Source of the DNA: an uncultured Gammaproteobacteria bacterium | GTDB taxonomy: Bacteria > Patescibacteriota > Patescibacteriia > CAZSQN01 | Assembly (NCBI GenBank): GCA_964609095.1 | Contig: CAZSQN010000002.1 | Span: forward strand, 152,066 to 216,065 | Direction of reading: 5' to 3' | DNA length: 64,000 nt | Shown here: positions 1-64,000 of the stretch, piece by piece | Layout of the letters: each line of letters starts with the position of its first letter | Position numbering within the stretch: position 1 is the stretch's first letter | Notes under the pieces: model-generated | Database searches by the model: none | The model's input: the letters and a program-made list of their open reading frames with translations, nothing else | What the model was told of the DNA's origin: nothing | Made by a program: the position numbers and the translations under genes

Positions 1-457
1 CATCGCCCGAAATCTGCCGGCGGCGCTCCGACCCCGCCGCCTGTTTTTGTCCCAATTCCCGAGCTTCTATATATATAGGAGCATGGCCGGAGGAGCTGAC
101 GCGCCGCAATTTCTCCTCATATCGTTTTTCAGAAACAATATATTTCGGCTTTACCTTCTGCAGCTCTAACCGCAAGGACTCATCCGAAATATTGGGGGGG
201 ATGAGCAGAGCCGCGGTTCCGGCTTTAAGAACGCCAAAATAGCTCCAAATAAATTCCGGGGAATTCTGCAATAAAATCGCCACCGCCTCGCCCTTATCGG
301 CGTTGGCGGCAAAAAAACCGGCCAGCCGATCGCTCCTTTCGCCTATCTGCCCGTAAGTATATTCCTGATTCTCAAAAATCAGGGCGGTTTTATGAGGAAT
401 GCGCTCGGCCGCCTTATCAAGAAAATCGCAAATTGTGCCGTATGAATCAGAATTCAT
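1..457 (-). CDS. AMP-dependent synthetase/ligase (adenylate-forming enzyme), 5' part only; gene runs off window start
   Basis: Reverse-strand translation from ATG at 457 gives MNSDSYGTICDFLDKAAERIPHKTALIFENQEYTYGQIGERSDRLAGFF, typical N-terminus of acyl/aminoacyl-AMP ligases. Its ATG overlaps the ACP stop (ATGA). Not in the ORF track because it is truncated. Confidence 0.5.
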   Translation of the reverse strand, partial: MNSDSYGTICDFLDKAAERIPHKTALIFENQEYTYGQIGERSDRLAGFFAANADKGEAVAILLQNSPEFIWSYFGVLKAGTAALLIPPNISDESLRLELQKVKPKYIVSEKRYEEKLRRVSSSGHAPIYIEARELGQKQAAGSERRRQISGD

Positions 458-708
458 TGTATATTTTTCTTCTTTTTAAGAAGGTCAACGAACCCCTGCG
501 GCGTTTCCACGTCGACAATTTCGCCAATCTCAAAACGCACGCCAAAAACATTCTCCATTTCCGAAACCAATTGCATATGCGCGAGCGAATCCCAATTTTC
601 AAACTCGCGCCTCAATGTGCCCAAACTGAATTTATCTTCGGACAGATTCTGAAAAATCTCAAAAAATATTTTCTTGACTCCGTCTTCTATTTGCATATTA
701 TCAGACAT
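454..708 (-). CDS. acyl carrier protein
   Basis: 84 aa with DSLAHMQLV phosphopantetheine-attachment motif (DSL). Sits next to AcpS. Confidence 0.8.
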   Translation of the reverse strand: MSDNMQIEDGVKKIFFEIFQNLSEDKFSLGTLRREFENWDSLAHMQLVSEMENVFGVRFEIGEIVDVETPQGFVDLLKKKKNIQ

Positions 709-1078
709 ATTTTTTTAAAGTCAGGCAAAATGCCTGCGCGTATTCTTTAGTATGGCTTAAACTTATGATGGTTTTATATTTTTTATTTATTTTCTTATCC
801 AAATAGCGGACCGAGGGCGAACCGTCGGGATGGCTGCCGATTTCTATCCGGTTAAATCTTAAATTCTCCTTAACGCTTTTACGAACCGCTTCTTTGGCGG
901 CAAAACGCGCCGCCAAAGTTTGCGCCCGATTAGCGCGTCCGGAAACAAATTTCAGCTCGCGCGCGGTAAATATGTTTTTTGCCAATCTGCTCTCCGCCTT
1001 AAAATCAACAAATCTCGCCACTTCCTCCAAATCAGTTCCCAAGGAGACGTTATTAAAATCAAATTCCGCGGACTTCAT
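701..1078 (-). CDS. acpS: holo-ACP synthase (4'-phosphopantetheinyl transferase)
   Basis: GTDLEEVARF and FAAKEAVRK motifs typical of AcpS. Start taken at internal Met (MKSAEF) because the longer ORF overlaps the upstream gene. Confidence 0.7.
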   Translation of the reverse strand: MKSAEFDFNNVSLGTDLEEVARFVDFKAESRLAKNIFTARELKFVSGRANRAQTLAARFAAKEAVRKSVKENLRFNRIEIGSHPDGSPSVRYLDKKINKKYKTIISLSHTKEYAQAFCLTLKKYV

Positions 1079-1080
1079 AA

Positions 1081-2139
1081 TTAAAAAGACAAAGAAACGG
1101 GCAGATTTCCGTTTTTTAACGACTGGTCGCACGCTTCCAAAATCTTAACCGTTTCGTATCCATGATAGCCGTCAATGATTGACGGGAGCGGCTCTTTTAT
1201 TCTTTTTAAGAAATGCTCCAGAGCGCCTTTAAGCGCTTCTTCCTCGTCAAGTTTGGGAATATAAACATCGCCCCGGCGATAAAAAGGCATGGCCGGAGTT
1301 TCTTTGGAAAAATCAAGTTCGGCGCCGCTGTCATGCACTCTTACTTTTTCCGAAACCTCAATATCGTCATAAACAACCATTTTTTTATCTCCGCCGAGCA
1401 GGATTTTGCGCATTTTAACCGGCGAAAGCCAGCTTGTATGAATATGCGCCAAAAATCCCGAAGGATAATCAAGCATCATGTGGGCTACCTCCTCCACGCG
1501 CGTGGAATTTGCCGTAACATACGATTTGCCAATGGCCGTAACGCGATTCGGCCGCTCGGCCGTCAGATAATTTAAAATGGAAACATCATGAGCGGCCAGA
1601 TCGTAAATCACGTTGACATCGCTTTGGATTAAGCCGAGATTGATCCGCGAAGAATCAAAATACCTTAAACGGCCAAGTTCTCCGATGTCAATCAATTCCT
1701 TGATTTTTCTGACGGCGCCGGTAAAAAGAAAAGTATGGTCAACGGCTAAAATCAGATTTTTTTCTTTGGCCAGCTCGTGAAGCGCGAGCGCGTCCGCCGA
1801 ACTTATCGCCAGCGGCTTTTCAACAAAACAATGCTTGCCCGAAGAAAGCGCGGCGCGGACAATTTCAAAATGAGAGCTCGGGGGCGTAGCTACGAGCACG
1901 GCTTCAATTTCGGCGTCGGCAATTACTTCCTGCCAATCGCCGCTCGCGCGCAAATGAGGATAATGGGCGCGCATCCATTCAACCCTTGACGGATCGCGGT
2001 CGCAGATAATCTGGAGCGCGCCGTCCTTTTGCGCCAGCGCGTTTCGCGCCAGATTTTTGCCCCAATAACCGGCTCCTATTAAAGCAAGACGAAGCATAGA
2101 AACGTTAAATAACTTACCAAAAAAATCTCTCCGCGTCAA
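1081..2139 (-). CDS. Gfo/Idh/MocA family NAD(P)-dependent sugar oxidoreductase
   Basis: N-terminal Rossmann LALIGAGYWGKN. Family is typical of UDP-sugar 3-dehydrogenases in glycan loci. Start may instead be the Met at 2097. Confidence 0.75.
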   Translation of the reverse strand: MTRRDFFGKLFNVSMLRLALIGAGYWGKNLARNALAQKDGALQIICDRDPSRVEWMRAHYPHLRASGDWQEVIADAEIEAVLVATPPSSHFEIVRAALSSGKHCFVEKPLAISSADALALHELAKEKNLILAVDHTFLFTGAVRKIKELIDIGELGRLRYFDSSRINLGLIQSDVNVIYDLAAHDVSILNYLTAERPNRVTAIGKSYVTANSTRVEEVAHMMLDYPSGFLAHIHTSWLSPVKMRKILLGGDKKMVVYDDIEVSEKVRVHDSGAELDFSKETPAMPFYRRGDVYIPKLDEEEALKGALEHFLKRIKEPLPSIIDGYHGYETVKILEACDQSLKNGNLPVSLSF

Positions 2140-3536
2140 CCGTTCTTTCGGCGCGCAAAGACGGAAAATCCGTATCCGGCTAAAATAAAGATGAAAGGAT
2201 TAACGGGGTAACGAAAACGCGAATAGCTGCCTATGCCGCTTCCAAGCGCGAAATAAAAAATTACCGCCGCAAAAAGGAGAGTGAGGGAAAACGCCCGTTT
2301 TTTAACTAAGGCCGTTGCCAATCCTAAAACCATAAAAGCCGTAATCGTAAGCCAGATTAGTTTGCCTCCCCAAAAAACAGCCGCGCCCAATCCGATTCTT
2401 CCTCTTAAAAATGAAAGCAGTTGGACGGGATTGCCGTTCCAGTCCGTAATGACGCGGGACGCGGATAAATCCGGAAAGATAACGGAAAGTGAAATTTGCA
2501 GCCCGTCTCCCAAAAAAAACGGAATAAAACTCGCCGAAATAATCTTTATAAAAGTTAAAGGATATTTTCTTATATAAATCCCGGCCAGCCGTTTTTCCGC
2601 TTCCGACGACAAAAGCTGGTTGGAGCTTTTAAGGTTTACGGCATCGGCCGCGAGCCGCTTCATCTCCTCCGTCATAGGCGCGTCCGGCAGAGCCGCGCGG
2701 ATAGCCGCGCCGTACTTGCCCATGCCCACATCGCCGGAGGCCGATGACATATCCGCGACTCCGAACAAAAATCTATTGCGAAGATACCACGGCGCCAAAA
2801 GCGCGGCTCCGGTTATAAAAAATACCAGACAGGCAAGCAAAGCCCGCGAAAATTTTATTTTTTTTATAATCGCCAAAAAAATTAAAAGCAGGACGGCGAG
2901 CGGCGGCAGAAGATAGGTTGAAACAGGCCGGATGTAAGCGCTGGCGGCAAGAAAGGCCGCCGCCAGCGTCAAATGGCGATAGCGAAAATCGTCCAGCGCT
3001 TTCCCAAGAAAATAAACGGCAAAAAAAAGCAGGGTTGCAAACAAGGTTTCGGAAAGAAGCTGGTTGTTCCAATAGATTCCGGTGGGGTCAAAGGAAAAAA
3101 GCGCGGCGGCCGCGAGCCCGGCAATTTTCCCGAATTTCAAACCCAATCTGTAAATAAATACGGCCAAAAAACCGGCGATTATATTCTGCGCCAATATCAC
3201 GGCCGCGATCGCGCCGGTGGCGCCGTAAAAAATGCTGACAAATAACGGATAGCCGGGCGTGCGAAAAGCGTCAGGAGCAAACGGCTCCGCCGCGCTTATG
3301 GAAAAAACGCCGCGGCGCAATAAATTTATGGCCAGCCGCAGATAGCCCTCGCTATCGTCGTTTATCGGCGGGGCAAAACCGATTTCTCCGTATCTCCAAA
3401 ATATCAGATGAAAAAATACCAATCTGGCCGCAAAAGCAAGGCAAAAAATAATAATCTCCGTCCGATGATTCCGAACAAACAGCCGTCCGGCAAGCAAAAA
3501 TCTAACGCAAAAAATTTTTAATTTAACTACACACAT
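2136..3536 (-). CDS. polytopic membrane glycosyltransferase, GT39/PMT_2 (ArnT-like) family
   Basis: Multi-TM protein with RTPGYPLF and DDSEGY motifs seen in PMT_2/ArnT-type transferases. The first 7 codons of the tool ORF (MCWIKQF) are an in-frame readthrough of the upstream repeat, so start set at the second Met. Confidence 0.5.
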   Translation of the reverse strand: MCVVKLKIFCVRFLLAGRLFVRNHRTEIIIFCLAFAARLVFFHLIFWRYGEIGFAPPINDDSEGYLRLAINLLRRGVFSISAAEPFAPDAFRTPGYPLFVSIFYGATGAIAAVILAQNIIAGFLAVFIYRLGLKFGKIAGLAAAALFSFDPTGIYWNNQLLSETLFATLLFFAVYFLGKALDDFRYRHLTLAAAFLAASAYIRPVSTYLLPPLAVLLLIFLAIIKKIKFSRALLACLVFFITGAALLAPWYLRNRFLFGVADMSSASGDVGMGKYGAAIRAALPDAPMTEEMKRLAADAVNLKSSNQLLSSEAEKRLAGIYIRKYPLTFIKIISASFIPFFLGDGLQISLSVIFPDLSASRVITDWNGNPVQLLSFLRGRIGLGAAVFWGGKLIWLTITAFMVLGLATALVKKRAFSLTLLFAAVIFYFALGSGIGSYSRFRYPVNPFIFILAGYGFSVFARRKNG

Positions 3537-3550
3537 AAATTGTTTAATCC

Positions 3551-3594
3551 AGCACATAACATAACATAATTTATGTTATGTTATGTGCTGGATT
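3551..3594. repeat. near-perfect 21-bp-arm hairpin (ccagcacataacataacataa / ttatgttatgttatgtgctgg)
   Basis: Inverted repeat seen directly. Variant of the CCCCGCACATAA unit. Overlaps the stop codon of the GT4 gene at 3581. Confidence 0.7.
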
Positions 3595-4738
3595 TAGCCC
3601 ACTCCCCAATTATATACCGGCCGCGAGATAGCCAAGAATATTTTTCCGCAATAGCCCTCCCTGCCCCGCCATAACGGCGGCGTAAATCTTCATTGTCAAG
3701 AAGAAGACGCAGAGCGCGCCCCATTGCCGCGGCGTCTCCCGCCGGAACAAGGCAAGCGGATTCGGCATTCACCACTTCGCGCACCGAAGGCAAATCAGTG
3801 GCAATCACCGGCCTGCCGCTGGCCAAGTATTCAAATAGCTTAAGCGGAGAAGTCCAGCGCAAAAAAAACGCTGAAGATGCGGGCGTTGGCATTAAAAGCG
3901 CGTCCGCGGCCGCGAGCCAGTCGGGGATTTCCGCGTATGGCCTCTGGCCGGCAAAAATAACAGCGCCGGACGGAAGCCCCAAATCGTTTAAATATTGTTT
4001 ATAAGCGGCTATAGCGCTCTCCGGCCCGCCGACTATGGCCAGAACAATATTTTTATTCCCATTCTTATACGCCTGCCCAAACGCTTCCAGCATCAGATAG
4101 ATGCCTTTTTCCATACCCATGGCCTCTAACCTGCCGACATACATGGCTATTTTCGCTTCAACCGGCAAAGAAAGTTTTTTCCGCGCTTCTTCTTGGCTCA
4201 AAGACGAGCTAAAACGTCTTAAGTCCGCTCCGTCGTGGGCGACAATTATTCTGGCCCCGCTCCTTAAAAACGGTTTGGCGTCTTGCGCCAAGGCGGCGGT
4301 TGTGGCGACCACTAACGATTTGGCATTAATAAATCTCAGCCATTTCCCGTAGGAAGGCAAACGGTGCAGTTCTAAGATAAACGGCTTTTGAAATAAGCTG
4401 AAAATCAAAGCCAGCCACTCGTCGCGCAGATATAAAATATCAGCGCGAGCGCGCCGCGACGCCAAAAGCGCGCCCGCGGCAAAACTTAATCCTTCAAGCG
4501 CCAAAGTAAAGATATTCGGGAAACGGCTTAAAAAATCAATGACCGGCAAGGTCTGCCACTTAAATGTCTGCTTAAAACCATAGGCGGAAAAAGGGTCGCC
4601 GCCATTTCCCCACCGTCTCGGGCTTACAAGCAAAACCTCGTGCCCCTGCTCCGCCAAGGCCGAGCACATTGACATAATTTGTATTCCATGCGCTTTTTCC
4701 GTCGGAAGCCGCGCGTTTACGGCATAAAATATTTTCAT
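3581..4738 (-). CDS. glycosyltransferase family 4
   Basis: GT4-like N-terminus MKIFYAV and C-terminal Glycos_transf_1-like region. Tool ORF prefix MRG is a repeat readthrough; real ATG at 4738 is immediately preceded by TTATGTGCGGGGT. Confidence 0.75.
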   Translation of the reverse strand: MKIFYAVNARLPTEKAHGIQIMSMCSALAEQGHEVLLVSPRRWGNGGDPFSAYGFKQTFKWQTLPVIDFLSRFPNIFTLALEGLSFAAGALLASRRARADILYLRDEWLALIFSLFQKPFILELHRLPSYGKWLRFINAKSLVVATTAALAQDAKPFLRSGARIIVAHDGADLRRFSSSLSQEEARKKLSLPVEAKIAMYVGRLEAMGMEKGIYLMLEAFGQAYKNGNKNIVLAIVGGPESAIAAYKQYLNDLGLPSGAVIFAGQRPYAEIPDWLAAADALLMPTPASSAFFLRWTSPLKLFEYLASGRPVIATDLPSVREVVNAESACLVPAGDAAAMGRALRLLLDNEDLRRRYGGAGRAIAEKYSWLSRGRYIIGEWAKSST

Positions 4739-4739
4739 A

Positions 4740-4835
4740 CCCCGCACATAAATCTATTTAATAATTAAATAGATGACATTATAATTTTTTTATTTTCCCG
4801 CATCCTATTCGTACTAAATAAATTTATGTGCGGGG
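4740..4835. repeat. 96-bp intergenic cassette bounded by 12-bp inverted repeats CCCCGCACATAA...TTATGTGCGGGG, containing a TATAAT box
   Basis: Seen directly. About 80% identical to the copy at 59068-59167. On the minus strand the TAA of its 5' arm is the asnB stop codon and its 3' arm is followed by T then the ATG of the next gene. Confidence 0.75.
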
Positions 4836-6674
4836 TTTCAAATATAAATTATGCCAGACCTGAAATGTCATCAGCGCCCAGATTGTGTTCAAACCGTAAA
4901 CTCTCATTTCCTTATGGTCATCCAAGATTTTAGAAATCGCCGCAAAATCAAAATACGCGTCCGTGCCGGCAGTATATGACGGACTCAAAATTTCTCCGGC
5001 AAACTGATATAATTCCCCTCTTATCCATTTGGCGGCGGGAGAAAAAAATCCCCGTTTTTTTTCTTTAGCCACGAAATCCGGAATCAGGCCGCCGATGGCT
5101 TGACGAAATATCTTTTTACCCAATATCCGCGATTCCAGCTTGTATTTTGACGGGATAGAAAAAGCAAGCTCCGCGAGCCGATAGTCCAATATCGGCACGC
5201 GCTCTTCAAGCGCGAAAGCCATAGACAGCTTGTCTGAACGGATAAGCGACTCGTCAGTAAGCCATGTTTTCACATCCGCCATCATCATCTGATTGGTAAA
5301 ATCTTTTTCTATGTTTTCAAAATATGGAGCAAATGCCCGCGCGGCGGCTTCGGGGCGGCTAACGTCTTTCTTTAAAAATTTTCCGACTTTTTCTTCTTTC
5401 TGCGCCATAAAAGAAAAAAACCTGTCCAAGCCCTGTTTTGCCTGAACCTTTTCCAAAAACGTCGTTCTGCCGGTAATGTTTCCCAAAAATGAAAGCAGCA
5501 TGGGATTAAGAAGCGGCGCCGGCAAAGACCCGATCTTATCAATGACCGAATTATAATAATATCTGTCATAGCCGCCGAAAAGCTCGTCGCCGCCGTCTCC
5601 GCCTAAAACAACATCAACCTTCTTTTTGGCAAACTGCGAAAGCAGATAGGTGGCCGGCTGAATGTGGTTGCTTACCGGCTCATCCATATGATAAATAACT
5701 TTTTCAAAACAATCCCGCGTGCCATTCGCGGAAATTTTTAAAGAATAGTGGTCGGTTCCAAAATGTTTGGCGATTCTCTCCGCCAGATAAAAATCGGCGT
5801 TGTATCTTTCCTCCTGAATGTCAATATCAAAGCCGACCGAAAATGTTTTAATCTTTCCGGGAATTATTTCCGCCATCGCGCCCAACACCGCGGTAGAATC
5901 AATGCCGCCGGAAAGAAAAACGCCCAAAGGACGGTCCGAAATCAGCTGTCTTTTAACCGCGTCCCTGAAAAGAGCAAGAATCTGCTCTTGCGCCTCGCCT
6001 CTCCCAAGCTCTTTTCCGCTTTTTAACTCCCAATACGGAGCCGTCTTCAAATCCCCATTTTTCAAAACCGCGAAATTGCCGGCGGGCAATTTAAAAATAT
6101 TTTTCCAGATAGTTTTGGGCGCGGGAACGTAAAGAAAGCGGAAATAAACGTTTAAGGAATCCAAATCAATTTCTCGCGGCACATTATGGCGAAGAATGGC
6201 TTTTATCTCGGAAGCAAAAATAAATTTCTTTCCGTCCCAGTAATAATAAAGCGGCTTTACTCCCAGATGGTCGCGCGCCAAAAAAAGCTCATTTCGTTCT
6301 TTGTCCCAAACGGCAAACGCGAAAATGCCGTTTAATTTTTTTATTGATTCTTTGCCCCACTCCGCGTAAGCGGCGAGCAATGCTTCCGTATCGCTTTTGG
6401 ATTTAAACGAATGTCCTTTTTTCTCTAATTCCTCTTTCAATTCCTGAAAATTGTAAATCTCGCCGTTAAAAGTGATAGTATATCGCCCGTTCGCGTAACT
6501 CATCGGCTGATGCCCCAGAGGCGAGAGGTCAATAATGGAAAGACGGTTATGACCCAAAGAAATTCCGGGCGCGCTAAAAGTTCCGGCGTCGTCAGGCCCG
6601 CGGTGATTTTGAATCGCAATCATCGCTTTTAATTTTTCTTCATCCTGAAAATTAAATCCGGAAATTCCACACAT
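4824..6674 (-). CDS. asnB: asparagine synthase (glutamine-hydrolysing), AsnB/WbpS-type amidotransferase
   Basis: MCGI N-terminal Cys nucleophile and SGGIDS PP-loop. Confidence 0.85.
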   Translation of the reverse strand: MCGISGFNFQDEEKLKAMIAIQNHRGPDDAGTFSAPGISLGHNRLSIIDLSPLGHQPMSYANGRYTITFNGEIYNFQELKEELEKKGHSFKSKSDTEALLAAYAEWGKESIKKLNGIFAFAVWDKERNELFLARDHLGVKPLYYYWDGKKFIFASEIKAILRHNVPREIDLDSLNVYFRFLYVPAPKTIWKNIFKLPAGNFAVLKNGDLKTAPYWELKSGKELGRGEAQEQILALFRDAVKRQLISDRPLGVFLSGGIDSTAVLGAMAEIIPGKIKTFSVGFDIDIQEERYNADFYLAERIAKHFGTDHYSLKISANGTRDCFEKVIYHMDEPVSNHIQPATYLLSQFAKKKVDVVLGGDGGDELFGGYDRYYYNSVIDKIGSLPAPLLNPMLLSFLGNITGRTTFLEKVQAKQGLDRFFSFMAQKEEKVGKFLKKDVSRPEAAARAFAPYFENIEKDFTNQMMMADVKTWLTDESLIRSDKLSMAFALEERVPILDYRLAELAFSIPSKYKLESRILGKKIFRQAIGGLIPDFVAKEKKRGFFSPAAKWIRGELYQFAGEILSPSYTAGTDAYFDFAAISKILDDHKEMRVYGLNTIWALMTFQVWHNLYLKPRT

Positions 6675-6854
6675 AATACAAATATATTGACTTTTTAATC
6701 TGTAACAATTAGCAGGGGGAACAAATTTTTTGCAGACGTTGCTGTCCGAGGCAAGCCGAGAAGCCCGGCGTTAGATTAAGGATGAGGGCTTCGAGGCCGG
6801 TCGAGCGTCAGCGAGAGCCAAGTTCAATGGCAAAAAAATTTGATTCCACGAGCG

Positions 6855-7997
6855 CTAAAAGCTTGTAATGGCTTTCGCGACCGCAAGAGTTACGTTCTTA
6901 TCAAAGATGTTCGGCAAAATCATGTCGGTTTTGGGTTCTGCCACGCAGGCGGCCAGATTCTCCGCCGCCGCTATAAGCATTTCATCAGTGATTTGTTTAA
7001 TTCCGTTATCCAGCGCGCCCCTGAAAATGCCGGGGAAAGCTAAAACATTGTTTAGTTGATTGGGGAAATCCGACCGCCCGGTAGCAACAATAGCCGCGCC
7101 GGCTTCTTTCGCCAAGTCCGGCATTATTTCCGGAACGGGATTGGCCAGAGCAAAAATAACCGGCTCTTTGTTCATTTTCTTAATCATTTCTCCGCTTAAC
7201 GCTCCGGCTTTGCTCACGCCGACAAAAACATCCGCTCCAGAAAGTACCGCGCCCAAATTGCCGGAAACGCGGCCGAGATTGGTTATCTTCGCCATTTCCT
7301 TCTTAGATTCGTTTAAATCCGCGCGGCCTTCATATATAGGGCCTTTGCTGTCGCACAAAATCAAATTTTTAAAACCGTATTTTAAAAGCAGTTTAGAGAC
7401 GGCGATGCCGGCCGCTCCGGCTCCATTCATAACAATCTTCACATTTTCTTTGGAAACGGCTTTGACCTTCAAAGCATTTATCAACGCGGCCAAAACAACG
7501 GTCGCCGTGCCATGCTGGTCATCATGCATAACCGGAATATCCAGCTCTGTTTTCAGCCGCTCTTCAATTTCAAAACAGCGCGGCGCGGAAATATCTTCCA
7601 AATTAATGCCGCCAAAAACAGGCGCGATATATTTGACCGCTTTGATTATTTCTTCCGCGTCCTGCGTGTCCAGACAAATGGGAAAGGCGTCTATATTGGC
7701 AAATTCCTTAAACAGCGCGGCTTTGCCTTCCATCACGGGAATGGCCGCTTCCGGGCCCAGATTGCCCAGTCCCAAAATGGCCGAGCCGTCCGACACCACC
7801 GCCACCGTGTTCTTTTTAATCGTGTATTCGTAAGCCAAATTTTTATCTCTGCCTATTTCCGCGCTCACGGCTCCCACACCCGGAGTATAAGCCAGAGACA
7901 AATCCGCCTTATTTTTAATAAGAACTTTGTTCGCGATTTCTATTTTGCCTCTATGCTTTTTGTGCAGTTCCAATGAATCCAAATAAACTTTGTCCAT
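6855..7997 (-). CDS. NAD(P)-dependent malic enzyme (short form)
   Basis: 380 aa with malic-enzyme signatures (AYTPGVG, GAGAAG NAD-binding). Confidence 0.8.
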   Translation of the reverse strand: MDKVYLDSLELHKKHRGKIEIANKVLIKNKADLSLAYTPGVGAVSAEIGRDKNLAYEYTIKKNTVAVVSDGSAILGLGNLGPEAAIPVMEGKAALFKEFANIDAFPICLDTQDAEEIIKAVKYIAPVFGGINLEDISAPRCFEIEERLKTELDIPVMHDDQHGTATVVLAALINALKVKAVSKENVKIVMNGAGAAGIAVSKLLLKYGFKNLILCDSKGPIYEGRADLNESKKEMAKITNLGRVSGNLGAVLSGADVFVGVSKAGALSGEMIKKMNKEPVIFALANPVPEIMPDLAKEAGAAIVATGRSDFPNQLNNVLAFPGIFRGALDNGIKQITDEMLIAAAENLAACVAEPKTDMILPNIFDKNVTLAVAKAITSF

Positions 7998-8041
7998 GTA
8001 TCAGAATTATGAATTAAAAATCAAGAATTATGAATAAAAAT

Positions 8042-9058
8042 CTAATTTCCAGCTCGGATATATTTTCCCATTTTTTCCACCAAACCGCTCAAGCTGTGAT
8101 TTTCCCTCACTATTTTTTTAAGATATTCGCCGTCCTCTGTTTTCATATCTTTTATATAAGCCGCCACTTCTTCCGGCGAATCATCTTTTGGTGCATTGGG
8201 AAACCCTATGGCTTTGGCGTGTCCTGGAGTTACAATCGGTGTTGCGCCGCAATACATCGCCTCAAGCACTGTTTTATCAATCGTATCCGGAACCATATTT
8301 ATCAGCACGCGATAACGGGGATAAATTTTTTTAAGTTCGGGCATCGGCACCGAACCCATAAAACGGACGCGGCCTTTTAGTTCCGGCAAATCCGCCAATT
8401 TTTTAATCTCGGCTTCATATTCGGGGTCTATTCTCGGATCCAGCGGGCGCCCGTAATGGGTAAGCGTGTATTCTTTTGGCAGAAGCGCCAGCGCTTTTAA
8501 GACAATATCTATTCTTTTTGATTTGGAGATCCGATGAACCGCCAATAGATTCGTCATCGGTTCGCGGAGATTCTCCGCCGCCTCCGGAACATTCCAAAAA
8601 TCTGTGTCAATCCCATGTCCGGTCACAACTTTGCGAGAATTCCCATTATATTGCGGCAGGCAGTCATTTGTGGCCGCAAACATCCGTTTAACTATCTTAT
8701 CGCCGATTTTTAAGGAAAGCGGGCGCGTGTAATGCGTATACCAAAGATATGTCGGGATGCGGCGCAAAGCCCAATACCATGCTCCGGCAGCCAACCACCT
8801 CGGATTCATATGCGCGAACACGCGGTCGTGCGGAACGGTTAAAATCAATTTCTGGAATCGCAAAAAAGCGCGCCAGTTAGGCAGCCCTTCTTCTTTGCCC
8901 AGAGAATAAACAGGAAACGGAAGAGAGTGCTTGCCTTTTTCCAGACAAATCACTGTTACCTCAAATCCTTGGCGCGCAAATTCCTTGGCCCATAAAGACG
9001 TAAAGGCAAAGTCGTCATCATCCTCTTTTATTTTTGGAGTAATAAAAAGCAGCCGCAT
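8042..9058 (-). CDS. glycosyltransferase (GT4-like)
   Basis: C-terminal Glycos_transf_1-like segment (VLEAMYCGATPIV). Confidence 0.6.
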   Translation of the reverse strand: MRLLFITPKIKEDDDDFAFTSLWAKEFARQGFEVTVICLEKGKHSLPFPVYSLGKEEGLPNWRAFLRFQKLILTVPHDRVFAHMNPRWLAAGAWYWALRRIPTYLWYTHYTRPLSLKIGDKIVKRMFAATNDCLPQYNGNSRKVVTGHGIDTDFWNVPEAAENLREPMTNLLAVHRISKSKRIDIVLKALALLPKEYTLTHYGRPLDPRIDPEYEAEIKKLADLPELKGRVRFMGSVPMPELKKIYPRYRVLINMVPDTIDKTVLEAMYCGATPIVTPGHAKAIGFPNAPKDDSPEEVAAYIKDMKTEDGEYLKKIVRENHSLSGLVEKMGKYIRAGN

Positions 9059-10185
9059 TATTTTGATAACTCTTTATGCAAAATTTCAATGATTCTTTCC
9101 GCCGCATGGCCGTCCCAATTTTCAATTTCCCGCGAATGTTTCCATTTACCCTGCATTATTTTTTCTATACTCTCTTTTATTTTCTGCTCGTCTAAGCCAA
9201 CTATTTCATTGGTTCCCTTCTCTACTGTTATCGGCCGTTCTGTTTCATTTCTTAAAGTAAGGCAAGGCACGCCTAAAATCGTTGTTTCTTCCTGAATGCC
9301 TCCGGAATCAGTTAATACAAACTTGGCATTTTTCATCAATTGAAGAAAATCAATATAACTTAAAGGTTCAATAAAATTTAATCTTTGTTTGCGCTCTTCC
9401 CAGCCCTGTTTCCCCCACGCGGTTATTATCTCTTTCTTTGTTCTGGGGTGAATAGGGAAAATTACCGGTAAATCTTTGCTTGCGCTCTCCAATACTCTAA
9501 GGGCCATACCCAAATTTTTTCCGAGATTTTCCGCTCTATGAAGCGTGATTAAAATAAAATTATCCGACTTCAGTTTCAAAGCATTCAATATATATGATTT
9601 TTCTTCAGCCAAAGGAAGAAAGCGTTTCAAAGTATCTATCATTACATTTCCGACTAAATACTTTTTACCCTTAACTTTTTCTTCTTCCAAATTCTTTAAT
9701 CCGTCCGGTTCCGAAGCAAACAAATAATCGGCAATTTTATCCGTTTCTGTGCGGTTATGTTCTTCCGACATTTTATTGTTAAAACTTCGCAGTCCCGCTT
9801 CTACGTGCGCGACGGAAATACCTGCCGCTTTTGCCGCTTCCGCTCCGGCCAAAGTGGAAGTGACATCCCCGACCACCGCAACAACATCAAATTTTTGTTC
9901 TCTAAAAATCTTTGCCAATTTCTCTTTTATTTCCCTCTTTTGCTCTTCGGCATTCTTGCCGCCGACTTCCAAATTATAATCCGGATGCGGCAGACCGAGC
10001 TCGTCAAAAAATACTTGCGACATTTTGTCGTCATAATGCTGGCCGGTATGAATCAGAGTATATTCAATATCATTAAATTCCTTTCCATTTTCATCGTGCT
10101 CTTTGTTGTGTGTTTCACACGCCTCTATAAGCGCGGCCACTTTCATAAAATTCGGCCTGGCTCCGGCAATAAAGCAAATTCTCAT
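9058..10185 (-). CDS. wecB: UDP-N-acetylglucosamine 2-epimerase (non-hydrolysing)
   Basis: ARPNFMK, HVEAGLRS and DSGGIQEE motifs. Confidence 0.8.
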   Translation of the reverse strand: MRICFIAGARPNFMKVAALIEACETHNKEHDENGKEFNDIEYTLIHTGQHYDDKMSQVFFDELGLPHPDYNLEVGGKNAEEQKREIKEKLAKIFREQKFDVVAVVGDVTSTLAGAEAAKAAGISVAHVEAGLRSFNNKMSEEHNRTETDKIADYLFASEPDGLKNLEEEKVKGKKYLVGNVMIDTLKRFLPLAEEKSYILNALKLKSDNFILITLHRAENLGKNLGMALRVLESASKDLPVIFPIHPRTKKEIITAWGKQGWEERKQRLNFIEPLSYIDFLQLMKNAKFVLTDSGGIQEETTILGVPCLTLRNETERPITVEKGTNEIVGLDEQKIKESIEKIMQGKWKHSREIENWDGHAAERIIEILHKELSK

Positions 10186-10187
10186 AC

Positions 10188-10931
10188 TTAATTATTCTTT
10201 TCACAGACCGCGATAAGCCGGCGGCATTTTCTAAGCGGCGCGCGATTAAAAAATTTCGGCCACAGGCGGCTGTTGTACCGGGAAGCCGCGCCTTTTAACG
10301 TCCAAAAACGGTTATCCAAAAATTTATACAAAAAATTCAGAATATGAAATCCGGCTTTGTCCTGCCCCAGCATTTCTTCAACTCTAAAATGAGCCGCCAA
10401 TCCAGTTTGCAGAGAAGCGGGCGTAAAATGCTGATAATGTTTGTGATGCAAAGATATGGGCATCCCAGTTGAAGGAACGGTTATGATCAGCCGACCGTTA
10501 TCCTTTAGGACGCGCTTGAGATTATCTAAAACCATCGGTATTTTCTCCGGCGCAATATGCTCCAAGGTTTCTATAAAAAAAATAACATCAAAATATTTTT
10601 CTGGAAAAGGCAGGGCCTGCGTTAAATCGGCTTGAACAAGTTCGGCCGCCGGCGCCAATATCTTGGCAAAAGAAAGGGCTCTTTCGGAATAATCCGCTCC
10701 AAAAATCTCACTTGCGCCGCCTTCTTTCAAGAAGCTCAAAAACCTGCCGTCGCCGCAGCCGGCGTCAAGCGCTCTCGGCGATTCCCGGCCATTAAGATAT
10801 TTTTTTAAAAACTCCAAACAGATTGAAAGGTAGCCAAAATAAACCCGCCCGTTAAAAGTATCCGGGCGCATAGACCAATGATACGGAATTTTATATTCGT
10901 CTTCCTGAACTTTTTGCCTGGCGTTAAACAT
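10188..10931 (-). CDS. class I SAM-dependent methyltransferase
   Basis: LDAGCGDGRF motif I. Confidence 0.7.
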   Translation of the reverse strand: MFNARQKVQEDEYKIPYHWSMRPDTFNGRVYFGYLSICLEFLKKYLNGRESPRALDAGCGDGRFLSFLKEGGASEIFGADYSERALSFAKILAPAAELVQADLTQALPFPEKYFDVIFFIETLEHIAPEKIPMVLDNLKRVLKDNGRLIITVPSTGMPISLHHKHYQHFTPASLQTGLAAHFRVEEMLGQDKAGFHILNFLYKFLDNRFWTLKGAASRYNSRLWPKFFNRAPLRKCRRLIAVCEKNN

Positions 10932-10937
10932 AAAAAA

Positions 10938-11639
10938 CTAACGGCGTCCGACGGTATTAAAATAAATAATCGCGCCTATTGCTTTAATGCCGTCCTTCCA
11001 GTTTATTTTTTTCCCTTCTTTATAAGTGCGCCCCCTGTAAGAAATGCCCACTTCATAAATGCGCGATTGATTAGCCGCAAGGCGCGCCGTGATCTCCGGC
11101 TCAAAACCAAAACGGTCTGATTTAAGCGACGGCGCTATCTTCCGGATAACTTCGCCGGCAAACGCCTTATAGCAGGTTTCCATATCCGTGAGATTTAAGT
11201 TGGTAAACATATTGGAAAGGGTGGTCAGGACCCTATTGCCCAAAGCGTGCCAATAATACAAAACGCGGTGCGGATGCGAGCCCAGGAAACGCGAACCGTA
11301 AACAACATCGGCGTCTCCGTTCACAATCGGCTTTATAATCCAGGAAAACTCGGCCGGATTGTATTCCAAATCCGCGTCTTGGATAATCACCACGTCGCCA
11401 GTGGTCCCTCCAAAACCGATTCTTAACGCCGCGCCCTTTCCCATATTTCTGGTCTGATAAACAATCTTGTGCCGTCCCTCGTATTCTTTAAGAATATCCC
11501 TCGTTCCGTCCGTTGAGCAGTCGTCCACAATCACGATTTCTTTTTCAATGCCGCCGATATCAGCATCCTCCACGCGGCGCAAAATTTCGCGAATGGTATT
11601 TTTTTCGTTAAAAACAGGTATGACAACGGATAATTTCAT
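10938..11639 (-). CDS. GT2 glycosyltransferase, polyprenol-phosphate sugar synthase (DPM1-like)
   Basis: [10 protein letters not shown] ... [10 protein letters not shown]2 signature; size and layout like Dol-P-Man/polyprenol-P-sugar synthases. Confidence 0.75.
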
Positions 11640-12571
11640 ATTCTCTTTCTAAAGTCCTCTATCGTTTTCTTTAACCCGTCCTTAAGGGGCACCTCCGGCG
11701 CCCAATTTAATTTTTCCCCGGCCAAAGAAATATCGGGCTGGCGCTGGCGCGGGTCATCGGCGGGAAGGGGTTTGTATTCAACCTTGCTTCGCGACCCTGT
11801 TTCTTCAATAATCATCTGCGCTATATCTTTTATCTTATATTCCTCCGGATTGCCCATATTAAACGGCCCGGTAAAGCGCTCTTTGAGCAGATTTATCATG
11901 CCTCGCGTAAGGTCATCCACATATTGAAAGCTGCGCGTCTGGCTGCCGTCTCCGTAAATGGTGATGGGCTCGCCGCGAAGCGCCTGCACCACAAAGTTTG
12001 ACACGACCCTGCCGTCGTTAACGGCCATGCGAGGGCCGTAGGTATTAAAAATCCTGATTATCCGCGCGTCGGTTCCGTATTGACGGTTGTAATCCATGCA
12101 CAATGTTTCCGCGCATCTTTTTCCCTCATCATAACAGGCGCGCGGGCCGATTGGATTGACATTGCCGCGATAGCTCTCTTTTTGCGGGTGCTCCACCGGA
12201 TCGCCGTAAACCTCGGAGGTAGAGGCCTGGATCATGGGAATTTTCAGCCGCTTTGCGAGTTCAAGCATATTAGCGGTGCCCAAAACATTGGTTCTTATTG
12301 TTTTCACGGGGTCAAACTGATAATGGACCGGCGAGGCCGGACAAGCAAGATGAAAAATGGCGCCGACTTCCAGATTTATCGGCTCGGTAACATCATGGCG
12401 TATCAGTTCAAAGCGGTCCGAAGGAAGAAGGTGGCGGATATTATCCTTTGAACCGGTAAAAAAGTTATCTAAACACGCTACTTCATGACCAAGGGAAAGA
12501 AGCTTATCGCAAAGATGAGAGCCGATAAATCCGGCTCCGCCGGTTACAAGTATGGTTAAACGGTTTTCCAT
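11636..12571 (-). CDS. UDP-glucuronate decarboxylase (UXS-like) SDR
   Basis: [34 protein letters not shown], very UXS-like. Confidence 0.75.
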
Positions 12572-14811
12572 AAGCTGTTCATTTTATCCGCTATTGCCTT
12601 GCTTGACAAGCCCGACACGGAAATCCTCCCTGCTTCGGCCAATCTCTTGCGCAAATCCTCTTGAAGAGCCATTTTCATTAAGGCCTGCCGCATCGCCTCG
12701 CTATTTCCAAAAGGAACAACAAGCGCGTTTTCTCCGTCTTTAAGGAAATCATGCGCCGCGCCAACTTCGGAAGTGGCAACTACGGGGCAGCCGCGCTGCA
12801 ACGCTTCCACAATAACCCTGCCCCACGACTCCTGCCGCGAAGGCAGAACCAAAAAGTCAGCCGTACGGTATTCGTTATCCAATAACGCTTCCGAAACCGT
12901 TCCGACAAAATCAATTCTAGAATCCATATCTAAATCTTTTGTCAGCCCCTTAATCGTTTCGGCTTCCATCCCGTCGCCGACCACGCGCAAATACAAAGGA
13001 ATTTGTTTTGCCGCGGCCGCGAAAACAGGCAAAAACCAATCAAGGCCTTTTTCCTTGGTTAATCTGCCGACAAATAAGGCGCGGATAGCGCCTTCCGGAT
13101 ATTTATCCGCGCTCTTTACAGGCGGTTCGGACTTAATCTCGCCGGAAACTACCGGAAACACTTCTATGTGTTTTGATTTTAACGCTAAAAATTTATTCAA
13201 CATTCCTTCCTTCGCTTTTTGGCTCACAATCCTGATGGCGTCCGCTCGCCGCAAAATCCGGCCGGCGATTAAATTACGGAACAAATGAGGATGCAATCTT
13301 TTATCTTTTGGCCAAAAATCGCCGTGAAGTTCGGCTATTAATTTGGCCTTATTTTTTTTCGCCAAATACCTTGCCAAAAAACCGGTAAAAAACGGGTCCT
13401 GCGCGGATATGATATGCGGCCTAAAACTTTTGACGAGTTTCTTGCCGCCAAAAAACGTATTTACAAACGCGCTGATTTTATTGCTTCCGCCAAATCTATG
13501 AACATATAAATTGGTTCCTAACATATGTTTCTCGCTTCCGGCGCCTAAAACTAAAACAACTAAGCCGTTAGCGCCGAGAGCGTAATTTAACATTCTCCTG
13601 AAACTGGGCGAATCGCTCTCCAAAACAGAGGCGTCCAAACTTATAATCATCGCTCTTTTGCTTAGCAAAACCGCGCCTAACGCCGTTTCTGTTTCCTTAA
13701 AAGTTCTTTCTTCCGTAAAACCTCTTGCTTTCTCTTGCGCGCGCTCCGCCATGCTCTCGGCAAATTTATCATCCGTGAGAAGTTTGACCATCGCCTCTTT
13801 AATCGCTCCAACATCGTTAACGGCAAAAACAACCGCATTTTCTCCGTCAGAGACAAGCTCGGCGTTTCCGCCCGCGCAAGTAGTGGCCAAAGGAAGTCCG
13901 GCGGCCATAACCTCAATCAGCTGATGGGAAAATCCCTCATAGGCGGTATTTAGGACAAAGGCGCGGGAAGTAAGATACAGTTCCGGCAATTCGTTATGCG
14001 GTATCTTGCCCGGCAAATGCGCTGTACCCTCAAGGCCCAACTCTAAAACAAGATTCTCAAGTTTGGCGCGTTCCGGCCCGTCACCCGCGATAACAAGCTG
14101 AGCGTCCGGAATTATTTCCTTGACTTCGCGCATGGCAAAAATCAATTCTTCAAATCCTTTCCACGGAACAAGGCGGCCGGCGGAAAGAATTGTTTTTGGC
14201 TTGCCGCGCACAGTCGGTTTGGGATAAACGGCTCCCAAAACGGCGTTATAAATAACTTTGACATTGAAAGGATATACTCCCCAGCCCAAAACTATTTTTT
14301 GAAGATACTTGCTGGGAACTATCACCAGCTCCGCGGAGCTGGCAACATATTTTTCAATCTTTTTCAAAATCTCAATCTTCAATCCGTATTTTTTTGTCTG
14401 AAAATCGTCCAACGCGTCCCTTATCCCGTATTTTCCCTGCGCCTGCTCCCAGGCGTAATCACCGACCATTTTAAGCGCAAAATATTTTCGCGCGAGTTTG
14501 GCGGCCAGAAGCGCCGGCAATCCCGAAGAAACGGAATCCTGCGCGAAAATAATGTCGCCGCTTCTTCCCGCGCGCCAGACCTTAAGAAAATAAAAAAAGT
14601 GGCGCAATACCGGCGCGGGACGCCTGCTTACTTTATAAATTTCCGCTTCAGGATTGTCTTTGCCTTCGCCGTAAGAAACAACGACAACTTCATGCCCGGC
14701 CGCTAAAAGATGCTCGCGCAATTTTTTACTGTATTGCGCCGGGCCTCCGATATCCGGCGGATAGATGCCTGTGGCAATAATGATTTTCATCCCGTTAGAA
14801 ATAGGGTTCAT
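12556..14811 (-). CDS. tandem double-domain glycosyltransferase (two GT4 units fused)
   Basis: 751 aa. GT4 N-terminus [17 protein letters not shown], a second GT4-like unit in the C-terminal half, and two EX7E-like regions. Confidence 0.65.
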
Positions 14812-15950
14812 AAATATCTGTCGTAGAGCGAACTTACCTGTTCGGTGATTTTATCCCATGAGAAATTTTTAATTCTTTCCTTGGCGGCGGCAACCATCCG
14901 TTTGGCAAGTTCGTCATCGCTCCATATTCTTTTGATTGCTTCGGCAATGGCCTGCGGGTCTTTGGGCGGAACAAGCAACCCGGTCACTTCGTTTTCCACC
15001 GCGTCAGGTATGCCCCCGACATAAGTGCCGACTACCGGCACTCCCAAGGCCTGCGCTTCCAAAAAAACAATCCCCAACCCTTCGGCCAGCGACGGACCGA
15101 CAAAAATTTCCGCGGTCGCGGCTTCGCTCATGGCGCGGCCGTGCGGCAGGGCTCCGCGGAAAAAGACGCATCCTCCAAGATCAAGCGCGCGGACAAGATT
15201 TCTAAGTTTTTCTTCTTCGGCGCCGGAACCGACAATTACCAGATGCGCGTCTCCAAAATGCGCGCGAATTATGGGCATGGCCGAAATCAGATACTCATGG
15301 CCTTTTTCCCAGCTAAGCCGCCCCACGCTGACGATTCTTTTTGGAATTTTGGCGCGCTGATGCGAGAGAAGCGGCTGTATTTCCGTTAAATCCACCCCGT
15401 TGGGGATTTTGGAAATCCTGCTTTCGCTAACGCCAAGACGCGCCGCGCGCTCCTTCAGATAACGGCTGATGGCGGTTATGTGCGAGGGAGAAATATGAAT
15501 CAATTTCCATAAAAAATACGGGATTTTTCTTTGTTTTTTCGCGTCGTCCAAATCTCCGCTCTGCAGCGTCAATATTGTCGGGGTTTTCCACCGGAGAAAC
15601 CGATAAAACATCAAGGCCATGCCGGCATAGGATTCCATAATGGCGTGCGCCAAATCCGGCTTTAATGAAAACGCCGCCACGGGCGCCAAAAACGGAAACA
15701 GCCACTTATCAAATTTCACGCCCAGGCCAAGGCGCACTAATTTTCCGTGACGCAAATTTTCCCGTTTGGGCATCTTGCGGGAATTGCGGGTGGTAAAAAG
15801 CACAAAGTGGTAGCGCTCTCCGAGACGGTCTACCACTTCTCTTACAAATCTTTCCGCTCCGCTCTCCCACGGCATATAAAATGCCGAGAAGATGGCGATA
15901 GTTGGTTTATCGGAGGTATGCTTCATATGTCTTTTTGAGTCCTTCTTCAA
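14808..15950 (-). CDS. glycosyltransferase family 4
   Basis: Typical GT4 body (GxGxxxE / Glycos_transf_1 region). Start may be the internal Met at 15926. Confidence 0.7.
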   Translation of the reverse strand: MKKDSKRHMKHTSDKPTIAIFSAFYMPWESGAERFVREVVDRLGERYHFVLFTTRNSRKMPKRENLRHGKLVRLGLGVKFDKWLFPFLAPVAAFSLKPDLAHAIMESYAGMALMFYRFLRWKTPTILTLQSGDLDDAKKQRKIPYFLWKLIHISPSHITAISRYLKERAARLGVSESRISKIPNGVDLTEIQPLLSHQRAKIPKRIVSVGRLSWEKGHEYLISAMPIIRAHFGDAHLVIVGSGAEEEKLRNLVRALDLGGCVFFRGALPHGRAMSEAATAEIFVGPSLAEGLGIVFLEAQALGVPVVGTYVGGIPDAVENEVTGLLVPPKDPQAIAEAIKRIWSDDELAKRMVAAAKERIKNFSWDKITEQVSSLYDRYL

Positions 15951-16851
15951 GCCCGACGCGCGGCGTAAAGTCCAGACATTGCCGCATCTTGCTTATCTGC
16001 GGCCAACGATGCCAGACCTCAATTTTCCGCGGCGGCAAAAATTCCGGTTTTATACTTTTCCCGGAAATGGAAATTATTTTTTCAGCCAGTTCCAGGACGG
16101 TTGTCGGCCGTCCGGTGCCGATATTTATCACCTGCCCGTTGGCTTCATCGCGAGTGAGCGCGCAAATCGCGGCTTCCACATTATCATCAACAAAGACAAA
16201 ATCCCTTGTCTGGGTTCCGTCGCCAAAAATTGTCGGAGATTTTCCTTCCAAAACCTGATTGATGAATACGCCGACCACAAAACCGTACTCGCTTCCCTCC
16301 TGCCGCGGCCCGTAAACGTTAAAAAAGCGCAAAGCAACGGTTGGAAGTTTTCTTTTTTCCCAATACGCCCGCAGAAGATTTTCTCCCGCGAGTTTTACCA
16401 CCGCGTAGGGCATTTTGGCGTTAACGGCGCCGTCTTCGCGTTCGGGCAGCTCAAGAGGGTTGCCGTATACTTCGGATGAGGAAGAAAAAACTATTTTTTT
16501 AACTCCCGCGCGCTCGGAGCACTCCAGAATGTTGTTTATACCGGCAATGTCAGCCATCACCTCAAGCGGCGATTCCAAGGTTCTTTTTACTCCCACGATG
16601 GCCGCGTAATGAAACACAAAATCTATCTTGAACTGGGAAAATGCCGCGGCAAGCTCCGTCTTGTTATTGGCGTCTCCTTTAATAAAATAAAAATTGCCGT
16701 TTGTTTTAAGATGTTCAATGTTTGATTCGCGGCCGGTGGAAAGATTGTCAAAACAAACAACAGCCGAGCCCATTTTAAGCAGACGTTCGCACAAATGAGA
16801 GCCGATAAACCCGGCTCCGCCGGTAACTAATGAGATTTTTCCTTCAAGCAT
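15907..16851 (-). CDS. NAD-dependent nucleotide-sugar epimerase/dehydratase (SDR)
   Basis: [19 protein letters not shown]; YxxxK SDR architecture. Tool ORF prefix MCWIKQIMCGVCPAHNLNYVRG is in-frame translation of the upstream REP cluster; real ATG at 16851. Confidence 0.8.
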   Translation of the reverse strand: MLEGKISLVTGGAGFIGSHLCERLLKMGSAVVCFDNLSTGRESNIEHLKTNGNFYFIKGDANNKTELAAAFSQFKIDFVFHYAAIVGVKRTLESPLEVMADIAGINNILECSERAGVKKIVFSSSSEVYGNPLELPEREDGAVNAKMPYAVVKLAGENLLRAYWEKRKLPTVALRFFNVYGPRQEGSEYGFVVGVFINQVLEGKSPTIFGDGTQTRDFVFVDDNVEAAICALTRDEANGQVINIGTGRPTTVLELAEKIISISGKSIKPEFLPPRKIEVWHRWPQISKMRQCLDFTPRVGLEEGLKKTYEAYLR

Positions 16852-16852
16852 A

Positions 16853-17176
16853 CCCCGCACATAATTTAGGTTATGTGCGGGGCATACCCCGCACATAATT
16901 TGCTTAATCCAACACATAATTCAGATTATATGTTGAATCTGATAATTAGATAATATACCTCCCCGCATTCTTACAAACAAACTGAATTATGTGCGGGGTG
17001 ATAAACTTCCTCTCATTATGGGCGCAAAAGTACGAATTGTCAATGCGGTTAAAATGTCTTATAGTTAAACGAACAGTATGCCCCGCACATAACTTTGCCT
17101 ATTATAGCGTGGTGCGGGAAAGTAAAAAGATTAAAATATTGTTTGTCTGATTTTATTAAGTAAATTATGTGCGGGG
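16853..17176. repeat. divergent-promoter intergenic region packed with six copies of the 12-mer unit CCCCGCACATAA/TTATGTGCGGGG
   Basis: Copies at 16853 (C form), 16871 (G form), 16887 (C), 16987 (G), 17081 (C), 17165 (G). 16853-16882 is a perfect 12-bp-stem hairpin. 17081-17176 is a 96-bp cassette resembling the 4740-4835 element. Both flanking start codons abut a unit. Confidence 0.75.
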
Positions 17177-17177
17177 T

Positions 17178-18344
17178 ATGAATAAGCCCAAAATACTTTA
17201 TCTCATTACTCAAGCCGAATGGGGCGGCGCCCAACGTTATGTTTTTGATTTGGCAATCGCTTTTAAAACGGAATTTGACGTGTCTATCGCGGCTGGAGCC
17301 GAAAATGGCGACGATTCGCTTTTAAGGCGATCCCGAGACAACGGAATACGCACAGTTGAAATTTCAAACCTGCATAGAGAGATACGGCCAATTGAAGATA
17401 TCCGCGCGCTTTTAAAAATACGTTCACTGCTTAAAGAACTTAAGCCGCAAATACTTCATCTAAACAGCGCCAAAGCAGCCGTCCTCGGAACTTTGGCCGC
17501 GGCTTGGACAGGAATAAAAATAGTTTATACGGTGCACGGCTGGTCGTTTCTCGAACCGCTTTCAATATGGAAAAAGGCGGCCTATCTTATTTTTGAAAAA
17601 ATATCTTGTTCGTTTGGCCGCGAGGCCACCATACTTTTAAGCCAAAAAGAATTGGCGGCCGCCAAAAAATACGGATTGAATTGCGGCGAAACAGAAATTA
17701 TTTTTCATGGAATTGCTCCGCCGGCATTTTTGGACAAGGAAACCGCCTTGCAAAAATTAAACGAACATCTGCAAAAACCTCTGCCCAAAAATGCCCTTTT
17801 AATAGGCACCGTCGCCAACCTTTATGAAACAAAAGATATCGCCAACCTCATCGAGGCGTTAAAAGGCGTAAATGAAAATTTTATTTCAATCGTCATCGGA
17901 ACAGGGCCTTTATTTGGCCGCCTTAAAACATTGATTGAAGAGGAAAAACTTTCAAACCGCGTTATTTTGGCCGGAAAAATCATACCGGCAACGGAGATAT
18001 TAAAATCCTTTGATATTTTTGTCCTGCCATCGGCCAAAGAGGGTTTCCCCTACGCGATTTTGGAAGCCATGGCCGCCGGACTGCCTATTGCCGCCACTTC
18101 CGTCGGAGCCATTCCGGAAATGATTGAAGATAAAAAAAGCGGCCTTATAGCGCCGCCTAAAAACCCGGGCGCGCTTAAAACCGCGATTGAATCGCTTTTG
18201 AAAGATGAAAATCTTCGTTCCTTGCTCGGCCAGACAGCCGCAAATGAATTCAAAATCCGTTTTTCAAAAGATAAAATGGTTCAAGCGACAAAAGAAATCT
18301 ATTTAAAGTTTCTTTCTGATTCGTCAAAAAGCAGGGAAATCTGA
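17178..18344 (+). CDS. glycosyltransferase family 4
   Basis: MNKPKILYLITQAEWGGAQRY GT4 N-terminus. Tool start (GTG at 17169) lies inside the repeat; ATG at 17178 preferred. Confidence 0.8.
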   Translation: MNKPKILYLITQAEWGGAQRYVFDLAIAFKTEFDVSIAAGAENGDDSLLRRSRDNGIRTVEISNLHREIRPIEDIRALLKIRSLLKELKPQILHLNSAKAAVLGTLAAAWTGIKIVYTVHGWSFLEPLSIWKKAAYLIFEKISCSFGREATILLSQKELAAAKKYGLNCGETEIIFHGIAPPAFLDKETALQKLNEHLQKPLPKNALLIGTVANLYETKDIANLIEALKGVNENFISIVIGTGPLFGRLKTLIEEEKLSNRVILAGKIIPATEILKSFDIFVLPSAKEGFPYAILEAMAAGLPIAATSVGAIPEMIEDKKSGLIAPPKNPGALKTAIESLLKDENLRSLLGQTAANEFKIRFSKDKMVQATKEIYLKFLSDSSKSREI

Positions 18345-20734
18345 GCCATAAATGTCGGATTCTTGCGGACATTTCTATCGGGATATGCGCGATAAATCGC
18401 GGCTATAATCTCCCGCGCCTTTTCCCGCTCGCCGCGATTTAAAAATATTCTGCTTAGCAAAACAGAAGTGTATGGTTCAGATTTAACCTGCGCCGCGTAA
18501 CGTTCCACCCACGATGGATCTTTTACCGGATTGCCGGTTTTGTCCGCCAAATTCATAAACAAAACCATTTGCTCGTAAATAACCGGAGTAAAACCGCCGT
18601 CTAAAGATTTTTTCATTGCCTTATAAGCGGCCGAATCGTCGCCTTTAGCGGCCAATCCGATTCCTTCCCACCACAATGCTTCAACCTCGTCATTGTTTTG
18701 CCTTGCCAACGAAATATAAAGCTCCATCTCCTGCGGCATCCAGAGCGCAAACGGCGAACCGTAATCGTAACGGAGCGCGCTTCGCATTTCCTTATACGCG
18801 TCTTTGGGAAAATTCGCCCTGGCAAGCGCTTCGCCGTAGCGCCAGCGCGCTTCGGGCACGCGCTCATATAATTCCACCGCCTGCCTGCCCAGCTCTACTG
18901 CGTTTTCCGTCTGGCCTTTAATCAAGTAAAGCCGCATCAAAGTAAAATAAATCTGCTGCCGCTTGGGAGAAAGCTCTTTGGCTTTAAGCAAGGACTCTTC
19001 CGCTTCAAGATAATATGAGGGACCCAGAACCGAGGCCATCAACATGCTCCAGCGCGCCAAATTCATCATATAATAAGTATCGTTCTGGTGCGCCGCCGAG
19101 CTTTTTTTATACTCGCCATAAACATCATTAATCATCTTTTCGGCGTCGCCGCGGCTCAAATTTGACGCACCCTGGAGAATGGCCACGACCAATTTGGAAA
19201 GTTCGTCGCGGCTTTCCTGCCGGTAAGGGCTTGGTTTTTGAAGCGCGTCATAAATTTTGTCGTAAGAGGCCCGCGGATTTTGCGCAAAATTAACGCCGGC
19301 GGAGATGGTCGCGGCCGAAACGGAAAAAGGAATAACATTTATAAAAATTGACAAAATCAGCAGACCCAAGGCGCCGCCCATGGCCATGGCAATGCGCGCG
19401 GGCGGCTCCAGCCGCAAAAAAGCCGGCTGCTTTTCTGATGCCTTTTTTGGAGCCGTATCTTGCGCCGCCAGAATATGGGCATAACCCAAAAAAGCATACA
19501 GCGTAATCCAAATGCCCAGGGTGTCAAAAGCGAAAAGATTCTGCACGAAATAACCGAGCAGAGCCGCGAGCATTACGGCGCTAGGCCATTTTTGCTCCGG
19601 ACGCCGGCTTTCGCGGAAAAATTCCCGCGCGGCAAAAACAAATACGGATAAATAAGCAGCCAGTCCCAAAATGCCGCTGTCATTAAGCTTGTCAATTAAA
19701 AAATTGTGAGAATGGTCCTGCCAGGTCTCGTAAGAGCCGTAAGCGTAAAATTTCGGATCATAATATCTGTTAAATCCGTAATAATAATTTTCCGGCCCCC
19801 AGCCCAAAATCGGCCTGTGCGCCCAAGCGCGAAGCCCGACTTTCCAATTCATCAGCCGCGTCTGGGCGGTATTGGTGCGCAGATTTAACTCGGCCACCTG
19901 ATGCAAAAATTTGCTGTTCTGCGCCAAGCGCGTGCCGGAAATTAAAAAAACAAAAGCGACTAAAACTAAGGGCAGCGCGGCCGCCGCCAAAGAAACGCGG
20001 GGGCGCGCCTTAAAATTTTTTGCCGCCCGGAAAAGAAAGATGAAAACAAGAGAAACGACGATGGCAATAAGCGCGCCTCTGGTCTTGGCCCAGGAAAAAG
20101 CGACGAATTCAAGTCCAAGCAATCCCAATAACGCCAATTTCAAACCGATTTTTTTCTCGCCGGCGATATACCACGCGAGCAGATACATCTGCATCAAAAG
20201 ATAAGCGGAAAGGTAAATGGCGTTTCCAAAAGTGCTGTAAATGCGCCCGCCTTTGGTTTCGTGAAGAAACGAGGGGGAAAAATATTGAATAAATCCTATA
20301 AGCGTCACCGCGGCTCCGGCAACAATGGCATAAGCAAATAATTTCCGCCATTCATCCTTTGTTCTGTAAATGCTTACGGCCATAAGCGCGAAAAGCGCCA
20401 CATGCGCGTACATAAAAAGCCCCATCATCCGCTCATGATTGCCCCAAAAACTGCGCAAAGGGTCAATGGAAAAAATAGTGGCGAACGTCTCTATAATCAA
20501 AAGAGCGATGATGGAAATAAGAATTTTGGTTTTCCGCGGACGATAAGCCGGGGCCGTCAGCATCAGATACAAATACGGAATCGCCAGCAGTTCCACTAAA
20601 AATCTGAAGGCCAGAGATTTCGGGAAAATAAAAGGAAATATCGTTGCCGAGGTATAGATAAGCGGAACAAAAAATACCAGCCCCACGCCAACGCGCAAAA
20701 ATTTAACTATGATTGTTTCTATTTTATTATTCAT
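18299..20734 (-). CDS. Wzy_C (O-antigen ligase/O-oligosaccharyltransferase-like) polytopic membrane protein with C-terminal TPR repeats, paralog 1
   Basis: About 12 TM helices, LGWGPENYYYGF and WQDHSHNFL motifs of the Wzy_C family, C-terminal TPR-like repeats. Its 3' end overlaps the convergent GT4 gene by 46 nt. Confidence 0.7.
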   Translation of the reverse strand: MNNKIETIIVKFLRVGVGLVFFVPLIYTSATIFPFIFPKSLAFRFLVELLAIPYLYLMLTAPAYRPRKTKILISIIALLIIETFATIFSIDPLRSFWGNHERMMGLFMYAHVALFALMAVSIYRTKDEWRKLFAYAIVAGAAVTLIGFIQYFSPSFLHETKGGRIYSTFGNAIYLSAYLLMQMYLLAWYIAGEKKIGLKLALLGLLGLEFVAFSWAKTRGALIAIVVSLVFIFLFRAAKNFKARPRVSLAAAALPLVLVAFVFLISGTRLAQNSKFLHQVAELNLRTNTAQTRLMNWKVGLRAWAHRPILGWGPENYYYGFNRYYDPKFYAYGSYETWQDHSHNFLIDKLNDSGILGLAAYLSVFVFAAREFFRESRRPEQKWPSAVMLAALLGYFVQNLFAFDTLGIWITLYAFLGYAHILAAQDTAPKKASEKQPAFLRLEPPARIAMAMGGALGLLILSIFINVIPFSVSAATISAGVNFAQNPRASYDKIYDALQKPSPYRQESRDELSKLVVAILQGASNLSRGDAEKMINDVYGEYKKSSAAHQNDTYYMMNLARWSMLMASVLGPSYYLEAEESLLKAKELSPKRQQIYFTLMRLYLIKGQTENAVELGRQAVELYERVPEARWRYGEALARANFPKDAYKEMRSALRYDYGSPFALWMPQEMELYISLARQNNDEVEALWWEGIGLAAKGDDSAAYKAMKKSLDGGFTPVIYEQMVLFMNLADKTGNPVKDPSWVERYAAQVKSEPYTSVLLSRIFLNRGEREKAREIIAAIYRAYPDRNVRKNPTFMAQISLLFDESERNFK

Positions 20735-23015
20735 TGTTGTTGTTTAATTTCTCATTTTCGCGGCGGCTGATTTCCTCCAAAAAAGCTTGCGCTTCGGCCG
20801 CGTAACTTGAATCCAAGCGAACCGCTTCCGCCGCGGCTTTCCGCGCCTTGCCAAATTCGCCAAGTTCAAGCTCAACTACGGCAAGCTGGCCAAAATAATT
20901 TACATCGTCATCTTCCAGCTTGATGTCGGCCAAAAGCAAAACGCGCAAAAGCTCATAATCGCGCTCTTGTGCCGCCAGATCAGCCGCGAACTTTCTTTCT
21001 TTGGAAAGAAGGGGCAGATAATTAAATTTGTCTTTATCAACCAAAACTCCGTCAATCAAATCGTAATCAATGGTTTTTAACTCTTTGCCCAAAAGCGCTT
21101 GCCGCCATTCGCGAAGCGCTTTGCCGTTTTCCCCATTATAAGCATAAGCAATGCCCAGCCGCCAGCGCGCTTGGCCGATGTCGGGATTAAAACTTATTGC
21201 TTTCTCCAACAGCGATACGGCTTCGCCTATTTGCCGTTTTAGATATTTTACCGACGCCAGCTGGAAAAAAAGCGCTTGCCGCCGAGGCGAGTATGGCTCG
21301 GCCGCCGCGTAGGCCTCTTCGGCGGCGTTAAGGTCCTCCGGACCGAAAAGGATCGCGCGCTCAAGATACAAATTTCCCAATTCATAGCGATAGGCAAAGT
21401 CGTTTGGCGCCTCATTGATGTTTTGTTTCATTTCCAAAATAGCGCGGTCCAATAAAACCCTGGCGTCTTCTTTAGTCATGGAATCCGCGTCTTCAAACAC
21501 TTTGTTGGCCAGCCGCAAACGAAAATCGCGGATTAAAGAGGGCTTAAAACCGCTTGCTTGCTCAAACAAAACCAGCCCTTCTCGCGCCGCAAGAGGCGGC
21601 AGCAGTTCAAAAGCAAACATTCTCTTGGCGGCTCGCGCGTTCGCGAGCGTGGGCGCAATGGCCAAAACGGCGAGAAGGCAGCCCAAAATCAAACCCGGAT
21701 AATAGCCCCCTTTTGGTTCTGCTTGTTTTTCCGTCTCTCCGCCGGCTGGCAGAGCATACGCGGAAGAAATATACGCCAAAACAAACATCAAATAAATCAA
21801 GCTGGTCGGCGAATCAAAAGCGAAAAAATTCTGCGCGGCATAAGCGGCAAGCAAAGAGGCCAGAATCGCGCCCTCATTTTTGCTTTGATTTTTATTCTTC
21901 ACGCTTTTGATGATGGCCAAAATCGCGGCGACAAAAATGCCCAGATAGGCCAAAAATCCCAGAACGCCGCCCATAACCAGCATATCCAAATAAGTATTAT
22001 GGCTTCTGTCAGACCATGTTTCCGACACGCCGAATTTGAGCAGAGCCGGGTCATATTCTTTGTCAAAAGCGTAATCAAAATTTTCCCAGCCCCAGCCCAA
22101 AGCTGGCCGCTCGCCAAAAGCGCGAAGCGCCGTGCCGTATATCAGCAATCTCTGATTTGAACTGGCTTCTTGCAGGCCAAGATTTGTAAAACGTCTGACC
22201 GTATTGATTGTCGTTTGGTTGCCGGCGGCGTAAAGAATAATAACTAACATCAGCATTGCCGCGACAATAGAACCGATTTTTAAAACCGCGGACTTGCGTC
22301 GCTCTTTCGGCTGCAAGATTGTGAAAGAAACAAGAGTGAAAAGCGCGCCGGCAAGAAATCCAAAAAACGCGCCGCGGCTCTGGGCAAAAAGCAAAGCGAC
22401 AAAAATCAAAATGGAGGAAGCCAAAAACAAAAAACGGTTTCTTTTCCGGGCGGATAAAAATAACTTGGCTGAAATAAAAAGCGGGAAAAGAAGATAACCG
22501 CCGTAAAATATGGGATTGCCCAAAGTTCCCCCGACGCGGCTGCCGCCTGTTCGCGCGTATTCCCCTATGCCCAACATGGCCATTAACACTCCGACGGCAA
22601 CAGCTAATAACAAAAGCTGTTTTTTTGCCGCCACAGAACGGCTAAAAGCGAAAAAAAAGATAAAATACGCGGCCAGATAATGAAAAAAATTAAAAAGCCC
22701 CAGAACGCGGTTGTCGCTTCCCCAAAAACTCTGATAAAAATCAATTCCCGTTATCGCCGTAATCGCCAAAACAGCGACAAAAATCAATAAAGCCGCCGCG
22801 ACGGGATTATTTCTTATGATTCGCTCGCGCCGGCGCCAAAAAAATACGGCTCCGAGCGCGGGCAAAAGCAGGGCGATAATAATCTGAATAATCACGGCCT
22901 TGCCCAAAACATCGGGATAAAGAACCCTTGGCAAGACATAAAACGGCGCGAGCAAAAGCAAACACGCTCCGACAAACGTTATTTTTTCTAAAATCTGATA
23001 TTTGGATTTTAACAT
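20727..23015 (-). CDS. Wzy_C + TPR membrane protein, paralog 2
   Basis: LGWGWENFDYAF, WSDRSHNTYL; same architecture as neighbours. Confidence 0.7.
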   Translation of the reverse strand: MLKSKYQILEKITFVGACLLLLAPFYVLPRVLYPDVLGKAVIIQIIIALLLPALGAVFFWRRRERIIRNNPVAAALLIFVAVLAITAITGIDFYQSFWGSDNRVLGLFNFFHYLAAYFIFFFAFSRSVAAKKQLLLLAVAVGVLMAMLGIGEYARTGGSRVGGTLGNPIFYGGYLLFPLFISAKLFLSARKRNRFLFLASSILIFVALLFAQSRGAFFGFLAGALFTLVSFTILQPKERRKSAVLKIGSIVAAMLMLVIILYAAGNQTTINTVRRFTNLGLQEASSNQRLLIYGTALRAFGERPALGWGWENFDYAFDKEYDPALLKFGVSETWSDRSHNTYLDMLVMGGVLGFLAYLGIFVAAILAIIKSVKNKNQSKNEGAILASLLAAYAAQNFFAFDSPTSLIYLMFVLAYISSAYALPAGGETEKQAEPKGGYYPGLILGCLLAVLAIAPTLANARAAKRMFAFELLPPLAAREGLVLFEQASGFKPSLIRDFRLRLANKVFEDADSMTKEDARVLLDRAILEMKQNINEAPNDFAYRYELGNLYLERAILFGPEDLNAAEEAYAAAEPYSPRRQALFFQLASVKYLKRQIGEAVSLLEKAISFNPDIGQARWRLGIAYAYNGENGKALREWRQALLGKELKTIDYDLIDGVLVDKDKFNYLPLLSKERKFAADLAAQERDYELLRVLLLADIKLEDDDVNYFGQLAVVELELGEFGKARKAAAEAVRLDSSYAAEAQAFLEEISRRENEKLNNNNE

Positions 23016-23021
23016 TTGGAT

Positions 23022-25256
23022 TTATTTGTTCTCCATCGTCTTCAAAAACAATTCCGCCTCGTCTCTGTAAGACGGGTCCAATTTTGCCGCCAAAAGCGCC
23101 TCTTCGCGCGCGTCCTCCCAGCGTCCGATTTCTTTGTAAACAACGGCTAATTGGGCGTGGATGTCGGCCCGCTCCGGCGCCGCCTCCAGCGCGGCTTCCA
23201 AATAAAGCTGGACTCCGAAATAATTTTTTTCTCTGGCCATTAAGGTGGCGAGAATCAAACGATTTTCAACCTCGTGCGGAATAAATTTTTTCCTTGCCGC
23301 TTCCAAAAGCTCTCTGTCCGCGCTAACAATATCTCCCGTTTCGCGTAGCATTGCCCCGTAATACCAATGCGCTTCCCCCACCTCCGGCTCCAATTCCACC
23401 ATCTTGCGGTAAATCTCCTTGGCGTCTGGAAGCCGCCCTTGCAACACCCGCAATTTAGCCAGGCCGAACCATGTTTGCTGGCGCTTGGGCGAAAGGGCAA
23501 TAGCCGCCTCAAATTCTTTCTCCGCTTCATCATTAAAAGACGGGTCATAGTTAAGCGCTTCAGTGTATAATCTGGCCAGCAGATAGTGATAATAAACGTG
23601 CAACGGGTGGCGGGCGATGTTTGCCTCAAGCGCGCGCCGGGCAAAATCAAAATAATCCTGAAACTGTTCCGGCGGTATTGATTTTTTGATTAAAACGCCC
23701 ACCACAATCTGCGCCGCCTGCGTCCGCGTTTCCTCCTTATATGGAGTCGGCAATTTTAACGCTTCGCGAAAAAGAGGAATGCTGCGAACATCGCTGTAAT
23801 CAGTCGCGTAAACAGTTGATTGCAGCATGGCGTCGGAGGCGACCATCGGCTGCCAGTTTAATTTGTAAATCATAATTCCAGACGCCAAAAGCAATATGGG
23901 GAGAAGAAATTTGGAGTTTTGAGTTTTGAGTTTTGAGTTTGTTTCGGATTTCGGGCTTCGGATTTCGGGTTTAAATTCTCCCATCTTCGAACTTCCAACT
24001 TCCGCCCTCTGGTTCACTCCGGAGAGCAAAAACAGAAACAGAAAAAATGAGGCGGGGGAATCAAAAGCAAACAGATTTTGGATAAAATACATCAGAAGCC
24101 CTATAGAAAAAATCCGGCCTGTCAAAGCGCCCCGCCAGAGCCGATAAAACGCGTAGCCCAAAAGCGTGAGATAGGAAATAAGTCCGAGAACTCCGGAATG
24201 AATCAATGTCTCCAAAACAATATTGTGCGGCCTGTCCCACCATGTTTCATAATATGAAAAGCGCAAAAGAGACGGATTGTAATACTGATTAAAGGCGATG
24301 GGAAAATTCTCCTGGCCCCAGCCCAAAAGAGGCCTCGCGGCAATGCCCTTAAGCGCGACCTGCCATCCCAAAAAACGGGTGGTAATAGTCACTTCTTTTA
24401 AGGAGGTGACGGAAAAACGCCGCAAAGCCGGAATTGACTGAAAAGAAACCGGACCTTTGCTTAAAGATAAAAACAAAGCCATTGCCAAAATAAAAACGCC
24501 GGAGGCAACCGCGGCTATTTTTAGCCGGCGCGAAATCCTTGTTAAAACAAGGGCAACAAGCGAAAATACCAAACCGGCTGCAAGAGCTATAAGCGCGCCG
24601 CGCGTCTTGGTGGCCAAAATCATAATGATAAAAAAAGCCGCGGCCAAAAAAGCAAACCATCGGCGCCATCCGCTTTTTCTAAAAGCCAAATACAAGGCAA
24701 ACGGCAGATACAGAATAAAGGCGGCGGCAAGAAAAATAGGATTACCCAAAGTGCCGGCAAGGCGAAATCCCAAATCAACGCCGAAAATAAGAATGTTCCA
24801 CAAGCGCAAAAGAGCGACAATGCCCAAGGCAATACCTCCAAGCACGGCAATAAAATACGCGCGCTCCTTCCATTTTTGCTCGCCAAAAACAGAACGCGCC
24901 ATTAAAAAAAATACAATCGCGTGCAGCTGGGTGATAAGTCCCATGCCTCTTTCTTCCGTTCCCCAAAAACTGCGCAGAGAGTCAACTCCTAATACTCCCG
25001 CCAAAACGCTCACGGCAAAATAAGCCAGTAAAAGTTTAGAGAGAGTGTCAAACTTCGGCCTGTATTCCGGCGCGCCGACTATCAAAACTATAAATAACGC
25101 CAAAAATAATTCAACCGTTGCTTGCAAAAAAACAATCTTGCCGAAAACAAACGGATAAATTGTCCAGGGGGTTACGGCAAGCGGCAGGAAAAAAATAACA
25201 AACAAAAGCCCCCAGCGCAAAATGCTCAAAATTAAATTTTGATTGGATTTTGTCAT
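23022..25256 (-). CDS. Wzy_C + TPR membrane protein, paralog 3
   Basis: LGWGQENFPIAF, WWDRPHNIVL; low-complexity linker encoded by short tandem DNA repeats around 23915-24000. Confidence 0.7.
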   Translation of the reverse strand: MTKSNQNLILSILRWGLLFVIFFLPLAVTPWTIYPFVFGKIVFLQATVELFLALFIVLIVGAPEYRPKFDTLSKLLLAYFAVSVLAGVLGVDSLRSFWGTEERGMGLITQLHAIVFFLMARSVFGEQKWKERAYFIAVLGGIALGIVALLRLWNILIFGVDLGFRLAGTLGNPIFLAAAFILYLPFALYLAFRKSGWRRWFAFLAAAFFIIMILATKTRGALIALAAGLVFSLVALVLTRISRRLKIAAVASGVFILAMALFLSLSKGPVSFQSIPALRRFSVTSLKEVTITTRFLGWQVALKGIAARPLLGWGQENFPIAFNQYYNPSLLRFSYYETWWDRPHNIVLETLIHSGVLGLISYLTLLGYAFYRLWRGALTGRIFSIGLLMYFIQNLFAFDSPASFFLFLFLLSGVNQRAEVGSSKMGEFKPEIRSPKSETNSKLKTQNSKFLLPILLLASGIMIYKLNWQPMVASDAMLQSTVYATDYSDVRSIPLFREALKLPTPYKEETRTQAAQIVVGVLIKKSIPPEQFQDYFDFARRALEANIARHPLHVYYHYLLARLYTEALNYDPSFNDEAEKEFEAAIALSPKRQQTWFGLAKLRVLQGRLPDAKEIYRKMVELEPEVGEAHWYYGAMLRETGDIVSADRELLEAARKKFIPHEVENRLILATLMAREKNYFGVQLYLEAALEAAPERADIHAQLAVVYKEIGRWEDAREEALLAAKLDPSYRDEAELFLKTMENK

Positions 25257-27494
25257 TGCCGGTTGGAAAGGTCCTCCACCGCGCCTATAAATTCTTCCAC
25301 ATCGGCGCGCCTTCCCGGATCAAGCGTAATTGCCTTAAACGCCTCGGCTCTGGCTTCGTCAAATCTGCCTACGCTGGCGTAAACCGCCGCCAGCCGCAGA
25401 TGCAGGCCCGCGTCATTTGGCTCGGCTAGAGAGAGCCGTTCCAAAATCGGAATTATTTTTTCATACTTCCCGCGCGAGGCGTAAAAATCAACCACAAAAT
25501 TAATGCGGCGGATAACGCTCGCGCGAACATCTTGAAGATTGGAAACATAATTAGTCGCCGCCGCCTTGTCAAAGGCCACTTCAGCCGCGTCATATTCTCC
25601 GGCGGCAACAAGCGCCATGCCATACATCCAATATGACTCGCCGTGCTCGGGATTGGCAAGCGACAGAGCTTTAGCGCGCGCCACCGCTTCCGCCGCATTC
25701 CCGCGAGCCAATTCCATTTGCACGCGCATAATGGCTGTTGTCTGCCTGCCGGGCGCCAGCGCTTCGGCGCGATTAAACATTTCTTCTGATTTTTGGAAAT
25801 ACGCGCCGTCAAGATATTCGCCGGCAAGAGAAAAAATCTGCGCCGAACGGTAAACAAGAGGATAAACTTGCGGATGCGCGTTGGCGGATTTCTCCAGATA
25901 AGCCGCAAACTCCGGAAGAATTGATTTGGTTACGGGAACCGGAATAACTCCGGCCGCGTCGCCTTTTAAGATATCATCGGCAAAAATCTTGGCAATCTCA
26001 TCGTGAAGCGCCGTTTGCGTCCGCAGAGCCGATAAAAAATCTTTTTTGAATTTTTCAAAATCCCGCTGTACAACGTCTTTTTCCGCGCGAATGGCGTAAT
26101 AAGAGGCCTTAACGGGCAAAATCGCTCCGGCCCAAAGGAGCCATAAAATAACAAAAAAACTTAAATACCGTCCGGCTCTTCCCAGAACAAAACCAGGTGC
26201 CGCGGCGCTTTGCTCCGAAAAAATTTGAACATCAATAAAGGCAAGCATGGCCGCAAAAAGAATAAGCGCGCCAAAAGTGTCAAAAAGAAAAAATCCCTGT
26301 CCCAAATAACCCATAAGCCCGCCGGCTAAAAGCCCGGCCTCGCTTATGGGAAGCTGGAAGCTGGAATCCGGAAGCTGGGATATTTTACGGCGGCAAATGA
26401 GCCAAATTGGAATTGCAAAAAGAGCGATAAAAGAAATAAGCCCGACAATGCCGCTACTGCCCGCGATTTCCAAAACAAGATTATGCGGCCGGTCTGACCA
26501 CGTTTCGGAATAAGAGTATTTTAACAATTCCGGCCGATAAAACCGCGAGAACATTATCTCATAATTTTCCGGTCCCCATCCCAGCAGAGGTCGCGCCTTA
26601 AATCCGTCCAGCGCGATTTGCCAGTTGATGATTCTGGTTTCGGCCGTTCCTTCGCGCAGGAGCGAGCCCAGCGCTTTTCCAGGCGCGCTCTCGCGGCCTA
26701 AACCAAAATAGATAAACAATGAAGCGGCAATAAGGACAATCGGCAAAACAACGCCGGCAATGCCTAAAATCCGCGCGAAACGCCGACGCGAAAAGATAAG
26801 CAAAATCAAACCGGTTGTGAGCGCGCCCAAAAACAGTCCCATTATGGCGCCGCGGCTTCCGGCGGCAAAAAGCGCCGCGGTTTCGGCAACAATAACAACC
26901 GTCAAAAAAATTTTAATCTTGCGGCCCCTCTCCCGAGAGAAAAGCAGGGCGGTGAAAAAAATAATTAAAACAAGATAGCCGGCAAAAAAGCTGGGATTGC
27001 CGAAAGAACCGAAAAACCAATCGCCCGAAGAGCCAAAAAGGCGCGAGCCGGCGCCGGTGAATTTTTGCGCAAAACCGATAATCGTTCCCAGGCCTCCGGA
27101 GACGGCTATCATTCGCAAAAATTGAAGCTGTTTGCCGCGGCTTAAAAGCGCCTGCCTTAAAAGCAGAAAAAACAAAAAAAGAAAAATAAAAAAAATCGTG
27201 CCGGTTCCGCGCATTTGGTCGCCCCAAAAACTTTTCTCCGGATTCTCTCCCAAAAAGCCGGTAAAAAGCCGGATTAAAATATAAGCGCCAAAAACATAAA
27301 AAACAGCCGTAATGTTTAATCTAAACCCGCTCCCGGAAAAAACAAAAACAAGAAAAGACAAACCAATGATTGTCTCAAAAATGGCTTCCTTGCCCGAGAG
27401 ATGGGGAAAAAGCACGCCCGGAGTAATAATAAGCGGCAGGAAAAATACGGCTAAAAGCGCGCCACGGATTGCTTTTTCAATTTTCTGCTGATTC
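25253..27494 (-). CDS. Wzy_C + TPR membrane protein, paralog 4
   Basis: LGWGPENYEIMF, WSDRPHNLVL. Start set at MNQQKIEK; the longer tool ORF extends into the MITE-like element. Confidence 0.7.
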
Positions 27495-27500
27495 ATAAAT

Positions 27501-27663
27501 ATAACTGATATTAGGTTTATGAAGAATTGTTTTATAAATTTAGCCAAAAATTTAGGTTTAAACTTTGCCAGTTATTTGTCATTCCCGCGAAAGCGGGAAT
27601 CTACGGGTTCAAATTCTGGATTCCCGCTTTCGCGGGAATGACATAAAAAACCCAATATCAGTT
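27501..27663. mobile_element. MITE-like 163-bp element, copy 1, 16-bp terminal inverted repeats AACTGATATTAGGTTT / AAACCCAATATCAGTT
   Basis: Seen directly. More than 95% identical to 37319-37478. Contains the palindromic core GTCATTCCCGCGAAAGCGGGAAT...ATTCCCGCTTTCGCGGGAATGAC (two GAAA/TTTC tetraloop hairpins). Lies 6 nt upstream of the start codon of the gene at 25253..27494. Confidence 0.75.
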
Positions 27664-27720
27664 ATGTCGGCATTTATAATATATTTTGTTAACCCGCTCG
27701 TCAATGGCTGATAGCCCAAA

Positions 27721-27756
27721 TTCAAACCCCCACGCCAATTATTGGCGTGGGGGTTT
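27721..27756. terminator. hairpin cccccacgccaat/attggcgtggggg followed by TTTT
   Basis: 13-bp stem plus T-tract on plus strand; lies downstream of the large surface-protein gene (minus) and could act bidirectionally. Confidence 0.4.
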
Positions 27757-27852
27757 TGCGAAGAAGCGTCTTTATCACGCCTCCCGGCATCCTGCTAAAT
27801 AATTAGTCCTTCGACTTTCACTCAGGACAAACCCTGAGCTATGCCGAATGGG

Positions 27853-30800
27853 TTAGTAGGAGAGCGTCTTACCGACAAGCGGCAAGCTGTCAACATCAGT
27901 CAGGTTGGTGATGTATTCATCAGACCACTGAACTGGCGACTGACCGCCGGTCGCGCCTGTCTGGATGCCCACCGACAAGGTGTCGTTGGCTCCAATGTCG
28001 CTGTTGGAAGTATCCAAAGTGACAATGACGGTGCGAGAGCTATTACCCGCGATTTCAAGGTCAGTGAGGTTTCCTTCAGTAAGCTGCGTGTCCTGGGCAA
28101 ATCCTCCGCCTGTGTGGTTCATCGTTGTGGTGGCAAGCAGGTTAGCCGCGTCAACTGTCTCTTTATAGATATTCATTACTGCTCTTGTGCCGCCAATCGG
28201 GAGCGAGATGCCGGATGAGTTCACATCAAGGTTCAACTGCTTCAAGGTGATAGTGTAACCGCCCGGACTGGTGTTAGTGAACACAAACTTGGCAACCGTT
28301 GCTTCAGAGCTCTTGGTCTGGAGTCCTGATGGAGCGTCAGAGGCGTGAGCAACCGTGAGCTTGGACTTGAGCACATCAAACACAACCGCTTTAGCTCCGC
28401 CGCCGGTAGTACCGGTTGTAGGACCGATTATCAAACCGGCAGTGGCTGTGGCTCCGCCTTGAGTAATCTTAATGCCCGAGCCCTTGCCTGTTGCTTCTAC
28501 CGCATCATTGAAGCCGGACGTCGCACAATCCCAGTCACCGGTTGAACCAACTGTTGCGTCGCCAGCGAGAGTTCTGCCGCATGGAGAACCTTCCGCAGCG
28601 CTGTCATGAACAGTGGTAGAAGCGCCACCCATCACAAAGAGACGGTGAGTAGAAGATGACTGTCCGCCGTCCGCAAATGGGGTAAGGTCAGCTTTAACCG
28701 TAAGGGTCAGGTTGCCTCCCTTTGGCACTATTAGTCCGCCGCCGGAAAGACCGGTAAGGTCAAATACCGCGAGCGGCACGCTGGTGTTGTAGGTTGTGGT
28801 ATCCAGCGAGGCAAGCGAGCCCAAAAGCGTTGAGCCGTTCCACAGCTTCACGTTCTTAAGAGTACCAGTGGAGTTAAACGGCACCGCGGTGTTAGTGGTC
28901 ATATCATCGGCAACCACAAGCTTGGTGACCAAGATGTCTTCAGCGTTGGACTCTTCAGCCAGTTTGAACTTGGCAAATACCTGTTCGGAAGAGCCAAGCG
29001 TTAGCTGGGAAGCGGCCGGATCGCCGGAAACAGAAGTCACGCGCAGCATTCCCTTAGTGGCAATGAAGAGATCCTGGAGCGAAACATCAGTGGTATAGCT
29101 TGTATCAGTTGAAGTGGTAACGCCGGTGGCAGTCACTTTGTCCGCGATAACTTCGCCGTTTACGTCATCAGTATTCACATTAGAAACAGCCGCCGTGGTG
29201 CTCTTAATGTCAGCATAGACATCAATAACTATTTGTTCACCAATGCCAACGCGAAGCGACGGCGATACGGTAAACTCGTAAGTTGTTGAGTCGGTGTCCG
29301 TAAGAGTGCCGACTGTTGTGCCGAGCTGGGTAGTGCCCTTCTTCAATTTCATATTGATGAAGTAGTCGGCAAGGGTCACAGTGTCGCTTGTTGTATCAAC
29401 GTCATCCTTCAAAGTAACGCCGGTGATATCCGATTCTTCAGCTCCGCCGGTAATGACAAACGAGCCAATGCGCACGCCGGTCAAGCCGGGCACGCCAAGA
29501 GGCCTGGCGGATGTGTAGCTGGCCAAGCTGGTATTCTTAGTGACAGTCAGAAGGCCAGAACCAACCGTTACTGTTCTGCCGGAAACCGCGGAAGTGCTAA
29601 TGGCCGTAAGCGAAGTGCGTCCTTTGGCGTTGGACGAACCAGCTACCAAAGCGGCGCTTAATGTTTCGCCGCCGGCAACTGTCGCGTCTGTCAAGTCAGC
29701 CCTGTATTCAAGCACTTTGGTTGTCCCGGCCGCAATGGTAAAGGTGTTGCCAAAGCTGAAGTCAGTGCCGGTTTCGCTCGTGTCATCGCAGTCATCAGTT
29801 GATTGCGTAGTGCCGACCTGCGAACCGCCAAGGGTAAGCTTGATGTTGTCAAGGTTGTTAGTGGTGTCAGAGCTGTTGCAGGAAGTGTCCAAAGTATCAA
29901 CTTGAACGTCTTCGCCGGCAGCAGTCAAATTCCACTTAGCCAAAAGCACATTGGTCGCTCCGTCAGGCACATTGCCGGCTGGAGCGTCCGGATGAATTTG
30001 GATGGTGAGCGAGCCAGTGTTGATGGTGGTCGCGCCTCCGGCTTGAGTTACGGTAAAAGCGGCGGAATCGCTGGCAAGCACGGTCTCAACATTGTAGTTG
30101 AGGTCCCAAGCCACAATATCGGTTGTGTTCTGCACCGAGAAGCGATAAGTGCGATTTGTTCCGCCTTTAATGTCGCCGCGAAGCGATAACTGCTTGGTTG
30201 TGCCCGAAAGCATCTTCAAGCCGCCATCAGCCATTCCGGAGAGATCAAGCGCAAGCTTGCCGTCGCCCAATTGCGCGGCTGTCGCGCCCAACTGCGTGGC
30301 GCCGTCCATCAGCTTGATGTTCTGAAGGTCGTCAGAATCAACCGAGCCAACATTGGTCAAGGTTACGCGCTTAACAAGCATGTTCTGGTCGTTGGCATCA
30401 AACTTAAAGCGCCAGAGCTCAAAGTTGTCTTGCGGGTCAACAGTTGTTGCCGCGCCCGGAGAAACGTTGGCAACTTCAACATAGCCAAGGTCAGTGACCG
30501 AAGCCACGGTGAATTGATTGCCGACTGCCGAGCCGGAAACCGATGAAGCGTCAGAAGTAACATCTGCCGAAGCCAAGCTCCAGGCAACTGTTTTTCCGGA
30601 AGTGGTGTTATTGTCAATATCCATCTTCAAGGTTACATCCTTTGAACCGCCAGCCGGAACAGTAAAGAGTCCGGAAGTATTTTCAAAGGTGGCTACCCCT
30701 TGAGAAAGCGACTGGTTTTGCGTCAGACGAGTGTCGCCGTCATAGAGGTAGAGCGCGTCAATGTCAGAATCGGCCGTAATGCCGGTCCTGCGAACCAAAA

Positions 30801-31533
30801 GTTTGGTGACTTTTGCCGCCGCGCCGCTTGAAGCAAAGCGCATCTTTAACACTACGGCTCTCTGCGAGCTGCCATTGGTGTCATTGTCAGAGTCAGCGAC
30901 AATGGAACCGCCGGCCGGACTGTCAGACGCCGCGCTCACTTGAAGCGCTCCGCCGCCAGCTCCGCCTTCGGCAAGTCCCTTGTCAGAGTTAATGGTTGTC
31001 GCAGAATCCATTTGCGCCGCTTTATCAAAATCGGATGCTGAACTAACCGCCGAACCAACAGTGTAGTTGGTGAAGAAAGCATCCGGTACATCGTCAATTT
31101 GCGTATTCCAATTCGCTCCGTAAAGCGAAGTAGCGACTGCCTCGGAGGCAACATGCCTCAAGACGCCGCCTTTTGCCACCGCGTAAACCTTGGGGTCAGT
31201 GGTGATTTTCACCATTTTGACGCCCGGGCGATAGGTGGCATTGCCGCCAATGGTGACCGCGGCCAATTCCGCATCGGTTACTGTTTTCACCGTGGAAAAG
31301 TCCGAGTACCATGTCTTGTATGTTTTTTCATTCGGGAATACGTAGCGCTTGCCATCCCCGCCGTAGTAATAAACGGCCGGGAGCGAGGCCTTAATCAAAT
31401 CACCGGAAGAAAGAGCAGCCGCTTTTGCCGTTAAAGGCACGATAAAAGTGGCAAGCCCAATTGACCAGGCAATGGTTGATACGGCCACGCCGATGTGGAG
31501 CGCCCGTTTCCCAATCTGTAACGTGTTAGTCAT
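27853..31533 (-). CDS. large secreted cell-surface protein, Ser/Thr/Gly/Asn-rich with repeated beta-sandwich-like modules (S-layer/adhesin-like)
   Basis: 1226 aa, N-terminal signal peptide (hydrophobic stretch ending TAKA/AA). Recurring module ..V.KLLV....DSDD...L.DG.TQLG. appears at least 5 times. Roughly 20 N-x-S/T sequons, very high T/S content. Confidence 0.65.
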   Translation of the reverse strand: MTNTLQIGKRALHIGVAVSTIAWSIGLATFIVPLTAKAAALSSGDLIKASLPAVYYYGGDGKRYVFPNEKTYKTWYSDFSTVKTVTDAELAAVTIGGNATYRPGVKMVKITTDPKVYAVAKGGVLRHVASEAVATSLYGANWNTQIDDVPDAFFTNYTVGSAVSSASDFDKAAQMDSATTINSDKGLAEGGAGGGALQVSAASDSPAGGSIVADSDNDTNGSSQRAVVLKMRFASSGAAAKVTKLLVRRTGITADSDIDALYLYDGDTRLTQNQSLSQGVATFENTSGLFTVPAGGSKDVTLKMDIDNNTTSGKTVAWSLASADVTSDASSVSGSAVGNQFTVASVTDLGYVEVANVSPGAATTVDPQDNFELWRFKFDANDQNMLVKRVTLTNVGSVDSDDLQNIKLMDGATQLGATAAQLGDGKLALDLSGMADGGLKMLSGTTKQLSLRGDIKGGTNRTYRFSVQNTTDIVAWDLNYNVETVLASDSAAFTVTQAGGATTINTGSLTIQIHPDAPAGNVPDGATNVLLAKWNLTAAGEDVQVDTLDTSCNSSDTTNNLDNIKLTLGGSQVGTTQSTDDCDDTSETGTDFSFGNTFTIAAGTTKVLEYRADLTDATVAGGETLSAALVAGSSNAKGRTSLTAISTSAVSGRTVTVGSGLLTVTKNTSLASYTSARPLGVPGLTGVRIGSFVITGGAEESDITGVTLKDDVDTTSDTVTLADYFINMKLKKGTTQLGTTVGTLTDTDSTTYEFTVSPSLRVGIGEQIVIDVYADIKSTTAAVSNVNTDDVNGEVIADKVTATGVTTSTDTSYTTDVSLQDLFIATKGMLRVTSVSGDPAASQLTLGSSEQVFAKFKLAEESNAEDILVTKLVVADDMTTNTAVPFNSTGTLKNVKLWNGSTLLGSLASLDTTTYNTSVPLAVFDLTGLSGGGLIVPKGGNLTLTVKADLTPFADGGQSSSTHRLFVMGGASTTVHDSAAEGSPCGRTLAGDATVGSTGDWDCATSGFNDAVEATGKGSGIKITQGGATATAGLIIGPTTGTTGGGAKAVVFDVLKSKLTVAHASDAPSGLQTKSSEATVAKFVFTNTSPGGYTITLKQLNLDVNSSGISLPIGGTRAVMNIYKETVDAANLLATTTMNHTGGGFAQDTQLTEGNLTDLEIAGNSSRTVIVTLDTSNSDIGANDTLSVGIQTGATGGQSPVQWSDEYITNLTDVDSLPLVGKTLSY

Positions 31534-31654
31534 AAATTATTATTGGGTTGTTTTTTATGAGAAGGTTAATTCCCTCTCATTTTTATTATCCGCGGAGCCG
31601 TCTTGGTTTCCCAAACGCCGACCTTTCTGCGCCTGCGGCTTATTAATAATTAAC

Positions 31655-31726
31655 AGCTGTTAGCTGTTAGCTTTTAGCTGTTAGAAGTTTTAAGCCCCTA
31701 AAAGCTATAAGCTACAAGCTAAAAGC
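31655..31726. repeat. tandem-heptamer hairpin, family B copy 1 (AGCTGTT/AGCTTTT arms vs AAAAGCT/ATAAGCT arms)
   Basis: agctgttagctgttagcttttagctgttag ... ctaaaagctataagctacaagctaaaagct; related copies at 38391 and 48287. Confidence 0.75.
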
Positions 31727-32899
31727 TTACGGGTTAATAATTCTTGGCGTTGAACTGGATTCGTCTGTTTTTATTTCATCAAAATTTTGCATTTGGAAAC
31801 TGGATGTAGCGCTTCCGTCTTGGCTTTGCGCCCGCACCTTAACTCCGTCTAAATTCAAGCCGCTTCCCTGGCCGGACGAACCTGAACCGGTCAGCGCCGG
31901 AGTTGAAGAATTGCCGCCGGAAGTAAGCGTAACCGTAACCGCCGTTACCGCGCGCACCAATTCCGTGCTTTCTTTAATCTTGCTTAAAGCCGAAACAAAA
32001 TCCCCTTCGGAAATCGCCTCGCGCGCTTCGCCGATAGCTGTTTTAACTTGAGCGGCAGATGACGGGGTTGAAGTGGCGGAAGAATTATCAACCATCTGCT
32101 CCGCTCTTTTTTCTATATCGTTGATTTTATTGGTTACCGAATCCTGGACCTCTTCCATTGATAAAACCGTGGAGCTGGAAGAAGTGTGCGCCACCACCAT
32201 TACTTCAACCGCCTTCACGCTCGCGTCTTCGGCAACTTCTTTTGCTCCCTGCACCATGCCCAGGGCCTCGCCTTCAGAAACCTTTTTTTCAACTTCTCCC
32301 AAAATCTGCTGGTGAACCTCGCTTTTAGCGTCAATTATTTTTGCCATCTGCACGACTTTTTCCGGCTCGCTTTTCGGGTCATCCAGATACTGGCTGGCTG
32401 TTTCCATTTCCTGTTTAAAGTCCTTCACGGCCTTGGCAATCCGGCTTACATTGTTTCCGGAATTGGAATCAGTAATTTTGGAAACCTCCTGCACGCGCCG
32501 GCCGGCAAACTCAATATGAAGTTCGGCTTTGGCCTCGGCATTGCTTGTAAGCCGCACCTGCGCCTCTTCGGTTATTCTTTTAAGGGGATAAAGCAGGTCG
32601 CCCGGAACGCTGTTAAGAGAAGCGGAAACAGTGGTCACGCTGCTGCCAAAAACAATGCCCCCGACAAGCACAATCACGGAAGCAACGCGACCGGCCACGC
32701 GCATATCGTCAATTGGCGCGAACGCGGCAACAACTTCTTTGGCGCGTTCAAGATATGAGAGAGGCCGCGGATTTGGTTCCACGGTATTTTTTACCTGCAT
32801 CATCAAAGTGCTTCTGGACGCCTCAACCCACTCTTTATTCGGCATTCCTAAATCACTTTTTCGCAGGTTCTTAAATTGTTCTTTTAACGCGTCTTTCAT
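31727..32899 (-). CDS. hypothetical membrane-anchored protein, probable anti-sigma factor partner of the upstream ECF sigma
   Basis: ATGA overlap with the ECF sigma gene; single predicted TM segment around residues 60-90; no recognisable catalytic motif. Confidence 0.4.
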   Translation of the reverse strand: MKDALKEQFKNLRKSDLGMPNKEWVEASRSTLMMQVKNTVEPNPRPLSYLERAKEVVAAFAPIDDMRVAGRVASVIVLVGGIVFGSSVTTVSASLNSVPGDLLYPLKRITEEAQVRLTSNAEAKAELHIEFAGRRVQEVSKITDSNSGNNVSRIAKAVKDFKQEMETASQYLDDPKSEPEKVVQMAKIIDAKSEVHQQILGEVEKKVSEGEALGMVQGAKEVAEDASVKAVEVMVVAHTSSSSTVLSMEEVQDSVTNKINDIEKRAEQMVDNSSATSTPSSAAQVKTAIGEAREAISEGDFVSALSKIKESTELVRAVTAVTVTLTSGGNSSTPALTGSGSSGQGSGLNLDGVKVRAQSQDGSATSSFQMQNFDEIKTDESSSTPRIINP

Positions 32900-33444
32900 G
32901 ATTTGTTCATTAATTCGCGCAATGTTTTTGAAGCGCGGTGCAATGTTACCCTTACGGCGCCTCTATTTTTATCAAGAATATCCGCTATCTCTCCTACGGA
33001 AAGTCCGTCTATATATTTAAGCTGAACAACTTCCCGATATTCTTCTTTCATCTTGTTCATTGCCGCAAGCAAAAGTCCGAAATCGTGTTTTGTTTCAATC
33101 TCCTTACCCTGCCTGCCTTCGTCTCCAAACATCGCCGCCGGTAATTCCGATTCCGTTAAAACGGACATCGCCTTTTTTCTGTAATGGTCAATCACTAAAT
33201 TGCGCGCGATTTTATAAAGAAAAGACGAAAGCTGTTTTATCTGCTTACCTTCCTGCAAATACTGCCAGGCCCGCAAAAATGTTTCCGAAACCAGATCGCG
33301 CGCCTCTTCCTCTCCCGAAACCTTAAAATAAATAAACCGATAGATTCGGTTTACGTATTCATCATAGACCTTTCCATACGCCTCCGGGTCCTTGCGGCTC
33401 GTTATGCGGAAAAGCAGGAGTTTTTCTTTTATATACTTGTTCAT
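32896..33444 (-). CDS. RNA polymerase ECF-type sigma factor (sigma-70 family, regions 2 and 4)
   Basis: 182 aa; region-2-like YRFIYFKV..ARDLVSETFLRAW and region-4 HTH LSVGEIADIL..GAVRVTLHRA. Confidence 0.75.
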   Translation of the reverse strand: MNKYIKEKLLLFRITSRKDPEAYGKVYDEYVNRIYRFIYFKVSGEEEARDLVSETFLRAWQYLQEGKQIKQLSSFLYKIARNLVIDHYRKKAMSVLTESELPAAMFGDEGRQGKEIETKHDFGLLLAAMNKMKEEYREVVQLKYIDGLSVGEIADILDKNRGAVRVTLHRASKTLRELMNKS

Positions 33445-33657
33445 GTATTAAGACGGAAAAAATTGATAAACGTTACAGCGGTTAAAGGCATTAGACATTA
33501 TATTGCTATATATAAAGCCATTTGCCGGATAAAATCAAGATGTTGATAAAAGATATCCGGCTGATTCTGAATGATTTATCTATATGTGGATAAATATGAT
33601 TTGCCAATTCCCATATTATTTGTATATACTAATATATACAAATAATAAATACTACTT

Positions 33658-33951
33658 ATGAACCAACCCGATAATGTAATAAGATTATCAATCAGCGAAG
33701 CAGGCCGGATTTTTGGTGTTAATCCGCAAACAATAAGACGGGCGATTAAAGCGCGGGAAGTGACTTATGTTGTGGTAAGGGGGCGCTATAAACTCAATTT
33801 TGAAAGTATTCTTAAATGGTCGCAAAAGCATGCCGGGGTTAAAAACAAACTGCAAAACCGCGGCATTGGGCAATTTGTTTCCGGTTGGAAAATAAACAAT
33901 CCCTTATACTCGCCAAATCCGGCTATTTTTAAAAAAACAAATGACAAATAA
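33658..33951 (+). CDS. excisionase-family helix-turn-helix DNA-binding protein
   Basis: LSISEAGRIFGVNPQTIRRAIKAREVTYVVVRGRY matches Xis/MerR-type HTH (TIGR01764-like) layout. Confidence 0.5.
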   Translation: MNQPDNVIRLSISEAGRIFGVNPQTIRRAIKAREVTYVVVRGRYKLNFESILKWSQKHAGVKNKLQNRGIGQFVSGWKINNPLYSPNPAIFKKTNDK

Positions 33952-34072
33952 AAAACGCTTGAGAGGTCTGGCATATAAACCAAAAAGAGGAGGAGGACTT
34001 CTTGGCAATACACCAAACCAATCAAGCGTTTTTTGTTAGTTTGACCTTACTATAAAAATCTATATTCGTCAA

Positions 34073-34226
34073 CCCCGCACATAACCCTGAACTCATTTAG
34101 GATTTCGCCAATTGTCATTCCCGCGAAAGCGGGAATCCACAATTGGCAAATTAATAATTTGAGCGCCTGGATTCCCGTTTACACGGGAATGACAGGCCAA
34201 AGTTTTTGTCAATTTTATGTGCGGGG
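34073..34226. repeat. REP-unit-bounded element (CCCCGCACATAA ... TTATGTGCGGGG) enclosing a copy of the ATTCCCGC palindromic core
   Basis: C form at 34073-34084, G form at 34215-34226, internal gtcattcccgcgaaagcgggaat...attcccgtttacacgggaatgac at 34114-34193. Lies between convergent genes. Confidence 0.7.
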
Positions 34227-35294
34227 TCAAGGCCGTGCTTTTAAGGTAATTTCTTTTGTTTCTTCGCGGCCGTCTTTGCGGCGGATGGCAAAACGCGCTG
34301 ACGCTCCGACGGGATATTCCGCGATCCGTTCTGACAAACTTATTTTCGCGGTTAGCTCGTCATCATCAATTTTTAAGATAACATCTCCGTCTTCCAATCC
34401 CGCGAGCTGCGCCGGGCCTCCTCTAACCGCTCCGCGGCGGCCGCCTGACGAAGCAATCAACGCTCCGCGCTCGCCATCCTCGCGCTTTGACAAAGTCGCT
34501 CCGAGGTCAATATAATTTACGCCCAAGAAAGGACGGGCTATCTTCCCCTGGCGCAAAAGCTCTCTAAATGCCGGCGACAGGTATTCAAAAGGAATGGCTG
34601 TCCCCCGCAAGGGATCGGTTAGCACGCCGACAAGATTGCTTTTTTCGTCAAACAACGGGCCGCCGGGCAGATTAATATCTTTTGTTCCCGAAACAAAAAC
34701 TGATTTTTTTGTTTTTTCGGATGATTGAATTTCATTTGCCTCGCCATTGATATAATTGATTCCTAAAAATTTAGGGCGATAGACATTCTTGAGATAATCA
34801 ACCGCCAGAAGTTCCGCGCCGGGGGAAAGCTCCCTGCTACTGCCGCCGCCGACTGCCGCGAATCTTTCTCCTTTAATGCGGAGAAAGGCCGCGTCAGTTG
34901 CCGTATCATAAATAATTGATTCAACCTGATGCGGCGCCCTATCCCCGGTCACGGCCAAAATTTTAGCCGTTCCCAAACGCGCGACTTTGGAAGTGGTAAC
35001 AGCCCAGCCGTCGGAAGTAAGCATGGCGCCATAGCCAAGCTGGTCATCATAGGTCGGCGGCGCCTTGCCGCGATTCACGTAAAAGGTGACGAGGCCAAGG
35101 TTAGCTCTTTCAATCTTGTCATTTTCTTTTTCCAATCCGCCGCGGTCAACCGGAGGCCTTAAAAAACTTTCTTTAATCCCGTAAACAGGCGCGTAAACGC
35201 CGGCGATAATAAGGCCGCCCAAAATGCCGGAGATTAAACCGAAAACAGAGGAAAGAAAAATAATTTTTAAAATTTTCCACCTAAATTGGGGCAT
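34227..35294 (-). CDS. HtrA/DegP-like trypsin-fold protein with C-terminal PDZ domain, catalytic His and Ser not conserved (probable pseudo-protease)
   Basis: Trypsin-fold plus PDZ layout (GDVILKIDDDEL). The expected TNAHV and GNSGGP motifs read TTSKV and LPGGPL here. N-terminal TM anchor. Real ATG preceded by TTGTGTGCGGGGT. Confidence 0.55.
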   Translation of the reverse strand: MPQFRWKILKIIFLSSVFGLISGILGGLIIAGVYAPVYGIKESFLRPPVDRGGLEKENDKIERANLGLVTFYVNRGKAPPTYDDQLGYGAMLTSDGWAVTTSKVARLGTAKILAVTGDRAPHQVESIIYDTATDAAFLRIKGERFAAVGGGSSRELSPGAELLAVDYLKNVYRPKFLGINYINGEANEIQSSEKTKKSVFVSGTKDINLPGGPLFDEKSNLVGVLTDPLRGTAIPFEYLSPAFRELLRQGKIARPFLGVNYIDLGATLSKREDGERGALIASSGGRRGAVRGGPAQLAGLEDGDVILKIDDDELTAKISLSERIAEYPVGASARFAIRRKDGREETKEITLKARP

Positions 35295-35295
35295 A

Positions 35296-35427
35296 CCCCG
35301 CACACAACTTGTTTAATCCAATCATATCACGAATGATATGCATTTAATTAACCAAGCCATGTTAATGATTTTTGTTTCTCATTAAGAAGAACATAAAATA
35401 TAAGCTATAAGCAGGTTGTGTGCGGGG
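35296..35427. repeat. REP-unit-bounded 132-bp element (variant arms CCCCGCACACAA / TTGTGTGCGGGG)
   Basis: Seen directly. Internal palindrome catatcattcgtgatatg. The 3' arm abuts the ATG of the HtrA-like gene. Confidence 0.65.
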
Positions 35428-35494
35428 CATATCCGTCTAAATTTTTCGCTTTAATTTTAATTAAAATTGTTCCGCCCGCCTAAGAGCGAAAAAC

Positions 35495-36265
35495 TTAGGC
35501 GGGCCACTCCGCGCTTGCGGCAACAAGCGCCAGCGCCAGAGCCGCGAAAAATAAATTTCTCGCAAATATCCTCTTATCCAAACGCCCTTCCGTCTTTAAC
35601 CGGTAAAGATTCAAAAAAACAGCCAGGGGAATCGCCGTAAACGCGCCGTTAACCGCGAGCGAGGTCGGCAGGCCGTAAACGGCGATAAATATCTGCGGAG
35701 CAAAAAGAGCCAGCCAAAACGACCTAAAAGCAATATCACCCGCCGTAAGCTGGTCCCCCGCCGTCAAGGCGCTGCCTAAAAAAGCGCGATGAAAAAACAG
35801 CGACACCAAAAATATTATTGCCAAAAGAGGCGGCAGAGGAGCGTTCAAGAATATCTTTAAGCCAAACATGGCGGCGCTGGCCCAAAACACCGTGGCCGCG
35901 TAAGACAAAATAATAAATCCGGAAATCGCGCCAGGCTCTTTTTCCTTGCCGGTTGCCTTAAGAAAACGCAGCTGCTCAACCATAAAAACCAGCATGCCGG
36001 AGAGAGCCGCGGCCATCAAATGGCGCGGCGCCGTCCTTTCGGTAAAAAGAAGAAAGCCAAAAGCCGAGGCAATAAGCAATATCTGGCTTAAAAGCACAAT
36101 CCGCAATTGCCCTGACCATTTTCTCTCATAAATTCCCCAAAGAGAAAAGGCCGTTGCCAAAAGCAGAAGCAAAAACGCCGGTATAAAAAAGATCGGCCTT
36201 CGAGCCGCCGCCTCCACGCTTAGAAAAGCGAAAATCCCGACCAAATACGGCAATAGCTGGCGCAT
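35495..36265 (-). CDS. hypothetical polytopic membrane protein
   Basis: 256 aa, about 7 hydrophobic helices, no recognisable motif. Confidence 0.45.
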   Translation of the reverse strand: MRQLLPYLVGIFAFLSVEAAARRPIFFIPAFLLLLLATAFSLWGIYERKWSGQLRIVLLSQILLIASAFGFLLFTERTAPRHLMAAALSGMLVFMVEQLRFLKATGKEKEPGAISGFIILSYAATVFWASAAMFGLKIFLNAPLPPLLAIIFLVSLFFHRAFLGSALTAGDQLTAGDIAFRSFWLALFAPQIFIAVYGLPTSLAVNGAFTAIPLAVFLNLYRLKTEGRLDKRIFARNLFFAALALALVAASAEWPA

Positions 36266-36269
36266 ATTG

Positions 36270-37316
36270 CTAAACGCTATTAGTCATGCCGCGATACTTG
36301 CTTGGAAAAAGCTCGGAAATAAGCGCGTCCAAGGCGGTGACAACCGGGATGGCAAAAAGAACGCCCATTATTCCGGCAAGCCGCGCGCCAACAAGCACGG
36401 CTATGACGGAAATCACCGGATTGATGCCAACCGCTTTTTGCATTACCTTTGGCACCAGGATGTTATTTTCAACCTGCTGAATAACAAAATAAAGAATAAT
36501 AACCAGCATTGCTTTAAGAGGCGATACGGAAAAAGCCAGAAGAACCGCCGGAATGGCCGAAACAATAGGCCCGATATAAGGTATAAACTCAAGCAGGCCG
36601 GCCAACAGCCCCAGGACCAGCGCGTAGTTTACGCCAAGGATAAGCAGGCCGATATAAGCCATCAAACCTATAATCAAAGACAAAATAATCTGGCCGCGCA
36701 GCCATGACCCGACTTTCTTTTGTATTTTCAAAAGAAGCTGTGAAAGCAGGACATGATACTGCTCCGGCGCGATAGCCCGCGCCATTCTCTTTAACGCGCC
36801 CTCTTCAACCACTAAATAGAAAGAAATGACCAGGAACACTATCAGGGAAACAAGGCCGGAGACCGCGCCGGAAATCGTGCTAAACACGCCGCCCGCCGCC
36901 CTTGCCAGACCTGATTCAACGGCTGAAATTCCGCTTTCAATATTTTCTAAAATTCCGTATTTTTGCCCAAACTCCCTGATGCTGCCGGCCTGGTCAAGCA
37001 ATCTTTCCAGAAGACGCGCCAAACTGGCGACAAATTCGCGCATCTGGTCAAAAAGCGGAGGAACAAGAAGAGTGACCACAAGCACCAGCGCTCCCAAAAG
37101 GCCGGCGTAAATAGCCAGTACGCCCAAAGCCCTTGGTATGCGCTTTCTCTCGCACCAATCAGCCGCCGGATCCATTACCGCCGCCAGAATAAGCGAGGCA
37201 AAAAGAATGGCTATAATGTCCCTGATGACATATAAAAACCAAAAAAACAACAAAACCGCGGCGATCTGAAACAATGTCCCTGTTTTTATGCCAATGTAAG
37301 TTTTTCCGTCAGCCAT
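36270..37316 (-). CDS. AI-2E family transporter (UPF0118/PerM-like)
   Basis: 348 aa, 8-TM layout and sequence texture of the AI-2E family. Confidence 0.7.
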   Translation of the reverse strand: MADGKTYIGIKTGTLFQIAAVLLFFWFLYVIRDIIAILFASLILAAVMDPAADWCERKRIPRALGVLAIYAGLLGALVLVVTLLVPPLFDQMREFVASLARLLERLLDQAGSIREFGQKYGILENIESGISAVESGLARAAGGVFSTISGAVSGLVSLIVFLVISFYLVVEEGALKRMARAIAPEQYHVLLSQLLLKIQKKVGSWLRGQIILSLIIGLMAYIGLLILGVNYALVLGLLAGLLEFIPYIGPIVSAIPAVLLAFSVSPLKAMLVIILYFVIQQVENNILVPKVMQKAVGINPVISVIAVLVGARLAGIMGVLFAIPVVTALDALISELFPSKYRGMTNSV

Positions 37317-37318
37317 AT

Positions 37319-37478
37319 AGCTGGTATTAGGTTTATAAAAAATTGTTTATAAATTTAGCCAAAAATTTAGGTTTAAACTTTGCCAGTTATCTGTCATTCC
37401 CGCGAAAGCGGGAATCTACGGGTTCAAATTCTGGATTCCCGCTTTCGCGGGAATGACAATGGAAACCTAATATCAGTT
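37319..37478. mobile_element. MITE-like 160-bp element, copy 2 (left TIR degenerate AGCTGGTATTAGGTTT, right TIR AAACCTAATATCAGTT)
   Basis: More than 95% identical to copy 1 over the interior. Begins 2 nt after the start codon of the AI-2E gene (on its upstream side). Interior has TTGGCT-N18-TTATAA promoter-like spacing facing that gene. Confidence 0.75.
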
Positions 37479-37546
37479 AATAATAATTTAATGATACCAA
37501 AAATCAACTATTAGTCAAACGGTTTCCAACTTGCTATAACAGATAT

Positions 37547-37993
37547 ATGAACGATCTGGCAACAAACAAAAACGCGAGTTATGATTATGAAATCTTGGAA
37601 CGGTTTGAGGCGGGTTTAATATTGTTCGGCCACGAGGTCAAATCAGCCAAAGGCGGCGGAGCATCGCTTAAAGGGTCTTATGTCATCATCCGGGGCAACA
37701 AGGCGTCTCTTATAGGCAGCCACATAGCCAGATGGAAACCAGCCGGAGTTATCCCTGGTTATGACCCGGAACGCTCCCGCGAACTTCTTTTGCGCAAAAA
37801 GGAGTTAAAATACCTCCTGGGAAAAACCGCTGAAAAAGGCTTGACGGCGGTGCCGCTTAGGATGTATACTAAATCGGGCAAAATAAAGCTTGAATTTGCC
37901 CTTGCCCGCCATAAAAAGAAATATGAAAAGCGGGAGAAAATAAAAGAAAGAGAAGTTAAAAGAATTATCGGAAGCGCCGTAAGGCGCACCTAA
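37547..37993 (+). CDS. smpB: SsrA-binding protein SmpB
   Basis: YDYEILERFEAGLILFGHEVKSAK... canonical SmpB. Confidence 0.9.
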   Translation: MNDLATNKNASYDYEILERFEAGLILFGHEVKSAKGGGASLKGSYVIIRGNKASLIGSHIARWKPAGVIPGYDPERSRELLLRKKELKYLLGKTAEKGLTAVPLRMYTKSGKIKLEFALARHKKKYEKREKIKEREVKRIIGSAVRRT

Positions 37994-37995
37994 TG

Positions 37996-38383
37996 GGGGG
38001 ATGCAGGGTTTCGATCAGGAAGTTCCTTTAAACAATCACGTCGGGGGCCATACCCCGTTATAAATAGGAATCTATTACGTGCAAACGTATTTTCTAGAGT
38101 GAAGAGCGCGTTGGCGAAAGCTTTTGCGACTCCTTCGCTCGTTATGGTCGCGGCCTAAAACCGCTTCCCATCCGCCCTGTTGACGTCCGATAAATAGGGG
38201 CCGGGTGTCATATTTCGGGCCTTTGCGCAAAGCATCCTCGTATGCGAATCGTAGATTAGAGGATCGGACGCGATGAACTCTGTCCGCCTTTATCATCGCG
38301 TTCAAAATTGAGACGGACTAACGTGCAGTATTGTTTAAATTCTCTTCTTGAGACGCGGGTTCAACTCCCGCCATCTCCACCAA
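37996..38383 (+). ncRNA. ssrA: tmRNA (ssrA)
   Basis: 5' GGGGGGATGCAGGGTTTCGA..., 3' tRNA-like end ...GCGGGTTCAACTCCCGCCATCTCCACCA. Internal in-frame tag reading frame from GCA AAC ... ending ...LVMVAA then TAA. Immediately downstream of smpB. Confidence 0.85.
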
Positions 38384-38390
38384 AATAACG

Positions 38391-38450
38391 AGCTTTTAGC
38401 TGTTAGCTTATAGAATTTCCTATAAGCTATAAGCTATAAGCTATAAGCTA
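38391..38450. repeat. tandem-heptamer hairpin, family B copy 2
   Basis: agcttttagctgttagcttatag ... ctataagctataagctataagctataagct between tmRNA and infC. Confidence 0.7.
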
Positions 38451-38456
38451 AGTTTA

Positions 38457-39008
38457 ATGAGAATTTCCAGAAGAAAACGATTTGTAAAACCGGATGTTCC
38501 GCACTATCGCGTCAATGAGCAGCTGCGGCTAATACCCGAAGTGCGGATAATTGATGAAAATGGCGTTCACATTGGAGTAATGCCAACCGACCAAGCGCTA
38601 AAACTGGCATTAGAGCGCGGATATGATTTGGTTGAAGTTTCGCCAAAAGAAACCCCTCCCATCGCCAGATTGCTTGACTTCGGACAATTCAAATACGAAA
38701 AAGAAAAAGAAGCGCGCAAGCAGAAAGCGCGTTCGCACAATGTGGAGGTTAAAGGCGTGCGGCTTTCTTTGCGCATCGGTGCCCACGATATGGAAGTGCG
38801 GCGCGAACAAGCCAAGCGATTTTTGGAAAAAGGAGACAAGGTTCAGATAGAGATTGTCTTGCGCGGACGCGAACGGCAATTTACCGACATAGCCAAGGGG
38901 GTTATGGACAAATTCATGGAATTGGTTAAAAATGATTTTGACATTGCGGTTGAGCAGCCGTTTGCCAAACAAGGCGGCCGGCTGACAATGGTCATCGGAA
39001 GGAAATAA
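38457..39008 (+). CDS. infC: translation initiation factor IF-3
   Basis: IF3 N- and C-domain motifs (RVNEQLR..VRIID..G...GVM; KVQIEIVLRGRE). True start may be a non-ATG codon nearby. Confidence 0.85.
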   Translation: MRISRRKRFVKPDVPHYRVNEQLRLIPEVRIIDENGVHIGVMPTDQALKLALERGYDLVEVSPKETPPIARLLDFGQFKYEKEKEARKQKARSHNVEVKGVRLSLRIGAHDMEVRREQAKRFLEKGDKVQIEIVLRGRERQFTDIAKGVMDKFMELVKNDFDIAVEQPFAKQGGRLTMVIGRK

Positions 39009-39010
39009 AT

Positions 39011-39084
39011 ATAGGGTATAGGGTTTAGCGTTTAGGGTTTAGAAAAATTCACTGAACGCTATACGCTAACCGCTGAACGCTAAA
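39011..39084. repeat. tandem-heptamer hairpin, family C copy 1 (GTTTAGC/GTTTAGG arms)
   Basis: gggtttagcgtttagggtttag ... cgctatacgctaaccgctgaacgctaa; fills the infC-rpmI intercistronic gap. Confidence 0.7.
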
Positions 39085-39088
39085 ATCT

Positions 39089-39283
39089 ATGAAACTAAAA
39101 ACCCAAAAAACCGTTGCTAAAAGATACAGAATCACCAAAAGCGGGAAGATTATGCGCAAAACCTCCGGGCAGGACCATTTTAACGCGCGCGAATCAGGCA
39201 ATGTAACGCGGGCCAAACGTTCCGACGCTCCCGCGCACCAAACAGATTTGAAATCAATTAAACAATATATACCGTATCGGTAA
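39089..39283 (+). CDS. rpmI: 50S ribosomal protein L35
   Basis: MKLKTQKTVAKRYRITKSGKIMRK... Confidence 0.85.
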   Translation: MKLKTQKTVAKRYRITKSGKIMRKTSGQDHFNARESGNVTRAKRSDAPAHQTDLKSIKQYIPYR

Positions 39284-39287
39284 TTAA

Positions 39288-39356
39288 AGGGTAGAGGGTT
39301 TAGCGTTTAGGGTTTAGGCAAAAAAATCTAACCGCTAAACGCTAACCGCTAAACGC
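39288..39356. repeat. tandem-heptamer hairpin, family C copy 2
   Basis: gggtttagcgtttagggtttagg ... ctaaccgctaaacgctaaccgctaaacgc; fills the rpmI-rplT gap. Confidence 0.7.
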
Positions 39357-39364
39357 TATTATTT

Positions 39365-39709
39365 ATGCCGCGAGTCAAACGAGGAACGCATAGGATAAAA
39401 AGACGCAAAAACATCTTAAAACGGGTAAAGGGCTACCGCTGGGGCAGAAAGAGCAAAATCACCCTGGCCAAAACTGCGGCGCTTAAAGCCGGCCGCTATG
39501 CTTATCGCGACCGTCGGCGTCTAAAGCGCGACAAGCGCTCTCTTTGGATTGTCCGGCTTAACGCCGCCTTGCGCGAACAGGGAACGCACTACGCGCCGTT
39601 TATCCATCAGCTTAAAACCGCCAATGTGCTTTTGGACAGAAAAATCCTTTCCGAACTTGCGGCGCATTACGGTCCGGTATTCAATGAGATATTAAAACGG
39701 GTAAAATAA
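39365..39709 (+). CDS. rplT: 50S ribosomal protein L20
   Basis: MPRVKRGTHRIKRRKNILK... Confidence 0.9.
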   Translation: MPRVKRGTHRIKRRKNILKRVKGYRWGRKSKITLAKTAALKAGRYAYRDRRRLKRDKRSLWIVRLNAALREQGTHYAPFIHQLKTANVLLDRKILSELAAHYGPVFNEILKRVK

Positions 39710-39851
39710 AGCGTCCATCCCGCCGTCGCGGGATGGCATCTGGGCGCTTTTCCGCGCAATGTGTCGGCTCCGCCGACTGTATTTATAAGGCCTTTTATCC
39801 ACTGCCTTACGACCGCGAATAAAAGACATCGCGGTAAACAAATAAAAAAAT

Positions 39852-39885
39852 CCCCTCCGAACTTATTCGGAGGGGTTTTGTTTTA
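39852..39885. terminator. bidirectional intrinsic terminator cccctccgaa-ctta-ttcggagggg flanked by A/T runs
   Basis: 10-bp GC stem; T-tract TTTTGTTTT on plus, A-tract upstream. Between convergent rplT and protease genes. Confidence 0.65.
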
Positions 39886-40650
39886 AAGAGCCGGAGGGCT
39901 GGCATGGACGCCGCGCCTGTTAACGCGGGGGGCTTGTCTGTTTAACCTGTTTCGCAGCAGTCCTTCGGCCGCCCTTTCTATAGGCACGGCAAAAGTGACC
40001 AAATCAACAGCCACGCTTCTTGGCGGGGATGAGGTGACTATGCCCACAAGCCGCCCCCGCTCGTCAACCACCGGGCCGCCGGAAGCGCCTCCCCGCACAG
40101 GCATCAGAATCTCCATTCTGTTAGACGCCATTTCCGAAAAGGGATTGACGAGCGCTCCGGCCGTCCAACCGGTATCGTCCATGCCCACCCGCCAGAGCAG
40201 GTCGCCCCGTTCTATTTCATTCATATTTCCCAAACGGAAAAATTTCGTTTCAGTCCGCCTTTTAAGGCGCAGGAGCGCCAAATCATTTGGCGGATCACGG
40301 GCCACAAGCTCGGCCTCTTCTTTTTCGCCGCACTTGATCGCGCTATGTTCCGCTTCCAGAACGCATCTATGAACATAGACGGCCGCAAACTGTCCGCCCA
40401 AAACATGATTGGCGGTAAGAATTAAACCGTTGCCGGAGACAAAAGCTCCGGTTCCTTTATTGGTAAAAGTTCCGGAAGTATTGCCCAAAGAAACAACTTC
40501 AATCATTGCCGAACGTTCAACCGCTGACGCCAAAAAAGCATTGCCGTTATCGTCAAACGGGTATCTGTCAAGCCAACGGATATTGGCGCGCGAGGCGCAG
40601 CAGGAAGAGATAAAAATTAAAAACAACCAAAGTCCTTTGCCATACCTCAC
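39883..40650 (-). CDS. secreted trypsin-like serine protease (S1 family)
   Basis: Signal peptide; catalytic triad motifs TANHV, DLALLRL, GGASGGPVV. Confidence 0.7.
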   Translation of the reverse strand: MRYGKGLWLFLIFISSCCASRANIRWLDRYPFDDNGNAFLASAVERSAMIEVVSLGNTSGTFTNKGTGAFVSGNGLILTANHVLGGQFAAVYVHRCVLEAEHSAIKCGEKEEAELVARDPPNDLALLRLKRRTETKFFRLGNMNEIERGDLLWRVGMDDTGWTAGALVNPFSEMASNRMEILMPVRGGASGGPVVDERGRLVGIVTSSPPRSVAVDLVTFAVPIERAAEGLLRNRLNRQAPRVNRRGVHASPPAL

Positions 40651-40974
40651 TTTTTTCTCCTTGCCCCGAGCGCTTTGAGGGGCTTTGTCAATGTACTACC
40701 CAGACATTAACAAAAAACTCTATTAAAATCAATCAGCATCGCGCTAGCGCGCAATTGAGGAAAACAAAAAACAGATTAAAAAACAAACTGGTCCGATCGG
40801 ACCAAAGTATTATCTGTAAAAAAATTTTAATATTTAAAATATGAAATTAATTGTATTCCCAATCCCCTATTACTTGCTATAGCAAGTAATAGGGGACAGA
40901 TGATATCTTTCCTTCCAAAATTAAAAACGCCCGCCTCTCCGAAGAGAAGCGGACGCAAAGAGCTAATGAGAAAG

Positions 40975-41382
40975 CTAATTGGCGGAAATGTCCGCGCCGC
41001 GGCGCCTGGATGGCGCAAAATGCGTCTTTGTTTCCGCCACATACTTCCGGTGTCGTTCCAAGCGCGAACGCAGTTCGCAAATTTCCGCTGAAACGCCGCT
41101 TCGCTCCTGAATCTTTTGCGCCAACTCGCGGCGGCCGGCTTCTCCGCGCTTCAGGCTAAGCATGGAGATTTCCGCGTCCAAAGCGGCATAGCGCAAACTG
41201 CGCTGGCGAAGCACCGCGCGAAGCGCTTTGCCGCGAAGCTCCAGCTCGCGGAGGTAATCATCCGGACGGAGCAGCTTCGCGCGCCGCTTTTCCCGCCGTT
41301 CCATCAAGTAGACGGCGAGAAAAAGCAAGCCGCAAAAGATGATGAGAACAAACGTGTACGTGTGCCAGTTCTGCCAGACCAT
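40975..41382 (-). CDS. hypothetical membrane-anchored coiled-coil protein (GC-rich island)
   Basis: N-terminal TM helix then Arg/Glu/Leu-rich heptad-like region; high GC3. Confidence 0.35.
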   Translation of the reverse strand: MVWQNWHTYTFVLIIFCGLLFLAVYLMERREKRRAKLLRPDDYLRELELRGKALRAVLRQRSLRYAALDAEISMLSLKRGEAGRRELAQKIQERSGVSAEICELRSRLERHRKYVAETKTHFAPSRRRGADISAN

Positions 41383-41410
41383 TTGGTCCTCCTTTGGTTA
41401 TTGGAAGGAA

Positions 41411-42097
41411 CTACCAGTTCTCGCAGTTCAACGCGCGCTGTCCCGGCGTCAAACGATTGCCGTCGCACATGAGCTTGGTAATCTGCTCCACGCCCTGGCG
41501 CGGATTGCCAGCAACCAGAGCGCAAGACCCGTAGTCCTCTGCGTGCTCCGAAGGAGTTACCACAATGAAGTGGTCGCCGGTTCCGCTCAAGTCGGAGCAG
41601 AGCTCGGCGCCTAAATCAATGCACTCCTCCAGCCCGCTATCGCTCTGCAGCGGCTCGTCTGTGAAAAGAACGATGACGCGCTCGGCTTCCTCGTCCCAAG
41701 TGAACGGAAGTTCGCCAGTAGCCAGATCGGAAACCGCCTCGAAAGTCGGCTCCGTTCTGAAACCGCGCCATTCACGTGTGGCAGATCGGAAAGAGAAGGC
41801 AAAATCAGTGAAAGCAACGAGTTCCGAGTAAATTGACGGGTTGAAATCCGTCTTGCCCTCTTGCGAGACCGTCACGATTCCCATGCGGACGGACTCGTCC
41901 GCGAAAATCCACCAGCGCGACGCATAGGCGTCTTCGATGGCGTTGTGCGTTCTCTCCATGGAAGGACTTGTGTCCACGACGAATACGATGTTGTATGCTG
42001 GCTGGACACACTGCTCGCCATAGGCCGCCTGCGCCAAAGGCGCAAACGAGAAAACGACACACACGGCCACGAACAAACGAATGTTCCAGAGTTTCAT
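41411..42097 (-). CDS. secreted von Willebrand factor type A (vWA) domain protein
   Basis: Signal peptide ending AQAA; MIDAS-type DxSxS motif VVDTSPSM early in the mature chain. Confidence 0.55.
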   Translation of the reverse strand: MKLWNIRLFVAVCVVFSFAPLAQAAYGEQCVQPAYNIVFVVDTSPSMERTHNAIEDAYASRWWIFADESVRMGIVTVSQEGKTDFNPSIYSELVAFTDFAFSFRSATREWRGFRTEPTFEAVSDLATGELPFTWDEEAERVIVLFTDEPLQSDSGLEECIDLGAELCSDLSGTGDHFIVVTPSEHAEDYGSCALVAGNPRQGVEQITKLMCDGNRLTPGQRALNCENW

Positions 42098-42210
42098 CTG
42101 CTTTTCTCCTTGTTTGTCGAAGGTCTAAGCTCATCACACCTATTGTGATGGCCTTAGATTTCGGGGCGAGTGATTTTTAAGCACTCGCCCTGGGTCAAAA
42201 GAACTTGTTG

Positions 42211-42489
42211 TTACTTTTCGTCACAGTGGCAACAATGTACAACACCGTCGCCATCGCAGTGAAAACAGAGATCATCGGAGGCACCGCTGTTGGTGCTGAA
42301 AACGCCGTTACCTGCGCAATCGGGGCAAATGATATACCCCTTATCGTTGCAGAGACGGCAGCTCACTGCCCGTTCTCGGCAGAAATTTGCGCACCATCCA
42401 TTCAAATTCTTCTCGCCGCCGCACTTGGAGCAGCGATCGGCAGTGAAGATGCGCTGGCCGATCTCCAAACCGTGTTCACAGGCCGCCAT
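42211..42489 (-). CDS. small cysteine-rich protein with four CxxCxGxG motifs (DnaJ-type zinc-finger-like)
   Basis: CSKCGGEK, CRLCNDKG, CPDCAGNG, CFHCDGDG plus terminal HCCHCDE. Chosen over the antisense 299-aa plus-strand ORF because of this motif periodicity. Confidence 0.5.
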   Translation of the reverse strand: MAACEHGLEIGQRIFTADRCSKCGGEKNLNGWCANFCRERAVSCRLCNDKGYIICPDCAGNGVFSTNSGASDDLCFHCDGDGVVHCCHCDEK

Positions 42490-42501
42490 TGTCTTCTCCT
42501 T

Positions 42502-42981
42502 TCATGGCAAAATTATTTCGCATCCCGGAGCATGGACGAGGTGGGGCATATCGTCAATGATCTGGACGCCGGTAATTCCCAGCGCCTCAAAATCCTTGGC
42601 GAGCTTAAACCTCTCCTCATCTTCTCCGTTTACTACCACCGTAAAAGTTTGAATGACCTTGTTCGGAGGATTCAAGATCAGCCGCGGACGCGGCAAGGAA
42701 GCGAAACGACCCTTCTCAAAGAAGAAATCTCGCGCTCCCGCCGGATTCCAGGTCTGGATGATGAACGGCTCCTCGGCCAGAAACTCGTGAAGCAACTTGC
42801 CGCAGAGCCAATCGCGGCCAGTCCATCCGTTGTCGTCGGAAATGGTCTGGTCAAAATCAATGAAGCGGCGGACGCTTCCGATGATCTCACGGACTTGCTC
42901 GCCCGTGAGCGTGGCCGGATTCGGCCAGGCCACGAAATCAAGCAAATCGTGATCAGAGAACATGATTTTTTCCTTTTTCAA
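42502..42981 (-). CDS. hypothetical protein (GC-rich island)
   Basis: 159 aa, no recognisable motif; co-oriented and tightly spaced with neighbours. Confidence 0.35.
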   Translation of the reverse strand: MKKEKIMFSDHDLLDFVAWPNPATLTGEQVREIIGSVRRFIDFDQTISDDNGWTGRDWLCGKLLHEFLAEEPFIIQTWNPAGARDFFFEKGRFASLPRPRLILNPPNKVIQTFTVVVNGEDEERFKLAKDFEALGITGVQIIDDMPHLVHAPGCEIILP

Positions 42982-43074
42982 AGATTCCTCTTAATCCCCC
43001 TCCGCAGAATTGCAGAGAGGAACTTAGTGGGAACCCCGACAAAGAAATATGTCGGGGAGTTGGAAAGAACATTT

Positions 43075-43476
43075 TCAGCGACGGGAAGCGTAGGCGAAGC
43101 TTGAACGCTGCCGGATGGCCGTGTAGCCGTTCACGATGACGAGGGGCTTGCGCATTGCCTCTTCCAGAATCTGGCGGATGCGCCCTTCGTTGCGGCTGGA
43201 AAGCCGCGGGGCGATGACCGTCACCTTGACGGTGGTGGCGCCTGGATGTGGAAGAACATCCACGAAGAGCTCGAAACGCGGAAGAATCCGCGCAAGCTCA
43301 TCGCGCACCGCAACCGCGTAGGTTTGGGCGACCACGCGGCCACCGGTGACCACCTGAACCTCGTGATGCAAGGGCTCGGCATCGGCCTCGCTAATGAAAG
43401 CGAAGAAAGCCGCGGCCAAGAGGGCTCCGAGCGCGAACGCGAACAACAATTTGCTCTTCATCTCTTTCCTCCTCAT
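43075..43476 (-). CDS. hypothetical secreted protein (signal peptide)
   Basis: Signal-peptide-like N-terminus (hydrophobic stretch ending ADAE); ATGA overlap with the upstream gene. Confidence 0.35.
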   Translation of the reverse strand: MRRKEMKSKLLFAFALGALLAAAFFAFISEADAEPLHHEVQVVTGGRVVAQTYAVAVRDELARILPRFELFVDVLPHPGATTVKVTVIAPRLSSRNEGRIRQILEEAMRKPLVIVNGYTAIRQRSSFAYASRR

Positions 43477-43976
43477 CTTGCGTTGTTTGTTCTCTGAACT
43501 CGCGCCGTTCTCAAAACGATGACGCGAGCAAGATGTTCCTCTTGCGGAACGGCCTTGTTCGCGTTTCCGCCGGCCTTCTCTTCCGCGAGAAAGTTGAACT
43601 TTGCTCGCAAAGAGTCCTGCCAGGAAAGAAGCCGACCCATTCCGTCTGAAGGCAGGTTTTCGCCCTCGTTCTTGGCGGCGGAGAAGATGCTGATGAGCCG
43701 AGAAACACGGAGCATCTCCCCAAAGATTTCGTCCATTTGCCTTTCTCTCTCTTCCCTTTTGAGGTCAGAGAGCAGGACCGACGCGGAAGGCGGGTTGAAC
43801 GCAACCGACCACACCTCGCGCTTTCGGAACCGAACGGCCGGCGTAGTGAAAGCTTTCACCGTCAGCACGAAACAAAACCCGATTGCAAACAGCGCGTACA
43901 TGCAGTAGACCACTTTATCCTCCTTGCCCCCAACGAAGTCGAGGGGCTTGTTGTTGAATGTCCTATGAGCTCCCAA
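43473..43976 (-). CDS. hypothetical membrane-anchored protein; first gene of island operon
   Basis: TM helix (YALFAIGFCFVLTV) then charged region; start uncertain (the Met at 43901 is equally plausible). Confidence 0.35.
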   Translation of the reverse strand: MGAHRTFNNKPLDFVGGKEDKVVYCMYALFAIGFCFVLTVKAFTTPAVRFRKREVWSVAFNPPSASVLLSDLKREERERQMDEIFGEMLRVSRLISIFSAAKNEGENLPSDGMGRLLSWQDSLRAKFNFLAEEKAGGNANKAVPQEEHLARVIVLRTARVQRTNNAR

Positions 43977-44067
43977 TCACCATGATTGATTTCTCAATTG
44001 GATTTCCAAATGTTTTTAACATACACACATTTGGCAGATTTTTTAATAACTGTTATATTATATTTAT

Positions 44068-44433
44068 ATGAACAATGAGCCAACAACCAATGAAGTTCTT
44101 GAAGCAATCAACACTCTGTCAACTCATATTGATGAACGTTTTACGCGAGTTGAAAATGATATCACTGGCATAAAAGGTGATATCACTGGCATAAAAGGTG
44201 ATATCACTGGCATAAAAGGTGAGATTATCGAAATCAAGGCCACCATGGTTACTAAGGATTATCTTGATGACAAACTTGCAGATTTGCGAGGCGACCTTGT
44301 GGTCTTGATGCGCAAGGAAGACAAAAAGGTTCAGAGTTTGGTGGAATTGCTTCACTCTAAAAAAGTCATTTCCGAAGAAGAAGCCAAGCGCATTCTCTCC
44401 ATGGATCTTTTTCCGCAAGTTTCTCTGCGATAA
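44068..44433 (+). CDS. hypothetical protein containing three perfect tandem DITGIKG heptapeptide repeats
   Basis: Perfect 21-bp x3 DNA tandem repeat at 44157-44219 (gatatcactggcataaaaggt); remainder predicted helical/coiled-coil; AT-rich. Confidence 0.45.
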   Translation: MNNEPTTNEVLEAINTLSTHIDERFTRVENDITGIKGDITGIKGDITGIKGEIIEIKATMVTKDYLDDKLADLRGDLVVLMRKEDKKVQSLVELLHSKKVISEEEAKRILSMDLFPQVSLR

Positions 44434-44460
44434 TTACTTGCAGAAAAGATTTTACTTTTG

Positions 44461-44490
44461 CGCCCCGCGTAGGCGGGGTGTTTTTATTTT
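44461..44490 (+). terminator. intrinsic terminator cgccccgcgtaggcggggtg + TTTTTATTTT
   Basis: 8-bp GC stem, T-tract; 28 nt after the 44068..44433 stop. Confidence 0.65.
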
Positions 44491-44826
44491 CTTTCCTTTC
44501 CTCCTTATTCTCCTAGTCGTGCGACTAAGCGACTATTTGAATGTCCGCTCGCCAGTTCGGCGAGCGGTCGCTGATGTAGCGACCGAATCTCGCAGACCGC
44601 TACGCACCATGCGTAACGACCTATGAATTCGCCCCCACAACCAATTTTCATTGGTGTGAGGGGTAAAGGGCGAGTGGTTTTACAACCATTTCAATTGCCT
44701 CATAAAGAGCTTTATTTGTATTTATTACTATAGCACACTGGGGATAAGTTGTCAAGGACATATAGACGATTTTAGAGTGAAATAGTCATTTTAAGCCATT
44801 TTTTATGTTAAAAATACCTAACAAAA

Positions 44827-44850
44827 TACCCTCTTATCAGAGGGTATAAC
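44827..44850 (-). terminator. intrinsic terminator for thrC (taccctc-ttatcag-agggta then U-tract on minus strand)
   Basis: Hairpin directly after thrC stop; minus-strand downstream sequence ttttgtt. Confidence 0.5.
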
Positions 44851-46128
44851 TTAAAGAACTTTTTTCAGCTCATCCAAAGTCGGCTCAATCACCACCGATC
44901 TATTGGCCAAAGGCGAATCTGATTCGTGGAAATTCAGAGTTGCCGTCTGGTCTTTTAAGAAATGTCCGGTCAAAATACAGACAACAAAATCGCTCTCCTC
45001 TATAATTCCGCTCGCCCGCAGTTTCAGAAGTCCGGCCAAAGTGGCGCAGCTTGCCGGTTCCGCGCCAACGCCTTCGCGGTCAAGCAGGGCTTTGGCCTCC
45101 ATAATCTCCTCATCGCTTACTTTTTCCACCACGCCTCTGGTAAACCTGATGGCTTGCGCCGCTTTACTATGATTTATCGGAACGCCTATTTCAATGGCCG
45201 AGGCGATTGTTTTCGCCTCCGGCAGAACAAAGCGCATAGTGAAATTTTCCCTAAACGCTCTATAAAACGGATTGGCGCCCTTGGCCTGGATTACGGCAAG
45301 GCGCGGCATTTGCGAATAATCTATCACGCCCGCAAGAAATATCTCCCTAAGGGCTTTGCCAAAAGCGGAAACATTTCCCAAATTGCCGCCCGGCAGAATA
45401 ATCCAATTTGGCAACTGCCAATGCAGCTGCTCCAGCAGTTCCCAGATAATCGTCTTCTGCCCTTCCAAACGGACGGGATTAATGGAATTCACAACATGCA
45501 GTCCCAGTTCCGAACCGTGAGCGGCCACCAGCTTCATGCAGGCGTCAAAGTTGCCGCGCACTTTGATAACGCGGGCGCCATAAGCAATTGCTTGCGAGAC
45601 CTTGCCCAAAGCCACACGTTCGCTGGGCATCAGGATATAAGCGCGCATTCCCGCGGCGCGGGCATAGCTTGCGACAGAGGCCGCCGTATTGCCGGTGCTG
45701 GCGCATAGAAGCGCGCGGCTGCCAAGATGCTTTGCCCAAGAAACAACAACAGTCATGCCGCGATCCTTAAAGGAGCCGGTCGGATTCTCGCCTTCATGCT
45801 TAAACATCAATTTGCGCACGGCCGCCATCTCCGCCAGCTTGGAAAATTCATAGACGCGCGTATTGCCTTCCGCTCTTGAAATAATTTTTTCGTCCGGAAA
45901 TCCGGGCAGAATAAGATCGCGATAACGCCAAACGCCGGAGGAGTCCGGCAAATTTTTAGCTCCCCATCTGCGCTCCAAAATCCGCATCCAGTTCTGCCAT
46001 CTCAATTGAGCCAATACTTCGCTATGGTCAACTTCCAAGAGCCCGCCGCATTCGCAGAGATTGCGTCCGGAAAGCAAGGGGTATTTCCGCTCGCAAGAAC
46101 TTTGAACGCACTTCAAAACCGATTTCAT
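44851..46128 (-). CDS. thrC: threonine synthase
   Basis: PLP-lysine motif FKDRGM, 425 aa, ThrC N-terminal Cys cluster. Confidence 0.85.
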   Translation of the reverse strand: MKSVLKCVQSSCERKYPLLSGRNLCECGGLLEVDHSEVLAQLRWQNWMRILERRWGAKNLPDSSGVWRYRDLILPGFPDEKIISRAEGNTRVYEFSKLAEMAAVRKLMFKHEGENPTGSFKDRGMTVVVSWAKHLGSRALLCASTGNTAASVASYARAAGMRAYILMPSERVALGKVSQAIAYGARVIKVRGNFDACMKLVAAHGSELGLHVVNSINPVRLEGQKTIIWELLEQLHWQLPNWIILPGGNLGNVSAFGKALREIFLAGVIDYSQMPRLAVIQAKGANPFYRAFRENFTMRFVLPEAKTIASAIEIGVPINHSKAAQAIRFTRGVVEKVSDEEIMEAKALLDREGVGAEPASCATLAGLLKLRASGIIEESDFVVCILTGHFLKDQTATLNFHESDSPLANRSVVIEPTLDELKKVL

Positions 46129-46162
46129 TTCTCTTCTCCTTTTTTCACGGTTTTCTCAAAAA

Positions 46163-47179
46163 TTATTCCGCTCCAAGCAGTTTCGCCCCGGCTGAACTGA
46201 ATTGGCTCCCATAGGCGTTTCCTCTGCCAAAGGCAGAAGCCATCGCCGCCGCGATCATCAGCGCTTGGTGATAGCTTTCCGCAACCACAAATAACGACGG
46301 TCCGGCTCCTGATAATCCAATGGCGGCTTTTGCGCCAAGATGCTTTGCCGCGCTTTTGGCAACGGCAACGGCCTTGGCATATATTCTCTTTCCGTAAAAT
46401 TCAAACCGTTTTGGCGTCACCAACTCATCGCTTTCAACAATGGAAACAAACTCGTCAAAATCACGATGAGAGATCGCCTCAATCAGGCCAAGAGATGCTT
46501 TGGCTGACCTTTCGCGAACTTCAAACCAAAATCCAATATCTTGAGGCAAAATCTCGCGGCTGGACTTAGTTGATTCCTTGGAAAACGGCGGCGTAAAAAC
46601 CGCTATACCCCAATCAGGCAAGTCGTGGATAAACTTAGCGCGCACGTTTTTATCATCTTCGCTGATTATTGATGTAAATCCGCCCAAAAGAGAAGCCGCC
46701 GCATTATCATAATGAGCAACTCCGGAAGAAACGGCCTCAACACCTCCGGCAAGTTTAACGGCCTCTGAAAGACGAAATCCGGCGTTTAACTTCTTATTAA
46801 ATGCCTGATTCTTCCCGACAAGGGCTGAGGCGCTGACTAGTCCGGCAACTGCCGAAGCCGCTGATGAGCCAAGCCCGTATCCCGCCGGCACGCCTTTCCA
46901 AACCCCGACTTCAATGCCGATTGATTTTTCCCAATCAGGCGCGAGCGCGTCTAAAGCAACTTTAACCGCGATGGACGCGATGTTTTCTGCCGGATTGTCC
47001 GAGGTTCCCAAAAGCAAACTGTCTTTGGATAAGACAACGCCGCGAAGGCGGCTGTTTGCTTTTACGGAAACAACATCCCAAAAATACGGAAAAGACAAAC
47101 CCACTCTGTCAAAACCAGGTCCAAGATTGGCGATGGAAGCCGGCGCCTTTGCGCGCGCTTCGCTGTATTCCAATTTCAT
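46163..47179 (-). CDS. thrB: homoserine kinase (GHMP kinase)
   Basis: PASIANLGPGFDRVGLS GHMP motif. Confidence 0.8.
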   Translation of the reverse strand: MKLEYSEARAKAPASIANLGPGFDRVGLSFPYFWDVVSVKANSRLRGVVLSKDSLLLGTSDNPAENIASIAVKVALDALAPDWEKSIGIEVGVWKGVPAGYGLGSSAASAVAGLVSASALVGKNQAFNKKLNAGFRLSEAVKLAGGVEAVSSGVAHYDNAAASLLGGFTSIISEDDKNVRAKFIHDLPDWGIAVFTPPFSKESTKSSREILPQDIGFWFEVRERSAKASLGLIEAISHRDFDEFVSIVESDELVTPKRFEFYGKRIYAKAVAVAKSAAKHLGAKAAIGLSGAGPSLFVVAESYHQALMIAAAMASAFGRGNAYGSQFSSAGAKLLGAE

Positions 47180-47224
47180 TCTAATTCTCCTTTGTAAAAG
47201 AACAAGATAACTTTAATGGAAAAA

Positions 47225-48280
47225 TCACCTTCTTGGCAAGAGTCCTTTTGCCGCCAGCAGTTCCGCGTTTAATATTGAACCTCCGGCCGCGCCGCGAATG
47301 GTATTATGAACCAAAAGCGTGAATTTGTAATCCAAAACATTATCCGGCCGCAAACGGCCGATAACCACGCTCATCCCATCGCCCTCATTCCTGTCTTTTC
47401 GCGGCTGAGGCCGGTCATCCTCTTGGCGCAAAACAAGACAATGCTTTGGCGCGCTTGGCAGATTAAGTCCGAAAATAGACGGAACAAATTCAGAAAACGC
47501 GCGGCGCGCTTCTTCTATGGTCGCTTTGCGCTCAAATTCCGCGCTGACGCATTCCGTATGCCCGTCGCGCACGGCCACGCGATTGCAGTGCGCCGATATT
47601 CTAAACTCCGCCGGAATAAATCCTGAAGGCGACAATCCGCCCAAAATTTTTCTTGGCTCCGATTCCACTTTTTCTTCTTCGCCGCCGATATAAGGAATGA
47701 CATTATCCAGAATATCCATAGAGGCCACGCCCGGATAACCGGCGCCGGAAAGCGCCTGCATCGTCGTGACTATAACTTTTGTTATTTTAAAATTATCGTG
47801 CAGCGGCTTTAACGCCATAACCAGACCGGTTGTGGTGCAGTTGGGATTGGTAATGATAAACCCGGACGAGCCGCGGCGCTGCTTTTGCAATTCCAATATC
47901 TCCAAATGCTCCGGATTAACCTCCGGCACAAGCAGAGGCGCATCAACATCCATCCTGTGATTTTTTGAATTTGAAAGCACGGCATATCCGGCTTGCGCGA
48001 ATCTTTCTTCAATCTCTCCGGCAACGGAGGCGTCTAAGGCGGAAAAAAGCGCGTCGCAGGGAAGATTGGAATAAACATCGCTTACGGCCATGCCTTTAAC
48101 TTGCTCCGGCATTGGCTCGTCCAATACCCATTTTGTCGCTTCGGCATAAGATTTTCCGGCCGAGCGTTCAGATGCGGCAAGAGCGGTTAACTCAAACCAA
48201 GGATGATTTGACAATAATTGGACAAACCGCTGTCCGACTGCGCCGGTCGCGCCTAAAATTCCGACACGATACTTTTGCAT
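47225..48280 (-). CDS. asd: aspartate-semialdehyde dehydrogenase
   Basis: VGILGATGAVGQRF Rossmann, active-site Cys context SGAGYPG..CTTT. Confidence 0.85.
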   Translation of the reverse strand: MQKYRVGILGATGAVGQRFVQLLSNHPWFELTALAASERSAGKSYAEATKWVLDEPMPEQVKGMAVSDVYSNLPCDALFSALDASVAGEIEERFAQAGYAVLSNSKNHRMDVDAPLLVPEVNPEHLEILELQKQRRGSSGFIITNPNCTTTGLVMALKPLHDNFKITKVIVTTMQALSGAGYPGVASMDILDNVIPYIGGEEEKVESEPRKILGGLSPSGFIPAEFRISAHCNRVAVRDGHTECVSAEFERKATIEEARRAFSEFVPSIFGLNLPSAPKHCLVLRQEDDRPQPRKDRNEGDGMSVVIGRLRPDNVLDYKFTLLVHNTIRGAAGGSILNAELLAAKGLLPRR

Positions 48281-48286
48281 AAACTA

Positions 48287-48351
48287 AGCTGTTAGCTGTT
48301 AGCTTTTAGCTGTTAGAAGTTTCGTGACCCCTAAAAGCTATAAGCTAAAAG
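48287..48351. repeat. tandem-heptamer hairpin, family B copy 3, occupying the entire hom-asd intercistronic space
   Basis: agctgttagctgttagcttttagctgttag ... ctaaaagctataagctaaaagctaaag; begins 6 nt from asd ATG and ends at the hom stop. Confidence 0.75.
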
Positions 48352-49386
48352 CTAAAGTGCGCCCAGCAGCCGAAGAATGTCTCCCATCATCCCCTGCGCC
48401 GTCACTTCCGCTCCGGCTCCGGGCCCGCGGATAATGAGCGGATGGCGAAAATATCTTTTGGTGCGGATAACGGCCATATTTTCCGGGCCGGAAAGAGTGG
48501 CGAGCGGATCGCCGGAGGCGAGCGGCTCTATGGCGACGCGCGCGCCAAAGGGAGTGGCTGTCACCGCATATCCCAGTTTTTCATTGCGTTTGTATTTATA
48601 ATCCTCTTCCCGCAGATTTTCCAAAAATTCTTTTATCGGCGCTTCTTTAAGCCCATCCGGAACAAGCGATTCGGATTGAACCAGTTCGGAAGGCAGTTCC
48701 GCGCCAAGCGCGCGCGCCAAAATCAGCGCTTTTCTTTTCACATCGGCTCCGGAGAGGTCATCGCGCGGATCCGGCTCGGTATATCCGAGCTTGTGCGCCT
48801 CGCTTACGGCTTCGGAAAAAAGTTTTCCGGAAGAAACTTCGTTCATTATATATGAAAGCGTACCGGAAAGCAGTCCGCGAATATCAATAATCTCATCGCC
48901 GGAAGCGCGCAAACGTTTGATGGTTGAAATAATCGGCAATCCGCCGCCCACCGTCGCCTCATAACGAAAGTTGCGCGTCAAATAAAATTTCTTGCATTCC
49001 TCATACGGACCGGCCAGCGGCTTTTTGTTGGCCGTCACAACCGCCGCGCCGCCGTCAATAATTTTGTTCCAAAATAAACCAGTTTCGCCTGCCGTGGCAT
49101 CAACGATAAGAAGGTTGTTTTGATTAAGCGACAAAACGCTCTTGGCCAATTCTCCCAAATCTTTATTCGGCAAACTTTGCGGATGCGATGATAAACTGCG
49201 TTTTAGAACAATCTTTTGATAATCTTGCAGAGAAGTTTGCTCGTCTAAAATATAATTCTTGCTGTCGGCAATTCCAGCCAATCTGAACTTAATATCCGAA
49301 CCAAGGCCCGAGAGCTGTTTAAGAAAAGAGTTCCCCACGCCGCCAATGCCCAACAAAAATAAACTTGCGCCGTTCATACGGGGCAT
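48352..49386 (-). CDS. hom: homoserine dehydrogenase
   Basis: LLGIGGVGNSFLKQL NAD-binding N-terminus; HDH catalytic-domain texture. Confidence 0.8.
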   Translation of the reverse strand: MPRMNGASLFLLGIGGVGNSFLKQLSGLGSDIKFRLAGIADSKNYILDEQTSLQDYQKIVLKRSLSSHPQSLPNKDLGELAKSVLSLNQNNLLIVDATAGETGLFWNKIIDGGAAVVTANKKPLAGPYEECKKFYLTRNFRYEATVGGGLPIISTIKRLRASGDEIIDIRGLLSGTLSYIMNEVSSGKLFSEAVSEAHKLGYTEPDPRDDLSGADVKRKALILARALGAELPSELVQSESLVPDGLKEAPIKEFLENLREEDYKYKRNEKLGYAVTATPFGARVAIEPLASGDPLATLSGPENMAVIRTKRYFRHPLIIRGPGAGAEVTAQGMMGDILRLLGAL

Positions 49387-50762
49387 ATAAAAGCATTATG
49401 AATGGCTTTTACCGCCGCCTCCGCGTCGCTTGCGGCCACGGCAAAAGATATGTTCAGTTCCGATGAACCTTGGGCAATGGCCAAGATGTTTACTCCGGCA
49501 CCGGCCGCCGCGGAAAACGTTTTGCCGGCAATGCCCGGCGTGCCAGCCATACCCGCGCCAACTACCGACACGATGGACACGTTTTCATCCAAAATCGCTC
49601 CTTCAACCGATTTCATTTTTATTTCATTGGCAAAAGCGCGCTCCAAGGCGGCTTTAAGGCGCAGCCCGTCGGCGCGGTCAACAATCATGCAAATGCTCTG
49701 CTCCGACGACGCTTGAGTAATCATAATGATATTAGCCCGCTCGCGGGAAGCAACTTCAAAAACGGCTGCCGCAAAGCCGACGCGGCCGCGAAGCCCCAAA
49801 CCGGAAACGGTTATCAAAGATACTTTTGAAATGGCCGTGACTACTTTCACGCCTTTTCCGTTGCCGTAAGCGTTTTTGCTGATTCTCGTGCCCGATGAAT
49901 TGGGGCGAAAAGTATTTTTAATGATAATGGGAATGCCCGCGCCAAAGGCCGGAAGCATTGTTTTGGGATGGATTACTTTCGCGCCAAAATAACTCATTTC
50001 AATCGCTTCGGCGTAACTTACTTCCGATAAAATCTTCGCGTTTGGCACAATCTTTGGGTCAGCGGAAAGAATCCCGTCAACATCGGTCCAAATCTGGATT
50101 TCTTCCGCTCCAAGCGCGGCTCCGAGGATGGCGGCGGTATAATCGCTTCCGCCGCGGCCAAGCGTGGTGGTGGCGCCGTCATGGCTTCTGGCGATAAAAC
50201 CGGTAACTACGGGTATGATATTAGCCCGAAGCAGCGGCAAAATAAGGGCTCGCAGCCGTTCGTTTGTTTTTGTAAAATCCACTTCTGCCGATGTGTACGA
50301 ATCATCAGTAATAATGCCGTCGCGCGAGTCAATAGCCGCGGCGGAAACGCCGACGGAAGATACATAAGCGGCAAGAATGGGGGCGGCCATCCGCTCGCCG
50401 CATGAAGCGATTAAATCCAGCGAACGCGCCGTTAGCTCGCGCAAAAGAATCAGTCCGGAGAGCACCTGCTTTAATTCCAAAAAAATCGCGTCCAGCTCCG
50501 CTATTACTTTTTCTCTTGCTTCAAAAGAAGCCGGGACGGCCTCATAATGCTTTTTCTTCAAAGCGTCAAAACGAGACGCTGCCTCGCCGGAGGAACCGGA
50601 GGCGGCCAAACGGGCAAGTTTCAAAAGCTCGTCAGTCGCTCCGCTCATGGCGGAAGTGACGACAATCGGATGTTTCTCCCGTTTGGCAAAAACAATATCT
50701 GCCGCCTGCCTCATGGCTTCCAATGTTCCAACCGAAGTGCCTCCAAATTTCATGACTATCAT
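49374..50762 (-). CDS. lysC: aspartate kinase
   Basis: MIVMKFGGTSVG kinase N-terminus; C-terminal ACT-like region; first ATG at 50762 (tool start at 50777 is TTG). Confidence 0.8.
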   Translation of the reverse strand: MIVMKFGGTSVGTLEAMRQAADIVFAKREKHPIVVTSAMSGATDELLKLARLAASGSSGEAASRFDALKKKHYEAVPASFEAREKVIAELDAIFLELKQVLSGLILLRELTARSLDLIASCGERMAAPILAAYVSSVGVSAAAIDSRDGIITDDSYTSAEVDFTKTNERLRALILPLLRANIIPVVTGFIARSHDGATTTLGRGGSDYTAAILGAALGAEEIQIWTDVDGILSADPKIVPNAKILSEVSYAEAIEMSYFGAKVIHPKTMLPAFGAGIPIIIKNTFRPNSSGTRISKNAYGNGKGVKVVTAISKVSLITVSGLGLRGRVGFAAAVFEVASRERANIIMITQASSEQSICMIVDRADGLRLKAALERAFANEIKMKSVEGAILDENVSIVSVVGAGMAGTPGIAGKTFSAAAGAGVNILAIAQGSSELNISFAVAASDAEAAVKAIHNAFICPV

Positions 50763-50872
50763 AAAACGAAGAACCAACGGCTATGAGGCCGTTGGTTTTG
50801 TTTTTAATTCCAACCTGCCTCACTCTAAAGAGAGGTAGCTGTCGTGGTAGTGATTAAAACAAACATTTCCAT
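50763..50872 (-). promoter_or_regulatory. threonine-operon leader peptide and transcription attenuator
   Basis: 15-aa ORF MEMFVLITTTTATSL (50825..50872, minus) with ACT ACC ACG ACA in a row. Downstream hairpin aaccaacggc/gccgttggtt (50772-50797) followed by UUUU 10 nt before the ask ATG. Segment gagtgaggcaggttgg (50808-50823) is complementary to ccaacggcctca of the hairpin (antiterminator). Confidence 0.6.
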
Positions 50873-50922
50873 AAATTTATGGTATCCCAACGGATAAAGA
50901 CAGTCAAAAATAAAATGTGGAT

Positions 50923-50951
50923 AATAAAAAAACCCCGCCAATCCAACGGGG
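50923..50951 (-). terminator. intrinsic terminator of sigma-factor gene (ggcaaaccccgttggattggcggggttttttt on minus strand)
   Basis: GC stem plus 7-U tract immediately after the stop at 50960. Confidence 0.7.
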
Positions 50952-50959
50952 TTTGCCAA

Positions 50960-51973
50960 TTACGGAGCAACAAGAGCATTCTTTAACTTTTGGAGCGCGC
51001 CTGCTTCAATTTGGCGAATGCGCTCGCGAGAAAGCGGCTCTGTACGCCCTTCCTGAACGGAAGCGACAAAACCGCGTTGTCCGATTTCCTGCAAAGTCAG
51101 CCCGCCATTAAACCTTAGCTCCAGCACGGCGCGTTCCCTGTCGCTAAGCACGCGTTCCATAGCCAATCGCAACCGGACAATATCTTCCTTTTTGCCGATT
51201 TCATCATCGGGAGATGATTCTTCCGGAGCAACGAGGAAATCAAGATACTCATCATTATGAGCGGGAGCAGAGTCGCTTTCCCTAACTTTACGGTTTAAAG
51301 ACATAACGGAAACTTGATTTTTCTGCGCATTTTCAATATCAGTTGGCTTGCAATCGGCCAGTTGGGCCAATTCAGCAACGGTCGGATTTCGCCCGTGTTT
51401 TGCGTAAAACCTATTAACAAGACGCCTGAGAGTTATCTGCCTCTCCACCATATGAATCGGCGTGCGCACCGTCGGACCCAAATCGTGCGAGGCCCGCGAA
51501 ATATAATGTCTGATCCACCAGGAGGCGTAGGTTGAAAAACGCAATTTTCTTTTTGGGTCAAAACGCAGTATGGCCTGAAAGAGCCCCTCAATGCCAAAAC
51601 CAACCTGGTCGGCCTTAGTTACGGCGCCGAAACTGCTAAAGCGATTGGCGATGGAGATGACCAGACGGATGTTCCTCACCACCATCGCGTCAAAAGCCCG
51701 GCGGGCTTTGCCGCTGAATTTACGAAGTAATTCGCGCTTATCAATCTCCTGCCAAAGTATGGGGCGGCTTGGAGAAATCCTTAGAATCCGGCGAATCTCG
51801 CGGTCAATAATTCCGGCATAGGCCAGCTCCTCATCCGGAGTCGGCACCGCGCGCGCCTGGATTTCTTTTAAGAAAGCCGGGCTTAAATCCGCTCCGAATC
51901 CGGCGTTGGCAAAACCGCTAAAATTATTGCGTCTTCCGGTTCTGGGCTTTTGCGCAAATTTCTTTTTTCCCAT
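50960..51973 (-). CDS. RNA polymerase sigma factor, RpoD-family (short primary-like sigma)
   Basis: Region 2 TYASWWIRHYISRA and RpoD-box-like VRTPIHMVE; region 4 HTH LTLQEIGQ. Confidence 0.8.
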   Translation of the reverse strand: MGKKKFAQKPRTGRRNNFSGFANAGFGADLSPAFLKEIQARAVPTPDEELAYAGIIDREIRRILRISPSRPILWQEIDKRELLRKFSGKARRAFDAMVVRNIRLVISIANRFSSFGAVTKADQVGFGIEGLFQAILRFDPKRKLRFSTYASWWIRHYISRASHDLGPTVRTPIHMVERQITLRRLVNRFYAKHGRNPTVAELAQLADCKPTDIENAQKNQVSVMSLNRKVRESDSAPAHNDEYLDFLVAPEESSPDDEIGKKEDIVRLRLAMERVLSDRERAVLELRFNGGLTLQEIGQRGFVASVQEGRTEPLSRERIRQIEAGALQKLKNALVAP

Positions 51974-52108
51974 TATTTGCTCCTCTCCTCTTGTAAAAGA
52001 CCTTCACGGCACCTTAACAAAAAAGGATATCGGCGTCAAGGCGCATCTCTTGCCGAAAAGCAAACTTTATGATAAAAAAATAACGGCCCTTTACAACGAG
52101 GTGAAAAA

Positions 52109-53152
52109 ATGGCGATGGAAACAAGCAATGATTCTCGGATAAAGATCGCGCTGGTTACGGGCGCTTGCGGATTTATGGGTCCGCATATGGTTGATATTCT
52201 CCGCGAACATGGCTGGTTCGTTATTGCCACCGACATTGTCGCCCCGACCGGCTACAAGCCGCCTTGGCACAAGTTCCATCTTGCCGATCTGGCTAACCAA
52301 GAAGAAGTTCTGGAACTTGCCAGTTTCATCAAAAAGCAGAGCGCGTTCCTTAATGCCGTCTTTGATGTCAAAGGATTATTTGATTATTCCAGTCCGATTG
52401 AAGCTCTGCGCCGGGCAAACGTGCGGGGGTCGCAAAACCTCTACGATATGCTCGCGGAATTTTTCCCAGGCACCAAAGTCGTGCTCTGGAGCGCGGCCGG
52501 AATCTATGGGGACTTTCCCCAAGTACCGGCGCGCGAAGACGCGCCGAAAAATCCAAAGGCCGCCTATCTTGTCTCCAAGCTGGAGCAGGAAGAAATGGCT
52601 TTTGCCGACTACAAGAACGACCTCTGCGTGAGCTCGCTTCGCCCGGCCGGAGTCTACGGACCCCGGGCTCGCTATGGCGTAGCCATGTCCATTATGCTCG
52701 CAAGTCGCGGCATGATGGGTCCGGTTTTCATGGGCTCGGGCAAAAACAGGGTGAGCATGGTGCACGGACGCGATGTCTGCAACGCGGCACTCTTCCTCGC
52801 CAACCAACCCTGGCCGGCTGTGCATTGCCAGCCATTCAACGTGGGCGACAACTCTGCTTATACGATTGAAGAGCTTTCGCGATTCATCGCCCGGGAAGTC
52901 GGTTTCCCCTTTGCTCCCTGGCTTCGCCTGCCCTTCTCTGTGATGGTCAAGACAACCCAGGGGCAAATGAAACAGGCGGAAAAGAAGAAATTAGTTTCCC
53001 TTCTGAACGAAGAAATGCTTGATCTCCTGAAGCTGGAAGCGTTCCTGGATCTCTCCAAAATCCGCGCTCTTGGCTGGACCCCGGAATTTCCGGATTCATT
53101 CCAAGGACTTCGCAAAACCATCCAAGCGTACCGTGAGGAGGGCTGGCTATGA
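52109..53152 (+). CDS. NAD-dependent epimerase/dehydratase family SDR
   Basis: ALVTGACGFMGPHMV glycine-rich Rossmann; GC-rich codon usage. Confidence 0.7.
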   Translation: MAMETSNDSRIKIALVTGACGFMGPHMVDILREHGWFVIATDIVAPTGYKPPWHKFHLADLANQEEVLELASFIKKQSAFLNAVFDVKGLFDYSSPIEALRRANVRGSQNLYDMLAEFFPGTKVVLWSAAGIYGDFPQVPAREDAPKNPKAAYLVSKLEQEEMAFADYKNDLCVSSLRPAGVYGPRARYGVAMSIMLASRGMMGPVFMGSGKNRVSMVHGRDVCNAALFLANQPWPAVHCQPFNVGDNSAYTIEELSRFIAREVGFPFAPWLRLPFSVMVKTTQGQMKQAEKKKLVSLLNEEMLDLLKLEAFLDLSKIRALGWTPEFPDSFQGLRKTIQAYREEGWL

Positions 53153-53655
53153 TTGCTCTAACGATTGCCTTTTTCTTTTTCGCTCTGCTTTGCGGGTTGG
53201 CTATGCGCCAAGAACCGCAAAAAGGCACGGTCTTGAACACGCTGGTCTTCGACCCTCTGATTCTGATTGTTTCCGGACTTGCCCTGGTTTTTGCGCTACT
53301 GCGGATTGCTCCGGCTAAAAATGGCCCCGCATTCAGAAAGAGACGGACGGTCATCAGAATCGTCTGCCTTGGCTTCATGGTCGCCTTCTGGACCGGCGCG
53401 GCCATGTACTATTTCGGAGTTTTGGAAAGTCCCTACCACACTCCGGGCAATGACTTTGCCTGGAACGGTTACCTGGATCTTCTGGGCCTCAAGGTCATGG
53501 ATACGGATACGCCCACCTATTACTCGTGGTGGAAGAACATCATCGCCCTGCTCCTTTTCGCAGTTCAGCCCGCTTTCTTTTGGCTTGGCTACCGCCTTGG
53601 TTTCACCATTGGCGGATTCCGGGACTTCTCGCTTTGGACTCGCCCGAAGAGATAA
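53149..53655 (+). CDS. hypothetical integral membrane protein
   Basis: 4-5 hydrophobic helices, ATGA-coupled to upstream SDR gene; last 14 codons lie inside direct repeat DR1. Confidence 0.45.
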   Translation: MIALTIAFFFFALLCGLAMRQEPQKGTVLNTLVFDPLILIVSGLALVFALLRIAPAKNGPAFRKRRTVIRIVCLGFMVAFWTGAAMYYFGVLESPYHTPGNDFAWNGYLDLLGLKVMDTDTPTYYSWWKNIIALLLFAVQPAFFWLGYRLGFTIGGFRDFSLWTRPKR

Positions 53656-53745
53656 AAATGAAAACCCCTCCGATGGACATCGGAGGGGTATTTTGTTGGC
53701 GGGATTTATTCTTGGATGTAGCGCTCTCTCCAAGCGGACACATCT
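53612..53745. repeat. 134-bp direct repeat DR1 (identical copy at 56084-56217)
   Basis: Verified by eye over its full length. Contains the bidirectional terminator cccctccgatggacatcggagggg plus the 3' ends of both flanking convergent genes. Confidence 0.85.
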
Positions 53746-53783
53746 TGATATTATCGTTAAGTAATAGTACAATAGCATAAAAT

Positions 53784-54383
53784 ATGCAACAAATATTAAT
53801 CGCAACAAAAAACCCGCATAAACAGAAAAAACTATCAGAGATAGTAAACGATTTTTTTATTCCCGAAATAAAAAATAATTTACAAAGCATCGAGGAAAGG
53901 GGTGATAATTTTTTAGAAATTGCGGAGAACAAGGCCATGGAATATTCCAAAATATATAATTGTTTAGCAATAGCAACGGATGGCGGAGCGGTAATACCCG
54001 CGCTCAAAGGCAAATGGGATCCAATAAAAACAAGAAGATTTGCGGAAACTGACAGAAAAAGGATAGAACAGCTTTTAAGAATGATGGGGGGAGTAAAAAA
54101 TAGAACGGAAGAATGGTATGAAGCAATGGCGGTAGCAGATAAAGGAAAGATGATATTTTCTGCGAAAGCGAGAGCGATGGACAGCGTAATCGACAAAACA
54201 TTTAACCCAAAATTTTATCAGGAAGGCATTTGGCTGTGTTCTATAACTTCTTTTCCTCAATTTGGCGGCAGAAATTTTTTTGAATTAACCGACAAAGAAA
54301 AAACGGCGACGGAAGATTCGTGGAATAAATTAAAAAAATCATTCGCAGAATTCATGCAAAAAAAAACACCGTCCAATAGATGA
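53784..54383 (+). CDS. Ham1/RdgB-family non-canonical NTP pyrophosphatase-like protein (divergent)
   Basis: ILIATKNPHK vs ATGNxGK, AIATDGGA vs ADDSGL, FELTDKEK vs FAELSPEEK of ITPase. The GFGYDP loop is not conserved, so activity is uncertain. Confidence 0.55.
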   Translation: MQQILIATKNPHKQKKLSEIVNDFFIPEIKNNLQSIEERGDNFLEIAENKAMEYSKIYNCLAIATDGGAVIPALKGKWDPIKTRRFAETDRKRIEQLLRMMGGVKNRTEEWYEAMAVADKGKMIFSAKARAMDSVIDKTFNPKFYQEGIWLCSITSFPQFGGRNFFELTDKEKTATEDSWNKLKKSFAEFMQKKTPSNR

Positions 54384-54393
54384 TGCTTTTGCA

Positions 54394-55929
54394 CTAATCT
54401 TTAAAATAAATTACGCCATCCTTCAGTTCCGGCAAAGGTTCAAGCGTGCTTTTTCTGATTATAACATCAAAAACATCCATAGCCGGCAACAGTTCAAATG
54501 TTGGATGCGTGCTTTTGACCTCGCCGCTATATCCGGATTTTTCCAAACTTCTTTTTGTCGTGGCTTGCCAAACCACGCGATTGTCTATTTTAATCGGCGT
54601 AAAGTAATGTCGCAATTCTTTAAGACAAAGAACTTTATCCAATCCTCCAGCTATCGTAGTGGCTTTGGTTTTTGAATAAGTCGGCATCGTCCGCGTAAAA
54701 AGCGCTTCCATGCCCTTCTGTCTGTAATATCTCCTGACCAATGCGTCCATCATCGAAACAGAATTTAGCGGCGAACCAGGGAGATTATACATCCGCGTCA
54801 GTTCAACGGCTTTGTCGGGGTTTATTCCATGAGCCAACAATGCTTTTCTTTTATATATTCTGGCAAGTTTGCCGAATTCAGCGGTTTCTATGGCCCAAGG
54901 ATATTTATCGCCCTTAAAATAAAAAGCAAAAATATCGCCGGAATCCCTGCCCTGATGAATATAGTGCAATGTCTCAGTGAAAAGCTTGATGGTTTTATCA
55001 GATGTATCAGCGACTTTGAATTCAACCTCAAATTTTCTGCCATCGCCCACAGCATATAACTGCCCTTTTTCTCTTACGAGTTTTAACCTGTATGCGACAT
55101 TCAGGTCCGGATAAAATTTTTTCAACCCGCGAAAAAGATATGATAACTCATCATGGGACATTGCTCTTAGTAATCTGTCTCGAACTATGGCGTACTGATC
55201 TTCCACTGCGCTGACGATGTCTGACGAGGTTATCTTACCAGGACTAATAGTTGTAAGGTAAAATAATGCCTGATGCTCCAAATCTTGGGAGTCAAAAGGA
55301 ATATCAGACGATATCATTTTCTTATCCACTAAATCAGCGACTTCGGCTCGCAACTTATTTATCAGCCAATGTGAGTGCCAAAGAGCATCAGTATCAATTT
55401 TTACTACCCGCAGATTTAGTCGCCGTTGCTCATCAAGCAAAGACGTTTTATTTTGGACATTATTGATTATGTTGATTAGAACCTCAACCGATTTCTCTAA
55501 TGATGAATCCTTGATGAGGATGAATGGCGCCGATAGTCGCCTAGCCAGATCAATCGCGCGTCTTTTAGATTTCAACTGCTCGTCCATCACAACGCTCTCA
55601 TCTAAGCATCTTTGGCGATTCTTATCCTGCCTGCGTCTTTTTATTATTTCTTCCGCCGATTCTTCCAAAAAACATATTGCCACGGTATCTTCTTCTTTGT
55701 AGATATCAAACAAGTCATTTGTGCCGATCTCTAAATGCTCGTCAATGAGCACCAATTTATCATTTAATGGCGTCAAATCTTCCGACCATTTTATATTTGC
55801 TTCATCTCCATATTGATCAAGATATTGGCCAAAACTCATGTGCCTAATTTCAGGCATCAGGGAAATGACCTTTTCGATCAAGGTTGTTTTTCCTATACCA
55901 GAAATGCCCACTATTTTGATCGTTTGCAC
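54394..55929 (-). CDS. P-loop NTPase / nucleotide-kinase-like domain fused to about 350-aa uncharacterised C-terminal domain
   Basis: Walker A GISGIGKTTL, Walker-B-like LVLIDEH, Arg-rich lid KRRRQDKNRQR within the first 160 aa; remainder has no motif I can place. Confidence 0.55.
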   Translation of the reverse strand: MQTIKIVGISGIGKTTLIEKVISLMPEIRHMSFGQYLDQYGDEANIKWSEDLTPLNDKLVLIDEHLEIGTNDLFDIYKEEDTVAICFLEESAEEIIKRRRQDKNRQRCLDESVVMDEQLKSKRRAIDLARRLSAPFILIKDSSLEKSVEVLINIINNVQNKTSLLDEQRRLNLRVVKIDTDALWHSHWLINKLRAEVADLVDKKMISSDIPFDSQDLEHQALFYLTTISPGKITSSDIVSAVEDQYAIVRDRLLRAMSHDELSYLFRGLKKFYPDLNVAYRLKLVREKGQLYAVGDGRKFEVEFKVADTSDKTIKLFTETLHYIHQGRDSGDIFAFYFKGDKYPWAIETAEFGKLARIYKRKALLAHGINPDKAVELTRMYNLPGSPLNSVSMMDALVRRYYRQKGMEALFTRTMPTYSKTKATTIAGGLDKVLCLKELRHYFTPIKIDNRVVWQATTKRSLEKSGYSGEVKSTHPTFELLPAMDVFDVIIRKSTLEPLPELKDGVIYFKD

Positions 55930-56083
55930 GATGTTTCTCCTTTGTTATGTTTTTAACGAACTGCTTCTGCTCTCGATTTATCATGATTTCACCTTGCTGT
56001 CAATATTTCTAAATGTTTCCACATATTGCGCCGGAGATATTTTAGTTCAAAGAAGTACGCATGACGAATAAAATGCAGTTTTA

Positions 56084-56217
56084 GCGGATTCCGGGACTTC
56101 TCGCTTTGGACTCGCCCGAAGAGATAAAAATGAAAACCCCTCCGATGGACATCGGAGGGGTATTTTGTTGGCGGGATTTATTCTTGGATGTAGCGCTCTC
56201 TCCAAGCGGACACATCT
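56084..56217. repeat. 134-bp direct repeat DR2
   Basis: Identical to DR1; overlaps the last 13 codons and stop of the metzincin gene at 56178. Confidence 0.85.
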
Positions 56218-57275
56218 GCGTCTGAAACGCAGGTTCGCCTGGTAAGCGACGGGTTCATTACCGCCTCGCCGCAAAAGAACGGAACATGGTCAACGCCCTG
56301 AGTGTGGGCGAGTTCGTGGCTGGCTACGGCAGTCATCCACTCCTCGGCTGCCGCGGGCTCCTCCGGCATGCAGTCAAGATTAAACTCAACCGCATAACGG
56401 CCGTCCAAACCGTCATAATCGCGGTAAGTAAAGCCCGCGACGCCGCAGCGTTCGGACTTGTACTCGCGCACGACCACTTCGGCGTCTTCACGCGAGCTGG
56501 CGCGAACGCAAGAAGCATGCACCGGCGTCCACCACGAGCAGCCAGAAAGCACCTGCTCGCTCCATGCTAGAAGCTCCGGCTCAAACCAGACGCTGATGGC
56601 AATGGTTTCTCCGCCAGTTTCGGAAGCGCAGCTCATCGGCTCTTCGTCAGGTGGCGCGGGCTCTGGCGGAGGCGCAACATCGTCGCCGCAGTCCAGAACC
56701 GCCTCGCCCGAATCCAGCAGAGACGAAGTGTGGTAGCGCTCGGTAAAAGCCAAGCGGTCACCCTCGCTAATGGCGGAAAGCAGCGTGAACGGCTGATGTC
56801 GCTCAATCGCCGGGTTCATCACCGCGTTGCCGCAGAAGGCAGGCACATCGGAAATTCCGAACAAGTGTCCGATCTCATGAGCAACCAAGTGAGTGAACCA
56901 CGGCCTGATATCCGACGGAAGGCAAGGATAGGCGGAGTTAATCCAAACGCCTCTTTTCCTGTCGTGGTAATCGCCAAGCGCGCCGACAAAGCCGTCTTCG
57001 CGGCAATCCCAATCAGAGTAGAAGTCAACGTAAATGTCCGCTTCCTCCACCGTTTCCGCAAGAGAGCAAGAAACACCCACCGTCTCCCACATCTTGCAGC
57101 CCGCGAGAGCTGCCTCGTTCGAGGCCTCCTGCCCGCCCCAAGGCGGGTCAAAAACGGCAATGGCAAGCTGAACGGTCTCGTTCAGCGGTTCGGACTTGCC
57201 GCAAACAGGCGGCAGCGGCTCGCGCCAAACACAGCCAAAACAAGCAAAACCCAGAGCAAAAATCGCGTTTTTCAT
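56178..57275 (-). CDS. lipoprotein with two metzincin-type zinc-protease modules
   Basis: Lipobox-like LGFACFGC; HEIGHLFGISD and HELAHTQGVDH (HExxHxxGxxD/H) each followed by a Met-containing turn (AVMNP). Confidence 0.6.
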   Translation of the reverse strand: MKNAIFALGFACFGCVWREPLPPVCGKSEPLNETVQLAIAVFDPPWGGQEASNEAALAGCKMWETVGVSCSLAETVEEADIYVDFYSDWDCREDGFVGALGDYHDRKRGVWINSAYPCLPSDIRPWFTHLVAHEIGHLFGISDVPAFCGNAVMNPAIERHQPFTLLSAISEGDRLAFTERYHTSSLLDSGEAVLDCGDDVAPPPEPAPPDEEPMSCASETGGETIAISVWFEPELLAWSEQVLSGCSWWTPVHASCVRASSREDAEVVVREYKSERCGVAGFTYRDYDGLDGRYAVEFNLDCMPEEPAAAEEWMTAVASHELAHTQGVDHVPFFCGEAVMNPSLTRRTCVSDADVSAWRERYIQE

Positions 57276-57382
57276 CTCTTTTTCCTTTCTTTTGTTTTCA
57301 AAGACCTAACAAAATAGCATAACACAAAACACCTATTTTGTCAATACAAAATCCCCTTTCGGAGTTAACAGAAAGGGGATAT

Positions 57383-57946
57383 TTAATCAGTACACGGTTC
57401 CGCGCACCAAGGTATCAGAAACGGCGATTTGGCTTCCAGCACGCTTCTTGCCCGATCGCGCGCGATCCAGCCCCTTATGTCTTCCTGCCGCAAACATTGA
57501 TGCGCGCGGCGCATAATCGGGCTCATTACCGAATCGGTGTCTTGGTCCGTATGGCGCACTCCCAGCTGGTGTCCAATCTCGTGAGCGGTGATGTTTATAA
57601 GCTTCATGTCGTCTTTAGAAAGACACTCGGTAAAAATATCTATTCTCCCGCCCCTGTAGGCATGGCCGAGAAGGGAGCTCCCGTTAGCGCGCCGGCAAGA
57701 CGGCGTTCTATTGGCGCAGACGCTCACATCCCGGCAAAATTCATCAGCGGCCAGCACGCAATTTACTCCGACAACCCTCCAAAAATTACAGCCGATAAGC
57801 AACGTTTCCGGCGCCAAATCGCTGTCAGGATAAACATACAGTTTAAGCGTCCACCTTTGGCGGATTTTGTAACGGCCGCATTCCGCATCTTCGCCGCGGC
57901 AGGCCGAAAATAAAAAAAGAACGGCAAATAACATTTTCCTTTTCAC
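57383..57946 (-). CDS. metzincin-like zinc metalloprotease lipoprotein (single module)
   Basis: Lipobox LFSAC; HEIGHQLGVRH ... SVM Met-turn. Confidence 0.6.
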   Translation of the reverse strand: MKRKMLFAVLFLFSACRGEDAECGRYKIRQRWTLKLYVYPDSDLAPETLLIGCNFWRVVGVNCVLAADEFCRDVSVCANRTPSCRRANGSSLLGHAYRGGRIDIFTECLSKDDMKLINITAHEIGHQLGVRHTDQDTDSVMSPIMRRAHQCLRQEDIRGWIARDRARSVLEAKSPFLIPWCAEPCTD

Positions 57947-57976
57947 CTTTCTCTCCTTTTTTACTTACAAAAAACT

Positions 57977-58420
57977 TTATTCCTCTTTATCTTGATTTAA
58001 TCTCGCGGCAAGGCGAAACTCCAGTTTCCTCAAACCCCACAAAATCAAAAGCGTTAAAATAACGCTGGCTATGGCAATGGAATAAAGGCGCAGACCCACG
58101 GCCGCTCCGATGGCGGCCGTAATCCATAGGCCGGCGGCGGTGGTCAGCCCGCGCACCTTGCCGCCCTGGACAATAATCAAGCCGGCGCCAATAAAACCAA
58201 CGCCGACAACAATCTGCGAGAGCACGCGCGAAGGGTCAAAATAAGGAGAAGTAGAAAACGCCTCCGACAGAACGGAAAAAAGGCAAGCCCCCAAGGCCAC
58301 TAGGGCGTAAGTGCGCAGCCCGGCTGATTTGCCGGTCCATTCGCGTTCAAAACCGATAATACCGCCGAGCAGAGCGGCGATAACAAGCTGTCCTATGATT
58401 TGGTAATCGGGAAAAAACAT
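57977..58420 (-). CDS. MgtC/SapB family membrane protein
   Basis: QLVIAALLGGIIGFEREW signature of the MgtC family. Confidence 0.8.
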   Translation of the reverse strand: MFFPDYQIIGQLVIAALLGGIIGFEREWTGKSAGLRTYALVALGACLFSVLSEAFSTSPYFDPSRVLSQIVVGVGFIGAGLIIVQGGKVRGLTTAAGLWITAAIGAAVGLRLYSIAIASVILTLLILWGLRKLEFRLAARLNQDKEE

Positions 58421-58427
58421 ATTTTTA

Positions 58428-59066
58428 TTATATCAACCCGTAAACAAAATTTACAAATCCTCTAAAGAGCAAACTGAATATGCCAAGCCCAAAAAAAGAA
58501 TCAAGCAAAATTATTGCCAAAAGAATCAGCGGGCCTCTTGTCTCCATCGACAGCATCATTGGCGCGTACTTTGGAGAAGAAAGAACCGCAAAAAGAAGCT
58601 TTGACCCGTCAAGAGGCGGCACGGGAATCAGATTAAAAAGCAGCAGAATGAGATTGATGGTCAAAAATAAAAATAAAAACTGGATTAAAAGATTGGAAAC
58701 GGACAAATCGGTTGTCAGCCGCAAAGTTTTTAAAACCAGCACTGAGATGCCGGCAAAAAAAAGATTTGCCGCCGGGCCGGCAAGCCCCACCAGCGCCGGT
58801 CCCCATCTTTTGACTGAAAGATTATAAGGATTAAACGGCACCGGCTTGCCCCAGCCAAAACCGACAAAAATAAGCGCCAAAAATCCAAGAAGGTCTATAT
58901 GCGCCAAAGGATTAAGAGTGAGGCGGCCGGAGTTCCTGGCCGTAGAATCGCCCAAAACAGTGCTGGCGAGCGCGTGCGAGAATTCATGAACCGTCAGCGC
59001 CGTCAAAATGGCAATGACCCAGACGACAAAACCAAGCGGACTTTCCATTAAAAGATTAAAAGGCAT
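58428..59066 (-). CDS. site-2 protease family (M50) zinc metalloprotease
   Basis: HEFSHAL HExxH in TM helix plus NLIPVPPLDG (LDG motif). Tool ORF's 29-aa prefix is repeat readthrough; real ATG at 59066 is preceded by TTATGTGCGGGGT. Confidence 0.75.
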   Translation of the reverse strand: MPFNLLMESPLGFVVWVIAILTALTVHEFSHALASTVLGDSTARNSGRLTLNPLAHIDLLGFLALIFVGFGWGKPVPFNPYNLSVKRWGPALVGLAGPAANLFFAGISVLVLKTLRLTTDLSVSNLLIQFLFLFLTINLILLLFNLIPVPPLDGSKLLFAVLSSPKYAPMMLSMETRGPLILLAIILLDSFFGLGIFSLLFRGFVNFVYGLI

Positions 59067-59067
59067 A

Positions 59068-59167
59068 CCCCGCACATAAATTTGTTTAATAATTATACAG
59101 ACAGCATTATAATTTCTCTTTTTATTTTCCCGCACCCCGTTTACAATAAACAAATTTATGTGCGGGG
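59068..59167. repeat. 100-bp cassette bounded by CCCCGCACATAA ... TTATGTGCGGGG, paralog of 4740-4835
   Basis: Shares TIRs, the conserved core tgcgggaaaataaaaa and an attataatg box with the other copy, in the same orientation relative to the downstream start codon. Confidence 0.75.
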
Positions 59168-59236
59168 CATAACATTGACATTATATCACAGCTTTGGTAA
59201 GCTAATCCCATAATTTATCTTGATATATCTATCCTT

Positions 59237-59413
59237 ATGGCCCGAATTTGCGAACATTGCGGCCGCCGTCCGCTTAAAGCGGTTTCCAGATCGCATTCAA
59301 ACATCGCCACCAAACGCAGGCAAATGCTTAATCTCCAGTGGAAAAGATTAGATGGTGAACGAGTGCGCATTTGCGCTAATTGCATTAAAACAATGAATCG
59401 CGTCAGAATCTAA
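59237..59413 (+). CDS. rpmB: 50S ribosomal protein L28
   Basis: MARICEHCGRRPLKAVSRSHSNIATKRRQMLNLQ... (58 aa; below the ORF-track length cutoff). Confidence 0.8.
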   Translation: MARICEHCGRRPLKAVSRSHSNIATKRRQMLNLQWKRLDGERVRICANCIKTMNRVRI

Positions 59414-59436
59414 TCCCTCGGCCGCGGGATAAACAG

Positions 59437-59460
59437 CCCCTCTTTTTAAGAGGGGTTTTA
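59437..59460. terminator. bidirectional intrinsic terminator cccctcttttt aagagggg + TTTT
   Basis: Between convergent rpmB (+) and dsbB-like (-) genes. Confidence 0.65.
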
Positions 59461-59461
59461 G

Positions 59462-60031
59462 TTACTGCTTTTCGTCCCGAAATGATTTTTTATGCGCGGC
59501 CATTAAAAGAATGATAAGCAAAAAAGCCGTAAGCATCATCATCGGAATAGTCACATAACCAAATTCCAATGTCAGGCGCTGGGAACATGAAACGGCGTTC
59601 GCGGAACACGAAAAAAGCGAATGTCCTCCAAATTGGAGATATTGATGATAGGCGGAAAAAATCGCGCCAATGCCGGAGAGAGCGATAGAATAATTAGCAA
59701 CCCCGCTATCCTCTTTGCGCAAAGCCATTCCCAAAATAATCACTTGCGGATAAATAAAAATCCGCTGTATCCAGCACAATTTGCACGGCGCAAAACCGAC
59801 AATCTCAGAATAATATAAGCTGCCGGCAACTGACGCAAGCGCGATTAAAAAAGAAAAAAGAACGGCGTTTTTGCCCAAAAAACGAAGAGCTTCACGGCCG
59901 TCCTTAAAATAATTCGCGTCTTGCTTAAAATATAAAATTATAAAAACAACCAAAAACGCGACAATTAAAATATCTCCGGCAACAGTGAGGGAGGACAATA
60001 TCTTGGTGGTGGTTTGCGCGGCTCCGTCCAT
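59462..60031 (-). CDS. DsbB/BdbC-family disulfide bond formation protein
   Basis: CKLCWIQR motif in first extracytoplasmic loop, 4-TM layout, second Cys pair CS..C. Confidence 0.7.
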   Translation of the reverse strand: MDGAAQTTTKILSSLTVAGDILIVAFLVVFIILYFKQDANYFKDGREALRFLGKNAVLFSFLIALASVAGSLYYSEIVGFAPCKLCWIQRIFIYPQVIILGMALRKEDSGVANYSIALSGIGAIFSAYHQYLQFGGHSLFSCSANAVSCSQRLTLEFGYVTIPMMMLTAFLLIILLMAAHKKSFRDEKQ

Positions 60032-60037
60032 AAATCA

Positions 60038-60424
60038 TTATTTTTTCTCGGGAAGAGCGCAGCCGGTTTTCTCGCTTAATTTTTCCAAAGAAACCTCACC
60101 GCCCAATCTGCCGCCGTCGCTAAATTCCCAAGTGGGATAACCGTCTATATTTTTTTCTTTGCAAATTTCTTTTTGACCGCGGCCATCCGGAGTGGAACAT
60201 TCAACATACGGCAAAAACTTTTCCGATTTTCCAAACATCTTTTTCTGATTCTGGCAATGCGGGCACCAAAACGCGCCGTAAAAAACCGCCGATTTGTCTT
60301 TAAGACATTGGCTAAAACCATCCAATTCTCCAGGACGGCTTCCCGCGTATGCCCATAAACCGACCGCGGCGGCAAAAATAATTGCCACAGATACCCAAGT
60401 TAGAATTTTTTTATTAGAGTTCAT
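60038..60424 (-). CDS. membrane-anchored thioredoxin-fold thiol-disulfide oxidoreductase (DsbA-like partner)
   Basis: N-terminal TM anchor, WCPHC active site. Confidence 0.7.
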   Translation of the reverse strand: MNSNKKILTWVSVAIIFAAAVGLWAYAGSRPGELDGFSQCLKDKSAVFYGAFWCPHCQNQKKMFGKSEKFLPYVECSTPDGRGQKEICKEKNIDGYPTWEFSDGGRLGGEVSLEKLSEKTGCALPEKK

Positions 60425-60431
60425 AGTTAGA

Positions 60432-60506
60432 TTGGTCGGGCCGCGGGGAATCGAACCCCGGCTGCAAGACCCCCAGCCTCGCGTACTACCATTATACTAC
60501 GGCCCG
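60432..60506 (-). tRNA. tRNA-Pro (anticodon GGG), CCA encoded
   Basis: Reverse-strand CGGGCCG...acceptor, T-arm CGGGGTTCGATTCCCCG, anticodon stem cgagg/tcttg (with GU pairs), loop CTGGGGG. Confidence 0.75.
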
Positions 60507-60873
60507 ATGAGTGAGAGGAAAACAAAACATTTTTGCTTTCCCGAACGAAGATGGGCCGAATCAAGTGAAGCGCAGATACGGCCCGCAATTATAAAACTTG
60601 CTTATTTTAACAAAAAATTGCCCATTAGGCAACTGAAATAGCTTCATCGCAATTAACCGACAATGGTTCTGGCTTATACCCAAGTGGGTGCCCTCATCCG
60701 CATTTCCACAGAAATACGGCGATATAAGGCGTTCCGCCCGAGGCGGAACACTCCGCGCCGCCTAATGCCTCGCCGAAGCGTTGAACATTAAGCAACAAAC
60801 GGAGCTCCCATTATATTTGGTTGTCCCAAAACCAAACACCGGAATTGCCAATGAAGCCAATTTCATTATACCC

Positions 60874-61578
60874 CTATTCAGCCACTCTGACCATGTCCGC
60901 AAATTTTTTCATTATTGTCTCAGCTTCTGGCGAGGGCGCGAGGGTATCCGCCCACTCCGGTTGGCCGCTGTCTTTGAAACGGTATTTTAAAATTTCTTCG
61001 TAATCCTCCTTGCTTCGCTCGGGATGAAATTGTACGCCGTAAACATTAGCGCCAATCCTACATGCCTGCACGGGGCATAATCTGCTTTTGATTAAAATTT
61101 CCGCGCCGGATGGCAGAGCTTCCACTCGGTCATGATGCGCCGATTGCGCGTTAAATTTTTCCGGCAGATGGCCGAATAAAGGATCGTTTTTGGCCGCGGG
61201 CAAAAGTTTCATCTCGCGCGTTCCATATTCTTTTGACGCGTCATCGCGGATAACTTCTCCGCCGCAAACACGGGTAAGCAATTGGTGGCCGAAACAGATT
61301 CCCAAAATAGGAATATTTTTTGCCAGTGCGACTTTAATAATTTTAACAAGTTCTTCCAATTTTGGAACCATAAGTCCTGAATCATTTTTAGCCACTCCGT
61401 ATTTGCTCCCGCCGATAATCAGCGCATCAGCTGACGCGACGCCATCTTTTGTTCCATCGGCAAAAAAATCAATTGATGCCAGTTCTTCCGCAGATATTCC
61501 CAAAGAGCGCAAAAACGACTTGCGTTCAAAATCAAGTTCCTTTTTTTCTTCTCGTATTTGCAGCAAACAGATTTTCAT
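60874..61578 (-). CDS. class I glutamine amidotransferase-like protein
   Basis: GICFGHQLL catalytic Cys and GVQFHPE His motifs. Confidence 0.8.
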   Translation of the reverse strand: MKICLLQIREEKKELDFERKSFLRSLGISAEELASIDFFADGTKDGVASADALIIGGSKYGVAKNDSGLMVPKLEELVKIIKVALAKNIPILGICFGHQLLTRVCGGEVIRDDASKEYGTREMKLLPAAKNDPLFGHLPEKFNAQSAHHDRVEALPSGAEILIKSRLCPVQACRIGANVYGVQFHPERSKEDYEEILKYRFKDSGQPEWADTLAPSPEAETIMKKFADMVRVAE

Positions 61579-61615
61579 CTCGTTAGAAGTTTAAGTAATA
61601 ATTATCAATTTATTT

Positions 61616-61680
61616 GTCATTCCCGCGAAAGCGGGAATCTGCGGGTTCAAATTTTGGATTCCCGCTTTCGCGGGAATGAC
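61616..61680. mobile_element. degenerate copy of the MITE-like element core (ATTCCCGC double-hairpin), TIRs eroded
   Basis: gtcattcccgcgaaagcgggaatctgcgggttcaaattttggattcccgctttcgcgggaatgac with a partial right-end match aaaaaacctaag; 38 nt upstream of the GATase start codon. Confidence 0.65.
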
Positions 61681-61739
61681 ATAAAAAACCTAAGTTCTTT
61701 CAAATCTTGATATTATTCCTTTTTTAAAAAAAAGAAAAG

Positions 61740-61773
61740 CCCCGCGCATAACTTACTTAAATTATGTGCGGGG
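61740..61773 (-). terminator. intrinsic terminator built from a REP pair (ccccgcacataa-loop-ttatgcgcgggg then cuuuucuuuuuuuu on minus strand)
   Basis: 12-bp stem with one mismatch, 10-nt loop, long U-tract; directly after the ATP-grasp gene stop. Confidence 0.65.
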
Positions 61774-61789
61774 TTGTATTCATTTTGAA

Positions 61790-63019
61790 TTATTTTTTGG
61801 TGGCTTCAACAGCGGATTCAAACAAGAATGCCGCTTCTTCCGCTCCCTCGGCCACGCACATAAGGCCGCACTTTGGTTCGGCAAGCGACAGGCACCGCAC
61901 GTTAAAAGGCAAAATGCCGTACTGGCCGTCAAAAAGATCGGGTTCCAATTTTGCCCGAAGCTCGGCAAAATTCCGCGCGTTTTCCGGATGCAGATTCTGC
62001 ATATGCACGGCCCAGGGCTTATGGCCGCGTTCCGCTTCAATCTGCCGCGCCAGTCCGTAGGCGTAAACCGTAGCCGTAATCCGTCCGTTGCACTCAAGGC
62101 AGAAAATATTTCCCGAGCGCGTTTTCATAAAATCAAAACCGCATATTCCGCGAAAGCCGCGCTCCCGCAAGGCCTTGGCGAGCAATGAAGATTTTTCAAC
62201 CAACTGCCCGCCATCCGCCACGGAGACCTCCGGCGGAAGCCCGGAAGAAATGATGTTGCCTTGATGGACAAAGCGCTCATCAACAAGCTGGCGGGACACA
62301 ATCAGCGGCTTCTCATCATCGCTTTCAATGTTCCAAAGAACGGAAAGAGAAAGATGTTCGTAGCCGGCTTCAAGAATGAGTTCGCGCGCCTCGCCGTACT
62401 TGGAAAAATAACTTTCCACCTGCGCCTTAAGCAACCCCGGGTTATCCGTGCGCAGTTTGACCAGTCCCAGCCCGGAGGCCAGATCGGGCCTTTTCAAAAC
62501 AATAAAATCCGGCTCTGCTTCTTTTTGCAGCATCTCTACCCCCGCAAGCGCTTCCGCCCTCTTTCGGCAGAAAACATGCGCCGGGAACAAGCCGGTTAAG
62601 CCAAGCTCCATCGCCAGTTTGCGGAGCGCGGCCTTGTTGTCAGCCAAAGCGGAAATCTCCGCCGGCGCCGAAATCGTGTCCTCCCAGCCAAGCCCCAATT
62701 GCTGAAGAAACATCTCTTCCCGCGCCGTGGAATTGAAAAACTGCAATTTTCCCCCGCCCAAAACAAAACAGTGAACAGCCGAACGCAGCTCTCCGCTCTC
62801 AAGAATGCCTTGGAAAAGGTCATCTTCGGGAACCTGAACAACGATTTCCGCGCCAATACCGATGTCATTAAGAAAACGGCGGTAATCATGAACCTCTTCT
62901 CCGGCTCGCACAAAAACAACGCCGGGAAGAAGCATGGCCCTGTCGGCGTAACGCTCTTTTCCCGGAAGCGGCAATTCCGGATAATTTGGCAGATGAATTC
63001 TTAGCGCCATCTTCTTCAC
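61790..63019 (-). CDS. ATP-grasp family ligase-like protein
   Basis: VLKRPDLASGLGLVKL and GICGFDFM...CLECNGRI resemble ATP-grasp B/C motifs; N-terminal region unassigned. Confidence 0.5.
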   Translation of the reverse strand: MKKMALRIHLPNYPELPLPGKERYADRAMLLPGVVFVRAGEEVHDYRRFLNDIGIGAEIVVQVPEDDLFQGILESGELRSAVHCFVLGGGKLQFFNSTAREEMFLQQLGLGWEDTISAPAEISALADNKAALRKLAMELGLTGLFPAHVFCRKRAEALAGVEMLQKEAEPDFIVLKRPDLASGLGLVKLRTDNPGLLKAQVESYFSKYGEARELILEAGYEHLSLSVLWNIESDDEKPLIVSRQLVDERFVHQGNIISSGLPPEVSVADGGQLVEKSSLLAKALRERGFRGICGFDFMKTRSGNIFCLECNGRITATVYAYGLARQIEAERGHKPWAVHMQNLHPENARNFAELRAKLEPDLFDGQYGILPFNVRCLSLAEPKCGLMCVAEGAEEAAFLFESAVEATKK

Positions 63020-63109
63020 GCTTCGCCTCCTTGTTAAAGAACGAAAAGACGCTCTGGTGGCAGAGCGCCCAATTATTTAAATTGTAATATAACTAAAAAA
63101 ATCTGTCAA

Positions 63110-63234
63110 CCCCGCACATAATTCTTGGATTAAAATACGCAAGGTTCAATCCTAATGACAAATTATTAAATAAAAACATTTCGTAAATCAACAAAAACGA
63201 AAAATCAATTTCGCGCCAAGAATTATGTGCGGGG
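63110..63234. repeat. REP-unit-bounded 125-bp element between ndk and the ATP-grasp gene
   Basis: C form at 63110-63121, G form at 63223-63234 (abuts the ndk stop). Confidence 0.7.
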
Positions 63235-63729
63235 CTAAAGCGTGTGCCCTTCATGCGCAAGCTTGTAATCAGACAATTCGTCTTCGTTAAACCAAAGCCA
63301 AACCTCGCGTTCGGCGTCATTTTTATCAGCAGAAGCGTGAATCAAGTTCTCCACCACCTTGCCCTGTTCATCGGCGTGGGAAAAACTTACATGAGAAAAA
63401 TCTCCGCGGATTGTTCCGGGCGCGGCTGATTTTGGTTCGGTGGCGCCAACTATCTTGCGCACATTCTCTATGGCGTTCACGCCCTCAACCGCAAAAGCCA
63501 GCACCGGACCGCTTTTTAGAAAATCAACAAGCATTGTCCGCACGCGCTCCCCGCGGCGGACGGTGATATCTTCCGTGTAATGCTTAAGCGCGTGTTCTTC
63601 CGGCACATTCCTCATTTTCATTCCCACGATCTTCATCCCGGCGTCTTCAAAACGGGACAGGATGCGGCCCATAAGCCCGCGCTTCACGCCGTCCGGTTTT
63701 ATTAAAACTAACGTCTTTTCTAAAGCCAT
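63235..63729 (-). CDS. ndk: nucleoside diphosphate kinase
   Basis: LEKTLVLIKPDGVKRGLMGRILSRFE... NDK signature and His active-site region. Confidence 0.9.
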   Translation of the reverse strand: MALEKTLVLIKPDGVKRGLMGRILSRFEDAGMKIVGMKMRNVPEEHALKHYTEDITVRRGERVRTMLVDFLKSGPVLAFAVEGVNAIENVRKIVGATEPKSAAPGTIRGDFSHVSFSHADEQGKVVENLIHASADKNDAEREVWLWFNEDELSDYKLAHEGHTL

Positions 63730-63754
63730 ATTTTTATTTTCTATTTACTATTTT

Positions 63755-64000
63755 CTAATTTCTACACAAGAGCCATTTTAGCACAGGGATTTTTATTTTA
63801 CAAGGCGCGCTCCTCGCGTTCTCAGGCCATACCTCCCAAGTTCTGCCGTCGCCATGCGCCGTAACAGTTCCGTCAGTATCCGTCCGATACACTGCCGCGG
63901 CGGCGCGCGAGAGCGTGCGCAAGGTGCGGAAATGCGGATGGCCGTACTTATTGCCGGCTCCGGAAGAGATGACCGCGTAGGCCGGCGAAACCTCTTTTAC
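63755..64000 (-). CDS. C-terminal end of a ComEC/Rec2-like MBL-fold protein (gene continues beyond window end)
   Basis: Reverse translation from the window edge gives ..VISSGAGNKYGHPH..VYRTDTDGTVTAHGDGRTWEV, a layout typical of ComEC metallo-beta-lactamase domain C-termini; stop at 63755. Confidence 0.45.
   Translation of the reverse strand, partial: VKEVSPAYAVISSGAGNKYGHPHFRTLRTLSRAAAAVYRTDTDGTVTAHGDGRTWEVWPENARSAPCKIKIPVLKWLLCRN

Follow-up and report, generated by a model that had tools for sequence, protein, structure and literature searches.

A putative NTS/SRM hairpin dimer in a small MITE-like element inserted downstream of predicted host promoters in a Candidatus Uhrbacteria genome

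The 64-kb stretch of DNA analyzed here (the window) belongs to a groundwater Candidatus Uhrbacteria (CPR) genome and contains four palindromic doublets (A to D), located at the positions given in an earlier reading made from the letters only (the sequence-only reading). Doublets A and B lie in a small, non-coding inserted element, a MITE-like unit of about 163 bp (162–163 nt) which is bounded by terminal inverted repeats (TIRs), as had been recognized earlier. We propose, with a probability of about 0.68, that the element has two layers, i.e., a dimer of the NTS/SRM motif within a lineage-specific MITE-like carrier which was inserted downstream of host promoters. The first layer would be the 65-nt center, a head-to-head dimer with the tags outside, in which each arm consists of GTC, ATTCCCGC-GAAA-GCGGGAAT and C. 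The second would be the surrounding carrier, about 98 nt long and specific to the lineage, whose 17-bp TIRs end in TA. The two would have been copied jointly as one MITE-like unit (about 163 bp), from which A, B, and the older D arose. The coordinates of all features are collected in Table 1.

Table 1. Copies of the element, their parts, and the predicted promoters in the window
Feature	Position	Strand	Remarks
Element A, full, 163 nt	27502..27664	-	long arm toward Wzy_C/TPR gene (ATG end 27496)
Gene-proximal TIR of A, TAACTGATATTAGGTTT	27502..27518	+	0 mismatches
Core of A, inverted NTS/SRM arms 27578-27601 (+) and 27619-27642 (-)	27578..27642	.	17-nt spacer
Promoter-proximal TIR of A, TAACTGATATTGGGTTT (minus strand)	27648..27664	-	1 mismatch
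Predicted sigma-70-like promoter TTGACG-17-TATTAT, Wzy_C gene	27676..27704	-	ends 11 nt before A
Carrier of copy C, 154-nt unit bounded by CCCCGCACATAA...TTATGTGCGGGG	34073..34226	.	
Copy C, independent NTS/SRM doublet, 32-nt spacer	34114..34193	.	arms 34114-34137, 34170-34193
Element B, full, 162 nt	37318..37479	-	oriented as A; AI-2E transporter gene ATG end 37316
Gene-proximal TIR of B, TAGCTGGTATTAGGTTT	37318..37334	+	2 mismatches
Core of B, NTS/SRM inverted doublet, arms 37393-37416, 37434-37457	37393..37457	.	
Promoter-proximal TIR of B	37463..37479	-	0 mismatches
Predicted sigma-70-like promoter TTGACT-16-TATCAT, extended-10 TG, AI-2E gene	37491..37518	-	ends 11 nt before B
Copy D, probable decayed/truncated relative; doublet intact, arms 61616-61639, 61657-61680	61579..61702	-	

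The TIR consensus TAACTGATATTAGGTTT is present at all four ends of A and B with 0–2 mismatches; 0.09 matches per window are expected by chance, and four were never reached in shuffles. The TIRs had been described as 16 bp long; they are 17 nt long with the terminal TA counted, and 16–17 of the first 20 positions are complementary. The carrier is asymmetric, with 76 nt on one side of the core and 22 nt on the other. Over the whole element A and B share 93.3% identity (152/163), a value lower than the >95% first estimated, with the 65-nt core identical (65/65) and the non-core sequence 89% identical (87/98). In the public record L001, 27 nt are missing at the core of B. Both C and D had been considered decayed copies consisting of the palindromic core alone (65–80 bp). 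For copy D this assignment stands: its spacer is identical to that of A at 15 of 17 positions, half of a TIR (TTAGGTTT) and the adjacent bases are kept, and on these grounds it is best described as a decayed or truncated relative of A and B, with just 37 nt between its core and the ATG of a GATase gene. Copy C, whose spacer and flanks differ, appears instead to be an unrelated doublet in a different palindromic carrier, and not a decayed 160-bp element. The copies known in approximately 74 kb are two intact and one decayed; searches of the JGI metagenome and IMG/VR collections yielded no further copies. A, B, and D share one orientation, in which the long arm adjoins the ATG.

Comparison with related Uhrbacteria indicates that gene order is kept at the A and B sites and that the element is absent from them (69–83% amino acid identity of the flanking AI-2E gene); about 60 kb of sequence from these relatives contains no NTS arm and no TIR. 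L127 and L128 lack element A at the corresponding site, and element B is missing from the AI-2E loci of L122/L127, L123, L124, and L126/L128. The whole carrier unit of copy C is absent in L127, and at the site of copy D the orthologous intergenic region measures 65 nt in L210, as compared with 211 nt in the window. Since the syntenic loci of related genomes are without all four doublets, each of these is, by this comparison, a lineage-specific insertion, in agreement with the initial interpretation of an inserted element as opposed to a conserved regulatory region. The genes downstream are intact and of full length relative to their orthologues. A TA dinucleotide is present at both outer ends of A and B. 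As the leaders of the relatives could not be aligned position by position, no exact empty site was found, and the terminal TA may either have arisen by target-site duplication or belong to the TIR itself.

The internal palindrome had been correctly described as a pair of hairpins, but its identity with the known NTS/SRM motif (dRS3, CGTC-1 REP) was missed. The ATTCCCGCGAAAGCGGGAAT hairpin occurs in the window as eight arms forming four inverted pairs, where the chance expectation is 0.01. Seven of the eight arms match ATTCCCGCGAAAGCGGGAAT exactly, and the remaining one, in copy C, has three mismatches with ATTCCC/GGGAAT kept. Each arm reads (T)GTC-ATTCCCGC-GAAA-GCGGGAAT-C, the arrangement GTC-palindrome-C is present in 8/8 arms, and the arms agree with the definition of dRS3 as a 20-nt palindrome ATTCCC-N8-GGGAAT. 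When aligned to the oriented 28-nt NTS consensus CGTCATTCCCGCGMAVGCGGGAATCYRG, two arms have one mismatch and five have two (position 1, which is T, and position 28), while the degenerate SRM pattern fits seven of the eight (0.42 per window in shuffles). On the basis of these comparisons the core arms are assigned to the known NTS/SRM motif (Neisseria dRS3, "CGTC-1 REP") and are not a new one. Among the matches listed, the exact 23-mer is found at more than 120 loci in many phyla, with the consensus (C)GTCATTCCCGCGAAAGCGGGAATCCAG, and 53 of the 81 pairs of arms lying close together are "+ -" doublets with spacers of mostly 14–60 nt, an architecture which matches that of the window. The occurrence of the motif therein extends to several CPR lineages. 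At three loci among the matches listed, one of them in a CPR genome, GIY-YIG genes are directly flanked by the motif.

The NTS/SRM is a single-stranded DNA site bound and cut by the GIY-YIG Ssn nucleases, in which the GTC 5' of the palindrome is critical for cleavage and the C 3' of it is critical for binding (Chenal et al. 2025, PMC11893778). That study searched the RefSeq reference and representative genomes with a tolerance of at most one mismatch to the consensus (PMC11893778). The arms in the window share with the NTS/SRM the 28-nt oriented hairpin, the GTC tag, the ATTCCCGCG-loop-CGCGGGAAT palindrome, and the trailing C followed by Y-R. A broad distribution is common to both, with Povalibacter, Devosia, sphingomonads, and Rickettsia appearing in our matches as well as in PMC11893778, as is the location of the motif beside small GIY-YIG genes at matched loci. 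In contrast, the first base is T and not C in all arms of the window, the arms number only eight in 64 kb and are all in dimers, the dimer is carried inside a TIR-bounded carrier in a CPR host, and there is no ssn gene in the window sequence examined.

The CGTC-1 REPs are mostly head-to-head homodimers with spacers of 20–100 bp and have no known dedicated transposase; a longer palindrome surrounds each of the dimers in H. neapolitanus (Di Nocera et al. 2013, PMC3733652). The window element resembles them in its CGTC/TGTC-tagged palindrome and in a nesting like that of H. neapolitanus, a case also similar to that found at another of the matched loci, L013. Its carrier is, however, longer (98 nt, 76 + 22) with clean 17-bp TIRs and TA ends, and comparison with orthologous loci shows it to be an insertion. 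In REPINs, two inverted REPs form one long hairpin and replicate as a unit; their tags are GTAG, and they rely on a RAYT, a HUH tyrosine transposase. The tag in the window differs (TGTC, the CGTC type), and no RAYT was seen in the window. In the NIMEs, Neisseria modules built around dRS3 inverted repeats, dRS3 is on the outside of the repeat unit, whereas the dimer in the window lies inside its unit.

These comparisons bear on whether the NTS dimer itself might be the mobile unit, an analogue of a REPIN moved by an Ssn-type single-stranded DNA nuclease; A, B, and D would then be explained by site-specific insertion of the dimer into a pre-existing palindromic target, and not by transposition of the entire 163-bp unit. 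In other genomes (e.g., L109), dimers with this spacer are flanked by unrelated sequence, the dimer of copy C sits in a different carrier, and the core of A and B is 100% identical while the arms of the carrier are 89% identical. The dimers of H. neapolitanus are always within one type of palindrome (PMC3733652), and NTS-ssn-NTS has been likened to an insertion sequence by the authors of PMC11893778. However, the 98-nt carrier is also absent at the orthologous sites, so the carrier was inserted too; there is no dimer-free copy of the carrier in the window, no Ssn gene in the sequence examined, and Ssn has been shown only to cut single-stranded DNA, not to transpose (PMC11893778). We thus regard movement of the dimer by itself as improbable.

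Under the two-layer reading, the element would most likely be mobilized by a DDE transposase that targets TA, is encoded elsewhere, and acts in trans. The absence of a transposase from the window, as initially reported, is borne out by the gene tables and Pfam scans, which also revealed no Y1/HUH transposase there. A search for a cognate transposon via the TIR, which is of low sensitivity, gave 74 + 2 exact 17-mer matches elsewhere, all chance-level singletons. The recent mobility suggested for the two full copies appears overstated: the non-core arms of A and B differ by 11%, as against 0 substitutions in 21 kb between two near-identical assemblies of the host organism.

The Correia elements (CREE) of Neisseria measure about 100–160 bp and have a TA duplication at the insertion site, and the window element is likewise short, non-coding, and TIR-bounded with TA at its ends. 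The TIR TAACTGATATTAGGTTT is presumably unrelated to the 26-bp TIR of Correia elements, there is no IHF site or end-promoter evident in the window element, and we know of no Correia element with a dRS3/NTS dimer. The window element is an analogue of CREE and not a member of that family. In PMC2649163, Correia elements are described as often located between a promoter and its gene and co-transcribed, with a hairpin that RNase III can either cut or protect.

For three of the four copies, the ATG of a gene on the minus strand follows at a distance of 1–37 nt (ATG ends 27496, 37316, and 61578), and A and B end 1–5 nt before it, which bears out the placement described in the sequence-only reading. 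It had also been suggested that the element supplies promoters, so that an outward promoter in the gene-proximal arm would drive the Wzy_C, AI-2E, and GATase genes. The common orientation of A, B, and D with the long arm beside the ATG is compatible with this, as are the (near-)leaderless ancestral mRNAs, for which a structured leader of 165 nt could be detrimental if no new start site arose near the ATG. PMC2649163 also describes Correia elements that create promoters at their ends. A weak internal promoter may exist, as TAATAT 11 nt before the ATG within the TIR of A, or as TTGGCT-18-TTATAA in B; the latter spacing, previously attributed to the element in general, is present in B only, and in A the second hexamer is TTCATA. 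The hexamers thus differ between A and B (TTCATA versus TTATAA, TAATAT versus TAATAC). A consensus scan found no promoter facing the gene within A or B, but detected sites with 10/12 matches and a strong sigma-70-like -10 hexamer directly upstream of both copies, and these host promoters are intact beside the insertions. Similar sites are present in the element-free orthologues, at both the Wzy_C and the AI-2E positions in L127 and L128. A TGnTATCAT-like -10 element was identified by eye at four of five orthologous AI-2E loci, with a partial GGC-TATCAT in L126/L128, and the promoter-like sites of the orthologues are separated by 5–13 nt from the ATG, annotated or likely. Judging from these predictions, the host genes have promoters of their own, upstream of A and B, and do not receive them from the element. 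Since no consensus promoter lies inside the copies, promoter donation is unsupported by the sequence, and we consider it unlikely.

In the two-layer reading, A and B would instead have been inserted into genes that were originally almost leaderless, in the very short stretch that separates the -10 box of the host promoter from the start codon. Insertion between the predicted -10 and the ATG would add a highly structured leader of approximately 165 nt to the transcript from the host promoter, with a long hairpin made of a 25-bp perfect stem and a TIR stem next to the AUG. The predicted folding energy is -43 kcal/mol (z = -10.8) as single-stranded DNA and -76 kcal/mol (z = -12.8) as an RNA leader. 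Such a leader would not supply a promoter but would probably affect expression once transcription has begun, by being processed by RNase III or by masking the start site, in the manner of Correia elements. The very stable predicted fold, together with the presence of the element in three 5' leaders, always in the same orientation, could also be expected of a conserved, non-mobile cis-regulatory leader RNA (riboswitch-like or attenuator) common to several genes. Such an RNA is very improbable here: it is absent from the corresponding leaders of every related genome examined, Rfam gave nothing above threshold and generic long-hairpin matches only, and the best-conserved portion of the element is a DNA motif that is found, across phyla, irrespective of the genomic context. 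The Wzy_C and AI-2E genes form a clean natural experiment on how a leader with a 25-bp perfect hairpin affects expression in a CPR bacterium.

The core of A and B has 0 differences in 65 nt, as compared with 11 in 98 nt of non-core sequence (0.888^65 ~ 4e-4), which suggests that the hairpin arms are constrained while the carrier drifts, although the identity of the core may result from gene conversion between copies instead of selection. The combination of invariant arms and a drifting carrier in turn suggests that the hairpin is still read by a protein in this lineage, for which an Ssn homologue would be the obvious candidate. A search with an HMM built from five locus ORFs detected no Ssn-like gene in the 64-kb window, in the 10 kb to its right, in L001, or in L211; motif identity and arm conservation nevertheless suggest a link to Ssn in the host genome. 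An odd CPR palindrome is hereby tied to a motif-nuclease pair characterized only in 2025. A live Ssn/NTS single-stranded DNA mobile system might also be envisaged, in which the unit is excised and re-inserted in single-stranded form via its internal dimer, with a preference for transiently single-stranded active promoters. This is a speculative reading with a low likelihood, based on the location of A and B exactly 11 nt after the -10 hexamer (approximately +5 of the expected start) and on the single orientation of A, B, and D. If true, it would imply a transposase-like role for Ssn nucleases, so far only proposed, and would explain CGTC-type REPs without a known transposase.

A ComEC DNA-uptake gene is located just outside the window; this neighbor is relevant because the Ssn/NTS pair of Neisseria restricts incoming single-stranded transforming DNA.

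The four places named in the sequence-only reading do hold the repeats described there, and the family is also recovered by a repeat search. Eight instances of the 20-nt hairpin ATTCCCGCGAAAGCGGGAAT lie in the window, arranged as four inverted pairs (chance expectation 0.01), while the 17-nt terminal inverted repeat (TIR) TAACTGATATTAGGTTT is present with 0–2 mismatches at exactly the four ends of copies A and B (0.09 expected). These two copies had been put at more than 95% identity; a global alignment gives 152/163 (93.3%), in which the 65-nt centre (the core, i.e., the hairpin arms and their spacer) is identical at 65/65 positions and all 11 differences fall in the other 98, the carrier. 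Copy D retains half a terminal repeat (TTAGGTTT) and core-adjacent bases, with a core-to-ATG distance of only 37 nt, and can be read as an old relative that was partly deleted. Both C and D had been described as decayed copies; this description holds for D, which kept carrier remnants, and fails for C, which has a different spacer and unrelated flanks. The designation MITE-like is largely right, although the claim of recent mobility was overstated.

Positions of the repeat copies, their sites and other features (window coordinates)
Feature	Position	Strand	Remarks
Copy A	27502-27664		Full element
Copy B	37318-37479		Full element
Copy C	34114-34193		Own spacer, unrelated flanks; within 154-nt unit bounded by CCCCGCACATAA...TTATGTGCGGGG
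Copy D (core)	61616-61680		Spacer differs from A at only 2 positions
Site A (upstream of Wzy_C)			Intergenic 356 nt here; relatives 202, 119 nt as annotated
Site B (smpB/AI-2E)			Intergenic 230 nt here; relatives 27, 181, 112, 78 nt as annotated; element in none
Site D (upstream of GATase)			Intergenic 211 nt here; relative 65 nt as annotated
Predicted promoter TTGACG-17-TATTAT	27704->27676	Gene strand	Consensus scan, 10/12 matches; outside A
Predicted promoter TTGACT-16-TATCAT (with TG)	37518->37491	Gene strand	Consensus scan, 10/12 matches; outside B
CCCCGCACATAA/TTATGTGCGGGG units	4740-4835, 16853-16882, 16887-16998, 17081-17176, 34073-34226, 35296-35427, 59068-59167, 61740-61773, 63110-63234		34073-34226 holds copy C
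Wzy_C/TPR array	18299-27496		Four tandem paralogues, 740-815 aa
Candidate small RNA	~33940-34037	Minus	Promoter TTGACG-17-TAAGGT at 34072->34044
137-nt direct repeats	53609-53745, 56081-56217		99% identical, 2472 nt apart
Short intergenic repeats	31648-31727, 38384-38449, 48280-48359, 39006-39091, 39281-39367		38384-38449 directly 3' of tmRNA gene

Each arm has the structure (T)GTC-ATTCCCGC-GAAA-GCGGGAAT-C. An exact 23-mer search of one genome per species matched at least 120 stretches, and the matches listed include Alpha-, Beta- and Gammaproteobacteria, Dehalococcoidia, Terriglobia, Nitrospirota, Bacteroidota and Planctomycetota, as well as a Rickettsia endosymbiont and several CPR groups. 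When the listed loci were aligned on the motif, conservation was limited to (C)GTCATTCCCGCGAAAGCGGGAATCCAG and the flanks were random. Inverted '+ -' arm pairs account for 53 of the 81 close pairs among these loci, with spacers mostly of 14–60 nt; the window cores are built alike, with 17- and 32-nt spacers. The 28-nt NTS, CGTCATTCCCGCGMAVGCGGGAATCYRG, which takes in Neisseria dRS3, has been defined together with a degenerate 'Ssn-related motif' (SRM) (Chenal et al. 2025, PMC11893778). SsnA, a 94-aa GIY-YIG protein, binds the NTS only as single-stranded DNA and cuts it a few nt upstream; cutting depends on three bases 5' of the palindrome and binding on the C 3' of it, and the motif often flanks ssn genes in many phyla (PMC11893778). 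The same family had been catalogued earlier as 'CGTC-1 REP' (Di Nocera et al. 2013, PMC3733652), which occurs mostly as head-to-head dimers without a dedicated transposase, the dimers in one species being always nested within a longer palindrome (PMC3733652). Two window arms differ from the NTS by 1 mismatch and five by 2; the SRM pattern is matched by 7/8 arms, and GTC...C is present in all. Among the listed loci, five GIY-YIG ORFs (Pfam PF01541) are found close to arms; three are directly arm-flanked, including one on a CPR (Peribacteria) contig. The palindrome is a member of a family known from earlier work as dRS3 (~2000), CGTC-1 REP (2013) and NTS/SRM-Ssn (2025).

On related contigs, whose AI-2E transporters are 69–83% identical, gene order is the same as in the window, and about 60 kb of the relatives' DNA contains neither an NTS arm nor a TIR. 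In L127, a locus of a related Uhrbacterium, the entire CCCCGCACATAA-bounded unit of site C is missing, and the next conserved sequence begins almost directly after the stop codon. The sequence-only reading had asked whether relatives carry the same sequence at orthologous positions; the element is missing there despite the kept synteny. Because syntenic relatives are without doublets, arms or TIRs, the four doublets and the carrier must have been gained in this lineage. Both A and B have TA at both outer ends, consistent with, though no proof of, a TA duplication; the relatives' leaders are too diverged (AI-2E at most 83% amino acid identity) to give a base-exact empty site.

The element had been proposed to supply promoters to the downstream genes. 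The promoters predicted by a consensus scan lie outside both copies, each ending exactly 11 nt short of the element's terminal TA, and no gene-facing site inside A or B passes the same thresholds. B does contain TTGGCT-18-TTATAA, and the TIR of A includes TAATAT at 11 nt from the start codon, but these candidate hexamers are not the same in the two copies. In the orthologues a promoter-like site is found at the corresponding position, 5–13 nt upstream of the start codon (annotated or likely) and, at site A, directly 3' of the same terminator hairpin. Since promoter-like sites remain upstream and the orthologues keep counterparts, promoter donation is both unnecessary and unsupported, and is the less likely reading. 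The short distance of the orthologue sites from the ATG suggests that the host genes originally had little or no leader; the element was inserted between the predicted -10 box and the start codon. The residual element-to-ATG distance is 5 nt at A and 1 nt at B, the AI-2E start codon is unchanged in position relative to the orthologues, and both downstream genes are full length. Modestly new are the CPR host, a clear instance of the dimer carried inside a TIR-bounded unit whose insertion can be demonstrated, and two insertions equidistant from a -10 box.

As ssDNA, element A is predicted to form one long hairpin (-43 kcal/mol; z = -10.8). As an RNA leader its predicted fold reaches -76 kcal/mol (z = -12.8), with the two arms as a 25-bp perfect stem and the TIRs as a second stem ending a few nt before the AUG. 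Correia elements (PMC2649163) serve as a model for leader effects, and we infer only from this analogy that the element may affect expression after initiation, e.g., if RNase III cleaves the leader or the start region is occluded. The element has no Rfam match, only tmRNA and tRNA-Pro passing the gathering thresholds; at permissive E-values generic long-hairpin models alone appear (miRNA precursors, FtrB, NrrF), all far below threshold.

Because A, B and D have carrier sequence in common, the copied unit would be the whole TIR-bounded element. The Ssn cut falls only a few nt from the arm (PMC11893778) and would not release the carrier's 76-nt arm; for this reason we favour a conventional TIR/TA transposase, encoded elsewhere and acting in trans, over Ssn as the agent that moved the element. 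There is no transposase and no GIY-YIG gene in the 64-kb window, and an HMM from the five GIY-YIG ORFs adjoining NTS arms found no Ssn gene in the window, in L001 (the GCA_016181485.1 locus), in L211 (which takes in the 10 kb to the right of the window) or in the relatives' loci. Dimers are also found apart from the carrier, as copy C and, in another genome, at L109, where the same dimer has unrelated flanks. Since dimers can occur independently, the dimer probably joined the carrier before the carrier spread. A metagenome scan gave 0 matches with both TIRs 110–140 nt apart, and the 17-mer TIR gave 74 single matches in metagenome and 2 in viral scans, by rough estimate about the chance number; the longest extension was 23 nt (L182), without further similarity. 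The sole TIR pair in correct order among the 74 + 2 matches, at L137, was rejected as a parent transposon: its TIRs, 3.7 kb apart and with 3 mismatches, enclose ordinary Bacteroidota-type genes and no transposase.

Given 11% carrier divergence, the probability that all 65 core positions stay unchanged is ~4e-4 (arithmetic on A vs B), and copy D has intact arms in largely decayed flanks. These observations and the invariance of the motif across phyla argue for a sequence-specific factor that reads the arms in this lineage; alternatively, the core identity could stem from gene conversion between copies.

The AI-2E transporter beside copy B has an identical counterpart in GCA_016181485.1 (contig JACOZF010000008.1, Candidatus Uhrbacteria), and its neighbouring genes are CPR-like; an origin in Neisseriaceae, to which the dRS3-like hairpin had pointed, was rejected on these grounds. 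The window encodes a polysaccharide and glycosyltransferase cluster, four tandem Wzy_C/TPR genes, smpB and tmRNA, infC-rpmI-rplT, threonine-pathway genes and a sigma-70 gene. Each Wzy_C/TPR paralogue pairs an O-antigen ligase-like Wzy_C domain with TPR repeats at the C-terminus, and the element is found in the leader of only the first of the four in the row. A ComEC-type competence gene (DUF4131 and Competence domains) is located at 7454-8995 of L211, ~1.5–3 kb past the window's right end, and is of interest in that ssDNA uptake is the process modulated by Ssn/NTS in Neisseria. The window and L001 differ by 0 substitutions in 21 kb and by three indels (31601; 32411-32433; 37416-37442), which reflect strain variation or else misassembly at repeats; a 27-nt deletion in L001 takes out the spacer and half an arm of the copy B dimer, and a 23-nt indel splits a DUF5667 gene there. 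Logan contigs from five runs (L205-L209; SRR12113385-SRR12113433), assembled independently from short reads of the source samples, were compared with 61616-61684; all end exactly at the outer edge of an NTS arm of copy D, as would be expected if those metagenomes contain the sequence in many copies.

A second repeat family comprises units of 30–154 nt ending in the 12-nt inverted repeat CCCCGCACATAA...TTATGTGCGGGG. Its short members are plain terminator-like hairpins and the long ones have variable 'loop' DNA, the units at 4740 and 59068 having their interior in common; the motif is missing from most relatives' loci, with one pair in L124. The candidate small RNA is kept in four related genomes as a ~90-nt rod-like hairpin with a T-run and an invariant, CU-rich, anti-Shine-Dalgarno-like apical loop, UACUCCUCCUC; RNAalifold predicts 34 pairs, 11 with compensatory changes, and there is no Rfam match. 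The 137-nt direct repeats enclose a Ham1-like gene and a 511-aa AAA-like gene. With the additional short repeats, of which one family has AGCTnTTAGCT / AGCTATAAGCT words and another GGGTTTAGCGTTTAGGG words, apparently hairpin-forming, several distinct small intergenic repeat families occur within 64 kb.

Follow-up and report, generated by a model that had tools for sequence, protein, structure and literature searches.

Tandem repeats with a unit of seven nucleotides have been described as heptameric long simple sequence repeats (LSSRs). According to the summaries of Mrazek et al. (2007) in PMC4679880 and PMC4692102, why the period should be seven is unexplained, and polymerase slippage has been put forward; the class also takes in the STRR heptamers of heterocystous cyanobacteria (PMC4679880, PMC4692102). 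In these summaries LSSRs are tandem 7-nt units that are strongly over-represented, mostly intergenic, present across phyla and variable in unit number. The elements described here resemble them in this, with the variation in unit number seen in related elements and between two paralogous window copies. They are mainly direct arrays, whereas here inverted pairs form a hairpin with a palindromic AGCT core in a CPR host. In the window (the whole stretch of 64,000 nucleotides that was analysed), tandem 7-nt units are over-represented and lie between genes or in open frames.

The TAACTGA heptamers of marine Beggiatoaceae, Cyanobacteria and Bacteroidetes (MacGregor 2015, PMC4679880) likewise stand a few nucleotides upstream of starts lacking a Shine-Dalgarno sequence, and like the window elements they do so in ribosomal-protein operons too. 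In the window, asd, infC, rpmI and rplT start 4-8 nt past the 3' arm of a hairpin, with no GGAG or GAGG motif. In both cases the unit contains stop codons, so that its orientation is restricted in coding DNA. The unit sequence is different, however. In BOGUAY, 169 sets are direct and one is inverted (PMC4679880); of the six intergenic window elements with clear period-7 arrays, five are inverted. TAACTGA arrays also favour one orientation relative to the downstream gene (PMC4679880), which palindromic elements cannot do. Identity with the TAACTGA direct repeats was rejected, as the window units, AGCTKNT and TAGSGTT, are inverted and both loop orientations occur among related elements.

The GGGAATC and GGGGAYT heptamers of Xanthomonas and Nostoc (Rehm et al. 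2015, PMC4692102) are intergenic, and at a given junction their length and sequence vary from one close relative to the next, as observed here. Some form inverted stem-loop pairs, and some lie inside operons (pecE-pecF). Their units are rich in G and were investigated for G-quadruplex formation, whereas the present units are AT-rich, with an AGCT core, and lack G4 potential. The REP/BIME and REPIN sequences of Enterobacteria and Pseudomonas (PMC3116915) are also dispersed imperfect extragenic palindromes between co-transcribed genes or after stops, and the window holds three dispersed copies of a short imperfect palindrome in 64 kb, of which copies 1 and 3 are near-identical over 37 bases and copy 2 has close copies in the relative L126. 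REP sequences are the best functional analogy, because their effects on mRNA decay are known (PMC3116915). REP arms, in contrast, are not tandem arrays, and REP sequences are GC-rich and associated with RAYT transposases, whereas the window elements change by whole heptamers and none of those genes was seen among the scanned window proteins. Finally, E. coli has an RNA structure at the rpmI-rplT junction of the same operon, between a stop and a start ~50-80 nt apart (PMC12548453). As in the window, such a structure could tie translation of the downstream gene to that of the upstream one. In E. coli, a specific long-range pairing is under L20 control, whereas here the repeat is generic, differs among relatives and is absent from one.

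The host of the three heptamer hairpins is a groundwater Uhrbacteria (CPR) genome. All three copies, termed family B, have arms of 3-4 tandem heptamers (AGCT plus 3 nt) that form imperfect stems of 20-28 bp (Table 1). The TAGCT core never varies, unlike the other positions. Copy 1 shares one nucleotide with the TAA stop of a DUF5667 gene on the minus strand (31727-32899), and 121 nt separate it from a downstream open reading frame of 1226 amino acids, earlier labelled 'surface protein', that has no Pfam match. Copy 2 begins 8 nt past the CCA end of the tmRNA (37997-38382; Rfam, 114 bits) and ends 6 nt short of the infC ATG (38457). The tmRNA was missed by ARAGORN and found by Rfam. Copy 3 occupies the 71-nt hom-asd gap (48281-48351), covers two bases of the hom TAG stop (48352-48354) and reaches to 6 nt from the asd ATG (48278-48280). 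Copies 1 and 3, which are 17 kb apart, have 37 identical bases in common, including part of the loop, so copy 3 must have arrived recently; it is exactly one heptamer shorter than copy 1. All hairpin copies in the window lie in gaps between open reading frames, and in four of five the stop is inside or 0-4 nt from the 5' arm and the start follows the 3' arm by 4-8 nt.

Table 1. Coordinates of the hairpins, arrays, genes and terminators in the window
Feature	Position	Strand	Sequence or context	Method or evidence
Family B copy 1, subtype B1	31655..31727	.		TRF, inverted-repeat finder, folding
Copy 1, 5' arm	31655-31684		AGCTGTT AGCTGTT AGCTTTT AGCTGTT AG	
Copy 1, loop	31685-31697		13 nt	
Copy 1, 3' arm	31698-31727		CT AAAAGCT ATAAGCT ACAAGCT AAAAGCT	
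Family B copy 2, subtype B2	38391..38450	.		TRF, inverted-repeat finder, folding
Copy 2, 5' arm	38391-38413		AGCTTTT AGCTGTT AGCTTAT AG	
Copy 2, loop	38414-38419		AATTTC	
Copy 2, 3' arm	38420-38450		CT (ATAAGCT)x4	
Family B copy 3, subtype B1	48287..48353	.		inverted-repeat finder, folding, independent Logan assemblies
Copy 3, 5' arm	48287-48316			
Copy 3, loop	48317-48330			
Copy 3, 3' arm	48331-48353			
Family C copy 1	39012..39084	+	infC-rpmI gap; TAGGGTA TAGGGTT TAGCGTT TAGGGTT TAG / AACGCTA TACGCTA ACCGCTG AACGCTA	TRF, inverted-repeat finder, folding
Family C copy 2	39286..39358	+	rpmI-rplT gap	TRF, inverted-repeat finder, folding
5-nt-unit hairpin	3546..3594	.	(ACATA)3 / (TATGT)3	perfect 24-nt arms
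Three adjacent heptamer arrays	23910..24003	-	TTTTGAG x4.4, TTTCGGA x4.4, CCAACTT x3.3	
Heptamer array	26349..26378	-	GGAAGCT x4.3; inside paralogous Wzy_C+TPR gene 25253-27547	
Direct unpaired array, sense orientation	63729..63764	-	(AGAAAAT)n; adjoins ATG of gene 63235-63729	
lysC (aspartate kinase)	49374-50777	-		Pfam
hom (Homoserine_dh)	48352-49386	-		Pfam
asd (Semialdhyde_dh)	47225-48280	-		Pfam
thrB-like (GHMP kinase)	46163-47179		operon, after asd	Pfam
thrC (PALP enzyme)	44851-46128		operon, after thrB-like	Pfam
Operon leader region	50772..50907	-		promoter-like site, leader ORF, terminator-like hairpin
Canonical terminator	39852-39875		after rplT	
Canonical terminator	44847-44826		after thrC	
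Canonical terminator	50954-50930			

The pattern AGCTNTTAGCTNTTAGCT, allowing at most one mismatch, gave 7 matches in the window and 0.00 in 100 shuffles, which excludes chance. Statistics from the searches depend on the search pattern, in which the 5' arm and the loop were partly set in advance. TRF reports 4.3-4.4 unit copies per arm, and the inverted-repeat finder reports 23-nt arms that are 83-87% complementary. An earlier note on this DNA had described three imperfect heptamer stems of 20-28 bp, one exactly filling the hom-asd gap and the others abutting gene ends, with arms that might vary in unit number; generic terminator-like REP variants were its alternative. TRF and the inverted-repeat finder bear out the stems, and the positions agree, except that the 3' arm of copy 3 runs two bases farther; the gap is filled exactly, copy 1 abuts a stop codon and copy 2 follows the tmRNA. 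The elements are also REP-like dispersed repeats, and unit-number change is seen between copies 1 and 3 and in the related elements below. The copy 3 junction recurs in independent Logan assemblies, so the window sequence is not an assembly artefact; Logan contigs break inside the repeat.

RNA folding of family B gives -25 to -33 kcal/mol on both strands, with z-scores of -3.3 to -5.8. With Rfam 15 only the tmRNA and one tRNA in the window reach the gathering score, and relaxing the cut-off to E <= 1 yields for the hairpins nothing but eukaryotic miRNA-precursor models that score far under the threshold. As stable hairpins where genes end, the elements could be intrinsic (Rho-independent) terminators or attenuators inside operons, and a terminator scan marks a small sub-hairpin of copy 1 as terminator-like. 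This reading is scarcely credible. The AU-rich stems carry one mismatch per 7 bp and have no U-tract behind them; the elements split the essential, co-oriented infC-rpmI-rplT. The genome has canonical terminators, with a GC-rich stem and a T-run, exactly at operon ends, so the hairpins are not terminators.

A link of copy 3 to the threonine operon, whose order is lysC-hom-asd-thrB-thrC, is likewise not borne out. Copy 3 is recent, relatives differ at hom-asd, and a separate leader lies upstream of lysC. That leader contains a Thr-codon-rich open reading frame, MEMFVLITTTTATSL* (50825-50872), and a terminator-like hairpin, a putative attenuator (50797-50772). This leader peptide with its attenuator, rather than copy 3, is likely to be the real regulatory element of the operon. 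Copy 3 was rejected as a regulatory leader, as it sits between hom and asd and encodes nothing, and nothing suggests that family B is a dedicated threonine-operon control element.

Period-7 arrays are enriched ~15-fold in the window, with 14 found against 0.9 in composition-preserving shuffles. Both gaps of infC-rpmI-rplT are filled by family C hairpins, with units TAGGGTT/TAGCGTT. Owing to G.U pairs, both are 5-9 kcal/mol stabler on the sense strand (family C copy 1, sense -29.1 and antisense -20.5 kcal/mol). A hairpin with a 5-nt unit bridges the stop of a glycosyltransferase gene (3581-4747) and the start of a PMT_2 gene (2136-3557). The three adjacent arrays at 23910..24003 lie in frame and stop-free inside a Wzy_C+TPR gene (23022-25256), and the GGAAGCT array encodes the insertion SQLPDSSFQLPIS, absent from other Wzy_C+TPR paralogues. 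The Wzy_C gene arrays have no stop codon on the coding strand. Period 7, not sequence, is the common denominator of the arrays.

The diversity of units bears on the idea that the repeats are binding-site arrays for a nucleic-acid-binding protein, such as a cold-shock-domain protein, S1 or a DNA-binding factor, each monomer of which reads ~7 nt, with the hairpin as a competing unbound state. The invariant TAGCT core amid variable positions would suit such a protein, and MacGregor suggested that S1, Csp or CsrA-like proteins bind the TAACTGA repeats just upstream of starts (PMC4679880). We nevertheless consider this very improbable, since unrelated heptamers (AGCTNNT, TAGSGTT, AATTNNC) occur at the same junctions, arrays in coding regions have other units, and the window offers no candidate protein connected with the elements.

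The junctions were compared in relatives (L126, L129, L131, L132 and L133) whose asd genes are 76-85% identical. The flanking genes form conserved housekeeping operons that are syntenic in relatives. At hom-asd, family B in the window is replaced by an AATT-core heptamer hairpin in L129 and L133, by an octamer array, (ATTTAAAN)x4, in L131 and by 16 nt in L132. At rpmI-rplT, the window has family C, L126 has family B and L132 has 11 nt. Among relatives, the same gene junction gains, loses and swaps elements. Copy 2 at tmRNA-infC has an ortholog in L126 with nearly the same 5' arm and loop, and the two L126 copies have an (AAAAGCT)x4 arm in common, whereas the arm of the orthologous window copy 2 is (ATAAGCT)x4.

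Whole elements are copied between junctions inside one genome. The copies are near-identical, including non-repetitive loop bases, at unrelated junctions; relatives provide filled and empty sites, assemblies break at the repeat, and the family occurs in many environmental genomes. These features would also fit a miniature mobile element (MITE- or REPIN-like) served by a dedicated enzyme encoded elsewhere, with the heptamers as recognition feature. We regard such an element as improbable. The flanks of the three copies lack a target-site duplication, and the only terminal inverted repeat is the palindrome itself. No transposase, RAYT or integrase domain was found in a scan of 53 of the 57 called window proteins, nor in the precomputed Pfam matches of L35 and L20; the window covers 64 kb of the 313-kb contig. 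Families with unrelated units have only period 7 in common, and 2.9 million viral contigs gave only one match. A MITE was rejected, as the flanks have no direct duplication in common and the whole element is a palindrome. Integron attC sites and TIGR or CRISPR arrays were rejected as well: the flanks are syntenic housekeeping operons, there are no spacers, and the scanned window proteins include no integrase, Cas or Nop-domain protein.

Related hairpins with an AGCT core are common in metagenomes and occur in several phyla, and they stand flush with gene ends in either orientation. In metagenomes, 49 of 104 sites are of the hairpin type, and in genomes of several phyla an inverted partner accompanies 23 of 116 AGCT-core arrays, compared with 0 when the flanks are shuffled. 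One group has 4, 7, 8 or 10 units at otherwise identical loci; in another the 3' arm has 6 or 9 units and the 5' arm a constant 3. Such variation was seen in two of 16 between-contig same-locus groups. The loop occurs in both orientations (9 versus 5). With gene boundaries at metagenome loci taken from a crude ORF caller, the junctions of the 23 related elements that have a called gene on either side are codirectional in 14 cases, convergent in 8 and divergent in 1, against a background of 69.5%, 19.3% and 11.2%, respectively (p = 0.06 and 0.25). There is no positional or strand logic past 'intergenic'.

Among 174 unit pairs from 47 related hairpins, 27 have perfectly complementary spacers, compared with 34.5 expected if they were independent. 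Spacer pairing is 57.5% when one arm is slid by one unit and 60.5% in register, and T.C, G.A, T.T and A.A mismatches outnumber wobble types. The pairing of paired units is not under selection.

These results weigh on a reading in which the elements are selected intercistronic RNA hairpins at Shine-Dalgarno-less junctions. The stem would join the upstream stop to the downstream start or mask positions -20 to -8 of the initiation region, so that the terminating upstream ribosome must open it before downstream translation (an RNA-unfolding coupling model); it could also shield the upstream message against 3' exonucleases or be an RNase III/E site. The tight stop and start spacing of four of the five window hairpins speaks for selection. 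Liang, Rudd and Deutscher reportedly found in 2015 that terminating ribosomes of E. coli can be stalled by REP hairpins lying within ~15 nt of the stop codon. The E. coli rpmI-rplT junction (+52-nt spacing) is a classic example of two genes coupled by an inhibitory structure (PMC12548453). Relatives have different hairpins at the same junctions, and this repeated filling of the same two or three junctions by unrelated hairpins could mean selection for a hairpin, beyond tolerance. The excess stability of family C on the sense strand (n = 2) resembles the signature expected of RNA-level constraint.

Even so, this reading appears doubtful, although the hairpins may still serve coupling or mRNA stability under selection. 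L131 and L132 do without the hairpins, 121 nt separate copy 1 from the next start, and the RNA that precedes copy 2 is untranslated. The start regions have an ordinary predicted unpaired probability (asd 0.43, infC 0.47, rpmI 0.46 and rplT 0.34, versus 0.45 +/- 0.15 for the genome). Compensatory changes are lacking, arm lengths vary independently, and the 8 of 23 related elements between convergent genes do not fit. Starts without a Shine-Dalgarno sequence are usual (45 of 57 genes) and therefore no mark of hairpin junctions. The suggestion that the hom-asd hairpin is an mRNA stabiliser, a processing site or a coupling modulator has no computational support, given the lack of compensatory pairing, the ordinary start-region exposure and the occurrence of related elements in both loop orientations and at convergent junctions, although by analogy such roles are plausible.

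On balance, the three elements are probably palindromic heptanucleotide simple-sequence-repeat elements that slippage and copying have shaped and that gene junctions tolerate. Each comprises two tandem arrays in inverted orientation, whose 7-nt unit consists of a self-complementary AGCT core and a 3-nt spacer that varies, and they are best read as a hairpin-shaped variant of the known heptameric LSSRs. As related elements and copies 1 and 3 show, the arrays expand, contract and homogenise by unit, each arm independently. Replication slippage at the DNA level would be the driver, possibly joined by intrastrand template switching or gene conversion, and one mismatch per heptamer may keep the palindrome genetically stable. 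The elements may persist because a hairpin costs little where the junction between cistrons is very short and lacks a Shine-Dalgarno sequence. The retention of copy 2 in L126, whose asd is only 83% identical, counts against this reading, as do the repeated filling of the same junctions by unrelated hairpins and the greater sense-strand stability of family C.

When transcribed, the elements would fold into AU-rich, mismatch-punctuated hairpins of 20-28 bp with incidental, REP-like effects. They might slow 3' exonucleases, and a stop and a start at one stem base could allow translational coupling to survive a 70-nt insertion. The three hairpins are one case of a wider heptamer phenomenon, overlooked at first, that is found both in the window and across bacteria.

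The three family B hairpins lie where the earlier note had placed them, and an inverted-repeat finder and TRF recover the arms it described, in which three or four tandem heptamers face complementary heptamers. In all three copies the 5' arm consists of three to four AGCT[G/T][T/A]T heptamers with a terminal AG, the loop is 6-14 nt long, and the 3' arm starts with CT followed by three to four A[A/T/C][A/C]AGCT heptamers. The arms reported by the repeat-finding tool are 23 nt long and 83-87% complementary, and according to TRF every arm is a period-7 array of 2.6-4.4 copies. The window has 7 matches to the core pattern, compared with 0.00 in 100 dinucleotide-preserving shuffles. When folded as RNA, either strand reaches -25 to -33 kcal/mol, with z-scores of -3.3 to -5.8. 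The asd gene is the same in independent Logan assemblies of three sequencing runs, all of which end inside copy 3. This shows that the sequence of copy 3 is real and is repeated in the genome. The 64-kb window corresponds to positions 129154-193153 of contig JACOZF010000008.1 (assembly GCA_016181485.1), and NCBI assigns the asd protein of that genome to 'Candidatus Uhrbacteria bacterium', which makes it a CPR genome.

Copy 3 does occupy the space between hom and asd, as had been claimed. It fills the 71-nt gap, its outermost heptamer includes the hom TAG stop, and the asd ATG is found 6 nt past the other end. Copy 2 begins 8 nt past the CCA end of the tmRNA and ends 6 nt ahead of the infC ATG. 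The Rfam model recognizes the tmRNA (114 bits); ARAGORN does not. The stretch from the tmRNA to infC has no predicted sigma-70-like promoter, and infC-rpmI-rplT might therefore share a transcript with ssrA. Copy 1 has 1 nt in common with the TAA stop of a DUF5667 gene, which follows an ECF sigma factor gene, and is situated 121 nt upstream of a 1226-aa ORF. This ORF, previously called a surface protein gene, has no Pfam match.

Features of the window and of the loci of relatives (positions refer to the window unless a locus is named)
Feature	Position	Strand	Remarks
Family B copy 1	31655-31727		
Family B copy 2	38391-38450		
Family B copy 3	48287-48353		
tmRNA	37997-38382		
Aspartate kinase (lysC)	49374-50777	minus	
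Homoserine dehydrogenase (hom)	48352-49386	minus	
Aspartate-semialdehyde dehydrogenase (asd)	47225-48280	minus	
GHMP kinase (thrB)	46163-47179	minus	
PALP enzyme, threonine synthase (thrC)	44851-46128	minus	
lysC upstream region, leader/attenuator candidate	50772-50907	minus	promoter-like site, short ORF, terminator-like hairpin
Short Thr-rich leader ORF MEMFVLITTTTATSL	50825-50872	minus	upstream of lysC
Region with Thr-rich leader ORF MQSVRVTTTGTATSP	L129 7150-7365		
Region with Thr-rich leader ORF MDLFILITMTTTTSP	L126 2600-2760		
Terminator-like hairpin after leader ORF	50797-50772	minus	predicted
Canonical terminator, GC-rich stem + T-run	39852-39875		after rplT
Canonical terminator, GC-rich stem + T-run	44847-44826		after thrC
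Canonical terminator, GC-rich stem + T-run	50954-50930		after upstream sigma factor gene
Family C hairpin 1	39012-39084		TAGGGTT/TAGCGTT vs AACGCTA/AACCGCT arms; fills infC-rpmI gap
Family C hairpin 2	39286-39358		TAGGGTT/TAGCGTT vs AACGCTA/AACCGCT arms; fills rpmI-rplT gap
Pentamer hairpin (ACATA)3/(TATGT)3	3546-3594		perfect, 24-nt arms; glycosyltransferase stop and PMT_2 start
Direct heptamer array (AGAAAAT)	63729-63764		start-proximal; adjoins ATG of gene 63235-63729
Start-proximal direct heptamer array	L132 54-85		
Start-proximal direct heptamer arrays	L129 7295-7327, 741-923		
In-frame heptamer arrays	23910-24003	minus	gene 23022-25256, Wzy_C (O-antigen-ligase-like) + TPR
In-frame heptamer array	26349-26378	minus	gene 25253-27547, Wzy_C (O-antigen-ligase-like) + TPR
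Dispersed inverted repeats, arms TGTCATTCCCGCGAAAGCGGGAATC	27572-27648, 34113-34194, 37392-37458, 61609-61687		second family
Duplicated tmRNA 3' end around insert	L126 12900-13490	minus	
Duplicated tRNA 3' end around insert	L129 280-560		

The same junctions were compared in the loci, with flanks, of five relatives; their asd genes share 76-85% identity with that of the window and among themselves. Where the window has a family B hairpin between hom and asd, L129 (92 nt) and L133 (71 nt) have an unrelated AATT-core heptamer hairpin with arms AATTTTC AATTATC ... and GAAAATT GATAATT ..., L131 (35 nt) has a (ATTTAAAN)x4 array, and the gap of L132 measures 16 nt. L126 has no hom, and (AATTGAA)x3 separates lysC from asd. 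Between rpmI and rplT, the window has a family C hairpin, L126 one of family B, and L132 11 nt; between the tmRNA and infC, the window and L126 each have a family B hairpin and L132 has none. Hairpins thus appear, vanish, and replace each other at orthologous junctions, and an operon can manage without them.

Elements have also been copied between junctions. Copies 1 and 3 lie 17 kb from each other; their alignment shows 37 identical bases running from the 5' arm into the loop, and they diverge in a few bases of the loop and by precisely one heptamer. This makes copy 3 recent and not a long-standing feature of the thr operon. The two L126 copies have an (AAAAGCT)x4 arm in common, and the orthologous window copy has (ATAAGCT)x4; the arrays are thus homogenized per arm and per genome. 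Such homogenization bears the signature of slippage and gene conversion, not of site-by-site selection.

A scan of one genome per species with the pattern (AGCTNNT)x3.5 returned at least 120 loci. Among the matches listed, AGCT-core arrays occur in Acidobacteriota (many), Cyanobacteria, Bacteroidota, Gemmatimonadota, Bacillota, Proteobacteria, and Patescibacteria, and of the 116 arrays not at a contig end, 23 are accompanied by an inverted partner no more than 60 nt away (0 with shuffled flanks). Metagenomes were searched with a 22-nt pattern spanning the final two units of the 5' arm and the first part of the loop, on which the metagenome statistics are conditional; this gave 113 loci with 104 distinct sites, 49 of them of the hairpin type. 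The hairpins directly adjoin gene boundaries, with a median distance of ~4-5 nt on each side as judged by a crude longest-ORF heuristic, and the positional logic is limited to being intergenic and flush with genes. Loops face both ways relative to flanking genes (9 versus 5). Hairpin junctions were codirectional in 14 cases, convergent in 8, and divergent in 1, against a same-loci background of 69.5%, 19.3%, and 11.2%, a difference that is not significant. A preference for gene 3' ends was rejected, as the slight convergent excess is not significant either (p = 0.06). In six metagenome loci (L137, L141, L146, L184, L187, and L197) the loop carries TGCTATAAT, an extended -10 consensus that points to the 3' arm and the neighboring ATG. 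Elements of the subfamily might supply a promoter; a promoter inside the element was rejected for the window copies, which lack TGCTATAAT.

The earlier note had expected the heptamer arms to vary in length. Sixteen groups of the same locus on different contigs could be compared (a 17th paired two sites of one contig), and the unit number differs in two of them, with otherwise identical flanks. One group has 4, 7, 8, and 10 units; in the other the 3' arm has 6 or 9 units and the 5' arm is constant at 3. Whole-unit change thus occurs in related elements, for which the expectation stands, and their two arms evolve independently; this is in part the comparison of repeat numbers that the earlier note had proposed. 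For the window copies, an exact look-up of the L35 protein returned the source contig only, and the asd contigs stop inside the hairpin.

We lean toward the view that family B is a simple-sequence-repeat palindrome that the genome tolerates. The elements would be simple-sequence repeats at the DNA level, in which a self-complementary unit core (AGCT, AATT, TTTAAA) lets the array fold on itself, and inverted arrays would then be easily formed and maintained. The very short junctions of this compact genome, which lack Shine-Dalgarno sequences, would tolerate such elements. A stem would hold stop and start spatially near, and a terminating ribosome could open it.

When transcribed, the elements must form hairpins. 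We considered whether these are selected for translational coupling or for the stability of the mRNA, and regard such a role as rather unlikely. Its sole hint is provided by family C, where folding predictions make the sense strand of both hairpins 5-9 kcal/mol stabler through G.U pairs (n = 2), which may point to constraint at the RNA level. A search of ~250 fetched loci for more family C copies gave the source contig and one direct array and nothing else. Across 47 hairpins, the AGCT cores pair at 78% of positions and the spacers, the variable 3 nt beside the core, at 60.5%, compared with 57.5% when the 3' arm is slid by one unit. Perfectly complementary spacer triplets were found in 27 of the 174 paired units, where independent arms would give 34.5, and in 1 of 10 in the window copies. 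The commonest spacer pairs, TTT:AAC and GTT:AAA, contain a T.C and a G.A mismatch, respectively, and wobble-compatible mismatches are a minority. These counts indicate that there is no compensatory evolution and that one mismatch per heptamer is the rule; we infer that long perfect palindromes are lost and imperfect ones survive. Sequestration of the downstream initiation region was rejected, because the start regions of asd, infC, rpmI, and rplT have predicted accessibilities (0.34-0.47) close to the genome average (0.45 +/- 0.15). With start accessibility average and one relative lacking any hairpin, we found no evidence for selected RNA effects of the hairpins. The absence of a Shine-Dalgarno sequence is no special mark of these junctions, as only 12 of the 57 window genes have a clear one. 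The impression of polarity given by T-rich spacers on the 5' side and A-rich ones by the ATG is trivial, because an inverted repeat is the same on both strands; the loop alone defines orientation, and both orientations occur. Every AGCTNNT unit contains TAG, and TAA on the complement, giving stops in three frames on both strands. This is true of families B and C and not of the AATT-core 5' arm in relatives, and the idea was rejected. Most simply, the stops are a filter on where arrays survive, as MacGregor argued (PMC4679880).

Several known types of element were rejected for the hairpins. The heptamer stems are AU-rich and lack a U-tract, unlike intrinsic terminators; canonical terminators are located exactly at operon ends in the window. 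The hairpins belong to no known RNA family in Rfam, where their sole hits are eukaryotic miRNA-precursor models below threshold. An integron attC, a CRISPR, or a TIGR array would have spacers and associated genes, which are absent; a scan of 53 of the 57 proteins called in the window, and of L35 and L20, revealed no transposase, integrase, Cas, or Nop-domain protein. A phage-borne element was also rejected: among 2.9 million viral contigs, one stretch matched the pattern. What probability the tolerated palindrome and a selected role leave goes to an enzyme dedicated to mobility, a protein that binds the heptads, or termination. The duplicated tmRNA and tRNA 3' ends in L126 and L129 enclose inserts of roughly 100-140 nt with the common motif GAAGGGCGCGAGAGC...GCGCAGCGCCC...GCGAGTC...GCGAGC; these look like a miniature element or an island remnant integrating there.

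The family B hairpin was also rejected as regulator of the thr operon, for which a candidate leader-peptide attenuator sits upstream of lysC. A Thr-rich leader peptide combined with a terminator-like hairpin is the classic design of such attenuators. The leader has a promoter-like TTGACT-17-TACCAT whose end is 6 nt ahead of the ATG, so that its transcript is possibly leaderless, and a Thr-rich leader ORF is kept in two relatives. The Rfam Thr_leader model scores only 18.6 bits (E = 0.23), so the leader would be divergent and unannotated. If functional, it would be a threonine-type leader-peptide attenuator in a CPR genome. The full lysC-hom-asd-thrB-thrC operon (44851-50777) is itself unusual for a CPR bacterium. 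The asd protein has relatives at 78-86% identity in a small clade; the best hits beyond these come from various phyla and from archaea and reach only ~63%, which suggests that an ancestor of the clade acquired the operon.

Family B is part of a broader pattern: period-7 arrays with 2.5 copies or more number 14 in the window, compared with 0.9 in shuffles that keep the local composition. In the pentamer palindrome, pairing is predicted to take up the whole PMT_2 start codon (unpaired probability 0.00). Direct arrays of AGAAAAT, AATTGRA, TTAGGCG, and GTTGGAA occur at or near start codons, on the upstream side, in the window and its relatives. Two of four tandem Wzy_C+TPR paralogues carry in-frame heptamer arrays, and in the other paralogues the loops are variable or missing. 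Adding or removing a single 7-nt unit would disrupt the reading frame, which makes the two genes candidates for phase-variable surface glycosylation. In each of the four copies of the TGTCATTCCCGCGAAAGCGGGAATC family, presumably the 'family A' of the earlier note, every arm is itself a small hairpin, and 17-28 nt lie between the arms.

Cyanobacterial STRR heptamers are older than the 2007 report of heptanucleotide excess, and three tandemly repeated heptanucleotides were reported from the cyanobacterium Calothrix. In 2007, Mrazek and co-workers described this excess for the intergenic DNA of prokaryotes and suggested polymerase slippage (as summarized in PMC4679880 and PMC4692102). MacGregor described TAACTGA arrays just 5' of starts without a Shine-Dalgarno sequence, including those of ribosomal-protein operons, with 1 of 170 sets inverted (PMC4679880); the start-proximal direct arrays resemble this situation in Beggiatoaceae. 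In Xanthomonas, GGGAATC arrays vary among close relatives and occasionally form inverted pairs (Rehm et al., PMC4692102). The window elements show the defining features of this heptamer-repeat class and differ in being mostly inverted, in their palindromic core, and in their CPR host. The nearest positional analogy is the E. coli rpmI-rplT coupling structure (PMC12548453). For the transcribed hairpins, the nearest functional analogy is REP/BIME.

REP/BIME elements act as a barrier to decay and are able to stall ribosomes at stops in their vicinity. In the literature searched we found no description of heptamer-armed hairpins in Patescibacteria. The locus adds to the class a palindromic AGCT-core form that recurs across phyla, and its occurrence in a very compact CPR genome, inside essential operons (infC-rpmI-rplT and thr). 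In practice, the elements break short-read assemblies, and because they mimic regulatory hairpins, annotators should avoid reading them as operon-specific regulators.

A more speculative proposal, which we consider a long shot, is that heptamer-armed hairpins are a sequence-independent module selected at Shine-Dalgarno-less junctions in CPR and other bacteria. The base of the stem would join stop and start, the terminating ribosome would open the stem and re-initiate across ~70 nt, and the mismatches every 7 nt would tune stability and avert palindrome-directed deletion. If true, this would explain why unrelated heptamer families swap at one junction and would give the bacterial heptamer-repeat excess a testable function. 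Orthologous junctions that are filled, differently filled, or empty constitute a natural experiment on mRNA decay or translational coupling.

Follow-up and report, generated by a model that had tools for sequence, protein, structure and literature searches.

Bacterial systems organised around a vWA protein include the vWA-MoxR, BatA-E and TerY-phosphorylation triad sets, in which a vWA protein with a MIDAS motif is encoded in one operon with small membrane proteins. The locus described here is a GC-rich island in a 64-kb stretch of DNA (the window) from an uncultivated groundwater-type bacterium, Candidatus Uhrbacteria (CPR). It has the same arrangement, but the AAA+ MoxR ATPase, the TPR/Bat partners and the PP2C/kinase of those systems are all missing, and its vWA protein, a single secreted domain of 228 aa standing by itself, has hardly any relatives. 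The original prediction that the island matches none of the three sets therefore held. Integron cassette arrays and CALINs, which consist of promoterless cassettes bounded by attC sites, also resemble the island: their ORFs are small, co-oriented and mostly orphan, their composition departs from the backbone, their gene content varies between relatives, and each unit is followed by a structured element of about 60-140 nt, which is more conserved in structure than in sequence and is sometimes ORF-less. Translational coupling by sequestration of the Shine-Dalgarno (SD) sequence is known from the MS2 coat-replicase junction and from ribosomal-protein operons such as rpmI-rplT. There the ribosome-binding site of the second cistron is paired with a sequence at the end of the first, and a terminating or translating ribosome opens the pairing, as is proposed here. 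Unlike in these cases, the pairing in the island closes a conserved three-way junction, the element is portable, being found again between unrelated genes and in several genomes, and its function is a predicted one. On balance, with a confidence slightly above even, the island is interpreted as a lineage-restricted accessory operon, cassette-like in build and exchanged horizontally, whose junctions couple translation.

Six ORFs, all co-oriented and tightly spaced on the minus strand, were found between 40975 and 43976, as had been predicted, and public assemblies call the same genes, with starts that make them slightly shorter (g1, 146 aa from a GTG at 43913; g2, 128 aa; g3, 153 aa). The reported jump in composition was confirmed by measurement. 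The island has a GC content of 0.557, the top value among all 3-kb segments, where the window averages 0.482 (z=3.06). The GC3 of its six genes spans 0.62-0.75, compared with 0.515 +/- 0.054 in 46 background ORFs, and four of these genes lie above every background gene. Codon-usage deviation was marked only in g1 and g2 (z about -2.5) and mild in g3-g6.

Transcription would run leftward from a divergent control region with 5' UTR (43914-44067), common to the g1 side and the rep121 gene, and would end at a strong intrinsic terminator on the minus strand (40956-40927; 13-bp stem with 8 GC pairs, then TTTTTAATTTT), which comes directly after g6 and closes the six-gene operon. The inverted repeat CCAAATGT...ACATTTGG, noted in the original prediction, is present in the control region at 44006-44034; a hairpin in the same region adjoins the SD of g1, and rep121 has a promoter-like site at 44031-44059. 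Conservation of the segment 43954-44148 is 76% in the related contig L023, and the half-sites of the inverted repeat are retained in both L023 and a second relative, L022. The gene rep121 (44068-44433, plus strand) encodes a coiled-coil protein of 121 aa, contains a perfect tandem repeat (21-nt x3) and has homologues in both relatives with 74-76% nucleotide identity. It is a conserved anchor gene beside variable gene sets, and the accessory operon would occupy the variable position next to it.

The operon is predicted to encode a candidate phosphatase, a secreted vWA protein of MIDAS type, a Cys-rich orphan of zinc-ribbon type located in the cytoplasm, and three further small orphans that are secreted or membrane-bound. 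The first orphan gene, g1 (43473-43913, minus strand), encodes a 146-aa protein with a GTG start and one N-terminal TM-like segment, assigned as a KD hydrophobic segment. AAGGAGG is located 6 nt upstream of the GTG, the ORF reaches upstream to a TTG at 43976, and searches of Pfam, NCBIfam, PADLOC and PHROG gave zero matches. The product of g2 (43075-43461, minus strand; 128 aa) has a signal-peptide-like N-terminus (…ADA followed by EP) and no match in family searches. The product of g6 (40975-41382, minus strand; 135 aa) combines a TM-like segment at its N-terminus with a tail that is charged, helical and coiled-coil-like, its sole match being a weak one of coiled-coil type to LmuB. All three, like g4, are singleton clusters, and the membrane-anchored or secreted nature predicted for products other than the vWA protein was borne out by hydrophobicity heuristics. 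The fourth gene, g4 (42211-42489, minus strand), encodes an orphan cytoplasmic zinc-ribbon protein of 92 aa with 14 Cys. It had been described as carrying four CxxCxGxG motifs, two of which are canonical (C55, C75) and two degenerate (C20, C44), besides a fifth CxxC. As with the DnaJ cysteine-rich domain, BSD2 and anti-TRAP zinc-ribbon proteins, it is small, lacks a J domain and repeats motifs of CxxCxGxG type. It differs from them in having only two canonical motifs, additional CxxC/CxxxC pairs among its 14 Cys and no homologues, the homologue search having returned nothing except g4 itself, and every family match (GRXCR1-2_C, BSD2_CRD, RtpA, DnaJ and BSD2, the last with E=0.57) was weak and below threshold. 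The likeness to the DnaJ domain is one of pattern only.

The product of g5 (41411-42097, minus strand; 228 aa) is a secreted protein whose vWA domain carries the MIDAS motif in full, and its mature part contains six Cys. The Pfam VWA match (E=1.7e-4) was slightly below the gathering score, and the AF2 model (pLDDT 73.6) gave 267 PDB matches at E<=1e-3 in the fold search, the best being integrin beta-I and ANTXR2 vWA domains. The MIDAS residues D42, S44, S46, T118 and D147 are invariant, so the predicted secreted vWA/MIDAS protein was confirmed, and it is likely to be a metal-dependent ligand or adhesion module. A search of 5.8 billion proteins gave only three non-identical relatives (65-78% identity), whose neighbours differ in every case, and these relatives and their neighbours are GC3-rich too (0.68-0.80).

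The product of g3 (42502-42963, minus strand), a cytoplasmic protein of 153 aa (159 aa from a TTG), belongs to a small uncharacterised family with 37 clusters among 1.84 billion representatives. Ten homologues with 35-92% identity were obtained, solitary and in unrelated genomic contexts. A HAD-type motif set (D42xD44xT46, T77, K129, D143-D144; that is, DxDxT, T/S, K and DD) is near-invariant across 38 sequences; therefore, g3 may be an enzyme. It shares with small capless or C2-mini-cap HAD phosphatases, such as HAD_SAK_2 and MDP-1, the order and spacing of the four motifs (hhhDxDxT ending a strand, T/S ending the next strand, K, and hhhDD), a length of about 150 aa and a predicted strand order with a hairpin at the C2-cap position. 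In contrast to HADs, it has an N-terminal 38-residue extension and a conserved APGC tail specific to its family, and neither sequence profiles nor significant Foldseek matches tie it to any HAD: no match was found in Pfam or PDB by sequence and profile searches, its AF2 model (pLDDT 90.4) gave no significant PDB or BFVD match in Foldseek, and motif I alone aligns with a true small HAD. The assignment is based on motifs and predicted strand order only, and g3 is on these grounds a candidate phosphatase or other enzyme, overlooked in the original prediction. That prediction had seen no ATPase or enzyme partner in the island. The absence of MoxR, Bat and TerY components stands, while the absence of any enzyme is doubtful in view of the HAD-type motifs of g3 and a trypsin-like protease encoded downstream.

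A folded intercistronic RNA element, which is previously undescribed and has no known counterpart in Rfam, was found at the gene junctions. It is a structured element of about 110 nt that coincides with synteny breakpoints, and it contains a pyrimidine box GTTCYTTYCAAY, 0-6 nt after the upstream stop codon, which pairs with the downstream SD. The box:SD pairing closes a three-way junction holding a hairpin (H1) and a long second arm. The g2-g3 leader (variant C; 42961-43072, minus strand) consists of an exact box GTTCTTTCCAAC at 43059-43070, 4 nt past the g2 stop, a CCCCGAC hairpin, a second arm and the SD. The box is paired with the SD region in its MFE fold, it was matched by the covariance model CM R1 with 18.5 bits (E=0.015-0.02), and its hairpin recurs behind other genes in the contigs L006 and L007. 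The g4-g5 leader (variant A; 42095-42206, minus strand) has a degenerate box, H1 (GGGCGAGTG/CACTCGCCC), a P1-P2-H2 arm and the SD AAGGAG preceding the vWA start codon, with an MFE of -38.1 kcal/mol (z=-4.76) and a CM R1 score of 104.5 bits. Helix P0 is weak in this copy and missing from its centroid structure. Variant A is kept upstream of the vWA gene in L005 and L007 and lies behind g3 in L022. The g5-g6 junction (41380-41413, minus strand) is short, with an exact box TAGTTCCTTCCAAT at 41400-41411 overlapping the g5 stop and followed directly by the SD AAGGAGG; its CM match is weak (11.7 bits).

The exact box occurs twice in the 64 kb (about 0.06 expected from composition), each time right after a stop codon of the island, and five more times in 4.5 kb of sequence from relatives, compared with three in 1.23 Mb of unrelated DNA; the box similarity between copies could stem simply from similarity of the SD. 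The box:SD pairing, H1 and the arm were recovered in each of the eight complete junction copies when these were folded independently by MFE, whereas the box:SD pairing is absent in the partial contig-end copies L006C and L007C and in the ORF-less L022A. The fold is supported by covariation, as RNAalifold gave 33 pairs, of which 10 are compensatory, and changes on both sides were seen in 23 of the 33. The proportion of paired cells was 93.7%, against 75.9% when shuffled (0/500) and at most 51% when slid, counts that come from a CM-guided alignment leaning towards the model structure and from only about 9-10 copies. A CM trained on five copies recovered the others (E=9e-24, 5e-7, 4e-5, 2e-3 and 2e-2), and the CM search of the window gave nothing beyond the element copies. 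On the sense strand, G-U pairs (25) outnumber A-C (11). A ribosome that reaches the stop codon of the upstream gene would open the box:SD pairing, and translation of the downstream gene is therefore probably coupled to, or gated by, that of the upstream gene.

Conserved synteny of the six genes is absent. In L023, rep121 and the control region are followed by a g3 homologue (g3'), two tiny TM genes and a TM/coiled-coil gene, while in L022 the g3 homologue is on the opposite side of rep121, preceded by a leader whose counterpart in the window is ORF-less. Both contigs are backbone-like (about 0.47 GC) and lack g1, g2, g4 and g5. The relatives of the locus come from other samples, on short contigs of metagenomic origin (0.9-1.8 kb), which do not fix the orthology of the locus or the direction of gain and loss; no empty-site strain was found in the search for one. 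The ORF-less counterpart, or empty slot (44584-44755, minus strand), has a promoter-like site at 44755-44727, near consensus in the promoter scan (11/12 with TG extension), and then a leader arm at 44631-44584 (CM R1 27.6 bits, E=4e-5). An SD-like AAGGAGG follows at about 44500, with neither a start codon nor an ORF behind it.

Several other readings of the island were considered. The longest ORF in the stretch 42205-43104 is a 299-aa one on the plus strand, and were it the true gene, g3 and g4 would be shadow ORFs. However, it has no Pfam match, its GC3 (0.543) is that of the background and its codon usage scores worst of all (z=-3.0), while the minus frame of g3 shows homologues with a coherent conservation pattern and a confident model and minus frames are used in all public gene calls; this reading is refuted, its probability being practically nil. 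The original prediction treated the six genes as one envelope or stress module around the vWA and DnaJ-type zinc-finger pair, which would have been acquired en bloc and act as a complex. The uniformly raised GC3, the tight co-orientation under one terminator and the envelope targeting of most products fit such a module, and the junction leaders, if they couple translation, suggest stoichiometric co-production. The operon layout was upheld, but the coherent module is weakened by the synteny data: the gene pairing is not repeated among the 5.8 billion proteins, g4 has no homologue, vWA relatives stand beside other genes, g3 homologues are solitary, and L022 and L023 hold other gene sets. It is thus considered unlikely. 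A similarly low probability is given to native, vertically inherited CPR "dark matter", with the rise in GC3 due to local mutational or selective bias and the differences between relatives due to fast turnover and poor assembly. Orphan genes are abundant in CPR genomes, two window genes outside the island are GC3-rich as well (0.656 and 0.626), the codon-usage z-scores of g3-g6 are inside the background range, and mobility genes and att sites were not found. On the other hand, the GC3 of six consecutive genes is at the extreme tail or above it, equally high GC3 is seen in the vWA relatives and the genes beside them while L022 and L023 are backbone-like, and g3-family genes elsewhere follow the GC of the host genome, which the window g3 does not.

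Very unlikely is an integron-like, site-specific cassette array, in which the junction elements would be attC-like folded single-stranded DNA sites and the recombinase would be encoded elsewhere. It would account for structurally conserved elements located exactly at synteny breakpoints behind unrelated ORFs, for the ORF-less elements in the window and L022, and for small co-oriented orphan genes with a composition unlike the backbone; in addition, TTYCAAC, which forms the 3' half of the box, agrees with RYYYAAC at 6/7 positions as read from the sequence. However, no tyrosine recombinase, transposase or other recombinase is present among the ORFs of the 64-kb window, the GTTRRRY partner box is missing at the 3' end of the element, the outer helix is built with the ribosome-binding site of the next gene, the G-U pairs point to sense RNA, and the elements are not known in Rfam and bear no resemblance to attC. 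Homologous recombination between repeats of about 100 nt could shuffle genes without a dedicated enzyme, and no integron-like cassette system in CPR was reported in the literature searched.

From the high GC3, the near-absent homologues and the differing gene sets in close relatives, we infer that units were exchanged between related populations and do not form one co-evolved machine. The preferred accessory operon would have been put together from independently travelling small-gene units (g1+g2, g3 with or without g4, g5, and g6), joined by the structured intercistronic RNA, and would most likely serve as a variable cell-surface or host-interaction repertoire. The atypical composition is compatible with the horizontal acquisition originally proposed, although the island hallmarks looked for (integrase, tRNA/tmRNA-adjacent insertion and att repeats) were not found.

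Three perfect palindromes lie on the left, between the operon terminator and the protease gene (40741-40895; 12 nt, 16 nt followed by a T-run, and 32 nt), and Logan contigs break at the 32-nt one. Their presence at 40742-40895 agrees with the original prediction, but they look like terminator or regulatory hairpins and not like the island borders they had been taken for. The protease gene (39883-40650, minus strand; HtrA-type catalytic domain, Pfam Trypsin_2 E=2e-20) is immediately downstream of the island and forms a separate transcription unit, and its 5' UTR resembles that of g1 in a repeat (D3) that is 84% identical over 25 nt.

The best description of the region is that of an accessory operon, cassette-like in make-up, which occupies a variable locus in a bacterium of the Candidate Phyla Radiation (CPR). 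All six minus-strand ORFs of the original prediction, here g1 to g6 in transcription order (43976 down to 40975), are present, and the same genes are called in public assemblies, with shorter starts for three of the six: GTG 43913 for g1 (146 aa), ATG 43461 for g2 (128 aa) and ATG 42963 for g3 (153 aa). A strong intrinsic terminator (40956-40927, minus strand) was found directly after g6, so that the six genes make up a single transcription unit and the downstream protease gene lies outside it. The proposed jump in base composition was confirmed: GC is 0.557 in the 3-kb island versus a window mean of 0.482 (z=3.06, the top of all 3-kb windows), and GC3 is 0.62-0.75 in the six genes versus 0.515±0.054 in 46 background ORFs, exceeding every background gene in four of the six. 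Codon-usage deviation, calculated by synonymous-codon likelihood, was clear for g1 and g2 only. A plus-strand 299-aa ORF had been named as a possible real frame. This ORF has no family match, background-level GC3 and the worst codon score, and the minus-strand g3 frame has 10 homologues in a word-indexed search, 37 clusters in an exhaustive search and an AlphaFold model with pLDDT 90.4; the plus-strand frame was rejected.

Two kinds of repeat were confirmed as well, palindromes (40742-40895) and an inverted repeat (44006-44034). One of the palindromes, CCCCTATTACTTGCTATAGCAAGTAATAGGGG (40864-40895), is perfect over 32 nt and has the operon terminator on one side and the promoter region of the protease gene on the other; since it has no T-run, a role in protein binding is more likely than one in termination. 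The window corresponds to part of the Candidatus Uhrbacteria contig JACOZF010000008.1 (313.5 kb, GCA_016181485.1). Contigs with identical proteins are 100% identical to the window and end at this 32-nt palindrome (several Logan contigs exactly there) or at a 21-nt tandem repeat. Such ends are assembly breaks, not strain variants. The 3-kb contig L002/L019 (GCA_016176695.1, JACOWP010000037.1) is likewise 100% identical to the Uhrbacteria window; its g6 record, MBI2003187.1, carries the organism name Candidatus Wildermuthbacteria, which is probably a binning or labelling inconsistency.

It had been supposed that the six genes form a single collective module built around the vWA and zinc-finger proteins. 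This was not supported, as the relatives differ in neighbours and gene content. The vWA relatives (78, 72 and 65% identity) adjoin differing small genes, and the g3 homologues on longer contigs are solitary amid unrelated genes, with a GC content that tracks the host genome. Gene content also differs in the two close relatives of the locus, contigs L022 and L023. In L023, the gene rep121 (a 121-aa coiled-coil protein, 44068-44433, plus strand) and the divergent control region between rep121 and g1 are kept, with 76% nucleotide identity up to window position 43954; beyond the control region there are a g3 homologue, two tiny TM genes and a TM/coiled-coil gene, and g1, g2, g4 and the vWA gene are absent. 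In L022, g3 (92% aa identity) is located on the opposite side of rep121. The leader ahead of it is the one that has no ORF behind it in the window (44584-44631), and g3 is followed by the element that precedes the vWA gene in the window, the vWA gene itself being absent. The gene rep121 is a conserved anchor beside variable genes. Its coding sequence contains a perfect 21-nt tandem repeat in 3.1 copies (44157-44222) encoding DITGIKG heptads, and rep121 of L022 and L023 has a different repeat, DVTELKG; the protein may be length-variable. Next to rep121, a 413-bp non-coding stretch (44434-44850) separates convergent genes. It contains a near-consensus promoter-like site (44755-44727, minus strand, 11/12 with TG extension), the leader arm (44631-44584, minus strand), half of an H1 hairpin (44668-44681; H1 is described below), several GC hairpins and an SD-like AAGGAGG, with no ORF. 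The stretch looks like an empty cassette slot or scar; alternatively, it could be a small RNA gene.

Comparison of intergenic regions revealed a box, GTTCYTTYCAAY, located 0-6 nt past the stop codons of unrelated genes and often overlapping TAG. Only two exact copies exist in the 64-kb window, each after an island stop codon (about 0.06 expected from base composition), and five more were found in 4.5 kb of relatives, versus a background of three in 1.23 Mb of unrelated DNA. The box is part of a junction element of about 110 nt, in which it is followed by a GC hairpin (H1), a conserved CGAAWTC...AG, a long second arm, a closing ...TTCG, the SD and the start codon; the sequence of the second arm varies while its pairing is kept. 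In independent MFE folds, all eight complete junction copies have the box paired to the downstream SD, with the two remaining helices inside this pairing; the contig-end copies L006C and L007C and the ORF-less copy L022A lack it. RNAalifold on five copies gave 33 pairs, 10 with compensatory changes. The covariance model R1, which was trained on these five copies, recovered non-training copies at L022 667-780 (E=9e-24), L022 90-172 (E=5e-7) and window 44631-44584 (E=4e-5), together with the short junction in contig L005 and the g2-g3 junction; it gave no further match in the window, nor around g3 homologues that are more distant. Since MAFFT misplaced divergent copies when applied to all element variants, the model-guided alignment was used, which is biased towards the model structure and in which 93.7% of cells pair, versus 75.9% after shuffling (0/500) and at most 51% with partners slid. 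Both sides have changed in 23 of the 33 pairs of this alignment. The sense strand has 25 G-U versus 11 A-C pairs, which mildly favours structure at the RNA level. The g4-g5 copy of the window has a fold z of -4.76 and a weak outer helix. No relevant match to the element was obtained in Rfam 15 at the gathering threshold or at E<=1. Among the matches listed in metagenome and viral scans with the pattern CGAATTCNNAGN{15,45}GAGATTCG, there were chance matches only, and none of these loci carried the element or island proteins. The junction element is regarded as a newly found structured element between cistrons.

In the operon, structured junctions coincide with stop codons and ribosome-binding sites. 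On terminating at the end of the upstream gene, a ribosome would cover the box and free the downstream SD, and translation of the downstream gene would thus be coupled to that of the upstream gene. In addition, the repeated elements of about 100 nt may supply homology, or sites, for the exchange of units. Another reading is that the elements double as translational couplers and as the sites at which a non-canonical, integron-like system of cassette capture in CPR recombines. Each small gene would travel with its folded box-H1-arm element from a GC-rich cassette pool common to episymbiont populations, the 'empty' elements would be free slots, and cassettes would be shuffled by a recombinase encoded elsewhere or by natural-transformation-driven recombination at the elements. 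The elements do resemble attC sites in position and in structure-based conservation, and a co-oriented cassette array whose content varies between relatives, a feature of integrons and CALINs, is present here. However, although the box matches RYYYAAC in six of seven positions, its GTTRRRY partner and hence the attC core pair are missing, the outer helix is formed with the SD, and neither intI nor any other recombinase is encoded within the 64-kb window. For these reasons the integron-like system was kept only as a rival of low probability, and the literature searched contained nothing on integron-like cassettes in CPR.

As to the origin of the genes, GC3 is as high in the vWA relatives and most of their neighbours (0.68-0.80) as in the island, and the backbone-like contigs L022 and L023 have about 0.47 GC; this pattern fits a shared, compositionally distinct accessory-gene pool. 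The suggestion of horizontal acquisition is compatible with the atypical composition and patchy distribution. Searches for an integrase, an att site, a tRNA target and signals of phage or defence systems gave nothing. A classical genomic island shares the atypical base composition of this locus but is inserted at a tRNA/tmRNA 3' end, encodes an integrase and has flanking direct repeats, all of which are absent here. No recombinase domain was detected in any scanned ORF of the 64-kb window, and the sole repeat flanking the island, D3, is a pair of similar RBS regions that agree at 21/25 nt. The tmRNA gene (37997-38382, 114 bits), directly after smpB and ahead of infC, is not the integration site: it is 2.6 kb off, with infC-rpmI-rplT and the protease gene in between, and a tmRNA-targeted island was rejected. 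A prophage or phage origin was also rejected, as the vWA protein and g3 have no IMG/VR relatives, no PHROG match was convincing, the H1 core is absent from viral contigs and g3 has no BFVD fold match. The same applies to an anti-phage defence system, for which PADLOC gave only a weak coiled-coil match for g6 and generic protease matches. In the search for an empty site, a scan of genome contigs with the flanking protease as query found only distant proteases from other phyla, and an exact rplT look-up found only the same strain. No empty-site strain was found, and horizontal acquisition thus remains inferred from composition and patchy distribution.

The protein g5 is a secreted vWA domain protein, of which the fold and the MIDAS were confirmed. 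Its AF2 model (pLDDT 73.6) matched 267 PDB chains at E<=1e-3, the best being integrin beta-I and ANTXR2 vWA domains (probability 1.00), and none of the MIDAS residues (DxSxS...T...D; D42-T-S44-P-S46, T118, D147) varies among the four family members. Scores of 22.3 bits against PF00092 (Pfam gathering cutoff 23.8) and 21.2 bits against PF13519 (cutoff 27) show that g5 is a divergent vWA member, and only three non-identical relatives, with the identities of 78, 72 and 65% already mentioned, exist among 5.8 billion proteins. The vWA-MoxR, Bat and TerY systems have an AAA+ MoxR ATPase, a BatA-E TPR/TM set or a PP2C plus kinase beside the vWA gene; as had been noted, the island matches none of them, these partner domains being absent from the six genes and their neighbours. 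Nothing on Uhrbacteria vWA proteins was found in the literature searched. The 92-aa g4 has 14 Cys and is zinc-ribbon-like. Of the four CxxCxGxG motifs attributed to it, those at C55 and C75 are canonical, those at C20 and C44 are degenerate, and there is an extra CxxC; it has no J-domain match, its database matches are all sub-threshold, and a protein search returned no homologue other than g4 itself. Each of the remaining proteins, g1, g2 and g6, is an orphan in a singleton cluster and has one hydrophobic segment at its N-terminus, and no significant homology was found between g2 and a 117-aa protein of contig L007 or between g6 and a 137-aa protein of L023.

The g3 family is sharply bounded and consists of stand-alone proteins of about 145-180 aa, without Pfam, NCBIfam or PDB sequence matches for single sequences and without Pfam or PDB matches for profiles. 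In an alignment of 38 members (mean column identity 31%), the conserved positions are D42 (36/38), D44 (35/38) and T46 (37/38), followed by T/S77 (38/38), K129 (38/38), D143 (37/38) and D144 (35/38). The HAD motifs I-IV (DxDxT/V; S/T; K/R; DD or DxxxD) are thus present in order, and the order and context of these positions are exactly those of the HAD superfamily. The strand order predicted by the AlphaFold model agrees with a minimal HAD core that has a hairpin where a C2 cap would be. Foldseek found no significant match in PDB or BFVD, and hhalign of the g3 profile with a genuine small HAD, the one HAD_SAK_2 protein gathered from the retrieved loci, aligned motif I alone at a probability of 14%. 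Because of these two results, the hypothesis that g3 is a HAD-like phosphatase, to which motifs and model point, is given an even chance at best. The view that the island has no enzyme partner is undercut by the HAD-like reading of g3 and by the trypsin-like protease gene directly downstream.

CPR bacteria are tiny episymbionts whose surface repertoire is thought to decide to which hosts they can attach, and their accessory genes are mostly unannotated. The island shows in a concrete and testable way how such genes can be arranged: its small genes for secreted or membrane proteins, among them a MIDAS vWA, occupy a variable spot, and a portable structured RNA joins them, apparently hiding each ribosome-binding site behind the stop codon before it. 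A variable surface or adhesion repertoire would be a plausible physiological role. If the coupling or cassette role is true, the element would be a new class of cis-element by which operons are assembled, in a phylum where genetics hardly exists; if no reading is true, the island is an ordinary strain-specific patch of orphan genes. The interest lies mainly in the RNA element and in the g3 family as possibly enzymatic small proteins, the latter being about 150 aa, in 37 clusters, not in Pfam, with a confident predicted fold and HAD-type catalytic residues.

Several minor features were observed nearby. The 5' UTRs of the protease gene and g1 have a 25-nt module in common (84%, 21/25; 40648-40672 versus 43911-43935), in which a GCCCC-loop-GGGGC hairpin abuts AAGGAG and a GTG start, and the protease gene may belong to the same regulatory or cassette family as g1. 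Two similar hairpin-like elements with heptamer repeats TAGGGTT... facing ...AACGCTA are located just upstream of rpmI (39012-39084) and rplT (39295-39358), and may be either a repeat family or operators that control translation of the IF3-L35-L20 operon. A large cluster of glycosyltransferase, epimerase and asparagine-synthase genes (1-18 kb) precedes four tandem paralogues of about 750-810 aa with a Wzy_C (O-antigen ligase-like) domain (18299-27547), three of which have C-terminal TPR repeats. These are followed by a 1226-aa ORF with raised GC (0.535) and no Pfam match (27853-31533). A second compositional outlier at 56178-57275 (GC 0.588, GC3 0.656) encodes a product whose C-terminus has a matrixin-type (Peptidase_M10) motif; a g3 homologue in contig L008 likewise adjoins an M10 peptidase. 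A small HTH_17 (excisionase/MerR-like) gene (33685-33978) is located beside an ECF sigma factor/DUF5667 pair about 7 kb from the island, where GC is low (0.386).
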